Shown here: one piece after another, positions 1 to 35,248 of the stretch
Layout: each line of letters starts with the position of its first letter
Numbering within the stretch: the stretch's first letter is position 1
Source: a virus
Lineage: Duplodnaviria; Caudoviricetes
Virus record (IMG/VR): IMGVR_UViG_3300044606_000228
Span: 1 to 35,248 of that record
Reading direction: 5' to 3' (one strand)
DNA length: 35,248 bases
The notes under the pieces: generated by a model
Database searches by the model: none
What the model was told of the DNA's origin: nothing
Seen by the model: the letters and a program-made list of their open reading frames with translations, nothing else
Position numbers and translations under genes: made by a program

Positions 1-215
1 TCTATAATGTTTATTAACCTGTTTGTCCAGGAACCGGAAAGCTTTTTCCCACATACAACCGGCGCAAAACAAATAACCGCCGAACCTGCAACAAATGACT
101 TTCCTCCATTCCACCCGGGTTGACAAGATTTCCGGCCGATTTTACCCCTAATTTAGCGCCAGCTGGGGGGCTTGCAAATATATTCAGGGCTTTATGATCG
201 TGGCACCACAGGGCT

Positions 216-500
216 CTAATGAGGCGGTTTTTTATCCGTTTTGGTTGAATCTGCGTTTTCCTGCGTAAATGACCTCAATAGGTCTATATAAATAAGTTTT
301 TCCTGGTTAATATCCCGGGCCTTAATGGCAAGCTCTCTAAGCTGCTTATCATCAGGTATACGGAGTATCATTGAGTAGTTAATCATCTGCAATGAATCTA
401 ATACCGCTATACGCCTCTCAAGCTCTTTAAGCTGCTGGCTCTTATCCTGACCAGCAGCCAGCCCGGCCATAACAATTAATAAGAAAAAGATTATTTTCAT
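216..500 (-). CDS. Hypothetical protein with signal peptide and coiled coil
   Basis: MKIIFFLLIVMAGLAAG-Q N-terminus; AGAGG SD; last gene of the tail operon. Confidence 0.7.
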   Translation of the reverse strand: MKIIFFLLIVMAGLAAGQDKSQQLKELERRIAVLDSLQMINYSMILRIPDDKQLRELAIKARDINQEKLIYIDLLRSFTQENADSTKTDKKPPH

Positions 501-509
501 TTTTACTCC

Positions 510-1985
510 TTAATTACATGGATTACCGAGTGCATCATTTAAACAGTTGAGCATAGTCCAGATTGAGTCAAGTTCGTCCTGCAAGCCGATTATATTTGAA
601 ACTGTATGAGTATGACTTGATGCAGCGGCTCCCAAGTTACTTCGGGTAGTGGCTGCATCGGAAAAATAACCAGCGCCGGAGACGACAGAAAATTTTACCC
701 CGGTACCGCCGCCGTAAAAATACAGGGCATCGGCACCTTGTGCCCAGCCTAAGGCAATACTCTGCCCGGCAGCAGCTCTTATGTCTGCCTGGCCGGAGAA
801 ATACATTACCCCGCTAAAGAGTGGATTGGAAGCGGAGGGCTTTGTATTCAACTGTGTTTGAATAGCATCAGTCACTCCGTCAAGATATGAAAACTCAGTT
901 GCACTGACTGAAGTATTCCCCTGGTATTGGCTGGCATTTATTGAACCGGTACCAGTATAAGATAATGAAGCCCCCGTACCTATAACCATTGCAGCACTGG
1001 TATTAGTCCCGCTGGTTATTGATGAAAAAGCAGGAGAAAAAGTAAGTGACTCAATTTTATCATATACTGCATCCTTTGTTGCTGCCTCCTGCTTACCATT
1101 CCACGAGCTTGAGTATGCCTCAGCAGGGATTGTTACTGCCCCACCAAAGCTGCCAGTAGAGGCTGACCATATTGCCCCTGTTTCTTCAATTTTGGCCACA
1201 ACAGTTGTACCGTTATATTGGTAAATATCTCCGTTTGTATTTTGCCAATTAAAAGCAACGTTATATCCTGATGCCGGCCGGATATCTATATCGCTGGCGC
1301 CTGACATCCAGCCTGTAAGATTTATATTGCCTATTGTAGCTGAATTAAATGTAACTGCATCAGCTGTACCATCATCAAAAGTAAAATCATCACCGGTAAT
1401 ATCATTACTTCCCAGAACGATATTGCCATTGAAAATACTTGAATGAGTTGAACCCTGGAAAGTTACAATCTGATTGTTCTTACCATCATAAAAAACTGCA
1501 TCGCGGAATTGCGTGGTTCCGTGATTATAGCCTGTCCAGTTAAATGCCAAAGCAGCATTTCCGTTTGTCCACCACTCCTCAAAAATATTATCTCTCATCC
1601 ATATTTTGCTCGCATTATATTCACTTATTTTTGTTGTTATACCAAGACTTTCAATCTTATCATAAACAGCATCCATAGATGCAGGCGAAAAATTACCATT
1701 CCACGCCACTGAATAATTTATATTAGGCAGAGTAATATTCTTTAATACTCTTGCACTCGAAAGAACTTCAATACCCCCTATCTTAAACGCTGCCGCTTCA
1801 AGCGTGTCATCAGTTTTCAAAACATTCTCAGAGTTCCTGTAAAGATTAACATCATAGTCAGTATCCAGGTAAAAACCAAAAGCAATTTTATTAACCCGCA
1901 GCGTATCTTTCAAGATATCATATACCGATATCTGTCCATACATATGCGCGGTCATAATGATGAATAACAAAATTATTTTTTTCAT
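510..1985 (-). CDS. Tail fibre-like protein with N-terminal signal peptide
   Basis: G/S/T-rich; fibre-type motifs YLDGVTDAIQTQLN and SHTHTVSNIIGLQDELD; internal repeat WNG..A..DAVYDKIESL twice. Confidence 0.7.
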   Translation of the reverse strand: MKKIILLFIIMTAHMYGQISVYDILKDTLRVNKIAFGFYLDTDYDVNLYRNSENVLKTDDTLEAAAFKIGGIEVLSSARVLKNITLPNINYSVAWNGNFSPASMDAVYDKIESLGITTKISEYNASKIWMRDNIFEEWWTNGNAALAFNWTGYNHGTTQFRDAVFYDGKNNQIVTFQGSTHSSIFNGNIVLGSNDITGDDFTFDDGTADAVTFNSATIGNINLTGWMSGASDIDIRPASGYNVAFNWQNTNGDIYQYNGTTVVAKIEETGAIWSASTGSFGGAVTIPAEAYSSSWNGKQEAATKDAVYDKIESLTFSPAFSSITSGTNTSAAMVIGTGASLSYTGTGSINASQYQGNTSVSATEFSYLDGVTDAIQTQLNTKPSASNPLFSGVMYFSGQADIRAAAGQSIALGWAQGADALYFYGGGTGVKFSVVSGAGYFSDAATTRSNLGAAASSHTHTVSNIIGLQDELDSIWTMLNCLNDALGNPCN

Positions 1986-1987
1986 AA

Positions 1988-3961
1988 TTAAGCTCCTTTT
2001 ATTTTAAGACGCCATCCGGCAATTTTACAGCTGACCTGGTAACCTGTATAGCTGGCTGATAAAGTAAGCCTGAGCGTTCTGTTTGTGCCATTATTAATCC
2101 ATGACAGGGAAGGCTGATTTAACGAAGGATCTGATATTATCCCGGTTCTTGTAATTGCCTGGGCATCTGTAAATATGCTCCCTGCAACATTGCCGGTATA
2201 AGCTGCATAATTATATACGCCTGCAAGATTATAAGCCCCTGTAGTTATGGTAATATTACAATTGACAATACATCCATCATATTCGTTTGCGTCAACTTTA
2301 ATAATATCATAGGTGACAGAAGAGCTGCTTGTTGTTACAGAGTAATCAACATATCCCGCGTCTCTTGCAGTCAGGTTTGGCAGAGGTTTTCCGTTATAAA
2401 AATTATCGCTGGTTTTTTGCGGCAGGTCATAACCAATATCCCATATATCACTGAAGGAACCGACGATATTGTTATTATCAAAAATAACTGAGCTGCCGAC
2501 GTTCGTATAAAAAACGAGAGGTGAAGTTCCGTTTATTTGGTTATTATGAATTGATATAAGGCTCGGCTGATTTATTCCACCTATATGAATCACGCCATCA
2601 CCCGGGAAGTTTATCCCGGCATCTATAATGGTATTGTCATGTATATTTATAGCATCAGGCGCGTAAATTCCGTCCCAGTTTGTAAATATTAATATATGCG
2701 CCCTGCTGTATGTTACATTGCATTTACGGATTAGATTGTCATGCACTACAAATGTTCCCGCCGATAACGGGACACCATTGCCGAAAGAACCAATGAATAT
2801 AGCACACGCATCAGCTCCTGAGCTGAAATTATTCACCCCGGCAGCCGTACACTCTGCATTATACCAGGCAGCATCATTTTCAATTGTATTGTCTGCAATA
2901 ATCCAGTCTTTGACATGCTTTAGCCACAAGGTATCTACAACAGAAGGGTCATCAGGGTCACTGCCCGCCTCGCTGACAGCATATATTCCGCTATTACCAA
3001 AGCCCTTTACGTGACATCCGGTTACTTTACCTGCAACACCGCCGTGCACATCAATTCCTTTTCTTTTATTATACCAGGCTTTCACACCTGATATTAAAAA
3101 TCCTTCGTTGTCAATAGCCATACCGGCTCTGTGATAGAGAGTTATACCATATCCATTTACAGGCAAGGTCAACCCGTTATATGAATATTCGCCCCCGGTT
3201 ATAATTCCACCTTTCACATTTTCAACTATCAGGCCTGCATAAAGGTTGTTATTCATTTTGCAATTTTCAACGGCAAGGTAATCTGCTTGTTTGACTGTAA
3301 CCCCGCCGAACGGAGCACCGGTGACTTCAACTCCTTCTAAAAAAACATTACGGCAATTTTTAACCAGCAGGCCATTCAGATAATTTACAGAGCCGTTGTT
3401 TGTGGCCGCTATTACAGCATGTTTGATTAAGACATCACGACCGTTTAGCAGTTCTATTGCTGCCTCCTGAATCTCAATATCATTAACTTCAACTACAGCT
3501 GTAGTAATAATCTTAGCTCCCCCTGCAAAATCAATAAAAAGATCTTTATCAGCCAGGTCTATACTGATTTTATTAGCTGTAGTATAAGGCCTGGTAAATA
3601 TTAATGTTCTGCCTGAATCCCTTGCCATCATAAGAGCTGTAGTAATTGCTGCTGTCCAGTCTGTTACTATGCCGGTACCTGTATACATCTCCGGGTATAT
3701 TATATCCCGGTTTATCATCTTCTGAAGATTTTCCAGGCGGATGTTTTTCCAATCCATACGGGTACCTTCTGCCGATATCTGCCCGGCCGGGAGCAGGTAA
3801 TTTTTATCATACCTGGTTAGCGAGTCGGTATCGGTTAGTTTTACGCCCTGTCCGAGCAAGTACGCAGTAGGCAGTAAGCAGCAGGCAAGTAAAACAAAAA
3901 CAAATCCTACCCCCCTGCGGGGTACTCCCTTTGGTGAAGGGAGACTGATTAAATTTTTCAT
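1988..3961 (-). CDS. Right-handed beta-helix tail spike / putative depolymerase with signal peptide
   Basis: Repeating G-I-x-V...N-x-I beta-helix pattern; position in the fibre region. Confidence 0.75.
   Translation of the reverse strand: MKNLISLPSPKGVPRRGVGFVFVLLACCLLPTAYLLGQGVKLTDTDSLTRYDKNYLLPAGQISAEGTRMDWKNIRLENLQKMINRDIIYPEMYTGTGIVTDWTAAITTALMMARDSGRTLIFTRPYTTANKISIDLADKDLFIDFAGGAKIITTAVVEVNDIEIQEAAIELLNGRDVLIKHAVIAATNNGSVNYLNGLLVKNCRNVFLEGVEVTGAPFGGVTVKQADYLAVENCKMNNNLYAGLIVENVKGGIITGGEYSYNGLTLPVNGYGITLYHRAGMAIDNEGFLISGVKAWYNKRKGIDVHGGVAGKVTGCHVKGFGNSGIYAVSEAGSDPDDPSVVDTLWLKHVKDWIIADNTIENDAAWYNAECTAAGVNNFSSGADACAIFIGSFGNGVPLSAGTFVVHDNLIRKCNVTYSRAHILIFTNWDGIYAPDAINIHDNTIIDAGINFPGDGVIHIGGINQPSLISIHNNQINGTSPLVFYTNVGSSVIFDNNNIVGSFSDIWDIGYDLPQKTSDNFYNGKPLPNLTARDAGYVDYSVTTSSSSVTYDIIKVDANEYDGCIVNCNITITTGAYNLAGVYNYAAYTGNVAGSIFTDAQAITRTGIISDPSLNQPSLSWINNGTNRTLRLTLSASYTGYQVSCKIAGWRLKIKGA
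3856..3891. repeat. Heptamer array (GCAGTAG-like), in-frame in the spike signal peptide
   Basis: gcaagtac gcagtag gcagtaa gcagcag gcaagta; encodes LACCLLPTAYLL. Confidence 0.6.
3907..3946 (-). repeat. Family E double-hairpin repeat, in-frame
   Basis: Reverse strand agtctcccttcaccaaagggagtaccccgcaggggggtag; resembles 21236 and 31309; encodes SLPSPKGVPRRGVG. Confidence 0.65.
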
Positions 3962-4902
3962 AAGAGTCCTCCTAATAATGCGTTTCCATCACCGTCAAGT
4001 ATTGGAATATATTGTGTATCTGTTAGAGCTGATGCTCCTTCAAAATCTATCTGCTTAAACCTGTCAAGTCCGCGGAATCTTAATATTACATTTTTATGCG
4101 CCTGGTGAAATGGCAGCTGAGCCATATCTAAGCTCTCTTCATCCAGTTCGCAGTTAAAGTAATTATACGGCCTGTCACTCCGGGGGTATAGCCTGAATGA
4201 TGTATTTCTCAGCTGATATAATTTCTGAACATACTTCAGCATTTCCTTTTCTGCATACCTGCTGTAATCTAATTGTGCAGCATAATAAAAGCCCTTAAGC
4301 TCTCTTGTTATCCGGCCTGTTGTAAATAATTTTTTCGACGGCCCGAATTCAGGTAAATAAGTTTCTGTAAGCTGCTGGCAGAAAGGCAAATCAATGAAGT
4401 AGCTGCCTATCTGTATGCGCGGAGCTCCGGGCAAATCAAGCCTCCCGTTAAGCTTCGCCCTGTTACCTTTCAGCTCATAAACAACCTTTTCAACTTTAAA
4501 CCTGTAGTTATATATAAATGATGCCGGTGATAAAGTAAGGTTAAAGCTTCCCGGGGAGAGCAGTATCTTATATCCTTTATTAGCAGTGATACCGGCGCCG
4601 GTTAATAAATAATTTCCGGTAGTGACAGATATCCTTTTGCCAAGATTTAATAAAGCATTTACACCCTGCAGGCTGTAATCAGCTTTATCAGCATGTAATA
4701 AAGAATCTTTTAATAATAATATATCGCTGCCGGTAAGAGTGAATGAAGCCGGATCAACATCTATTCCCCAGCCGCGTGTAATACTGATATCTGAGGCTGA
4801 ATATGTAAATTCCGCTGCTGAAGTTGTAAGAGTATAAGCCTGTAAAGCCTTTCCTCCCTTATCTCCGTAAGGCTCTGAACCATATAACAATGAACCGTAC
4901 AT
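3958..4902 (-). CDS. Tail protein; C-terminal domain paralogous to 6308..6967
   Basis: Shared IDLP.CQ / KKLF.TG / GFYY.A.LDYS.YA.KEM / AQLPFHQ.HK motifs. Confidence 0.7.
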   Translation of the reverse strand: MYGSLLYGSEPYGDKGGKALQAYTLTTSAAEFTYSASDISITRGWGIDVDPASFTLTGSDILLLKDSLLHADKADYSLQGVNALLNLGKRISVTTGNYLLTGAGITANKGYKILLSPGSFNLTLSPASFIYNYRFKVEKVVYELKGNRAKLNGRLDLPGAPRIQIGSYFIDLPFCQQLTETYLPEFGPSKKLFTTGRITRELKGFYYAAQLDYSRYAEKEMLKYVQKLYQLRNTSFRLYPRSDRPYNYFNCELDEESLDMAQLPFHQAHKNVILRFRGLDRFKQIDFEGASALTDTQYIPILDGDGNALLGGLL

Positions 4903-5723
4903 TAGGCAACCTTTGTTAATTTTAGATAAGAGCCTTGTTTAAGAACTGTTGCGGAACCCGAATAAGTATATTGAGACCATTTAAGTTTCAGCAGCCCGGC
5001 ATTGCTGGTTGTAAGAATTCCTTTAACAGATATATGTTTAAAAGTATCTCGGTAAGTGTCTCTCCATACATAATACCAAACGCCCGCGCTCTCCCATGAA
5101 CCGATTGCGGGAATATCTGCACCGCCCCCGATGGGATAATGATCTCCGCTTATGTCTTCCGTTATGTATCCGGTGAAATTCATATAACCATACAAAGCAG
5201 CACCGGCCGGATATGTCCATCCCATCTTAATGCTATTAGTGTTTGCATTGCCAAATACAAATAATTCAAAAAGATAGACACTATTTTCAGCTACTGTTAA
5301 TTGCAAATGCGTATCGTCCTGAGGTGTTGTGTTATAGACAATATTTTGATTAGCTGTTTTATATGCAATCAAAATTGTTGGCTTTGAATTAAGGGCACTA
5401 TTTATATCATCAAACATTTTTGCCGTGGCTGCCATAAAAACTTCATACTCTTTTCCAGCTTCATTTTTTGTGCTGGGTAAAGTGCCTTCTTGCCCGCGGA
5501 TTATTGTTAAGGTATCGCCGCTTAAAGCAGTCACACGCACAATTTCAATATTACTATCCTCATCAACAGCCATATCTTTCCTTTTCCAGACAATATTATA
5601 TGCCCCGACTGTAGCCGGATCCGGGAAAATAGATCCTTTGCCTGTTGCCAGTACAATTGAAACAGCTGAAGCATCATAGCCGGTACTTACATCTGCCCTT
5701 ACAAAATTTTTTCTTGCATCCAT
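4902..5723 (-). CDS. Tail fibre / baseplate-associated protein
   Basis: N-terminal EIVRVTA..GDTLTI.RGQEGT motif common in phage tail proteins; C-terminal beta-sandwich-like region. Confidence 0.65.
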   Translation of the reverse strand: MDARKNFVRADVSTGYDASAVSIVLATGKGSIFPDPATVGAYNIVWKRKDMAVDEDSNIEIVRVTALSGDTLTIIRGQEGTLPSTKNEAGKEYEVFMAATAKMFDDINSALNSKPTILIAYKTANQNIVYNTTPQDDTHLQLTVAENSVYLFELFVFGNANTNSIKMGWTYPAGAALYGYMNFTGYITEDISGDHYPIGGGADIPAIGSWESAGVWYYVWRDTYRDTFKHISVKGILTTSNAGLLKLKWSQYTYSGSATVLKQGSYLKLTKVA

Positions 5724-5741
5724 AATATCCTTTGATTTTTA

Positions 5742-5769
5742 GTTGGGGCGAAAGATATTTCGCCCTTAC
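5742..5769 (-). repeat. Family A REP-like palindrome
   Basis: gttggggcgaaagatatttcgcccttac; contains the TAA stop of 5766..6173. Confidence 0.9.
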
Positions 5770-6173
5770 TGCAATGTTATTACTCCGTTTGTACCATCAA
5801 AATCTATTGTAAAAGTCTCCCCGGCTCCCAGCGTTATTGATGAGCCATAATCATACCAGCCAATTAACTCATCATTCATTGCCGTATCATTATAAATGAT
5901 AATATACCGGAAAGGCCCTACTGCTCCTGATGCAGTTAGTACCAGGTCAGCCAAAACAAGCTTATACACGCCGCCTGTTTGCGCTGATGATGTTCTTGTT
6001 AAATTGCGGGTTGAGCAGTTTGTATAATCAATCTCAGTAATATCAGTCAGCATTGAATTACCGGCAGAGGGCGACGTATTTGTAAGTGCAATTTTAAGCT
6101 GGTCAGATCCAAGATTATGAACCTTCTCTGCCAGCGCCTCCACGAATGAATTAAACTTATTAAATGTTGCCAT
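5766..6173 (-). CDS. Conserved phage tail-associated protein
   Basis: MATFNKFNSFVEALAEKVHNLGSDQLKIALTN...LIGWYDYGSSITL..GETFTIDF, a recurrent tail-region family. Confidence 0.75.
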   Translation of the reverse strand: MATFNKFNSFVEALAEKVHNLGSDQLKIALTNTSPSAGNSMLTDITEIDYTNCSTRNLTRTSSAQTGGVYKLVLADLVLTASGAVGPFRYIIIYNDTAMNDELIGWYDYGSSITLGAGETFTIDFDGTNGVITLQ

Positions 6174-6188
6174 ATTCTTATGAAAATT

Positions 6189-6226
6189 ACCCCTTGTAAA
6201 GGGGTCAGCCGTAAGGCTGGGGGATT
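6189..6226 (+). repeat. Family D double-hairpin repeat
   Basis: accccttgtaaaggggt-cagccgtaaggctg-ggggatt; close to the 14727 copy. Confidence 0.85.
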
Positions 6227-6242
6227 TAATACCCCGATTAAA

Positions 6243-6280
6243 ACCCTCTCCTTAGCAAGGAGAGGGCAGGGTGAGGTCAC
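6243..6280 (+). repeat. Family C repeat
   Basis: accctctccttagcaaggagagggcagggtgaggtcac; differs from the 29143 copy only in the loop. Confidence 0.9.
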
Positions 6281-6307
6281 AGCCACACCCGCATAATTAA
6301 AAAATAT

Positions 6308-6967
6308 CTACTCCGTTAACGGTACCTGCTCTAATCTCTCCAGCCCCATCAGCTTAATACTTACAAGCTTGTGTCCCTGGTGAAAAGGAAGCTGGGCTAT
6401 TGCCAGGGCTGTCTCAGGATCTAATTCAACCAGGTAACTGATATTCATGTTATCCCTTCTGGGATAGAAGTAAAATTCATTCCTTAATGATGAAAAAACT
6501 TTCTGTAATAATATCATCATTTCTTTACTTGCATAGCTGCTGTAATCAAGTAAAGCACTGTAGTAAAAGCCTCTAAGCTTAGCTGTTTTTTTGCCGGTGT
6601 TGAATAACTTTTTAAGCGGCAGAAAATCCGGAGAGAAAGCTTCCTGCAAACTCTGGCAGTAAGGCAAATCAATTACATAGCTGCTTATAATAAAACCGGT
6701 AGGAAGGGCTGGATTGCCATTGCTCCATGCATCTGTAAATATTCTGCTATTACCTTCTGAATAAGCAGTTAAACGGCCATAAGTAAAATCACCAGTTGCA
6801 TTTTCACAGCGGATTAGCCTGTTAAGCAGATTATTATTAAAAGTAACTCCGCTTACTGTTATACCCAGGCCATCGGCTGATATAGCGGAAACAGAATCCG
6901 TAAATAAAGCATCTTCAATAACAATAATCCGGGGTTTGCCGGTACCATGTAGTACGTTAGTGCTCAT
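6308..6967 (-). CDS. Tail protein (distal-tail-like C-terminal domain)
   Basis: Position after the tape measure and hub-like genes; paralogous domain in 3958..4902. Confidence 0.6.
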   Translation of the reverse strand: MSTNVLHGTGKPRIIVIEDALFTDSVSAISADGLGITVSGVTFNNNLLNRLIRCENATGDFTYGRLTAYSEGNSRIFTDAWSNGNPALPTGFIISSYVIDLPYCQSLQEAFSPDFLPLKKLFNTGKKTAKLRGFYYSALLDYSSYASKEMMILLQKVFSSLRNEFYFYPRRDNMNISYLVELDPETALAIAQLPFHQGHKLVSIKLMGLERLEQVPLTE

Positions 6968-8127
6968 GAGGGGAGTTCCAACAGTTCGAGCTCAATGGTA
7001 CCAGCTTTAATTTTTTTGCCAGCATTTAATACAATATAATCTTTACCGGTACCAAAATTTACCTGGTAAAATAAATCAATGTCAGTCCTGTTAACTGTGC
7101 AAACTCTTTTACGGCACTTGCGAAGCACTGTCTTATAGTCTTCAAACCTGTCTCCGGCATCCCTGTCTGCAAATAAAACGTGTATAAAACTTTTACCAAA
7201 AGAATTTCCATTCCAGGTTAAATCCTGCCTGATATCTAAGTAATTTACTCCCTTTGGAATATTACTCAGGCTTTCATTTATGCCGGTAGTAACTACATAA
7301 TCAAATCCATCCCATTGTGCCAGAGCCCAGCCTTCGTAAAATACCCAGCTTCCGCCGCTTAGCGACCAGTTACCCTGAACATTGGCAAGAATGGCATTAT
7401 ACTTATTAAGGACAAGCTCACTCGTACGGAATTCTTTACTGCTATTATCTTCTTCCTCTACAATGTCATTGCTTATATTAATGCTTGAGCCATTTATGTT
7501 ACTCCCCCTGTTAATAAACTTCAATCTTTTATCAGGGGAGAAATAAATAAAAGCGCCATAATTTTTCTGAAGTTCAAACACAAAATCTTTAACAGTCATT
7601 CCGTTGCTGCGGAGAGAATTATAATCAGTAATATCAAAGGTTTGCATTAAAGTACCAACATATACATCAACGCCGGGGAGGAACGCTTCACCTAATATGG
7701 CAGTAAAAAAATGAGATATATCATAAGTGGCAAGAGCAGGTATTGTGGCTGTTTCGTAATCTTCAAATACTTTGCTCCAGTTAACCACTGTACAAGTAAT
7801 AATATCTCCTGATATTTCATCTCTGTCTACAGATTCGGGATTAACATATCCCCAAAATTCAGGCACACCATCAACAATAAGCTGTATGCCCAGGTAGTAT
7901 AATTCAAGTGTCGTTAAATTAAATAAGTCAAATACAGCTTCGCCGGAATCTTTAAAAGATAAATCAAAATTACTTACCGACATCTTAAACACGCCGCCGA
8001 ATTCAACTCTTTTATCAATTGTTATTTCGTTATCAAGCAAAGCATTACTTATATCATAGACTGTTGACGGTATAAGATGATTACTGGGAGCTTCTTTAGC
8101 TACTGTTGTGAGTTTAACCTCTATCAA
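6964..8127 (-). CDS. Putative tail tip / baseplate hub protein
   Basis: Directly follows the tape measure gene; YGAFIYFSPDKRLKF hub-like segment. Confidence 0.55.
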   Translation of the reverse strand: MIEVKLTTVAKEAPSNHLIPSTVYDISNALLDNEITIDKRVEFGGVFKMSVSNFDLSFKDSGEAVFDLFNLTTLELYYLGIQLIVDGVPEFWGYVNPESVDRDEISGDIITCTVVNWSKVFEDYETATIPALATYDISHFFTAILGEAFLPGVDVYVGTLMQTFDITDYNSLRSNGMTVKDFVFELQKNYGAFIYFSPDKRLKFINRGSNINGSSINISNDIVEEEDNSSKEFRTSELVLNKYNAILANVQGNWSLSGGSWVFYEGWALAQWDGFDYVVTTGINESLSNIPKGVNYLDIRQDLTWNGNSFGKSFIHVLFADRDAGDRFEDYKTVLRKCRKRVCTVNRTDIDLFYQVNFGTGKDYIVLNAGKKIKAGTIELELLELPS

Positions 8128-10162
8128 AGCTGGCTCCCGATAATATTGTGTTTACCTGATCCTGAAGCTGCTGAAATTTCACAATGAAGTCCTTACCCCT
8201 GAATCCCATCTCACCGCTCAGCTTAACATTAACAGTCTGTGATAAATTCTGCGCAATGCGGTTAGAGTTTATTGCATTAAATAAATTTGTCTGCTGTCTT
8301 TTATTAAGTATCATTTCATCAGGATGCAGTATTGCAGGTATGCCGCCGCCTGATGCTGTAACTGAAGAAAATCCCCCGGTTGCAAATTGTTTGGCACCAA
8401 TAAAAGAATCAGGACTAACAACACCGAACCTGGCAGGAGATGAGCTGAGACCTCCTTCTGAAAAGAATGCAGCCAGGGAAGGAAACAGAAAAGAAAGACC
8501 CATTTTAATACCAGCGGTTACAGCAATTTTAGCAGCAAGCTTGCCTATTTCAGTAATCACTTCACCAATGCTAATTTTAGCTCCAAACATTGCATCTACT
8601 ATTGAATCACCTAAAGACTGGAAAGAAGCTGAAAGTAAATCAACTTTAAATTGAACTTCATCCATTTCAGCCCCGGATAGCTTAACAGCTTCCTGTATAC
8701 TTGGCTTGCCGGGTTCGTTAACCGTAGTCATTCTGAACTGGCCCAGCCCTTTTTTAGTAGAGGCAAGATTTATATCAGCTCCCCTGGCATTGGGAGTGTT
8801 TTTTATTGTCTCGTAATTAAGCTCTCTTCTCAGCCTTATCTGTTCTGACAGCAACAATATCCGATGACGCTCTGAGAGATTCCCCGCATCCAGCAATACC
8901 TGGATTTCTTTTAATTGTTTCTGGATTTCTTCATCAGTTTGAATCGTTTTCTCGAGAAATGACTGAGTTTGTTTTCCCTTATTCTTTAGCGAATCAAAAT
9001 AATCATCCAAAGACTTAACGGCTTTACCCACTTCTTTATTTTGCATACCAAGACGAATAGCTATTTCACGTTGACCAGGTGTAAGTTCTTTAGCCAGACC
9101 GCCGCCAACAGCTGTAATGTTTTTCTGATAATCACTTAATTGTTTGGATAGGTTTTCAAGTTGTCCCTGACTTAATTTATTGGCGCGTGCAAACCTTTCA
9201 ATACCACTTGCCCCCTCAAGTGATGCTTTAGCCAAGCCTTTTAAGAGATCAACGTTTTGTGCAACAAATTTGTTACTCTGGCTTAACAAGGATTTAATTT
9301 TTTCCTGTGCCTGGGTAATAATATTTTTATATTCCTGTACCTGCTCTCCTGTATATGGTATAAAGTCTCCCTTGATAACCACGCCCCCTCTGGAAAGCTT
9401 ATTTTGCATGCTTGCTATTAATGCCTCCTGTTCTGCTACAGCAGTTGCATAAAGTTCTTTTCTATAGCTTGCATTGCCCTCAGCAAGTTCATCATAACCA
9501 GCCGCCAGTGTCCTAATTCTTTCATTAAGTTCCTGAGATTCCTGAGCAAGATTTTTTGTTTCAGTACTGCTACGACTGGCGGACATTGAGTAATAATCCA
9601 GAGCTGATGTAACCGCGGATATTGCAAACATAACACCAACCGGCCCCATTAAAGCGGATCCAATAGCTTTGAATGCTGAAATTACTCCGCCGCTTGATTG
9701 TACCAGATAAATAGCCTGTTGAGATGCCATCTGAATATTATTCGCTATTCCCCTGAAACCATATGGTAAATCCTGAACAATTTGGTTCATGCTCATCAGG
9801 GTATTTGTAGCAGCGGAAAAATTACCTCTGAAAGCAAAAGCCTGAAGCCCTGCCTGTTTTAGTGTTTTATTGTGGAGCTCCTGAGCTCTGTTAACATGCC
9901 CAGATAAAACCTGAACTCTACGGAGGGCATTTTCAAAATCTTTGGTTCCTACAGCGGCAAAGTCAAGTTGTTTTTTTGCATTAGCTAAACGATTATTAAG
10001 CTCACCAATTGATTTACCAGGAGCAGCTTTATCGACGTCAGATAGAGTTTTTTTCCAGGACTTTACTGAATCATCAAAAGATTTGCTGATACCCAGACTT
10101 GCGCGCAGCCTTTGTATAAATTGCTGGTCATCAAGAGACAATATAATTTTGTTTTCAGCCAT
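8114..10162 (-). CDS. Tail tape measure protein
   Basis: Long helical protein; QIVQDLPYGFRGIANNI motif; C-terminal FATGG..GIPAILHPDEMILN; follows the chaperone pair. Confidence 0.9.
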   Translation of the reverse strand: MAENKIILSLDDQQFIQRLRASLGISKSFDDSVKSWKKTLSDVDKAAPGKSIGELNNRLANAKKQLDFAAVGTKDFENALRRVQVLSGHVNRAQELHNKTLKQAGLQAFAFRGNFSAATNTLMSMNQIVQDLPYGFRGIANNIQMASQQAIYLVQSSGGVISAFKAIGSALMGPVGVMFAISAVTSALDYYSMSASRSSTETKNLAQESQELNERIRTLAAGYDELAEGNASYRKELYATAVAEQEALIASMQNKLSRGGVVIKGDFIPYTGEQVQEYKNIITQAQEKIKSLLSQSNKFVAQNVDLLKGLAKASLEGASGIERFARANKLSQGQLENLSKQLSDYQKNITAVGGGLAKELTPGQREIAIRLGMQNKEVGKAVKSLDDYFDSLKNKGKQTQSFLEKTIQTDEEIQKQLKEIQVLLDAGNLSERHRILLLSEQIRLRRELNYETIKNTPNARGADINLASTKKGLGQFRMTTVNEPGKPSIQEAVKLSGAEMDEVQFKVDLLSASFQSLGDSIVDAMFGAKISIGEVITEIGKLAAKIAVTAGIKMGLSFLFPSLAAFFSEGGLSSSPARFGVVSPDSFIGAKQFATGGFSSVTASGGGIPAILHPDEMILNKRQQTNLFNAINSNRIAQNLSQTVNVKLSGEMGFRGKDFIVKFQQLQDQVNTILSGASFDRG

Positions 10163-10409
10163 CTTTATTTTTTTTTCTAAATTCCTGTTCTACCCAGGCA
10201 TCAAATTTTTTAAAAGCTTTTCTTTTCATAATGGTTATTAAGGGAAGGTCTTCAGCGTTTTCACCAGGCATTAAAATTTCGCGGCAGCCCCACAAAGTAT
10301 AATCATCCTGGTATTGTTCCGGAAAACAGGAAACAAGCTCTGTTATTATTTCCTGTTTGTCCTGGTCAAAATCTTCAAAATCAGCTAAGATATCATAACA
10401 ACCTTGCAC
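10155..10409 (-). CDS. Tail assembly chaperone extension (gpT-like), probably reached by -1 frameshift
   Basis: Lies in the -1 frame of 10385..10651 just after T TTT TTC; position before the tape measure gene. Confidence 0.7.
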   Translation of the reverse strand: MQGCYDILADFEDFDQDKQEIITELVSCFPEQYQDDYTLWGCREILMPGENAEDLPLITIMKRKAFKKFDAWVEQEFRKKNKDG

Positions 10410-10651
10410 TTCCCGAAAAAACCTACTAAACCATCCCAGATAGCTGCCGGGGCGATATCATCCAGATCTTCAGGAGCTATTTTTTCATTAAATATAATAT
10501 TGTTTAATTCCTGAAGTTTGTCTTCATCCTGAAGACAAGCCAGATAAGCTTTACTAAAAGAATCCATTTCTCCAGCATTAAAGCCCAGCTTTTTAAGTTC
10601 TCTTAATTTTTTGAATGTGGGCTCTGATATTGTTACTGTTTTATTTTCCAT
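10385..10651 (-). CDS. Tail assembly chaperone (gpG-like)
   Basis: Small gene between tube and tape measure genes; GGAG SD; slippery site near its end. Confidence 0.75.
   Translation of the reverse strand: MENKTVTISEPTFKKLRELKKLGFNAGEMDSFSKAYLACLQDEDKLQELNNIIFNEKIAPEDLDDIAPAAIWDGLVGFFGKCKVVMIS
10415..10421 (-). other. Programmed -1 frameshift slippery site T TTT TTC
   Basis: GGT TTT TTC GGG AAG; a -1 shift gives ...VGFFREVQGCYD joining the downstream ORF. Confidence 0.7.
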
Positions 10652-10700
10652 TTGGCACTCTCCGTTATAATGTTAATACCTTACATTTTGCGTTCTGACA

Positions 10701-10739
10701 ACCTCACCCCGGCCCTCTCCTTATATCAAGGAGAGGGGG
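10701..10739 (-). repeat. Family C repeat
   Basis: acctcaccccggccctctccttatatcaaggagagggg, reverse orientation, just after the tube gene stop. Confidence 0.85.
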
Positions 10740-10748
10740 AAAGGATGA

Positions 10749-11297
10749 TTAACTAACTGCGGTTTCAACAATTTTGAAATATGTTCCTGCAGGTATTACT
10801 ACATCAGCAGTTGTTTTTGCTCCTGTTGGTAATACAAGAGTATCAATAGTAATTTCAGCATCAGCAACAAGACACATAATTTCAAAAGCAGGCTGCTTTG
10901 TTCCGCTCTCTAATTCAAGAGATGGCTTAAACTGAACCAGCGGAAAGAAAAATTCCTGGTGTTTGCCATCAACTACACCCTCATATCTATAAAGGGCATA
11001 ATACTTGCCGCGGCAGCCGCTTGTCATGAATGTAATTAAATCGCCATCAGACTGAAGGAAGTTGCCTGTAACTTTACAGCTCTCAGTATTTTCCAGGAGC
11101 TTAACAAACTTGCCGGTTTCATCTGTCAGCTCTTCAGAATCAACAGCGTAAGCAATTTTGGCAGTTTTTATGTATGATAAAGATTTAAATGTATCAGCAG
11201 TGCCTAACAAATCAGCCCCTGTACTCTGCACTTCCTTTATCATCATCAAGCCGCCTGCCCACTTAACAATTCCGCCTTTCTTTTTTCCTATAGCCAT
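10749..11297 (-). CDS. Major tail tube protein
   Basis: 182 aa, beta-rich, upstream of chaperones and tape measure; AAGGAG SD. Confidence 0.7.
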   Translation of the reverse strand: MAIGKKKGGIVKWAGGLMMIKEVQSTGADLLGTADTFKSLSYIKTAKIAYAVDSEELTDETGKFVKLLENTESCKVTGNFLQSDGDLITFMTSGCRGKYYALYRYEGVVDGKHQEFFFPLVQFKPSLELESGTKQPAFEIMCLVADAEITIDTLVLPTGAKTTADVVIPAGTYFKIVETAVS

Positions 11298-11314
11298 TTT
11301 ATCTCCTTAAATAA

Positions 11315-11342
11315 TCCCCCTTAGAAAAGGGGGCTGGGGGAT
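11315..11342 (+). repeat. Family D repeat (short form)
   Basis: tcccccttagaaaagggggctgggggat. Confidence 0.75.
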
Positions 11343-11348
11343 GTTCCC

Positions 11349-11585
11349 CTATTTTTTAATTTTATTAACTTCAGTCTCAATCTTCTGCTCAATGCGTACA
11401 CGCATATCATCAAGCCTCTGAAACAATTCCTGCTTATCTGCTTTATTCTCCATCCTTGTTTCAATAACAGATACACGCGTGTCCATAGTTCCCCAGGCAA
11501 GCATAGCAGTAATAATTAAAGCTACCAGGTAAATGATAAACTGGTAAACCTGTAATCGAAAACTTTTGCTCTCTATCTTTTCCAT
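11349..11585 (-). CDS. Small membrane protein, lysis module
   Basis: One TM helix followed by a coiled coil; downstream of the endolysin. Confidence 0.6.
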   Translation of the reverse strand: MEKIESKSFRLQVYQFIIYLVALIITAMLAWGTMDTRVSVIETRMENKADKQELFQRLDDMRVRIEQKIETEVNKIKK

Positions 11586-11589
11586 TTGC

Positions 11590-11850
11590 CTACTTTGCTT
11601 TTCCTGTGGACTGAAGACTCTTTCTCAATCCTTTAATATCCTCCAAACTCAACTCGCCTTTTTTGAATTTATGCCAGAGCCCCACTCCCTTAATTAGGAC
11701 TCCGGCGCCGATGCCTATTTTATAAGCTGCTGTATGCACAGGAAACAATCCGAGTGATGAAGCTGTTTCAGCCGCGCCGGCAATAAATAATACTGCATTG
11801 CCTATTTTATTTTTCTTTCCGCTTAACCAGTTCCATGCTTTCTTGAACAT
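11590..11850 (-). CDS. Putative holin
   Basis: WLSGKK..IG start, two hydrophobic segments, basic C-terminus; lysis context. Confidence 0.55.
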   Translation of the reverse strand: MFKKAWNWLSGKKNKIGNAVLFIAGAAETASSLGLFPVHTAAYKIGIGAGVLIKGVGLWHKFKKGELSLEDIKGLRKSLQSTGKAK

Positions 11851-11872
11851 ACAATTATTCCTTGTCTCTTTA

Positions 11873-12328
11873 CTAAAGAGACCGTTTTATAAAATACTTC
11901 TGCACATACTCTTTAGCCATAATAGCCAGGTCTATTCCATCCAGTACAGCAGCCTCAGCGTCGCCCTCAATAACTCCGGCTTCAATTATAACTTTCTTAA
12001 GCTCTGCTTTTTCTTCATCAGTAATTTTATCAGTCAGCTCATCATCAACGTTATTAAAGCCGATAACAGCAGCGGGAGCAGCTTTAACAACTCCTACAAG
12101 CTTTAGCCCGTCACTGATAGTAATCTTACCATCATCAGCCATTGCTGATTTATAAAACTTACCAACTTCACACAGCAGCGCAAACACATCCTTTGTTTCA
12201 GATATGCCTTCTTTATTTTCTAACAGTTCAGCTGCTGTATCAGGAAGCTTAACATCAAAAGTTGTTTTAGTGACCTTCTGAAGGTCAGGCCCTCTTGCAA
12301 TAATTTTAAGATCGATAACTTCACTCAT
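11873..12328 (-). CDS. Hypothetical protein (start revised to MSEVIDLK)
   Basis: AAGGAG SD before ATG 12328; the upstream extension in the track is repeat-derived. Confidence 0.7.
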   Translation of the reverse strand: MSEVIDLKIIARGPDLQKVTKTTFDVKLPDTAAELLENKEGISETKDVFALLCEVGKFYKSAMADDGKITISDGLKLVGVVKAAPAAVIGFNNVDDELTDKITDEEKAELKKVIIEAGVIEGDAEAAVLDGIDLAIMAKEYVQKYFIKRSL

Positions 12329-12354
12329 CTCAAACTCCTTTATTTTAATAATAA

Positions 12355-12396
12355 GTCCCCCCTCGATGGAAGGGGGTGGCAAAGCCAGGGGATTCC
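12355..12396 (+). repeat. Family D double-hairpin repeat
   Basis: gtcccccctcgatggaaggggg-tggcaaagcca-ggggattcc. Confidence 0.85.
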
Positions 12397-12400
12397 CGGT

Positions 12401-12985
12401 CTAATGTTTAATATCAATCCTGTTAAACCAGCCTACATACTTCTCATTGCTGGATTTTTTCTGCATGCACTCAATGTAATGTTTACCCTGGAAGCAATTG
12501 AGTACATTAAATAAAAGTTTCTCCCCGTTTTTATTGAGTGAAACAACAAGCGTCTGCATTGTTTTTACTCCGAATATTCCGTCGACCAGCAGCTCAGGGT
12601 AAAGACTGACATTTCTGTTAAGCAGATTCAAAGCACTTTGCAGATACTTAACACAGGTAACAAGCCCGCAGTTGATAGCTATATCATAAAGCTCATCAGC
12701 TATAATCTGTGGCAGTCCGTTGGCCTGGAAAAAGTCCCAGTAATTTTTTTTATAAAAATCATAAACAAGCTTTTCCAGATCCGGGTTAATCTTAAGAGCA
12801 TCAACCAGGTTCATCCTGGCAGAATAAACAGATTTATAGCTGTCTATAATTTTCCAGCCCGGCCAGCCGGGATTAAAATTCCTTGCAATCCCGCACCAGG
12901 TCTCACCGCCTGCATCATCAGGATCATTGCTATATGTCCCTTCGATGCTTTTGTATTTATTATATGTCAGAAGAAACTGAGCCAT
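12401..12985 (-). CDS. Endolysin, glycoside hydrolase family 108 with peptidoglycan-binding C-terminus
   Basis: EGTYSNDPDDAGGET..GI motif; VDGIFG.KT and GWFNR. Confidence 0.9.
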   Translation of the reverse strand: MAQFLLTYNKYKSIEGTYSNDPDDAGGETWCGIARNFNPGWPGWKIIDSYKSVYSARMNLVDALKINPDLEKLVYDFYKKNYWDFFQANGLPQIIADELYDIAINCGLVTCVKYLQSALNLLNRNVSLYPELLVDGIFGVKTMQTLVVSLNKNGEKLLFNVLNCFQGKHYIECMQKKSSNEKYVGWFNRIDIKH

Positions 12986-13052
12986 TATATTCCTGCGTTT
13001 TATTGCCAATTAAAATCGGCAGACAGCCCGGGTGCCGGAAGGCCATCTGCCT

Positions 13053-13080
13053 GTTGGGGCGAAAGATTTTTCGCCCCTAA
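13053..13080 (-). repeat. Family A REP-like palindrome
   Basis: gttggggcgaaagatttttcgcccctaa; contains the TAG stop of 13077..13610. Confidence 0.9.
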
Positions 13081-13610
13081 TATGGCCATCTTTTGAATCT
13101 ATCCTCCAACGCCCATGCGGTATGATATCCATTTATTGGGCTTCCTTCCGGTGCATTTTCCGGCAGCCCTATTATAACGTACCTATATTGCCTTGCTATC
13201 TCGGAAAAATTTTCATCCTTACTATATAGCGTGCTAACTTCAAGAGAATCATTTATCGTTTTTAACGTTGACCAGGTACCCGCCGCATATTCCTGCAGCA
13301 CAATTTTAAGTTTTATAGAATCGCCTGAAGCTTTCATATAAAATGTATGGTTTGAATCATACTGCGCCGGGTAAGAGAAAGACCTGGTATAAATTGTATC
13401 TGTATTTTTCAGATACCCTGATGCCGTGAAGCTTGCAGTACCAACAGATGTTGTATAGAAGCTTCCCGAATCACTAACCGCTGTCTGTGCCTTAACAGGC
13501 GGAAATAAAAAAACAGCCACGAAGAACAGGGCAAAAATTATATTGCCCGTACGGGCGAAAAATTTTTCGCCCCTTTTTCCGGAAGAAAATAGACCCAATA
13601 AAAATTTCAT
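13077..13610 (-). CDS. Hypothetical beta-rich protein with signal peptide, downstream of the capsid gene
   Basis: IIFALFFVAVFLFPPVKA-Q; possible head decoration protein. Confidence 0.7.
   Translation of the reverse strand: MKFLLGLFSSGKRGEKFFARTGNIIFALFFVAVFLFPPVKAQTAVSDSGSFYTTSVGTASFTASGYLKNTDTIYTRSFSYPAQYDSNHTFYMKASGDSIKLKIVLQEYAAGTWSTLKTINDSLEVSTLYSKDENFSEIARQYRYVIIGLPENAPEGSPINGYHTAWALEDRFKRWPY
13549..13574 (+). repeat. Family A palindrome, in-frame
   Basis: gtacgggcgaaaaatttttcgcccct; encodes RGEKFFART. Confidence 0.9.
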
Positions 13611-13644
13611 ATAAGCCTCTTAAAAATTATTTTCAATTTTATAA

Positions 13645-13673
13645 TACCGGGAGGGCATTACCCAACCCGGTAT
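13645..13673. terminator. Hairpin after the capsid gene, possible terminator or mRNA stabiliser
   Basis: taccggg ... cccggta inverted repeat. Confidence 0.35.
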
Positions 13674-13703
13674 GGAGAATAATGAATCAGAACAATTTCA
13701 ATT

Positions 13704-13765
13704 GTCCCCCTTTAATAAAGCCTGCCTGTCCGGTAGGCAGGGGGGTGGCGAAGCCAGGGGATTCC
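13704..13765 (+). repeat. Family D repeat containing a nested 21-bp family B element (13721..13741)
   Basis: gtccccctttaataaag[cctgcctgtccggtaggcagg]ggggtggcgaagccaggggattcc. Confidence 0.9.
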
Positions 13766-14715
13766 TAAGCAAGTTTCCATCCCTTGCACTGATACAACGC
13801 AGTTGGATTCTGCAAGTGCATCACTGCATCCATATTAACGTTGTTAATAAGGAAGTTGCCTATCTGCCCTGCATACCTGCCTTTAACACCGACAGATGTA
13901 AGAACCGTTAAATCAACCCTCTCACCCCATCTGCATGCGAATATAGACGAGCTGTTATTTTCCTCCGTGAAAGGAAGAAGCGGAGTACCAGGCTCGGTAT
14001 AACCGGCGCCGCGTATTACAGTACCGCCAATCATATCAATTAAGTTGCCAAGCTCATCCTTGCTCTGCCTGTAATAACCCAGGTTCTTTGCAATAGTTAA
14101 CCATCTGACTTTGAGATACTCATTCATATAAGCATGACTTGCACCGCCCCTGATGCATGCAAAAAACTTTAACAGTGATTCAATTGCAGTCTGCTGTGCT
14201 GCTACAGCCATATCACTGTTACCGAGTGCAAGTACAACGCCATCAGCCGAATCATTTGCAAAAACAATTTTGCCAGTTGCAGCTGTCAGCTCTCTCATGC
14301 CGTTAAATTCTTTTTCATCGTCATCAACGTCTCCTTCAAAGAACTTTTCCTGGAGAGTATAGCCAACACTTTCGGCCTGAACTCTTGTCTCCTGCGCCAA
14401 TTCAGCTTCAGGATCTTCATTACGGTCTTCCAGGGCAACATCAGCTTTAGTGTCAAAGCTGACAATCTTTTTAACTACAGGATCGTAAGTCCTGGTAAAT
14501 GCCTGTGCCGTGTTATTAGTATTAAGCTCCCTGAAGATTTCCTCTTTTTCCTCAGTATCCTTAGCCCGCTTAACACTATCAGCAGGCCCGGGCCTGCTGT
14601 AGAACTGAGCATCAGAAAGAATAGGACAGCTTCTTTCGAGCCCATCAATAACAACTGCTGTAACCGGGTCACTTGGTGATATCTGTCTTAGTAACATTTT
14701 AACCTCATATTTCAA
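13765..14715 (-). CDS. Major capsid protein
   Basis: 316 aa after the protease/scaffold gene; FFEGD..D.KEFNGM motif typical of HK97-fold capsids. Confidence 0.8.
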   Translation of the reverse strand: MKYEVKMLLRQISPSDPVTAVVIDGLERSCPILSDAQFYSRPGPADSVKRAKDTEEKEEIFRELNTNNTAQAFTRTYDPVVKKIVSFDTKADVALEDRNEDPEAELAQETRVQAESVGYTLQEKFFEGDVDDDEKEFNGMRELTAATGKIVFANDSADGVVLALGNSDMAVAAQQTAIESLLKFFACIRGGASHAYMNEYLKVRWLTIAKNLGYYRQSKDELGNLIDMIGGTVIRGAGYTEPGTPLLPFTEENNSSSIFACRWGERVDLTVLTSVGVKGRYAGQIGNFLINNVNMDAVMHLQNPTALYQCKGWKLA

Positions 14716-14726
14716 TTAAAAAATTT

Positions 14727-14766
14727 GCCCCTTCTTGAAGGGGCCAGCCGTAAGGCTGGGGGATTC
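14727..14766 (+). repeat. Family D double-hairpin repeat
   Basis: gccccttcttgaaggggc-cagccgtaaggctg-ggggattc. Confidence 0.85.
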
Positions 14767-14789
14767 CCAGCCTCATAATTAATTCATAC

Positions 14790-15887
14790 CTAAGCTTTAG
14801 CAGCCTGCGGCACTCTCCCCTGAGCCTTGAATGCATCAGCAGCTGCCTTAACCTTATCAGCAGAAGTCTGTGGTTTTTCTTCACCGGTTTCTTTGTTTAC
14901 CGTAACAGTCCCGGGCTTAACAGAATTCTTAGCGCACGCATCAAGCTTTGCTTTTGTACCTGCAAAGTCAGCTTTGGCTGCTGTTATATAAATGTCCCTG
15001 TCCTTCGGAAGGATTTTGCAGTCATTTATAGCAGCATCAACCAGGCCAATAACCTCAGCGTCTTTTGTTTTATTCATAAGCTCAGTTACCTGTGTAGTTA
15101 ATGCCTTAACAGACTCAGAAAGTTCATCTTTTTTATCAGATGGAGTTGTTTCTGTTTTATCCTGCGGTTTGGTTACAGGCTGCTCTTCTTTCTTTACATA
15201 GACATCATTTTTCAACTCATACCTGCCTGCATTTATTTCTGCAATGCGTGCCAGCGCCTCAGCTTCAGTAGCTGTTTCAGGCAGACCTAATTTTGCTAAA
15301 AATTCTTTTGTCATTTTCTTATCCTTATTTTTATTTGGAATTTCATCATCAATAGTCATAGCATAAACAGCTATATAATTTTTTGCTGTAGAGGCTTTTA
15401 ATACTTCATCCGCAAATCCTTTTTTTACACATTCAGCAGCATTTAGCCATGTTTCCTCATCCATCATTTTTTCAAGCTCTGACTTACTTAGCCTGGTACG
15501 TTCTTTATATGCTTCGACTATGGCAGACTTTATCTGGTCGAGCATATCGGCTTTCTTACGCATCTCATCAGCTTCGCCGCCTTCCCACAACCACGGGTTA
15601 TGGATCATCATCATTGATGATTTATTCATATAAATCTTCCGCCCGCACATAGCAATTACCGATGCAATGGACGCAGCTATTCCTTCAACATATACTTCTA
15701 CGCTTTTTGATTTAAGAAAATTATAAATAGCAATCCCTTCGAAAACACTGCCGCCCATACTTGATATATGTAGCTCAAACTCATTATATCCCTGGTCTTC
15801 ATACTGACTAACAATCTGCCTTATATAATTAGCATTAACAGCCTCGCTGCCTATATAGTCGTATATGTATATCAAAGCCTTTTTCAT
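14790..15887 (-). CDS. ClpP-like head maturation protease fused to scaffold
   Basis: ISSMGGSVFEGIAIYN, GIAASIAS, MMIHNPW, ETWLNA.E..KGFAD; LGLPETATEAE scaffold start. Confidence 0.92.
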   Translation of the reverse strand: MKKALIYIYDYIGSEAVNANYIRQIVSQYEDQGYNEFELHISSMGGSVFEGIAIYNFLKSKSVEVYVEGIAASIASVIAMCGRKIYMNKSSMMMIHNPWLWEGGEADEMRKKADMLDQIKSAIVEAYKERTRLSKSELEKMMDEETWLNAAECVKKGFADEVLKASTAKNYIAVYAMTIDDEIPNKNKDKKMTKEFLAKLGLPETATEAEALARIAEINAGRYELKNDVYVKKEEQPVTKPQDKTETTPSDKKDELSESVKALTTQVTELMNKTKDAEVIGLVDAAINDCKILPKDRDIYITAAKADFAGTKAKLDACAKNSVKPGTVTVNKETGEEKPQTSADKVKAAADAFKAQGRVPQAAKA

Positions 15888-15910
15888 TTTGCCCTCAACG
15901 AGGGCAGGTT

Positions 15911-15930
15911 AATCAGTTTAATCAGCGGTC
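15911..15930 (+). repeat. Family G AATC 9-bp-period array (short)
   Basis: aatcagttt aatcagcggtc. Confidence 0.55.
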
Positions 15931-16002
15931 GGGTTTGCATTTATAAAATTTCCTCATTACGTTTGAACACTTTCAAATCAAAACATCAATTTTGATTTAT
16001 TT

Positions 16003-16031
16003 GCACGGGCGAAAGATTTTTTCGCCCCAAC
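16003..16031 (+). repeat. Family A palindrome
   Basis: gcacgggcgaaagattttttcgccccaac in the divergent intergenic region. Confidence 0.9.
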
Positions 16032-16138
16032 TCTGATAACAAAGATATTCCGCAAGCTTCACCTATTAAAGAACTTCCCTTCCACTAATACATATGGAAT
16101 TAATCTAATCTATTCCCTGAACCATAGATTCTATATTT

Positions 16139-16166
16139 GTACGGGCGAAAAATTTTTCGCCCCAAC
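16139..16166 (+). repeat. Family A palindrome
   Basis: gtacgggcgaaaaatttttcgccccaac. Confidence 0.9.
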
Positions 16167-16187
16167 GAATTAATTACAGGGAAAAAT

Positions 16188-16700
16188 ATGAGCAACAAAC
16201 CCGGCAGGCGTAAAAGATATGACAGTACATTAAAAGCTGAATGCAGAGTGATGTTCGTTGAGCATGAGCAGAGCTATCAGAAAATATCTGACTACTACGA
16301 CGGCTCACCTTCAGCTCAGTGCATACAGCAGTGGGCAACAAAGAAGGATGCACGTACCGGCAAAAGCTGGGCTGACGAACGCAATGAAAAAGCAGACGGT
16401 AAGTATCTGGCATTATCTCCGCAGGCCCAGGCAAGTAAAGTGCTTGAAAGAATTAATTTCCTGCTTGCTGATGACGTTGAGAACTGGGATCCAAAGCAGG
16501 CTGATGCGTTAGCCAAGACTCAGAAAGTTCTGGAGAAAATAGTTGATAAAAAATTCCAGGTACCTATGATGTACGAGCTGCTGAAGAAGCTTATAGAATT
16601 TCTTAAGCTGCATTACTCCGACCAGGTTACAGCCGAGCTGCTTAATGCTATACGTCATTTTAAAAACGAGCTTCGTAAAAAACTGGAGCTTGGTATATAA
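16188..16700 (+). CDS. Putative terminase small subunit (N-terminal HTH)
   Basis: Overlaps the TerL start (TAATG); HTH-like SYQKIS..SAQCIQQW..W.DER; start revised from 16137, which lies at a repeat. Confidence 0.7.
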   Translation: MSNKPGRRKRYDSTLKAECRVMFVEHEQSYQKISDYYDGSPSAQCIQQWATKKDARTGKSWADERNEKADGKYLALSPQAQASKVLERINFLLADDVENWDPKQADALAKTQKVLEKIVDKKFQVPMMYELLKKLIEFLKLHYSDQVTAELLNAIRHFKNELRKKLELGI

Positions 16701-18220
16701 TGAGTGAAAAATTATTTAAGCAGCTTGATGACGACTTTGAGCACTACCTCGATTCCGTCCAGTTTGAAGCTACTGAAAAAGAACTTACTCCGGAACTGAA
16801 GGCCCAGCGTCGTAAACTTGCAGATGTTGATGATTTTCAGTTTTGCAAAATTTATTTTCCCCAGATATTCAGGGACAGCTTTAACCCGCTTCATTTTTAT
16901 ATAGCTGAATGTAAGACAGGTTTTTATACTGTATCCGGTTGCAGACGATTTGGTAAATCAGCTTTTGGCTATACTACTAAATTTGTAAAATCCATGTGCA
17001 TTGGGGGGCTCGGTTTACTCGGACTTGGATTACGGACGCAAAGTCTTGCAGAGGCAAGAACAGCCAGCCTGGTCAGACTAATGAAGCGAAATAAAAAATT
17101 GATGTATGACTATGATGTGAATATACAGCAGGACAGAATCGGGGATTATATAATCAATTTTAAAAATCTTAAAGCATTTGGATACCGGGAGGGAATAAGA
17201 AATATTTTTGATGAGGAGTTTAACAGGTTTGAAATTATAATAGTAGATGATTTGTTTGACCGCAATTCCGTTAAGTCAGAGGTTGATAATAAAAAGGTAT
17301 ACGATTTTGTTACTTCTGAATGTACAGGTCAGTTAAGACCAGGTGGATTAATCATTTGGTTTTTCAATTATTGCTCCACCGATAGTCCGGGAAAGGAGTA
17401 TGCAGATGCACATCCTGAAACTCATTTTAATCTTCCTGCATTAAATGAGGAAGGAAAAACAAACTGGCCTGACAGTTTCTGGACTACTGAAGAACTTGTT
17501 AAGCTCTCTAAAGAAATTCCCTATGAAGTGTGGATGGGTGACTATATGAATGATCCTATTCAGAAGGGAGATATATTTAATACCGACTGGCTCAATACTA
17601 TAAATCTTAACCTTATAAAAATAGCTGCCAGTATTACCGGTGTGGATCCTTCTCATGGCCAGAGTCCTGCCGCATGCGATAAGGCAGCAATAACAATAGG
17701 CATTGATGCAGAGCTTGAAAAATGCTACATCACTGATATATATATACGTAAAGAAGGCTTCCCGGAATTTTTTGATTACCTGGCTATGGTTAAAATAAAT
17801 ACCATTAACCATAAAGCAATTTGCTGGGAAAATGATTTTCAGCAGTGGGACTATGCCTCCGCCTATTACGATAACTGGCGCAAAAAACATAAAATTTACC
17901 TGCCTATAATTTTATTTAATGCTAAAGACAATACAAGCGAGTTTTACGGCTCTGATAAAGAGAGCCGCATAATGAACCTGGTATTCCCCTTTCAGAAGGG
18001 GCACATACTTATAAATGCGCTTATAACAGGCAGGCATGATTACACAGTATGGAAAACTCAGTACATAAGCTTCGGCAAAAACAAAACACGCCTTGACGGG
18101 CTTGACGCGACTGCATCAGCGTTTATTATGCTTCCCAGGTATGTAAATACCGGTTCTTTTAAATCAACAGGCCAGCGCCGGTTCAAAGATGAAGAAACCG
18201 ACTGGCTCTCTAACAGGTGA
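16700..18220 (+). CDS. Terminase large subunit
   Basis: Walker A GCRRFGKS, Walker B IIIVDD, nuclease GVDPS and DGLDA. Confidence 0.92.
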   Translation: MSEKLFKQLDDDFEHYLDSVQFEATEKELTPELKAQRRKLADVDDFQFCKIYFPQIFRDSFNPLHFYIAECKTGFYTVSGCRRFGKSAFGYTTKFVKSMCIGGLGLLGLGLRTQSLAEARTASLVRLMKRNKKLMYDYDVNIQQDRIGDYIINFKNLKAFGYREGIRNIFDEEFNRFEIIIVDDLFDRNSVKSEVDNKKVYDFVTSECTGQLRPGGLIIWFFNYCSTDSPGKEYADAHPETHFNLPALNEEGKTNWPDSFWTTEELVKLSKEIPYEVWMGDYMNDPIQKGDIFNTDWLNTINLNLIKIAASITGVDPSHGQSPAACDKAAITIGIDAELEKCYITDIYIRKEGFPEFFDYLAMVKINTINHKAICWENDFQQWDYASAYYDNWRKKHKIYLPIILFNAKDNTSEFYGSDKESRIMNLVFPFQKGHILINALITGRHDYTVWKTQYISFGKNKTRLDGLDATASAFIMLPRYVNTGSFKSTGQRRFKDEETDWLSNR

Positions 18221-18224
18221 GGTT

Positions 18225-19373
18225 ATGGCAACACAAGTTTTAGTTATAAATAAAAACATCGGCAGCATCAACGTTGCATTTACACCCGAATATTATAAGC
18301 GGGCCTATTCAAGCTGGCTTAACGGGGACTACAGGTACCTGCTTGCCCTGATTGACAGGGCCGAGACTGATTCTTTTATATCCGGCTGCCTGGCTGCAAG
18401 GCACTTAGGCTATAAACGTAAATTCCAGATGCAGCCTGCAACCGACAGTGCATATGATAAAGAAATTGCTGAATTCGTCCAGGAAGTGTTCAACAACTTA
18501 TTCATGCGTGAATTCTTTGAAGATATGATAGATGCACGTATGAAATATTATTCTGTCATCTCGCTTGAATGGGACATAGCAAACGGGAAGCAAATACCGG
18601 TTTACGCCGAAAAGCTTGCACAAAAATATTTCAGGTATGATCCCAAAGACAATATACTTAAAGTTGACTGGGGCAAAACACTGAAAGAAATTCCTGCCGA
18701 CTCTGCATTTGTACTTGAGTCCTCACGCAAGCCTATAATGCTTAACGTGCTTAAGAATTATATTATGAAAGAATTCGGCGAGCAAAACTGGTCATCCTTC
18801 TTGGAGCGGTTCGGCGAGCCTTTTATCTTTGCCTTTGTTCCTCCCAACGCAGATAAAGAAACTCTTGATAACGTTGATTCAAGCCTTAAAAAAATGGCAA
18901 GCTCAACAACTGGACGTTTTCCAAAAGGCACTGAATTAAAAATCGAGGAAGCACAGCGTTCAACAGGCGACCAGCAAAAGTATTTGCAAACCTGCATGGA
19001 AGGCATCTCACTTGCCCTTCTCGGACATAAAGATGCGGCTGGCTCTGACAGCAAAATGCAGATAGGCGATAACACATCAGGCATCGAAGTAAAAAAAGGA
19101 ATTGCCATAGATGATATATTCTGGATAGAAGAAAAAATAACTACGTTCATAAAAATGATTGTCAACCGTAATTATAATACTTCTGTTTATCCAAAACTTA
19201 TAATTGATAAGTCAGACGCCATTGATGCAAAAACAAAATTGCAGGCCGCCGAGCAGGCCATCGAGGGCGGCGCGCAAATTGCCCCCGAATTTTATAAAGA
19301 TATGGGCATCCCGATTGTTTCAGAAGATCCCATACAAAAGCGCACCATCGCCCAGGAATTCAATTTGGATTAG
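18225..19373 (+). CDS. Portal protein (DUF935 / Mu gp29-like)
   Basis: Follows TerL; WSSFLERFGEP and ISLALLG motifs; GAGGT SD before ATG 18225. Confidence 0.88.
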   Translation: MATQVLVINKNIGSINVAFTPEYYKRAYSSWLNGDYRYLLALIDRAETDSFISGCLAARHLGYKRKFQMQPATDSAYDKEIAEFVQEVFNNLFMREFFEDMIDARMKYYSVISLEWDIANGKQIPVYAEKLAQKYFRYDPKDNILKVDWGKTLKEIPADSAFVLESSRKPIMLNVLKNYIMKEFGEQNWSSFLERFGEPFIFAFVPPNADKETLDNVDSSLKKMASSTTGRFPKGTELKIEEAQRSTGDQQKYLQTCMEGISLALLGHKDAAGSDSKMQIGDNTSGIEVKKGIAIDDIFWIEEKITTFIKMIVNRNYNTSVYPKLIIDKSDAIDAKTKLQAAEQAIEGGAQIAPEFYKDMGIPIVSEDPIQKRTIAQEFNLD

Positions 19374-19391
19374 TCTCCCCTTGAGGGGAGT
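19372..19391 (+). repeat. Family E, first hairpin only
   Basis: agtctccccttgaggggagt overlapping the portal stop. Confidence 0.7.
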
Positions 19392-19499
19392 CCATTGCAA
19401 TGTGCTAAATTCAGAAATTGTGTTTTAACGCATACAGCATTAAAAATGCCTTGACAATACAAATGCCCGGATTCCGGGGCAGGCTCTCGTATAGAGCCC

Positions 19500-19521
19500 A
19501 CTGAACGGTTACTGAACGGTT
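19500..19521. repeat. 11-bp tandem repeat
   Basis: actgaacggtt actgaacggtt. Confidence 0.8.
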
Positions 19522-19565
19522 TTATTTCAAATTTATTTTTAACTGAGATTATCTTAGAATTTCAA

Positions 19566-19626
19566 AATCAGCTTAATCAAAAAAATCATGTTTTTTAATC
19601 AGCGTAAATCCGGGTAATCAGTGGTC
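19566..19626 (+). repeat. Family G AATC array
   Basis: AATC at 19566, 19575, 19584, 19597, 19607, 19616; ends aatcagtggtc. Confidence 0.7.
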
Positions 19627-20079
19627 GAAGAAATAGTACAACAAATACTCTCGCTATTCCGCAACCAGGAAATGATGCAGAAGCTTGCCCTTGCCGCTGA
19701 GTTCAAAATTAAGAAGCGGACTCAGCAGGGTATCGCCGTAGAAGGTACAAGCTTCGGGCAATACAGTCCCGGGTATGCAAAGAAAAGGACAAAGGCAGGG
19801 CTGCCGATACATCCAATCACCCTAACCTTTGACGACATCACCGGTATGCTTCAGCAGATAACAGACGAAGTAAGCAGCGACTATAAATCAGTTGAGATAT
19901 TTATACAGAAGCCGGAGAAAGAATTAATTATGCAGTACCTGTCAATCATGGGAGCAGGCCGTAACAGGAAGATATTTCACTTCTGGGATATCAGCGAGCA
20001 GGAAGAAAAAGAACTTGCAGAAATTGTTGATGAAGAACTACTAAAAAATTTCAGTTTAATAAAGGGGAGTGTATTGTAG
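19621..20079 (+). CDS. Virion morphogenesis / tail completion protein (Mu gpG-like)
   Basis: IKKRTQQG..G..F..YSPGYAKKR..L..TG.M..I pattern; start uncertain. Confidence 0.65.
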   Translation: MVEEIVQQILSLFRNQEMMQKLALAAEFKIKKRTQQGIAVEGTSFGQYSPGYAKKRTKAGLPIHPITLTFDDITGMLQQITDEVSSDYKSVEIFIQKPEKELIMQYLSIMGAGRNRKIFHFWDISEQEEKELAEIVDEELLKNFSLIKGSVL

Positions 20080-20107
20080 ATAGGGGTTTACGCAAAGCCC
20101 GTCTACA
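20075..20107. repeat. GTAG-type hairpin (family F)
   Basis: tgtagataggggtttacgcaaagcccgtctaca; contains the TAG stop of the upstream gene. Confidence 0.55.
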
Positions 20108-20155
20108 TCCCCCTGCCCCCTTCAAAGCCTGCCTGTCCGGCAGGCAGGGGGGACT
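20107..20155 (-). repeat. Family D repeat with nested family B element (20128..20148)
   Basis: atccccctgcccccttcaaag[cctgcctgtccggcaggcagg]ggggact. Confidence 0.88.
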
Positions 20156-20170
20156 TTTAAAGGAGTTAAT

Positions 20171-20584
20171 ATGTCTACAGTAACTAAAGACTATATCAAA
20201 CAATATTTCCCTCTCTGGGATAAATTTTTCCTTGATGCTGAAGGCGATGCATCAGAAACAATCCTGCAAGCCGAGCTTGACCAGGCAGAAATACACCTGC
20301 AGGAGTATATTATATTCCCTGAACCAATAACTGACCAGGTAAAGCGCATGGTACTTATTATTACCAGGTACTTCGGCTTCATGCGTACACAGGGAGATGT
20401 TGAATTTAAAGTAAAGCCTTTCATTGTTAAAGAATATGAAGCACTTATAGAACGACTTGAGCAGTTTAAAGCAGGAGAAATATCTCTGCTCCCCTCCACC
20501 TTACTAAGGGGAGGGGCCGGGGGTGAGGTTAATGCAAAGCCCAGGATATTTGACGAATGGTTTAACGATCCTTATTCAGATTAG
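20171..20584 (+). CDS. Head-tail adaptor (DUF1320 / Mu gp36-like)
   Basis: A..HLQEY..P....VKR...I.RY..YE.LI.RLE.FKAGEISL pattern; AGGAG SD. Confidence 0.7.
   Translation: MSTVTKDYIKQYFPLWDKFFLDAEGDASETILQAELDQAEIHLQEYIIFPEPITDQVKRMVLIITRYFGFMRTQGDVEFKVKPFIVKEYEALIERLEQFKAGEISLLPSTLLRGGAGGEVNAKPRIFDEWFNDPYSD
20490..20529 (+). repeat. Family C repeat, in-frame
   Basis: tcccctccaccttactaaggggaggggccgggggtgaggt; encodes PSTLLRGGAGGEV. Confidence 0.85.
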
Positions 20585-20592
20585 AGGTTACA

Positions 20593-21042
20593 ATGTACAA
20601 CGACATATACCAGGCACAGCGTGCCTTAGTAAGCCATCTCAAAACAGGCAATGTAGGGGCTTACAATTGTAAGCACATTAAAGAATACGCAGGAGAGCTG
20701 GGCGATGTTAACAAGCTGCGCGACATCATGCCATCAGCCGCATTGGTGCGGTTGATGGAAGGCCCGGCAGCAGGTGAGACTCCCCGGGATCACAGGTTTT
20801 ATATTATTATCTTAACCAGGTCAGACAGCTACGATAAAAAAAGCAACCGTAACAATAACCTTCAGCTTGCATCTGATATTGGTAAGTACCTTGATGATAA
20901 CCCCGCCTGGCAATTTACTGATGATGATGAAGAAACAGTTGAGTATATACTTGACCGTGAGCGCCTCATCAGCAGGATCTTATTCCAGGACAATTCGTAC
21001 ACCTGCATCTACCTTGAAGCGATGATAAAGATTTTAATTTAG
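20593..21042 (+). CDS. Neck / tail terminator protein (Mu gp37-like)
   Basis: IKEYAGEL...PSAALV pattern; follows the gp36-like gene. Confidence 0.6.
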   Translation: MYNDIYQAQRALVSHLKTGNVGAYNCKHIKEYAGELGDVNKLRDIMPSAALVRLMEGPAAGETPRDHRFYIIILTRSDSYDKKSNRNNNLQLASDIGKYLDDNPAWQFTDDDEETVEYILDRERLISRILFQDNSYTCIYLEAMIKILI

Positions 21043-21066
21043 GGGCGAAACATCTTTCGCCCTTAC
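21040..21066 (-). repeat. Family A palindrome at the convergence point
   Basis: taggggcgaaacatctttcgcccttac; contains the TAG stop of 20593..21042. Confidence 0.88.
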
Positions 21067-21133
21067 AAGCACATCTCACTTCTCTCCGGGCCGTCCTACC
21101 GGGTGCCAGCTTTTATAAACCGCAAGTCAGCAG

Positions 21134-21697
21134 TCAGTGAGTATGCTTCCTATCCATATACTCCTTGTACGCCCGCGGATCATTCTGCAATAGCTCAGCT
21201 TCAAACTTAGCCTCTTTTATCCTGCGTTCTTCAGAAGTCTCCTCTTGAGGGGAGTGCCCGCAGGGCGAGGGGTGTTGGGGGGGTGTAGACGCCTTATCAT
21301 TTCCGTGCCCTTTTTTAGTAAACTCCGAAAAGTCAAAACCCCCTATCTTCACATTAGCCTGTGTTTCCCTTGCCTTAGCCTGTGCCTCAGCCTTCTCTTT
21401 TTTAATATGCTCTTTCTGGTATTCTCCCTTTAGTATACCTCTGACATAAGAGAGCTTCATCCTTTCTGTCTCAGCGCATGCCTCTACAAATGCATCAAAC
21501 ACTTTTTGATATCCATATTCCTTAACAAGCCTCTCTGCAAACATTCTTTGACCCATGTTAAGAAGAATCATATCAGTCTTAACACTTTTCCATAAATCAA
21601 ACAAAGCAGCTATCCTGTCACTGCCGGGATTTTGAAGATCCGCCCCGCATACGGGGCAGGTAGGTTTAGGAGGGGCGGGTATCTTTTTTAAGTTCAT
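21134..21697 (-). CDS. DnaD/DnaB-C-like replication protein
   Basis: LVKEYGY..V..A..EA...KLSYVRGILK matches the YxxxIL motif; N-terminal CPVCG. Confidence 0.5.
   Translation of the reverse strand: MNLKKIPAPPKPTCPVCGADLQNPGSDRIAALFDLWKSVKTDMILLNMGQRMFAERLVKEYGYQKVFDAFVEACAETERMKLSYVRGILKGEYQKEHIKKEKAEAQAKARETQANVKIGGFDFSEFTKKGHGNDKASTPPQHPSPCGHSPQEETSEERRIKEAKFEAELLQNDPRAYKEYMDRKHTH
21236..21275 (+). repeat. Family E double-hairpin repeat, in-frame
   Basis: agtctcctcttgaggggagt-gcccgcagggc-gaggggtgt; encodes HPSPCGHSPQEET. Confidence 0.9.
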
Positions 21698-21719
21698 ATA
21701 TTCTCTTTAGTACCTGGCA

Positions 21720-22247
21720 TTAAAAATACCTCATATCTGGTTCAACCCATTCAGTTTGTGTCTTAAAGAAAAAATCTCTTTCACTATAAGTGGGAACGAC
21801 TTTATTTCCCTTCCAAAGGAAGCCATCCTTCACAAAATACCCGCGCTGCTTAATCTCTGTAACCATGCGCTGACTGAAAGCAGCAGAGCCGATACGAATC
21901 ATTTTTATTACGCCCCACTGCTCAGGAGTAGTAATAAATAAATCAAGGTTAATACCTTCCTCCAGTATAAGCTGCGCATACTTGCCCTCTCCGTTGCCTT
22001 TAACCCTTGTAAAAGAATTAACAAGCTTTACAAACTCAGGCTCTCTTATTGTTTCAGTAGGATTAAACATATCTCCTGTTTCTACCGTGGTACCTTTGGG
22101 AATAACAAGTAACTCAATGTCATGCACATCATTTTTTTTCCTGCGTACAGATCCCACCACATCAATCTTTGTGCAGTGCGGCTCGAATATCCTAAAATAT
22201 TTTCCGGCTATTGCCTCAGCCTGTGCAAGGAGCATAATTACTCCCAT
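21720..22247 (-). CDS. Minimal X-family DNA polymerase (palm and thumb only)
   Basis: GSVRRKK..VHDIELLV, LDLF, W...RIGS..FS, SERDFF motifs of Pol beta/PolX. Confidence 0.82.
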   Translation of the reverse strand: MGVIMLLAQAEAIAGKYFRIFEPHCTKIDVVGSVRRKKNDVHDIELLVIPKGTTVETGDMFNPTETIREPEFVKLVNSFTRVKGNGEGKYAQLILEEGINLDLFITTPEQWGVIKMIRIGSAAFSQRMVTEIKQRGYFVKDGFLWKGNKVVPTYSERDFFFKTQTEWVEPDMRYF

Positions 22248-22507
22248 ATATCATTTTTTGCTTGCTCATTAATTGAATCAGTTATTTCTTTGTCAGTTGG
22301 ATGGCAATTTTCATTCGGGCACCAGAAGAAGATACCATCACCTTTACAATGAGAGCACTTTTCAAATTCATTTTCATCATACCACAAAGGATCCTCTTCA
22401 TAAAGGTCATCATTATACCCTTCCCCTCCGCAATCTTCACAATCGCGGGTTGCAAGTTGTCCGCCACACCTGGGACAGGTGTAGTGTGAATATTCCCAAT
22501 CTTCCAT
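22238..22507 (-). CDS. Small Cys-rich zinc-finger protein (CxxCxGxG repeats)
   Basis: CPRCGG, CEDCGGEG, CSHCKGDG; GGAGG SD. Confidence 0.7.
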   Translation of the reverse strand: MEDWEYSHYTCPRCGGQLATRDCEDCGGEGYNDDLYEEDPLWYDENEFEKCSHCKGDGIFFWCPNENCHPTDKEITDSINEQAKNDIWE

Positions 22508-22508
22508 A

Positions 22509-22601
22509 TTACCTCCTCATGATAAATGCATAAGATAAAATGATTACATAAATAACCAGTGCAAACGCCAGCCAGCAGTATTTCACTTTTCTATTTTTCA
22601 T
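22509..22601 (-). CDS. 30-aa membrane peptide (not in ORF track)
   Basis: MKNRKVKYCWLAFALVIYVIILSYAFIMRR; TAATG coupling to the upstream gene. Confidence 0.5.
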   Translation of the reverse strand: MKNRKVKYCWLAFALVIYVIILSYAFIMRR

Positions 22602-23017
22602 TATTGCCTCATGGGAAATTTTTTCGATGCTTTAATTAATTTGTCAATAAATTTCTGACTACTGCCAGCCTCTATTTCATCTTGTATGAGATTGTTCCAG
22701 TTCGAATATTTCCAGTATCTTACTCTTTTATTTTCTCTTTCTTCTCTTATTTCATAATCATGCATCAACCTGGAGGCTATATCTATGCTGTTATTCCCTA
22801 TATAACCTTTCGCTATAAGAGATCTTGTTGGCCATGCGTGAACGTTTACGATACAGATAATCTGAGATTTATTATAAAAGACAACATTTATTTTCATCCT
22901 ATAAATCTTATTCAAGATGTTTAGCCATGTTGGCCTTTTCCCCAAAAACAAATCCAATTGACTGACTGCCTGCCTGTCCGGCAGGCAGGCTGCCGACTGC
23001 GTACTGCATACTGGCAT
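22601..23017 (-). CDS. Hypothetical protein with repeat-derived N-terminus
   Basis: Fills the operon; the first ~19 codons come from heptamer and family B repeats. Confidence 0.55.
   Translation of the reverse strand: MPVCSTQSAACLPDRQAVSQLDLFLGKRPTWLNILNKIYRMKINVVFYNKSQIICIVNVHAWPTRSLIAKGYIGNNSIDIASRLMHDYEIREERENKRVRYWKYSNWNNLIQDEIEAGSSQKFIDKLIKASKKFPMRQ
22961..23016. repeat. Heptamer array with nested family B element (22969..22989)
   Basis: actgact g[cctgcctgtccggcaggcagg]ctgccg actgcgt actgcat actggca. Confidence 0.85.
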
Positions 23018-23715
23018 TATAGAGCCTCTTTATATTTAATCAGTGATTCAGGTACATCAAACAACCTTAACTGCCCTTTAACAGGAAAAGGAACTACCGG
23101 CCTTATGTTGCGGAGGAACCATGAATATGCACCATCATAAATAAAGCAGCATACATTAGCTTCATCCGCTCCTCTTGTCATAAGCTTTATATCGTATAGC
23201 TCAGCAACGCATATTGCCATACCATATGGGCCTTGTAAAATATTCTGCTCATAAAATTCAGCCACACCCTGGATGCCGTCAAATGAATCACGCAGGTTTT
23301 CAATCATCTGTTTATCAGGCTTCAGGGAGGATACAATAAGCAGGTCGCCCCTGTATTCAGTTTTCCAGGTTCTTGTTTCAATGAGTTTAAATTTATAACT
23401 AATCATATTAGCCCAGGGCTGCTTGCATGATATAGCCTTAATTGTTTTTACACACACGCTGCACAGATCCTCTTCAACCCAGTAGCAAGGCTGGCCGGTT
23501 TTTTCAACACACTGTGAGCAGTCATAATCTGTACACCCGCACACTCTGCATGTACGTATCATTTTATTTCTCGGGTTCAAAGTGTCTTTAAGGGACTGGA
23601 TAAATACCTCAAGCTCTTCCAGGTTCTCTATTGCTTTTGCCTGGCTGACAGACCTGTCAGAGTATAACTCATCAATAGCTTCTTTAGCAGCTTCAAATAA
23701 TTTTTGATTATCCAT
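23017..23715 (-). CDS. ASCH-domain protein with N-terminal helical and Cys-rich domains
   Basis: KAISCKQPWA..I...K.IETRTWKT.YRG.LLI and P.KGQLRLF. Confidence 0.82.
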   Translation of the reverse strand: MDNQKLFEAAKEAIDELYSDRSVSQAKAIENLEELEVFIQSLKDTLNPRNKMIRTCRVCGCTDYDCSQCVEKTGQPCYWVEEDLCSVCVKTIKAISCKQPWANMISYKFKLIETRTWKTEYRGDLLIVSSLKPDKQMIENLRDSFDGIQGVAEFYEQNILQGPYGMAICVAELYDIKLMTRGADEANVCCFIYDGAYSWFLRNIRPVVPFPVKGQLRLFDVPESLIKYKEAL

Positions 23716-23744
23716 TTTTTTCTCCTTTTGTTTTTTATTGTTCT

Positions 23745-23783
23745 AATCAGTGTAATCACATTAATCAGCTGAATCAGCGGTTC
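23745..23783 (+). repeat. Family G AATC array
   Basis: AATC at 23745, 23754, 23763, 23772 (exact 9-bp period); ends aatcagcggttc. Confidence 0.75.
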
Positions 23784-23955
23784 TGACTTCTTCTCTTGGC
23801 TCATACAGAATATCATTATCCTGCTCCGGATGTTTTTCTGTATGGTCAAACTCTCCGTCTAATATTTCCTGGGGGATGGTTTTTCCATCTTCCCAGAAAG
23901 CAGCGCATTTGTTTACACCCAGAAAGTGCTTACAGTTAATACATTGGTTAGTCAT
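23761..23955 (-). CDS. Small Cys/His protein, candidate immunity partner of the MuF fusion
   Basis: CINCKH..C.AF..IP.EI..G..DH...D.DILYE; overlaps the MuF stop. Confidence 0.6.
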   Translation of the reverse strand: MTNQCINCKHFLGVNKCAAFWEDGKTIPQEILDGEFDHTEKHPEQDNDILYEPREEVRTADSAD

Positions 23956-25456
23956 TTTTTAATCCTTTTATATAATTCTCAAAAAATTTAATTACACGCC
24001 CAGGAAGCTTTTCCTTAAAATTATACATAGTAAAACACTCAGCAAAAAACTCGTTTGCTTTTGTATAAGCATAGCCGCTGACGGTATAGATATCACCGTT
24101 TTTAACTGACGCTTTATATATATCCGTCCACTCCCGGTTAAGCTTCTGTTTCTCCTCCTCACTGAAACGGCCTGATGCAAGCATCCTGTTAATCATTCCT
24201 GTAGTCTGATCCTGCCATACATGCCCCAGCTCGTGAGTTACGCATGCCTCAGCCTCTTTTCCTTTATAAAGTACATTATACCTTTTGAATCTCAGGGAGA
24301 ACTCAAGCTCTTTTATTGCTGTTTCATAAAACCTGCTTTCCGGATGCAGTTCCAGAAGCTTCTTATATTTTTCAAGCTCCTTTGAATAAGTCTTTACATG
24401 ATTTTCAACGCTAAGGTTATACATCTTTTCAATCTGCTTTGCATTAAAGAAGCTTTTAACATTAAGATTTAAAGTATTGCCGTTTGCACTTGCCCAGGCA
24501 TTCCCGTGTGAAGTTGTTACAATATTTGTTAAAGCTCTTAAATTATATTGCTGCTTAATGCTGAAAAGAGTCTCATTTATCCTGTTTGCTATATCCAGAT
24601 CCAGACCGGAATAAGTTACAACACTTGCAATCCTGCTTTCACGTGCAAAGCTCTCTGCGTCTGCCAGCGATGCAGCCCTTTTGAAACCGCTTCTTTCGCT
24701 CACACTTATGCCGGATGAAGTGCCCGGCTTATACGTCGGATCCGGCTCCCAGTCATGCCTGCAATTCCAGCCCCCGCAATAAATAATACATGGAGCTATA
24801 TAAGCGGGGCCAACTTCAGCCTCAGTTATTTTGTTAATGTCATCAATATGAAGAACAGCGCCTAACATTGTTTTACAAAACTTCCGGCTTGTTTCCCTTA
24901 ACAACCCCATATACTCATAGTAAAATATCCCTGCTATATTTGCCTTCTCATGCTTGGCTGTGCGGTTATATGCCTTAAGCTGAGTCGCTGCAATAACACT
25001 TCCATAAGCTGAAGCTTTATCAGATATCTTGGATATATTTGCAGTTAATTCCTTATGCGATAGCTTTTCCCGGATACCTGTTTTAACAGCCTTTTGAATT
25101 TCCTTCTTAGTTGATTCCCTGTAATTGCCCAGCCTTAAAGTATTTATTTTTTCCAGCCTTTTTATTACAGGCATATCGCGCTGTATATCAAATCCCAGGT
25201 CTGAGTAAAGATCATTGATGAGGTCAAGAGAATCATTGTAAGAGCGGTTTATTTGCGTAAGCCATTTTACAAATTCAGGATCAAAGGCTTGTGTAAGCGC
25301 CCTGTTTAATTCGCTTATATCAGCAGTAGGATGCTTAAATATATAATCAAGAATCTTATCCTGTATAACTTCATAATAAGCTTCAGGACTCAGCTTCCTT
25401 GCAAGCTCTGCAATTTCTTTCTGAAATTCTCTTAACCTGTTTATATCAACAGCCAT
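23948..25456 (-). CDS. MuF-type head morphogenesis protein with C-terminal zincin metallopeptidase domain
   Basis: SRKFC...GGWNCRHDW MuF-like motif; THELGH...SGYA.T..NEFFAECF. Confidence 0.78.
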   Translation of the reverse strand: MAVDINRLREFQKEIAELARKLSPEAYYEVIQDKILDYIFKHPTADISELNRALTQAFDPEFVKWLTQINRSYNDSLDLINDLYSDLGFDIQRDMPVIKRLEKINTLRLGNYRESTKKEIQKAVKTGIREKLSHKELTANISKISDKASAYGSVIAATQLKAYNRTAKHEKANIAGIFYYEYMGLLRETSRKFCKTMLGAVLHIDDINKITEAEVGPAYIAPCIIYCGGWNCRHDWEPDPTYKPGTSSGISVSERSGFKRAASLADAESFARESRIASVVTYSGLDLDIANRINETLFSIKQQYNLRALTNIVTTSHGNAWASANGNTLNLNVKSFFNAKQIEKMYNLSVENHVKTYSKELEKYKKLLELHPESRFYETAIKELEFSLRFKRYNVLYKGKEAEACVTHELGHVWQDQTTGMINRMLASGRFSEEEKQKLNREWTDIYKASVKNGDIYTVSGYAYTKANEFFAECFTMYNFKEKLPGRVIKFFENYIKGLKND

Positions 25457-26135
25457 TACTGATTAGCCTCAAAAAATGCTTTTGCAAAATAGGGGGGGTA
25501 ATATATCTTAGCATCTGCCTGTTTTTGGTATCCCTGAAAGTAATATCTGCTATTGATTTCAGCGCTGTAGTCTTTACCCCGAATTTTATATTATCAACCG
25601 GCTTTATATTATTTGTCTTTACCGGTACGTCAAAATTTCCCCAGAGATAAGTTTGCTTTGTATACATATCTCCGAATTCATAAGGATGAAAAACAAATAC
25701 AGGCTTGCCGATGAAATACTTAAGGAAGCCGTTCGGATTCTCAAGTGACCAGAACCTCAGAGAAGTTTTATAACCGTGCTTTTGCTGACAATAACTAAAC
25801 TGGCAGGCCCATATAATTCTAAGGCATGCTTCAACTGTAATCATCCCTTCTTTGAGATTTCTTTTCCTTATCGCATTGGCTCTGGCAAAGCTAAACATTG
25901 TGCACGGCGGGGCTGCTAATATTCCGTATACACTTTCATATGAAATGACTAAATCATGTGTTAGTAACGTTTGATGTTTGAATATCATATAGTCGGGATA
26001 AAAAACAACATTTGTAACAGAATAGTCCGGCAGTGTTATTACAATTACCTGATACCCGGCCTTTTTATAGGGCTTGCTCCATGAGCCTGTCCCGCCGCAT
26101 AAATCGAGAATAATTTTTTTTGAGTTATCAGGCAT
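25446..26135 (-). CDS. DNA (cytosine-5) methyltransferase; C-terminus apparently frameshifted at a G7 tract
   Basis: ILDLCGGTGSWS, AAPPCT.FS, LENP, YTK.T.LWG.F; start revised to MPDNSK. Confidence 0.85.
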   Translation of the reverse strand: MPDNSKKIILDLCGGTGSWSKPYKKAGYQVIVITLPDYSVTNVVFYPDYMIFKHQTLLTHDLVISYESVYGILAAPPCTMFSFARANAIRKRNLKEGMITVEACLRIIWACQFSYCQQKHGYKTSLRFWSLENPNGFLKYFIGKPVFVFHPYEFGDMYTKQTYLWGNFDVPVKTNNIKPVDNIKFGVKTTALKSIADITFRDTKNRQMLRYITPPILQKHFLRLISNGC

Positions 26136-26331
26136 TTTGAAACAACCCCGGTTGTACATTAACATCTCTCTCGTAATCCTCTTTTGTGATCCATTTATGC
26201 CCGCACTGCAAGCATACCTTATAACGATAGACAATATTAGTCCTTGATACCCTGTCAGTCTTATAAGTCTTGACAGGCCAGGGCACCTCATCAGTACGTT
26301 TGAATTTTTTATTTTTACATTTGGGGCACAT
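26128..26331 (-). CDS. Zinc-ribbon protein (NrdR-N/Ogr-like), possible transcription regulator
   Basis: MCPKC...RYKVCLQCGHKWIT.E. Confidence 0.65.
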   Translation of the reverse strand: MCPKCKNKKFKRTDEVPWPVKTYKTDRVSRTNIVYRYKVCLQCGHKWITKEDYERDVNVQPGLFQNA

Positions 26332-26645
26332 TATTTATTTAATTCCCTGCGTCTCTTAAATCTTTTAGCCAGAGAAGGAAATAAGCCTCCGACAATTGCT
26401 AACTGATGTCCGTAATCTATCAATGCGATTTCCAAACAATCTCTTTCTGTATAACCTATTTTCTGAAGGTCAAAGATGCTTCTTAAATGATAATCAGTTG
26501 ATATCATTAGCTTTATTAAATCAGCTCTTTCCTTTCTTGACATAGTATGAGGATATTTTCCATAAATTATCTCAGCAAACTTGGGATCATCTTTTGCATA
26601 CTCTCTAAATTTTAATACAGGATCTATGTCTTTCTTTTTTGCCAT
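26331..26645 (-). CDS. Hypothetical protein (start revised to MAKKKDIDP)
   Basis: The upstream extension in the track overlaps the ATPase gene and two repeats. Confidence 0.6.
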   Translation of the reverse strand: MAKKKDIDPVLKFREYAKDDPKFAEIIYGKYPHTMSRKERADLIKLMISTDYHLRSIFDLQKIGYTERDCLEIALIDYGHQLAIVGGLFPSLAKRFKRRRELNK

Positions 26646-26673
26646 TATTTTATTTGCCTTTTGCTTTGACTGC

Positions 26674-26700
26674 GTACGGGCGAAAGATTTTTCGCCCCTA
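26674..26700 (+). repeat. Family A palindrome
   Basis: gtacgggcgaaagatttttcgccccta; contains the TAG stop of the ATPase gene. Confidence 0.9.
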
Positions 26701-27684
26701 TGATACTTTCTTAAATAAATTTTGCTGTTCCTGCCTGCCTGTCCGGCAGGCAGGTTTCCCATTCACAGCACTTAACAAAAGCTCTCTTATCTGCTTTATC
26801 TTCTGCTCATCTTTTATCCCGCTGTTAATAGCAGTGTAAACAGTTGAATTAGGTATACCGGTTTTCTTTTCAATATCTCTGGTACTCATTCCGCTGGCAT
26901 CATATAGCTCCTTAAGGGTAGGATTAACAACATCAGTATCAATCTGTTTATAACCGACTTTCTTTGCATCTTTCATTTTATCTCTTACGTACTGGATCAT
27001 CTGAAGAGGCTGCTTATTAACAAGAGCAATAGTCCGGCGTGCCGGGGCTGAAATAGCTTCACCAAATACAAGTCTGAGGAAAGCAACTCGTTCCTCAAAG
27101 GTCATCCATCCGCTTTCTTCATCAAGAGATACTTTACAGGTTCTCCAGCTGACTTCCTTACGCTTGCTTACCTTCTCCATCATCTCCCACTGTCCGATTA
27201 AAACAACGGAGAACAAAGGCCATACACCAGCAAAACGGGCTTCTCTTAAAGTCTTAAGCGCTTTGAATGTATGCTTATTAAGCAGGTGAGCATCTTCGAT
27301 AACTATACATATGTTTGTTCCTTTTTCAACATGCTCTTTACCAACAATACGGACAAACTGGCGGCTCCTGGCTTCCAGGTCACGCTTTGGCCCTTCCGCT
27401 GACAGCTCATATATACAGGCATTTATAATACTGCTTATAGTACACTTCTCAACATCAAGGTTAACAACCCGGACAAACTTGTTTCCATTTTTCAGATACT
27501 GTTCTGCAGCTTCAAACAAAAATGTTTTTCCGCTGCCAAATTCACCCGGTATAAGAAGCATCTGGTTATTAACTATGGCATCAACAATATCATCCCTGAA
27601 GTCGATAAAAGTTTTATTGTGGTACAGGCCCAAAGAACTCAGGCCGAAATAATTAAGAAGCGATTTGTGAATAAGATTTATCAT
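26698..27684 (-). CDS. Transposition AAA+ ATPase (MuB/ExeA-like) with C-terminal HTH
   Basis: Walker A GEFGSGKT, Walker B IVIEDAH, VLIGQ; MSTRDIEKKTGIPNSTVY HTH. Confidence 0.88.
   Translation of the reverse strand: MINLIHKSLLNYFGLSSLGLYHNKTFIDFRDDIVDAIVNNQMLLIPGEFGSGKTFLFEAAEQYLKNGNKFVRVVNLDVEKCTISSIINACIYELSAEGPKRDLEARSRQFVRIVGKEHVEKGTNICIVIEDAHLLNKHTFKALKTLREARFAGVWPLFSVVLIGQWEMMEKVSKRKEVSWRTCKVSLDEESGWMTFEERVAFLRLVFGEAISAPARRTIALVNKQPLQMIQYVRDKMKDAKKVGYKQIDTDVVNPTLKELYDASGMSTRDIEKKTGIPNSTVYTAINSGIKDEQKIKQIRELLLSAVNGKPACRTGRQEQQNLFKKVS
26734..26754. repeat. Family B 21-bp palindrome, in-frame
   Basis: cctgcctgtccggcaggcagg; adds PACRTGR to the ATPase tail. Confidence 0.9.
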
Positions 27685-27701
27685 GGCACTCTCCTTTAGG
27701 T

Positions 27702-27914
27702 TTAAGCCCCGATTATTTTGATAAATTCAACCTGGAACACCGGTAGCACTGTTTTTAAGTTGCTATAGCTTAGCACCTCAACGCATATATGATATGCATT
27801 AAACAGCTGCTGAAGTTTCAGATTGTCAGAAGAAAATCTTCCTTTTGCCCACTTTGCATAATACTCTTCAAACTGTTCTTTTCTGATTGAGATATTTCTA
27901 TATGCTTCAGGCAT
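27702..27914 (-). CDS. Hypothetical protein
   Basis: Coupled to the upstream stop; fills the operon. Confidence 0.55.
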   Translation of the reverse strand: MPEAYRNISIRKEQFEEYYAKWAKGRFSSDNLKLQQLFNAYHICVEVLSYSNLKTVLPVFQVEFIKIIGA

Positions 27915-28552
27915 TAGTCTACCTCAAGAGAAGAGAAATTAAGATCTACAGTTTCCCACTTATCCTTTATTGATGGCCTTCTTTGCAGCCTTAAATATTG
28001 CCTCTTACCGACAATAATTTCAGCCTCATTAAGCAGTTCCATCGCTTCCTGCCATTCTGTATCATTTATTTCATACTGCTTTAATGCTCTCAGCTCAGTT
28101 ATATTAACATACCCTTCTTTATTGGTCTTAAAGAGTTCATCAACTACTGTCTTAAGGTATGGATGAGCCCCTTCTCCCCAGCGGGCAAAACAGCTTTTTA
28201 TTTTTGCTTCAGCTATCTGCCTTTTATCATCAAGCTGAACTATGTCAGCTGATGAGATAATAACTTTTTCAGTGTTGCTGTAGTTAGTCAGGGTAAGATT
28301 ATTTAAGTCACCTATATCGGTCTTATGAGCTTTAGCCAGATAGTTTTTATAAGTGTCTGTTTTGGCCATTACCTTGCCTTTAACTCTCACAAGTTTCCCC
28401 TGCATATCATCAACCATCTTGAAAATGTCACTGACTATCTTATCCTTTTTAAGATGATCTTTTCTAATCATCTCAACAGGGACTTCTTTCCCGCGGCTGT
28501 TAATCATCTTAATGCCGCTTAATTCTTTTTTTACTCTTTTCTTCTTAGCCAT
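27914..28552 (-). CDS. DUF3164 family protein of transposable phages
   Basis: NLTLTNYS..K.I...D...LD....IA..KI..C..W and L..Y.I.D.EWQEAM..L.EA....K.Y; start revised to MAKKKR. Confidence 0.8.
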   Translation of the reverse strand: MAKKKRVKKELSGIKMINSRGKEVPVEMIRKDHLKKDKIVSDIFKMVDDMQGKLVRVKGKVMAKTDTYKNYLAKAHKTDIGDLNNLTLTNYSNTEKVIISSADIVQLDDKRQIAEAKIKSCFARWGEGAHPYLKTVVDELFKTNKEGYVNITELRALKQYEINDTEWQEAMELLNEAEIIVGKRQYLRLQRRPSIKDKWETVDLNFSSLEVD

Positions 28553-28636
28553 TACAGACCTCTGATTCAACTGATTTTTTTGATTCCTCTGGAATGATTG
28601 CTGACTCAGCTTCTATTTCAGTTTGAAGCAAATACT
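28545..28636. repeat. Imperfect direct repeat copy 1 (contains a family G array)
   Basis: Aligns with 28834..28931; GATT at 28564, 28573, 28582. Confidence 0.8.
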
Positions 28637-28841
28637 CTCTCTCTTTTATTCCAATTATTGTAAGACTTTTTATTACCACCTGGTTTGTGCCTTCAAACTG
28701 GCATAATTCCTTTCTTAACTTCTGCAAGTCATTATCAGAAGTCATTTCATCCGCTTCAACAGAGGAGTCTGTTGAACACACAATTTTTTCTCCATCCATC
28801 ACATCGTAAAAAATATGATACAAGCATTTCCTCCTATCCAT
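28545..28841 (-). CDS. Hypothetical protein (start revised to MDRRKC)
   Basis: ATG overlaps the end of the upstream gene; C-terminus duplicated from 28834..29115. Confidence 0.6.
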   Translation of the reverse strand: MDRRKCLYHIFYDVMDGEKIVCSTDSSVEADEMTSDNDLQKLRKELCQFEGTNQVVIKSLTIIGIKEREYLLQTEIEAESAIIPEESKKSVESEVCNG

Positions 28842-28931
28842 CACAGACCTCTGATTTAACTGATTCTTTTGATTCCGCTGATTCATGAACAATTCCTGAT
28901 TCCCTTTCAATTTCAGTTTCAAGTAAATACT
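28834..28931. repeat. Imperfect direct repeat copy 2 (contains a family G array)
   Basis: GATT at 28853, 28862, 28871, 28880. Confidence 0.8.
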
Positions 28932-29115
28932 TTCGCAGGCCGCATAACTCCCTGTATTTACTTCCGAGTGCATTGTATTCAGCCTCAGAGACTGAAAGAT
29001 CTATAGCTCCCTTATAAATCTTCTGTGCATGAAGATCCACAGCTACATAATCGTTTTCCGCTTCCGGGAAAAGCTGCCTGCTTTCTTCAAGTAACTTTTT
29101 TTGTACTTCGTCCAT
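28834..29115 (-). CDS. Hypothetical protein
   Basis: AGGAGG SD; first gene after the transposase. Confidence 0.7.
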   Translation of the reverse strand: MDEVQKKLLEESRQLFPEAENDYVAVDLHAQKIYKGAIDLSVSEAEYNALGSKYRELCGLRKYLLETEIERESGIVHESAESKESVKSEVCDG

Positions 29116-29142
29116 TTTTCCTCCTACTTATTTTTTTCTAAG

Positions 29143-29180
29143 ACCCTCTCCTTACTAAGGAGAGGGCAGGGTGAGGTCAC
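29143..29180 (+). repeat. Family C repeat
   Basis: accctctccttactaaggagagggcagggtgaggtcac; contains the TGA stop of the transposase. Confidence 0.9.
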
Positions 29181-30784
29181 CCCACGGCCACTTGTTTATT
29201 TTTTACCCCGCTTATTACAGCATCAATATCAGCCCGCTTCAGCGTATCAACCAGCAGCGGATCAAATATCTCAGCGTAATCTGCGTAACTGGCATTCCTG
29301 CCAAACTGCTCTGCTATATATTTTTTAGCAGCAAACTCTGAAGCGAATACTTCAGGAACATTGTCTGCATAAACAGCAGTATCAAATTTGTTTTCTACTT
29401 CAATTTCTCTTTTCCGTACCGGCAGGTAACTAACCTGTCCCCCTTCGATGGAAGGGGGTGGATTTCCGCCTGCGGAAATCCGGGGGATTGACTGTTTAAC
29501 ATCATTCTCAATCTGCTGCCTGAATGTCGGAGCTTCACGATGTGAGAAATCGCCCAGGCTTACATACCCATCCACAGGAGGCATAATAACAGGCCTGCCC
29601 GGCTCTTCTATCAGCTCGGCGACAACTTCACCGTTAAGATTTATCCACGCGCTTACCTGCTTGCCCTGGAACTGGCGCGGTGCCTGGTACTTCTGATTTT
29701 TGATAGTGATACATAAATCATCTCCTACAAGCCTTGTATAAGGCCGTGTAAGAAGTTCTTTCATATCAACACTTATTATGCGCTGCTCACGTGCAGCAAT
29801 GGATGTTCTGTAAGCATGCCCGCGTGTTATAGATTTACGTTTACCCGGAACATTCCAGTCAAGAAGCTTTATATGAAACTCATGTGCAAGCTCGTTAAAG
29901 TCTGCCAGGTGAATTGTAAAGCCTTCCTTCCTGTTAACCAGCAGCGGAAGTTCAAACCTTCGCCATAGCAGCTTCCATGCGCTTTCTCTTTTTTGTATAC
30001 CTCTTTTTTTCAAAGGCGTGCTAAGCTCTGATTTTACATTCAATTTTTGCAGTAACATTTTAACGGTTTGATTTTTAATAAAAGCCCCGTTGTCTGTCTT
30101 AAGCACTTCAGGCAGGTAAATCATAGGATGCAGATCATCAACACGTGTATAAGCGAAGTTCAGAAAATCAATTCCGATTAATACAGATTCGCCCGTAGCT
30201 ACATAACATTGAGCAAGACTAACCCGGCTGTATGCATCTGTAACCCCGGCCCACCAGGTGCGAAGCATTGAATCATTTTCTTTATAAGCCAAATGCTTTG
30301 ATGTTGCCTTTAATAGGTAGTCACCTTTTACTTTATCGAACTTCCAGCACTGGAAATATTTACTACGCGAAAAATCTAATTGATGCTGCTGGTTAGCATA
30401 CCGGGCCTCCACCCTGACTATCACATCTTTGTCACGGAAGCCCAGCTCATTCATCCTTCTGTTAACGGTACTGACGGTGAGGAACTCCGCCTCTTTGTAC
30501 CCTTCGTTTATCAATATCTCGATACACAAATCAGTAGCAAGCTCACGGCCCGATAAACCCTGGTAACCGTACATCTTCATCTTAATAATTTTCATAATCA
30601 GAAAATTTTCAGGATCTACCTTATGCGGCCTTGCAACTGTTTTTTTCTTGCCATATGTTTTTGCAAGCTCTCTCATAATTGTAGCTTTACTGCAATTATA
30701 AACGTTCATATAATGCTCTATTACCCGCGTTTTAGCTCCGTGGGGAGCGGCACTCCAATTGTTATACATTTCAACTTTATCCAT
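29177..30784 (-). CDS. DDE transposase (MuA-like, integrase core)
   Basis: HQLDFS, VTDAYSR, KTDNGAF, KRESAW; N-terminal HTH; adjacent AAA ATPase. Confidence 0.88.
   Translation of the reverse strand: MDKVEMYNNWSAAPHGAKTRVIEHYMNVYNCSKATIMRELAKTYGKKKTVARPHKVDPENFLIMKIIKMKMYGYQGLSGRELATDLCIEILINEGYKEAEFLTVSTVNRRMNELGFRDKDVIVRVEARYANQQHQLDFSRSKYFQCWKFDKVKGDYLLKATSKHLAYKENDSMLRTWWAGVTDAYSRVSLAQCYVATGESVLIGIDFLNFAYTRVDDLHPMIYLPEVLKTDNGAFIKNQTVKMLLQKLNVKSELSTPLKKRGIQKRESAWKLLWRRFELPLLVNRKEGFTIHLADFNELAHEFHIKLLDWNVPGKRKSITRGHAYRTSIAAREQRIISVDMKELLTRPYTRLVGDDLCITIKNQKYQAPRQFQGKQVSAWINLNGEVVAELIEEPGRPVIMPPVDGYVSLGDFSHREAPTFRQQIENDVKQSIPRISAGGNPPPSIEGGQVSYLPVRKREIEVENKFDTAVYADNVPEVFASEFAAKKYIAEQFGRNASYADYAEIFDPLLVDTLKRADIDAVISGVKNKQVAVG
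29437..29489 (+). repeat. Family D double-hairpin repeat, in-frame
   Basis: gtcccccttcgatggaagggggt-ggatttccgcctgcggaaatcc-gggggatt; encodes IPRISAGGNPPPSIEGGQ. Confidence 0.88.
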
Positions 30785-30795
30785 TTTTGCCTTTC

Positions 30796-30820
30796 GTATG
30801 GGCGAAAAATCTTTCGCCCT
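30796..30820 (+). repeat. Family A palindrome
   Basis: gtatgggcgaaaaatctttcgccct, about 12 bp upstream of the transposase start. Confidence 0.85.
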
Positions 30821-30933
30821 GCCCTTACGCTGCCTGTGGTTTAGTTTTAGGAGTTCTTATGTTTACAACATTAGATTTACGCATATGCCCGCCATCAGTA
30901 GGAGCAGCAGCACAAGCGCCTTTCCATACAATA

Positions 30934-31545
30934 TCATCCCTTACAGTTAGCCCGCTTTTCAATTTTATTTCTTTGTAGCTTTTCATATAAATCCTTTAAT
31001 TGCCGGTTAGTCATATTATTTAATTCTCTATAAATGTCCCCCTTTTCTAAAGGGGGTGTCCCGGACGGGACAGGGGATTTCAGTGAGCACGCTAATACTT
31101 TCGTCATGCCAGTTATTACCTTCGTTGCCTGGTAATTCATCAGCATTTGAATAGCTCTAAGCTCCCCTGTTTGCCTGTATAAAAAACCACTAAGCCTCAT
31201 AGTATCCCAGTTAAGGAGTAATCTCAATATCTCAATTCTATCCGCCTGCTCATCAGTTAAATTTTTCTTAGTAATATCATTCCTTTCACCAGTCCCATAC
31301 ACTTTGACAGTCTCCCCTTTAAGGGGAGTGCCCGCAGGGCGAGGGGTGTATTGTTTTCTTGCAGCATCAACCCTTACAAGCGTTGAAAGCTTAGTAATAA
31401 AATCTCCTGCCTGGCCAAAGCTTAACTTTTTACTCGTAACAACTCCGTAACCGTCAAGCATCTCACGATACTCCTTATCATCAATACCCAGCGTAGTAAC
31501 AAGAGTATGAATCGCCTTTACCTGGTTACCATTAGCAAGCTTCAT
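30934..31545 (-). CDS. gemA: Regulatory protein GemA-like (Mu gp16 / DUF1018)
   Basis: QVKAIH.L...LGIDD.EYR.ML..YGV.TSK.LS..QA..FI..L; L...QATKVI.GM. Confidence 0.78.
   Translation of the reverse strand: MKLANGNQVKAIHTLVTTLGIDDKEYREMLDGYGVVTSKKLSFGQAGDFITKLSTLVRVDAARKQYTPRPAGTPLKGETVKVYGTGERNDITKKNLTDEQADRIEILRLLLNWDTMRLSGFLYRQTGELRAIQMLMNYQATKVITGMTKVLACSLKSPVPSGTPPLEKGDIYRELNNMTNRQLKDLYEKLQRNKIEKRANCKG
31036..31079 (+). repeat. Family D double-hairpin repeat, in-frame
   Basis: gtcccccttttctaaaggggg-tgtcccggacgggaca-ggggatt; encodes SPVPSGTPPLEKGD. Confidence 0.88.
31309..31349 (+). repeat. Family E double-hairpin repeat, in-frame
   Basis: agtctcccctttaaggggagt-gcccgcagggc-gaggggtgt; encodes TPRPAGTPLKGET. 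Confidence 0.9.
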
Positions 31546-31546
31546 C

Positions 31547-32653
31547 CTATGCCTCAGCCAGTATTTCGCTGTAATGATTGCTCAGTATGTTATGCACCTC
31601 ATCAATCTTTTGAATTGTGTTAATCAGGTCAGTCCTTAATCCTTGAGGATCTGAGAAAAGCACACCAGCCTTAACGATAGCCAGGTTAACCTCGTTAAGC
31701 AGCTTCTGTGCAATAGCAAGATGCTCAGCCTTATCTTTCAGCTTAGTAGCATTAGGCCCGTATATAGCAAGGTCAACTTTAAGATCATCAACTTTATTCT
31801 TATTATCATCGCGTTCCCGGGCAAGAGTTTTCCTCTCTTCTTTCAGCAGTTTATTTTCCTCAGTTAACTGGTTGACCTTAGCAGAATATTCCTTTTTGAA
31901 TGCTGCTATTTTTTTCTGAGCTTCTTTATCAGTCACATCAACGAGCGCCTGTATATCAAGAGTATCTCCTTCTGCATTTTTTATTTTGCCCTTTTTCATT
32001 AGTTCAGCCAGCTTATTATCTTCAAGTGTTGAAAGTTCATAAAGCTTAGAAATACTCAAGCCGGCAACATTTTCTATCTCTTCTTCATTTAGTCCACTCA
32101 AGTGGACTGCCCCATTTTCTATTGCTAATGGTTTATAATTGTCACCTGCCAATAACTTAGTAGCTGATTCATATTTTGTAGCGATAGCATAATATTTATA
32201 TGCCTGGCTTCTTCCCATTGGCAGCATCGTAGCAATATACTCTTCACGGCCCTGGCAGCCCAGCGCAAGATACAGGCGCTCATCAAACATTTTCTTTATG
32301 GCAGTAGCAGTAACAAAAGAACTCATTAGCACCTGCTGATGCACATAGGCTGCCATCCGTTGATTTTCGGGAGAGATTTCTACCCACTTTTTTTCTTCAT
32401 CATCATATACATTCAGAATGTGGGTTTCTTTTAAATCGGGTACTGACTTAGCAATTTCCTTTTTTGGCATAACAACCTCTTTTTTAATATTTAATTTTTC
32501 TTCAATCTCGTTTATTTCTCTATTTAAACTTTCAATCTCAATCTCTGAACCCTCACTATGCTTAAGCTTCAGTACTTCAACCCTGTTTTTGCAAAACGAT
32601 AACCTCATCTGTATCTTAATAACAGGATCTATATGTGTTAATCTTCTTATCAT
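31547..32653 (-). CDS. DUF3102-like HTH/coiled-coil protein; likely internal start at 32470
   Basis: EEYI..ML.MGRSQAYKYYAIA and LSISKLYEL motifs; GAGG before ATG 32470. Confidence 0.55.
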   Translation of the reverse strand: MIRRLTHIDPVIKIQMRLSFCKNRVEVLKLKHSEGSEIEIESLNREINEIEEKLNIKKEVVMPKKEIAKSVPDLKETHILNVYDDEEKKWVEISPENQRMAAYVHQQVLMSSFVTATAIKKMFDERLYLALGCQGREEYIATMLPMGRSQAYKYYAIATKYESATKLLAGDNYKPLAIENGAVHLSGLNEEEIENVAGLSISKLYELSTLEDNKLAELMKKGKIKNAEGDTLDIQALVDVTDKEAQKKIAAFKKEYSAKVNQLTEENKLLKEERKTLARERDDNKNKVDDLKVDLAIYGPNATKLKDKAEHLAIAQKLLNEVNLAIVKAGVLFSDPQGLRTDLINTIQKIDEVHNILSNHYSEILAEA

Positions 32654-32992
32654 CTATAACTCCTTATCTCCCCTTTGAGGGGTATGGGCGGGCAGACCTG
32701 CCTGACGAAGCCCAACTATGTCAGAGCACTTCGTTAGGTAAACTTTCGGCGTAGTCAGGGCCTGCCTGGTTATTCCAAATCTCAAAGCTACAGCCGTACC
32801 CGGCAGAAATTCTGATAAAAACTCTCTTGATACTTTTTCAACTTCCGAATCAACAGCCTTGCCCCGCTGCATACCTTTAGTAAGCCTCTTAACCTGTCTT
32901 AGCGAACATCCCAGGCGTGCTGCAATCTGCTTACACGTAAAGCCCTGCTTTTTCATTTCGATTACGGATTCACGGTTAATTAGTTTTGGCAT
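32654..32992 (-). CDS. HTH DNA-binding protein; C-terminus repeat-derived
   Basis: QGFTCKQIAARLGCSLRQVKR; second HTH-like VALRFGITRQAL. Confidence 0.7.
   Translation of the reverse strand: MPKLINRESVIEMKKQGFTCKQIAARLGCSLRQVKRLTKGMQRGKAVDSEVEKVSREFLSEFLPGTAVALRFGITRQALTTPKVYLTKCSDIVGLRQAGLPAHTPQRGDKEL
32667..32713. repeat. Degenerate family E/B composite
   Basis: tctcccctttgaggggt followed by gggcagacctgcctgacgaagccc. Confidence 0.4.
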
Positions 32993-32996
32993 AGAA

Positions 32997-33110
32997 TTAA
33001 TTAAAGAACATTTTTATTAATATCTCTTTTTCTTCAATTGTGAAACAAACGGTTGCCTGGTAACCATTCATTTTGCAATATTTTGCGTAAGCTGCTCTAA
33101 TGCCTGTCAT
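32997..33110 (-). CDS. 37-aa hypothetical peptide (not in ORF track)
   Basis: MTGIRAAYAKYCKMNGYQATVCFTIEEKEILIKMFFN fills the operon gap. Confidence 0.35.
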   Translation of the reverse strand: MTGIRAAYAKYCKMNGYQATVCFTIEEKEILIKMFFN

Positions 33111-33126
33111 ATCTATTTTCATATTG

Positions 33127-33345
33127 TTACTCTTCAAAATAGTTGTAGGTATATTCTTTTTGTTTCATCCGGTTATGGCAGGTTGGACACATATCATAAA
33201 TCTTTCCATCAGCGGGATCTATCTCGGAGTACCACCCCTTTTCTTTTGCCTGTGTTCTTTGTTCAGCCGGTGAGCTGTAAATATTCCCCGGGTAAATTTC
33301 ATTGCAGTTATCGCAGTATATAACGCGGTTAATCAGAGTGCTCAT
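33127..33345 (-). CDS. Small zinc-binding protein
   Basis: CDNC...A.EKGW...D.CPTC; ATGA overlap with the upstream gene. Confidence 0.7.
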   Translation of the reverse strand: MSTLINRVIYCDNCNEIYPGNIYSSPAEQRTQAKEKGWYSEIDPADGKIYDMCPTCHNRMKQKEYTYNYFEE

Positions 33346-33821
33346 GCCATCTCCAGTGATAATTGTTTAGATGCCTTCCGTTCAATCGTTTTATGCATCG
33401 AAACAGTCTCACTGGTCATAGTCTTCAGTTTGTTTAAGCAATCAGTCATTATATCGTCGGAAGAGTCCTGGAAGGCGCGTGTTACAAGGGCCGATACCTC
33501 AGAAGCCAGTACACTATAATCAGCAGCGATATCAAGCCCGTCCCCTCTTTTAATCTTGCCGTGCGGCAGCTTAATAAACACACCGCCGCAGGCCCAGCAT
33601 ATAAGCTCCAGCAGCTCATAATTATTTTTCAAATTCATTATTGGAACAATCACTTCGAGAGGTATAGGATGATCTTTATTTACATCGCAGATTTTCCATA
33701 AGTAGTTATAAGAACGGTTAACGTAGTCAGCACACTCGTAAGGATCGTAATTTTTCTTTCCCTTAGCCCTGCCGAATATCAGTTTATTAGCAGCTATTTT
33801 AATATCAGTTACAAAGTGCAT
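33342..33821 (-). CDS. Phage regulatory protein, CII (186/CP76)-like
   Basis: A..V.RSY.YL.K HTH followed by M....NY.LL..I....GGVFIKLP; position after the Cro-like gene. Confidence 0.55.
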   Translation of the reverse strand: MHFVTDIKIAANKLIFGRAKGKKNYDPYECADYVNRSYNYLWKICDVNKDHPIPLEVIVPIMNLKNNYELLELICWACGGVFIKLPHGKIKRGDGLDIAADYSVLASEVSALVTRAFQDSSDDIMTDCLNKLKTMTSETVSMHKTIERKASKQLSLEMA

Positions 33822-33903
33822 TCAAAAAATCCCCGATATTTTTAATTTACTCCCGTCAAAACGTTTGCTATATTTAAGGTACCCAAAAACAAAAGATTAG
33901 CTA

Positions 33904-34059
33904 TCATGCTGCTGACCTTTGTTTTTTGTTCTTCTTAAATAAAAGTTCCCGGTACTTATTGCCTTTACGCTTACCTGACAAAATCATGTAAAGGTACTGC
34001 CGGGAAACACCGAGCTCTTTGGCTGTTTTAGGAATATCTATTTTATAGTAAATCGGCAT
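33904..34059 (-). CDS. Cro/Ner-like HTH regulator (not in ORF track; alternative ATG at 34068)
   Basis: MPIYYKIDIPKTAKELGVSRQYLYMILSGKRKGNKYRELLFKKNKKQRSAA; divergent from the repressor. Confidence 0.8.
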   Translation of the reverse strand: MPIYYKIDIPKTAKELGVSRQYLYMILSGKRKGNKYRELLFKKNKKQRSAA

Positions 34060-34084
34060 AAGGCTCATTTTTTATTAAAAAAAG

Positions 34085-34160
34085 TGTTACCATTTTTAAA
34101 CACTCAAATGTAACACATCAGTAACAGTTTGTCAAGTCTAACTGCAACAAATTCGTAACA
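34085..34160. promoter_or_regulatory. Candidate repressor operators (GTAACA boxes)
   Basis: TGTTAC 34085, GTAACA 34110, 34121, 34155, GCAACA 34144; pairs spaced 11 bp. Confidence 0.55.
34107..34135 (-). promoter_or_regulatory. Early lytic sigma70-type promoter
   Basis: TTGACA (34135-34130), 17-bp spacer, TACATT (34112-34107). Confidence 0.72.
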
Positions 34161-34175
34161 TTATTTTTAGGTTTC

Positions 34176-34583
34176 ATGTATTTAGGTCAAAAAATAAAAG
34201 TTTTTGGGGATGAAAAGTTTGGCGGGAATGTAACACATTACTCACAAGCCACTGGTAAAAGCAGAACAGACTTATATAGGTATTTTCAGGAAAAATCAGT
34301 TCCCGGGGCTGATTTTATTGAAAAACTATACGAATTGGGCTGTGATATGGATTGGTTATTAGGGCCTTCTCCTGTATACCCGGAAAATATTGTAGCTGAA
34401 GAATCTATTGTTTATATGAAAAGCTTAAAAGAAGAGAATGATTATCTCAAGCAATTATTACTTGAGGTTTATAAAAATATTGAGGCAGAAAATAAGAATT
34501 TGGTTAACCTTCAGAATTATTTAAAGAATAAAGCCAGGGACATAAGCTTTGGCCTTGAGGGAATAGAAGTTGAATCTACTTAA
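34176..34583 (+). CDS. Phage repressor (XRE-type HTH, no peptidase domain)
   Basis: VTHYSQATGKSRTDLYRY....PGADFIEKL..LGCDMDWLLG; divergent from the early operon. Confidence 0.8.
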   Translation: MYLGQKIKVFGDEKFGGNVTHYSQATGKSRTDLYRYFQEKSVPGADFIEKLYELGCDMDWLLGPSPVYPENIVAEESIVYMKSLKEENDYLKQLLLEVYKNIEAENKNLVNLQNYLKNKARDISFGLEGIEVEST

Positions 34584-34602
34584 AAAATAATCGGGGAAAA
34601 TA

Positions 34603-35043
34603 ATGAAATACTTTGTTTTAGCAATGTTTATCAATTTATTATTTATATCTGGCTGTTTGATTTATACCCAGCCGAGAGAGGCTTATTTTACAGGCCTTAA
34701 CTTTTATCCTTTTATAGAGGAGGGATTTTTCATAACTCCAAATCAGTATGAAGGCGAGTCAGAACCTATAGGTTACTATAAAGTGAAATTGGAACCAGCA
34801 ATAGTTAAGAAAGGGCTGGTTCGGGATAGCACTGCCGGACGCTGGCTAACCAGGAGAAGTGATGTAGTTGATATTGAAGTCGTTACTGCTCAGGAAGCTT
34901 TAGATTCTTTAGTAACTATTTCGAGGGAAAAAGGTGCTAATGCTCTTTCTCAAGTTGTTTTTACTTATGAAACAGAGCGAATTTTTAATTATGATGTAAC
35001 ATCTGCTGTTGTTTCCGGATTCGCAATAAGAATAAAAAAATAA
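34603..35043 (+). CDS. Lipoprotein, possible YbjQ-like fold
   Basis: Lipobox ISG-C; ALD.L...SREKGANAL...VSGFAIR. Confidence 0.65.
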   Translation: MKYFVLAMFINLLFISGCLIYTQPREAYFTGLNFYPFIEEGFFITPNQYEGESEPIGYYKVKLEPAIVKKGLVRDSTAGRWLTRRSDVVDIEVVTAQEALDSLVTISREKGANALSQVVFTYETERIFNYDVTSAVVSGFAIRIKK

Positions 35044-35248
35044 CAAAATTTGGCGCGCCGTTTTTTAAAGTAATTTCTATAAAAACCAACATTTATAAAG
35101 TAACGCTTTTTGTGCTTTAATGTCACCTTTTTCTTTGTAAAATAAAGGCTTATTTGTCTCAGTTATTATATTAATTTGTTCTAACCCCCTTGTCTATAAT
35201 GATAATATCACGGAAAAATATCCTGTCCTTTATTTAAGGCATGGGGGA

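What the first reader, a model, noticed from the sequence alone, without database searches (positions are those of the whole stretch)
3856..32713. Phage genome saturated by at least seven families of tiny repeats with no visible mobiliser
Seen, counted by eye: A gggcgaaa-N-tttcgccc (8 copies), B cctgcctgtccggcaggcagg (4), C ccctctcctt-N-aaggagaggg..gggtgaggt (4), D ccccctt-N-aagggg plus second hairpin plus ggggatt (8), E tctcccctt..aggggagtgcccgcagggcgagggg (3 full, 2 partial), F GTAG hairpin (1), G AATC arrays (5) and heptamer arrays (2). That is about one element per kb. Known: REP/MITE-like elements are mainly described in bacterial chromosomes, some spread by RAYT HUH enzymes. No such gene is recognisable here. 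Inference: several unrelated micro-element systems are written into this genome in trans by host or phage enzymes and are tolerated in a compact phage. The phage may carry them between hosts.
Basis: partly seen in the sequence, partly recalled or inferred. Interest (0 to 1): 0.88.

Follow-up and report, generated by a model that had tools for sequence, protein, structure and literature searches.

The report
Mu-like phage littered with host micro-repeats
An intact-looking Mu-type phage carries 39 tiny repeats of five kinds, each kind matching repeats that sit beside a different small gene in bacterial chromosomes; the phage has none of those genes, so host proteins likely wrote the repeats into it while it lay in the host chromosome.

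Summary
All 37 repeats are real, plus two more: 39 in 35.2 kb, filling 17 of 21 intergenic gaps; 13 sit in frame in genes. The genome is an intact-looking Mu-like phage. The seven families reduce to five classes, each beside its own small gene in Ignavibacteria-class chromosomes: C/D/E with DUF559 (25 of 30 loci), heptamers with four-helix-bundle genes (24 of 30), G with GxxExxY (11 of 30), A with RAYT (2 of 16 A loci), B with GIY-YIG (1 of 30). The phage encodes none. Presence/absence is reciprocal: the closest relative (60-70% protein identity) is empty where the window is filled, and the reverse. Density is 7-10 times four chromosome samples, but the true host was not found and other phage records reach similar densities with fewer classes. 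Best reading: host REP-like repeats copied in trans and filtered by selection; RAYT and Ssn are the published precedents. The scan found most partner links, and REP-rich phages, before on other DNA. New here: five classes together in one phage, and a hint that these prophages hold more hairpins than their hosts.

The parts
3856..3903 (+). Heptamer array, in frame in the signal-peptide-like start of ORF 1988-3961
   Evidence: no orthologue found to test the empty site
3904..3944 (-). E-type double hairpin, in frame in the same N-terminus
5742..5769 (-). A hairpin; its GTAA tag holds the TAA stop of ORF 5766-6173
6190..6226 (+). D element, intergenic
6244..6277 (+). C element, intergenic
10700..10740 (-). 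C element, intergenic, reverse orientation
11315..11345 (+). D element, intergenic
12357..12394 (+). D element, intergenic
13053..13080 (-). A hairpin; overlaps the TAG stop of ORF 13077-13610
13549..13576 (+). A hairpin in frame in the signal-peptide-like start of ORF 13077-13610
   Evidence: 15-residue gap in the one orthologue found, L001
13705..13763 (+). D element whose stem is split by a B copy
   Evidence: removing B restores the hairpin
13721..13741 (+). B 21-mer nested in D
14728..14765 (+). D element, intergenic
15905..15930 (+). G (AATC) array, intergenic
16003..16031 (+). A hairpin between the divergent protease and terminase-region genes
16139..16166 (+). A hairpin upstream of the gene starting at 16188
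19375..19390 (+). E element, partial, 2 bases after the portal stop
19465..19490 (.).
   Evidence: seen; class not tested
19566..19625 (+). G (AATC) array, intergenic
20075..20105 (-). F: GTAG-tagged hairpin overlapping the TAG stop of ORF 19621-20079
20106..20155 (-). D-type element whose stem is split by a B copy
20128..20148 (+). B 21-mer nested in the D-type element
20490..20530 (+). C element in frame in ORF 20171-20584, replacing about 13 codons
   Evidence: unrelated peptide of nearly the same length in P0110 and P0111 and in 9 locus orthologues
21039..21066 (.). A hairpin overlapping the TAG stop of ORF 20593-21042
21238..21275 (+). E element in frame in ORF 21134-21697
   Evidence: 13-residue gap in both orthologues, L006 and L025
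22958..23012 (-). Heptamer array split by a B copy, intergenic
22969..22989 (+). B 21-mer nested in the heptamer array
23745..23790 (+). G (AATC) array overlapping the end of ORF 23761-23955
26674..26701 (+). A hairpin overlapping the TAG stop of the transposition ATPase gene
26734..26754 (+). B 21-mer in frame near the C-terminus of the transposition ATPase
   Evidence: not in 8 orthologues shown, whose tails vary in length
28555..28590 (-). G array in frame at the end of ORF 28545-28973; duplicated with the next
28845..28885 (-). G array in frame at the end of ORF 28834-29115
   Evidence: a like array at the same site in L001, not in L022 or L025
29144..29178 (+). C element at the transposase stop
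29439..29489 (+). D element in frame in the transposase C-terminal linker
   Evidence: its peptide is in none of 16 homologues
30796..30823 (+). A hairpin, intergenic
31038..31079 (+). D element in frame in GemA
   Evidence: empty in P0100, the closest homologue
31312..31349 (+). E element in frame in GemA
   Evidence: empty in P0100; other inserts at the same loop in L019, L022, L024
32668..32694 (+). E element, partial, in the C-terminal extension of ORF 32654-32992
   Evidence: most orthologues end before it
32695..32765 (-).
   Evidence: resemblance by eye
29177..30784 (-). Context: Mu-type transposase, intact frame
   Evidence: phrog_310, E 6.7e-18
26698..27684 (-). Context: transposition ATPase, intact frame
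   Evidence: phrog_296, E 7.1e-16

Best explanation
The 39 repeats are solo copies of five classes of REP-like micro-repeats that sit beside small genes in bacterial chromosomes, and host proteins likely wrote them into this Mu-like phage in trans. Shown: each class has its own partner gene (RAYT, DUF559, GxxExxY, four-helix bundle, GIY-YIG), the phage has none, and sites are filled or empty between related phages. Inferred: the partners cut or bind their repeat as folded single-stranded DNA, as published for RAYT and Ssn, and copies land while the phage sits in or replicates through the chromosome. Inferred: selection then keeps only copies in gene gaps, signal peptides, termini and tolerant loops. 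The four-helix-bundle protein has no known nuclease activity, so that link is the weakest mechanistically.
For: Partner specificity in Ignavibacteria-class genomes, 30 loci per gene, motif within 200 bp: C/D/E-type hairpin at 25 DUF559 loci against 0, 0 and 1 for the other three genes; heptamer arrays at 24 four-helix-bundle loci against 0, 2 and 0; G pattern at 11 GxxExxY loci against 0, 0 and 0; B at 1 GIY-YIG locus, inside a tRNA-like piece upstream of the gene (L251). An A-type hairpin begins at the stop codon of a RAYT-like ORF in L010 and lies upstream of one in L134 (NF047646, E 3.8e-11 and 2e-9, both partial and below the cut-off). No partner in the window; 1 partner gene in 169 viral loci. 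Reciprocal sites: transposase P0002 (70% identical, from a 35,098-bp contig) has a 40-residue insert with C-type peptides where the window and 15 others are empty; P0111, listed with a contig of the same length, lacks the window's C element. B lacks a target duplication at 32 of 34 sites (0-1 base) and its removal restores the D stem. Filter: 13 copies inside genes, none breaking a frame; 17 of 21 gaps filled, the repressor control gap empty.
Against: The host was not found (1 of 401 genomes held a related transposase, at 47%), so no genome with all five classes was seen; A was in 10 of 151 genomes with at most 5 copies and the 21-base B pattern in 1 of 101. The A and B links rest on 2 of 16 and 1 of 30 loci; none of 7 Y1 loci from five A-bearing genomes showed an A hairpin in the printed flanks. 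The C/D/E and G detectors were written after I had seen the flanks. No activity on these repeats is shown for DUF559, GxxExxY or four-helix-bundle proteins. No relative above 70% protein identity was available, so empty sites are seen in protein, not DNA, and timing is unknown.
Confidence: 0.7

Rival explanations
1. Plain host background: the phage sat for a long time in an unsampled, repeat-rich host and only mirrors its density. The origin is the same as in the best explanation, but nothing is special about the phage.
For: For the D pattern alone the densest of 251 genomes has 95 matches per Mb against 255 in the window, only about 2.7-fold, Poisson p about 0.03. Long contigs of assembled bins under-represent repeats. 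15 of 48 other viral loci reach 20 or more detector hits per 35 kb (loci chosen for holding a C or E copy).
Against: All classes together give 33 hits per 35 kb against 3.2-4.9 in four 200-kb chromosome samples, two of them from the D-richest genomes. In two prophage-host pairs of this phage family, GC-rich hairpins are about 3.4 times denser in the phage (4 in 20 kb against 15 in 260 kb, p 0.04; 12 in 34.5 kb against 20 in 197 kb, p 0.0014). The genes are intact, so it is not a decayed prophage.
Confidence: 0.35
2. Scars: whole repeat-gene-repeat cassettes inserted and the gene was later deleted, leaving one repeat behind; no copying of solo repeats is needed.
For: Partner genes are bracketed by inverted repeats like small transposons. 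Clusters and doublets occur (6190 with 6244; the P0002 insert). The C element at 20490 replaces about 13 codons instead of adding to them.
Against: Most window copies are single. No gene remnant was found. Only 1 of 169 viral loci holds a full cassette. B inserts as an exact 20-21-base unit inside other repeats.
Confidence: 0.15
3. Phage-made control elements: the hairpins are terminators, mRNA stabilisers or packaging and protein-binding sites that the phage keeps on purpose.
For: Many lie within 10 bases of a stop codon; several D, A and B copies match a loose terminator pattern (26 sites against a mean of 16.6 in shuffles); 26 of 33 oriented copies point one way (p 0.0013).
Against: Syntenic relatives L001-L006 lack A and B altogether and have few C/D/E or G copies; L022 carries a different REP family instead. 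Thirteen copies are inside genes. The same sequences occur in unrelated phages and chromosomes. No Rfam family matches. Later use of single copies as stop codons or terminators remains possible.
Confidence: 0.07

Closest known systems
GTAG-tagged REPs and REPtrons with RAYT (TnpA-REP) (Di Nocera 2013, PMC3733652; Corneloup 2021, PMC8266576)
   Same: A and F are short perfect or near-perfect hairpins with a GTAN tag; the tag supplies or overlaps a stop codon (4 of 8 A copies and F), as the paper reports for GTAG REPs; A lies next to RAYT-like genes; in-gene copies are known.
   Different: Here they are in a phage, mostly single, and share the genome with four non-RAYT classes. I did not see the figure of family consensus sequences, so A is not assigned to a numbered family.
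Ssn GIY-YIG single-strand nucleases with NTS/SRM (CGTC-type) hairpins (Chenal 2025, PMC11893778)
   Same: One small single-domain nuclease gene bracketed by its own hairpin, with solo copies spread elsewhere; the model I borrow for DUF559, GxxExxY and B's GIY-YIG.
   Different: The SRM pattern has no match in the window; the partners of C/D/E, G and the heptamers are other folds. The relative L022 does carry about ten TGTC-tagged copies.
Rickettsia palindromic elements and other in-gene MITEs (mentioned in PMC3733652; review PMC10969869, outline only)
   Same: Palindromic DNA read in frame inside unrelated proteins at tolerant sites.
   Different: These are 20-60 bases, several unrelated classes, without target duplications for B, and in a phage.
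23S rRNA intervening sequence with its four-helix-bundle ORF (Coxiella, PMC4990558)
   Same: Tandem heptamers lie upstream of the ORF there, as beside 24 of 30 four-helix-bundle genes here.
   Different: The window has gene-less heptamer arrays, and no rRNA.

Membership tests
GTAG REP (families A, F) | 20-40-base palindrome with a terminal GTAG-like tag | tested here: met
   GTAC, GTAT, GTAA, GCAC or TTAG tags on 20-21-base hairpins; F has GTAG
GTAG REP (families A, F) | Cognate RAYT gene flanked by the repeat | tested here: met
   L010 and L134, 2 of 16 A loci; partial ORFs below the NF047646 cut-off. Not tested for F.
GTAG REP (families A, F) | High copy number in the host chromosome | tested here: inconclusive
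   At most 5 copies in 151 and 201 sampled genomes; true host not found
REPIN | Mostly inverted doublets at fixed spacing | tested here: not met
   A copies are single; the one close pair (16003, 16139) is in direct orientation
Ssn/SRM (CGTC REP) | Match to the SRM degenerate motif | tested here: not met
   0 matches in the window
Ssn/SRM (CGTC REP) | Small GIY-YIG gene next to the repeat | tested here: inconclusive
   B at 1 of 30 GIY-YIG loci; whether that gene belongs to the Ssn subfamily cd10448 was not tested
Classical MITE | Target-site duplication | tested here: not met
   B: 24 of 34 sites none, 8 one base, one 3, one 6. Other classes need DNA of empty sites.
Classical MITE | Ends shared with an autonomous DDE insertion sequence | not tested
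   The partners found are small non-DDE genes; no search for insertion sequences with these ends was run
Repeat plus dedicated small nuclease (any class) | Protein binds or cuts its flanking repeat | not testable with these tools
   Published for RAYT and Ssn only
Mu-like transposable phage | DDE transposase, transposition ATPase, GemA, Mu-type portal and head genes | tested here: met

The most novel reading that the evidence does not exclude
Bacteria keep a guild of tiny single-domain proteins (RAYT, GIY-YIG, DUF559, GxxExxY, four-helix bundle), each copying its own 20-60-base repeat without a transposon, and Mu-type phages are preferred targets because replicative transposition exposes single-stranded DNA. 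The phage then works as a recording tape of the repeat systems of its past hosts and as the vehicle that keeps repeats such as B letter-identical across distant lineages.
Probability: 0.25. Interest if true: 0.8.

Novelty: new variant of a known kind. Interest (0 to 1): 0.52.

Why it matters
In Pseudomonas, mobile elements map to regions devoid of REPs (Loper 2012, PMC3390384). This phage is the opposite case, with five repeat classes in 35 kb and none of their genes. It points to three protein families (DUF559, GxxExxY, four-helix bundle) as candidate repeat-spreading factors; my searches found no paper stating that for DUF559 or GxxExxY. It gives ready substrates for a binding and cleavage test like those done for RAYT and Ssn. 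It also shows small repeats reshaping phage proteins in frame, with the same loops hit by different repeats in different phages. The interest is tempered because the single links were noted before in this scan and other phages also carry many copies.

Tried and rejected
Host search: related terminases in two Ignavibacteria-class bins only; transposase in 1 of 401 genomes at E <= 1e-30; cluster look-up gave no organism. DNA of the closest relative (P0002/P0111) was not returned by the viral or metagenome scans. Rfam: no match. Terminator origin rejected (see rivals). Decayed prophage rejected: core genes have intact frames. D-like hit at 17986 rejected as native terminase code. Orientation against gene strand in host samples was uninformative, 21 elements in all. 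B nests in hairpins more stable than 90% of local controls at only 9 of 34 sites, so hairpin targeting is a tendency, not a rule. Mu end-binding sites were not identified. The terminase found no match in five A-rich viral records, so those are other phage types.
Full report
What the window is. The record is one 35,248-base viral contig. It encodes a Mu-type transposase (phrog_310), transposition ATPase (phrog_296), GemA, DUF3164, a Mu portal, terminase, head protease, capsid, endolysin and a repressor-like gene. Core reading frames are intact. Syntenic relatives at about 50% terminase identity occur in four viral records and in two bins of the Ignavibacteria class. The host group is therefore likely in or near that class; the host itself was not found.

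Perfect GC-rich hairpins number 34 against 0-7 in 10 shuffles; family detectors give 33 hits against at most 3 in 30 shuffles. Genes cover 91% of the genome. Repeats fill 17 of the 21 gaps longer than 25 bases; the four empty gaps include the one beside the repressor. Thirteen repeats lie wholly inside genes and none breaks a frame (one gene was entered out of frame in that script, and its peptide is taken).

They are insertions. Of the 13 in-gene copies, 10 could be compared with orthologues and 3 had none. The A copy in ORF 13077-13610 faces a 15-residue gap in its one orthologue; the E copy in ORF 21134-21697 a 13-residue gap in both; the two GemA copies are absent from the closest homologue; the tail of ORF 32654-32992 is missing from most orthologues. 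The C copy in ORF 20171-20584 replaces about 13 codons relative to the two closest homologues. Against this, the G array at 28845 has a like array at the same site in L001, so at least one copy may be old. The pattern is reciprocal: transposase P0002 (70% identical) holds a 40-residue insert with C-type peptides at a site empty in the window and 15 other homologues, while the window's D peptide is in none of the 16. The same GemA loop holds B in L019 and other inserts in L022 and L024. These are protein-level comparisons; no close DNA relative was available.

Seven families are five classes. I took the best 30 loci (about one per genome) for each of four small gene families in 41-61 genomes of the class and scored the 200 bases on either side. 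C/D/E-type hairpins flank 25 of 30 DUF559 genes, typically inverted on both sides, against 0, 0 and 1 for the others. Heptamer arrays flank 24 of 30 four-helix-bundle genes against 0, 2 and 0. A strict AATC pattern marks 4 of 30 GxxExxY genes and a looser one 11 of 30, against none of the others. These detectors were written after seeing the flanks. B lies upstream of 1 of 30 GIY-YIG genes, inside a tRNA-like piece. An A-type hairpin starts at the stop codon of a RAYT-like ORF in L010 and lies upstream of another in L134, 2 of 16 A loci; seven Y1 loci from five A-bearing genomes showed no A in their printed flanks. F is placed with A by its GTAG tag only.

The writers are not in the phage. No partner family is found in the window. 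In 169 viral or phage loci (1.68 Mb, overlapping) only one partner gene appears, a heptamer-flanked four-helix-bundle gene. Phages thus carry the solo repeats and almost never the genes.

B is a precise module. It occurs letter for letter in 23 viral stretches of 42-68% GC and in frame in two host genes. At 32 of 34 distinct sites there is no duplication beyond one base. Three of the four window copies sit inside another repeat, and removing the one at 13721 restores a full D hairpin.

Is the density special? The window has 33 detector hits per 35.2 kb; 200-kb samples of G077, G141, G001 and G030 have 3.2-4.9, and related phage loci 8-9. For the D pattern alone the excess over the densest of 251 genomes is only about 2.7-fold. 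In two prophage-host pairs GC-rich hairpins are about 3.4 times denser in the phage (p 0.04 and 0.0014); this is uncorrected for gene density, the bins may be repeat-poor, and one phage contig may be misbinned. Heavy loading is not unique: A occurs in 35 other viral records, up to 12 copies in 28 kb; 15 of 48 loci picked for a C or E copy reach 20 or more hits per 35 kb, but none shows more than three of the five classes; L022 has about ten TGTC-tagged REPs in 17 kb. The window is an extreme of a common state.

Orientation. Of the C/D/E copies 14 point one way and 3 the other (p 0.013); over A, B, C, D, E and G it is 26 to 7 (p 0.0013, assigned by eye, A uncertain). In five other records with 4-12 A copies the printed tags all lie on one side. 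Most window genes are on one strand, so replication and transcription cannot be told apart here.

How it most likely works. Shown in print: RAYT processes its own single-stranded REP in vitro (PMC8266576, abstract), and Ssn nucleases cut near their own hairpins in single-stranded DNA and are flanked by them (PMC11893778, passages). Inferred: DUF559 and GxxExxY, both predicted nucleases, and B's GIY-YIG do the like for their repeats; the four-helix-bundle protein has no known catalytic activity and its role is open. From established Mu biology (my knowledge): such a phage is integrated in both lysogeny and lytic growth, so it is exposed to host enzymes throughout. Selection would remove disruptive copies, which fits the gaps, termini, signal peptides and loops seen, and A's tag serving as stop codon in 4 of 8 copies, as reported for GTAG REPs (PMC3733652, passages and the first quarter of Results).

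What is known. REPs, in-gene REPs, REPtrons and Ssn are described. In Pseudomonas, mobile elements map to REP-free regions (PMC3390384, passages), and RAYTs are rare on plasmids (PMC5581495, passages). Heptamers upstream of the intervening-sequence ORF are noted in Coxiella (PMC4990558, passages). PMC10969869 I saw as abstract and outline only. Searches for DUF559 or GxxExxY with repeats, and for REPs in phage genomes, listed no paper describing these links (listings only). The library lacks most subscription papers, and I read no supplements; the REP family figure and tables of PMC3733652 and the SRM tables of PMC11893778 could hold family A or related motifs. Earlier notes of this scan had already reported the DUF559, GxxExxY and B links and REP-rich phages on other DNA; none fitted all of the words for a phage holding these classes together.

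Verdict. Real, and correctly read as insertions written in trans. It is a new variant of REP-like micro-repeats with identifiable candidate partners, not seven orphan systems. The phage-as-sink and phage-as-carrier ideas remain open. Interest 0.52.

Noticed in passing
window 23948-25456: Mu F-like head protein with a long C-terminal extension holding an HELGH motif; weak Pfam ATLF hit below the cut-off. Looks like a MuF protein fused to a metallopeptidase-like domain; relatives match only the first 240 residues.
   Followed up: no
window 28538-28639 and 28827-28934: The ends of two neighbouring small genes are duplicated (77-87% alike), each with a G array ending in AGAGGT a few bases before the next start codon; the array may serve as a ribosome-binding site.
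   Followed up: partly
L022 (17 kb): A related Mu-like phage with about ten TGTC-tagged (SRM/CGTC-type) hairpins and ten heptamer hits, a different repeat set from the window.
   Followed up: partly
L233, L236, L237, L242, L243, L247, L249, L251, L252, L256, L259: Many small GIY-YIG genes lie just behind tRNA-like sequence and are followed by a partial repeat of it, some in tandem copies.
   Followed up: no
L140, L142, L143, L144, L146, L165, L166: DUF559 domains with their hairpins sit in open frames of 840-1270 residues, that is in frame inside large host proteins.
   Followed up: no
P0112, P0117, P0130 (GemA homologues) and P0007 (transposase): Further repeat-like peptides at other positions of the same proteins in other phages.
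   Followed up: partly
window 510-1985, 1988-3961, 216-500, 13077-13610: Several tail-region genes begin with signal-peptide-like sequences; two of them carry repeats inside that stretch.
   Followed up: no
window 31547-32653: The frame starts about 60 codons upstream of where orthologues start; possibly a small upstream gene fused to it.
   Followed up: no
L024 10522-13380: Five identical 31-base hairpins with the same upstream flank in a related phage locus.
   Followed up: no

What the first reader, a model, noticed from the sequence alone, without database searches (positions are those of the whole stretch)
13721..26754. A 21-bp palindromic micro-element that inserts precisely and targets other repeats
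Seen: cctgcctg-tccgg-caggcagg occurs at 13721 (one mismatch), 20128, 22969 and 26734. Deleting exactly 21 bp restores tccccctttaataaaggggg and gcccccttcaaagggggac, with the same insertion point (after AAAG) in two different family D copies. It also restores the array actgact-gctgccg-actgcgt-actgcat and the reading GKQEQ in the ATPase. No consistent target duplication is seen, all four follow a G, and all have the same + orientation. Inference: a minimal frame-neutral (7-codon) mobile unit that parasitises other repeats, far smaller than a MITE, with an unknown insertion mechanism.
Basis: partly seen in the sequence, partly recalled or inferred. Interest (0 to 1): 0.85.

Follow-up and report, generated by a model that had tools for sequence, protein, structure and literature searches.

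The report
21-base miniature of a nuclease element
A 21-base hairpin found four times in this phage is a precisely inserted DNA snippet shared by many bacterial phyla; its two ends match those of a rare 280-base element that encodes a small DNA-cutting enzyme, which likely moves it, an arrangement not found in the papers searched.

Summary
The four copies are real and lie in a Mu-like phage contig. The same 21-mer occurs in an estimated 5,800 GTDB stretches from many phyla, up to 86 copies per genome. It is an exact 21-base insertion without target duplication: 9 of 9 aligned relatives of a Psychroserpens gene lack these 21 bases, and the closest MuB homologue lacks the 7 residues. It favours other repeats, yet 60 of 127 independent sites lie in long reading frames, 45 reading xLP(A/T)GQAG. 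Its ends match those of 279-297-bp cassettes read through as a GIY-YIG nuclease inside host genes (15 of 117 metagenome loci). These share its frame and flanking-base rule, and gene-less forms of 18-39 bases link the two. Best reading: a non-autonomous miniature, likely moved in trans by a small GIY-YIG nuclease. Against: none of 50 genomes carrying the 21-mer holds the long cassette, and no activity was tested. This scan reported the cassette and sister palindromes before, on other DNA; I found neither in print. Closest published: cyanobacterial SDRs, Rickettsia RPEs, Ssn nucleases.

The parts
13721..13741 (+). 21-nt element, copy 1 (T variant), inside the 3' arm of a CCCCC...GGGGG hairpin repeat just downstream of the major capsid gene
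13706..13763 (+). host hairpin repeat interrupted by copy 1 after AAAG
12357..12394 (+). empty sister of the site-1 host repeat (same tail, no insert)
20128..20148 (+). 21-nt element, copy 2, after AAAG in a second hairpin repeat (20116-20152), intergenic
22969..22989 (+). 21-nt element, copy 3, inside a heptamer array
22601..23017 (-). 138-codon frame that reads copy 3 as CLPDRQ; start overlaps the stop of the upstream frame; no homologues found
26734..26754 (+). 21-nt element, copy 4, in frame near the 3' end of the MuB-like ATPase gene (adds PACRTGR)
26698..27684 (-). MuB-like AAA ATPase gene, host of copy 4; nine aligned homologues lack the seven residues

Best explanation
The 21-mer is a precisely inserted, gene-less miniature that shares its ends with a family of 279-297-bp cassettes encoding a small GIY-YIG nuclease, and it is likely copied to new sites in trans by such a nuclease. 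SHOWN: (1) The unit is exactly 21 bases and enters without duplicating or deleting target bases. (2) Read as CCTGCCTRC-CGGA-CAGGCAGG, it has the first 9 and last 8 bases of the long cassettes, including their A/G polymorphism at base 8. (3) Both avoid T before and A after the site, and inside genes both mostly use one strand and frame (xLP(A/T)...QAG). (4) Gene-less forms of 18, 27, 30, 33, 36 and 39 bases form a graded series; four lie within about 9 kb of a long cassette in one genome. INFERRED: (5) The miniature arose by loss of the cassette's interior and now spreads as a unit of its own. (6) The paired ends form an 8-bp stem in single-stranded or extruded DNA; the nuclease would cut at the base of the stem and nick a loosely specified target, and host ligation or repair would complete the join. 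(7) The enzyme comes from the host, not this phage: either a rare, transient long cassette or the related tRNA-linked GIY-YIG genes. Enrichment in other repeats is likely a mix of exposed hairpin DNA and survival in neutral places.
For: Precision: DNA-level empties in 9 of 9 aligned relatives at an A|T site; period-7 register restored at a 21-base deletion (53 of 77 matches, against 16-22 for 18-20 and 22-24); the empty 16-base junction occurs elsewhere for 29 of 286 sites at 21 bases, against at most 8 at other lengths; filled and empty copies side by side in L432 and L644. Cassette: 15 of 117 metagenome loci selected only for the two 9-base arms 250-280 bases apart hold an end-to-end GIY-YIG frame. 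All 19 cassettes seen as DNA are multiples of three, with flanks A|C 8, A|T 5, C|C 3, G|C 1, A|A 1, G|G 1. 668 longer proteins match at E <= 1e-20; of 127 domains in the 120 listed, 112 begin LPAPR and 112 end GR(A/T)RQAG. Y12, G24, R32, H36 and E69 are invariant in 15 of 15 (their catalytic role is from my own knowledge). The model has the GIY-YIG fold, nearest UPF0213 and Slx1; the 15 form one clade, support 98/91. Link: 45 of 60 in-frame 21-mers use the cassette's strand and frame; G545 holds two cassettes and a 27-mer equal to the 21-mer plus 6 bases; G625 holds a cassette with four miniatures nearby. Family hairpins lie upstream of 9 of 22 tRNA-linked GIY-YIG genes against 5 of 149 other genes, and of 0 of 24 Y1 transposase matches.
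Against: No long cassette was found in any of the 50 genomes that carry the 21-mer (best 76.8 bits and partial, against 132-162 for true cassettes), nor in the window. None of the 3 cassette-bearing genomes holds the exact 21-mer. G558 has 32 family hairpins on one 2.5-Mb contig and no cassette. The cassette is rare: 3 of 201, 0 of 201, 0 of 301 and 0 of 151 genomes in four phylum samples and absent from four viral scans. Co-occurrence with three or more hairpins is weak (2 of 3 against 5 of 59, p = 0.03). The 5-base loop cannot come from a cassette by one simple deletion. GIY-YIG enzymes are known as hydrolytic nucleases, not strand-transfer enzymes (own knowledge), so the joining step has no precedent. 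There is no replication-strand bias (20 against 16 confident calls, p = 0.62), so nothing points to lagging-strand single-stranded DNA. The frame bias may be selection for a tolerated peptide: between genes the strand bias is only 19:11 (p = 0.20). The excess beside tRNA-linked genes could be survival, since an insert in the duplicated tRNA piece would hinder deletion of the gene. No activity was measured.
Confidence: 0.55

Rival explanations
1. The small hairpins are the primary element, moved by some other host enzyme (HUH/RAYT, an IS110-type recombinase or repair capture), and the GIY-YIG frame is a passenger once captured in the loop.
For: Small forms far outnumber cassettes and thrive without them. 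The loop accepts other repeats as cargo (L426-L428). Y1 transposases are present in 5 of 5 high-copy genomes tested.
Against: The cassette nucleases are one clade with invariant active-site residues and fixed ends at 50-73% identity to the first member. No family hairpin lies within 300 bases of 24 Y1 matches. No GTAG/CGTC tag (sequence), no lagging-strand bias. IS110-type enzymes were not tested.
Confidence: 0.28
2. Each 21-mer is only a footprint: a full cassette inserted at that place and later lost its interior, and the 21-mer itself never moves.
For: Four miniatures near the G625 cassette keep its longer ends, each with a different loop and a length divisible by three. In genes the 21-mer mostly uses the cassette's frame.
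Against: The loop is identical across phyla and thousands of stretches, needs two deletions from a cassette end, and the unit sits inside copies of itself and of its sisters at different positions (L005, L006, L014, L670). It also occurs in other frames, as at window sites 3 and 4.
Confidence: 0.09
3. No dedicated enzyme: copies spread by replication template switching between look-alike sequences.
For: Targets weakly resemble the element's end-to-end junction even without the two flanking bases (3.42 of 12 matches against 2.91 +/- 0.11 at 58 control offsets).
Against: Ends are exact at A|T sites with no shared base, and the sequence is identical in distant phyla. The resemblance fits relaxed enzyme specificity equally well.
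Confidence: 0.07
4. A product of the phage's own Mu transposase, or an assembly artefact.
For: The contig encodes MuA and MuB homologues.
Against: No 5-base duplication and no TG...CA ends (Mu features from my own knowledge; one search finds a 5-base duplication at 0 of 147 sites). The 21-mer occurs in cultured isolates and keeps frames open in conserved genes.
Confidence: 0.01

Closest known systems
Small dispersed repeats (SDRs) of Nostocaceae (Elhai et al. 2008, PMC2527708; paper not held; seen only through passages of PMC5861425, PMC4390886, PMC2884548)
   Same: About 20 bases, dispersed, precisely inserted inside other short repeats (SDR5 between bases 3 and 4 of HIP1). Nesting in heptamer arrays and in each other, the 21-27-base range and the unknown enzyme are recalled, not read.
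   Different: SDR-like repeats were not found outside Nostocaceae among HIP1-rich genomes; this family spans many phyla and phages, has loose target choice, enters genes in frame and has a candidate enzyme. Sequences could not be compared.
Ssn nucleases with NTS/SRM hairpins (Chenal et al. 2025, PMC11893778; read: abstract, first quarter of Results, section 10, Discussion)
   Same: Single-domain GIY-YIG proteins of about 90 residues tied to a hairpin repeat; they cut single-stranded DNA next to the hairpin; the authors liken NTS-ssnA-NTS to an insertion sequence.
   Different: Ssn genes are free-standing and flanked by whole GTCATTCCCG-type repeats; here the gene lies between the two arms of one hairpin and is read through inside host proteins. 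In my tree the repeat-flanked GIY-YIGs fall outside the cassette clade. Movement is not shown for Ssn either.
Rickettsia palindromic elements (RPE; passages of PMC10969869 and PMC3733652)
   Same: Palindromic repeats inserted in frame into unrelated, conserved genes.
   Different: About 150 bp, confined to Rickettsia in the passages read, with no enzyme named there; this unit is 21 bases and crosses phyla.
Prokaryotic MITEs (PMC10969869; read: Introduction and passages)
   Same: Gene-less derivative with terminal inverted repeats, moved in trans by a full element.
   Different: MITEs are 50-500 bp and use a transposase that makes staggered cuts; this has 21 bases, no duplication, and a GIY-YIG nuclease in place of a transposase.
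REP/REPIN with RAYT, and IS200/IS605 (PMC3733652 passages; rest from my own knowledge)
   Same: Short hairpins, no target duplication, occasional in-frame inserts.
   Different: No GTAG or CGTC tag, no association with Y1 genes (0 of 24), no replication-strand bias.

Membership tests
MITE | Terminal inverted repeats | tested here: met
   8-bp perfect arms
MITE | Length 50-500 bp | tested here: not met
   21 bases; range from PMC10969869
MITE | Target-site duplication | tested here: not met
   Duplications of 3, 4, 5 bases at 2, 1, 0 of 147 sites; exact 21-base gap
MITE | Full element with a transposase between the same ends | tested here: not met
   The gene found between the ends is a GIY-YIG nuclease; only spacings of 251-311 bases were searched
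REP/RAYT | GTAG or CGTC tag next to the palindrome | tested here: not met
   No conserved flank beyond weak base preferences
REP/RAYT | Copies flank a Y1 transposase gene | tested here: not met
   0 of 24 Y1 matches in five high-copy genomes (24 of 33 listed matches examined)
IS200/IS605 derivatives | Fixed tetra/pentanucleotide target and lagging-strand bias | tested here: not met
   Only loose flanking preferences; 20 against 16, p = 0.62
SDR (Nostocaceae) | About 20-27 bases, precise insertion, inside other repeats | tested here: met
   definition and recall
SDR (Nostocaceae) | Sequence kinship with SDR1-8 | not testable with these tools
   Paper not held
Ssn/SRM | SRM-type repeat flanking a free-standing cd10448 gene | tested here: not met
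   Different repeat and layout; cassette clade apart from repeat-flanked GIY-YIGs; cd10448 itself was not scanned
Ssn/SRM | Site-specific cutting of single-stranded DNA beside the hairpin | not testable with these tools
   Needs an assay
RPE | In-frame insertion in unrelated conserved genes | tested here: met
   30 of 38 frames with Pfam families
RPE | About 150 bp, Rickettsia families | tested here: not met
   21 bases, many phyla
In-frame GIY-YIG cassette family (this scan's earlier notes; not in print) | Same terminal 9 and 8 bases, same frame, no duplication, graded gene-less forms | tested here: met
In-frame GIY-YIG cassette family (this scan's earlier notes; not in print) | Full cassette present in genomes that carry the miniature | tested here: not met
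   0 of 50 genomes, mostly incomplete; exact 21-mer in 0 of 3 cassette genomes

The most novel reading that the evidence does not exclude
A new class of mobile DNA in which a 90-residue GIY-YIG domain is itself the transposase: it recognises an 8-bp terminal stem, excises and inserts without target duplication, lives as a translated domain inside host proteins, and drives a cosmopolitan swarm of 18-39-base miniatures that add short loops to essential enzymes across bacterial phyla, with phages such as this one as carriers.
Probability: 0.4. Interest if true: 0.92.

Novelty: new variant of a known kind. Interest (0 to 1): 0.76.

Why it matters
How repeats of about 20 bases move, and how palindromes land in frame inside essential genes, has been open since the SDR and RPE reports. 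This family supplies a named, small candidate enzyme, defined ends, a target rule and natural intermediates, so the question can be tested with one protein and one oligonucleotide. If right, a lone GIY-YIG domain performs scar-free insertion, a mechanism new to mobile DNA and of possible use for scarless DNA writing. Either way the family is a widespread source of seven-residue loops (LPAGQAG, LPTGQAG) and of false GIY-YIG domain fusions in annotated proteins.

Tried and rejected
Related phage DNA: the search for related loci with MuB and with P0002 found nothing in viral contigs; no sequencing run was listed, which is no evidence. Arm-pair searches with 8-base arms found no cassette in 40 genomes (21 loci fetched, the rest judged from the first 80 bases), 121 viral loci or 301 genomes of the phylum of G019 (30 loci scored, 54 rows not shown). 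One hit there (G291) was a tRNA-linked GIY-YIG whose own codons give the arm. Only the 9-base-arm metagenome scan found cassettes; 79 of its 117 loci were chance pairs, 23 held small elements. Pooled flank statistics that included G002 and G023 were dropped as pseudo-replicated and redone on 137 independent sites (34 sites next to family members and 53 look-alike flanks removed from 224). Folding energy of the joined flanks hardly separates deletion lengths. The insertion point shows no stem or loop preference (34 hairpin sites). A replichore bias suggested by runs of one orientation was not confirmed. One Y1 locus with arm-like octamers on both sides looks like chance (L932). A test of sister-hairpin lengths in genes kept only 9 sites because of my filter and says nothing. 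A 3-base CTG duplication at site 3 and a 1-base G duplication were considered and rejected: duplications are not general and frames stay open with 21 bases. Rfam gave no match in the window. HsdM empties were absent from the fetched proteins (0 against 36 filled); HsdS gave 3 and 2 empties against 19 and 17 filled. Literature searches found no description of this element or cassette; the library lacks most subscription papers, and no supplements were searched (those of PMC3733652 and PMC11893778 could list such repeats).
Full report
Setting. The window is a linear virus record, about 62% complete, 40% G+C, with Mu-type transposase, MuB-like ATPase, GemA, portal, terminase and capsid genes. It encodes no GIY-YIG nuclease, and none of 43 frames of 80 residues or more hit a Y1 transposase family.

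The arms are 8-bp perfect inverted repeats around a 5-base loop and fold at about -8.8 kcal/mol. Sites 1 and 2 interrupt CCCC...GGGG hairpins after AAAG; an empty sister of site 1 stands at 12357. Site 3 interrupts a heptamer array that is also the start of a 138-codon frame without homologues. Site 4 adds PACRTGR to the MuB-like protein; all 9 aligned homologues lack it, 4 with a gap of exactly 7 columns. Exact empty alleles of the four sites were not obtained.

Spread. The exact 21-mer (C or T at base 14) was found in 23 viral loci and in 122 loci from 2 of 64 parts of GTDB, an estimated 5,800 stretches. Hosts are mostly Bacteroidota, also Patescibacteria, Nitrospirota, Omnitrophota, Chloroflexota, Planctomycetota and one Woesearchaeota record. 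Copy numbers in 50 carrier genomes run from 1 to 86, on both strands, with 0 for the reversed control. Part of the high counts is hitch-hiking in amplified host repeats. Sisters of 18-39 bases with the same arms and other loops are common.

Precision. In a Psychroserpens 3-hydroxyacyl-CoA dehydrogenase gene, 9 of 9 aligned relatives lack exactly these 21 bases at an AAAA|TCTG site, where no shift is possible. At 11 sites in heptamer arrays the register is restored at 21 bases (53 of 77 matches, against 16-22 otherwise). The empty junction occurs elsewhere in the fetched DNA for 29 of 286 sites at 21 bases and for at most 8 at other lengths. Duplications of 3-5 bases are at background.

Targets. 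At 137 independent sites T is avoided before and A after the insert; purine|pyrimidine, C|C and G|G steps dominate. There are weak preferences at -3, +3, +4 and +5 that resemble the element's own end-to-end junction. Heptamer arrays (11 of 147 against 45 of 3,866) and intergenic hairpins (9 of 32 against 14 of 141) are enriched. But 60 of 127 independent sites lie in long frames, and 30 of 38 frames tested are known families, several essential. Of the 60, 45 read xLP(A/T)GQAG; 51 have the CCGGA-loop strand as coding strand. Between genes the bias is 19:11 (not significant), and there is none with replication direction.

The long form. Earlier notes of this scan said that sister palindromes are the joined ends of a GIY-YIG element; this changed my reading and I tested it. 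Searches in carrier genomes and viral contigs failed. A metagenome scan for the 9-base arms 250-280 bases apart gave 15 of 117 loci in which one GIY-YIG frame runs from arm to arm inside a host gene; 4 more came from 3 of 201 genomes of the phylum of G015. All 19 are 279-297 bases, multiples of three, with the same flank rule. Protein searches show hundreds of such fusions with fixed LPAP and RQAG ends. HsdS proteins provide mutual empties. The domain has invariant Tyr, Arg, His and Glu, a confident GIY-YIG model nearest UPF0213 and Slx1, and forms one clade. That clade is weakly placed (81/69, 84 columns) beside tRNA-linked GIY-YIG genes.

The link. In the sense of the cassette, the 21-mer has its first 9 and last 8 bases, the same LPA/LPT polymorphism and the same frame. 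Intermediates exist: 30 and 33 bases in viral contigs; 33, 36, 36 and 39 bases within about 9 kb around the G625 cassette; and a 27-mer in G545 that equals the 21-mer plus six bases. Family hairpins also crowd upstream of tRNA-linked GIY-YIG genes (9 of 22 against 5 of 149). These genomes were chosen as carriers, and three loci came from arm searches. In G558 the hairpin lies 14 bases before such a gene. No hairpin lies near 24 Y1 matches.

What speaks against. The cassette is absent from all 50 carrier genomes, the exact 21-mer is absent from the 3 cassette genomes, G558 has 32 hairpins without a cassette, and four phylum samples hold it in 3 of 854 genomes. So kinship of the ends is well supported, but which protein moves the 21-mer today is inferred, and the joining chemistry has no precedent.

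Mechanism I commit to (0.55). The 21-mer is a trimmed descendant of the cassette that spreads by itself as a unit. A small host GIY-YIG would recognise the terminal stem, cut at its base and nick a loosely chosen target; host ligation or repair would seal it. Inserts survive in neutral repeats and, in genes, mostly in the frame that gives a Gly/Ala-rich loop after Asp, Asn, Ser or Gly. Rivals: another enzyme with the nuclease as passenger (0.28), footprints only (0.09), template switching (0.07), Mu or artefact (0.01).

Comparison and novelty. It works like a MITE but fails on size, duplication and enzyme. It fails the REP/RAYT and IS200/IS605 tests. It resembles SDRs in size and habit, and RPEs in entering genes in frame. 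Ssn proteins show that a lone GIY-YIG can cut single-stranded DNA at a hairpin (PMC11893778), but their layout and clade differ. Nine literature searches found no account of this element; the SDR paper could not be read. The scan has met the cassette before on other DNA. New here are the 21-base member's reach, its target and frame statistics, the graded intermediates and the negative co-occurrence result. I file it as a new variant of a known kind, with a 0.4 chance of a new transposase class. Interest 0.76.

Noticed in passing
P0002 (MuB homologue on a 35,098-bp contig): Lacks the 21-mer but carries its own in-frame insert of about 15 residues (ETSPQPSPYKGEGAN) elsewhere in the protein, which looks like a translated hairpin repeat.
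   Followed up: no
window 5739, 13050, 13546, 16000, 16136, 21036, 26671, 30793: Eight copies of a second hairpin family (GGGCGAAA...TTTCGCCC), some inside reading frames, plus about ten CCCC...GGGG hairpins: an unusual load of host-type repeats for a 35-kb phage.
   Followed up: no
L149, L152, L160, L163, L522, L558, L560, L561, L563, L567, L570, L573, L578, L670, L955: Small GIY-YIG genes sit between a dead 5' fragment of a tRNA and the intact tRNA; the dead copy very often holds a family hairpin in its D-arm, giving filled and empty pairs in one locus.
   Followed up: partly
L146, L151 (G004:C322), L566 (G012:C135): A different GIY-YIG clade occurs inside frames of 529-906 codons beside another repeat family, possibly a parallel in-frame cassette system.
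   Followed up: no
L426-L428 (G035): A second micro-element of about 20 bases is inserted, singly or in tandem, in the loop of the 21-mer.
   Followed up: no
G002 and G023 loci L358-L417: Most copies there ride inside a few amplified host repeats; one G002 repeat took the 21-mer at two positions four bases apart, in opposite orientations.
   Followed up: partly
and host genes: Long cassettes are concentrated in restriction-modification genes, with recurring sites in HsdS and HsdM, but also occur in LeuRS, ArgRS, AlaRS, trigger factor and MsrB; some proteins carry two.
   Followed up: partly
window 23948-25456 (-): MuF-like protein with a C-terminal region that has a weak Pfam hit, below cut-off, to ATLF; it may be a MuF protein with an added C-terminal domain.
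   Followed up: no
L002, L005, L006, L014 (one 28.8-kb viral contig): Six copies of the 21-mer, three of them nested in other copies at different positions.
   Followed up: partly
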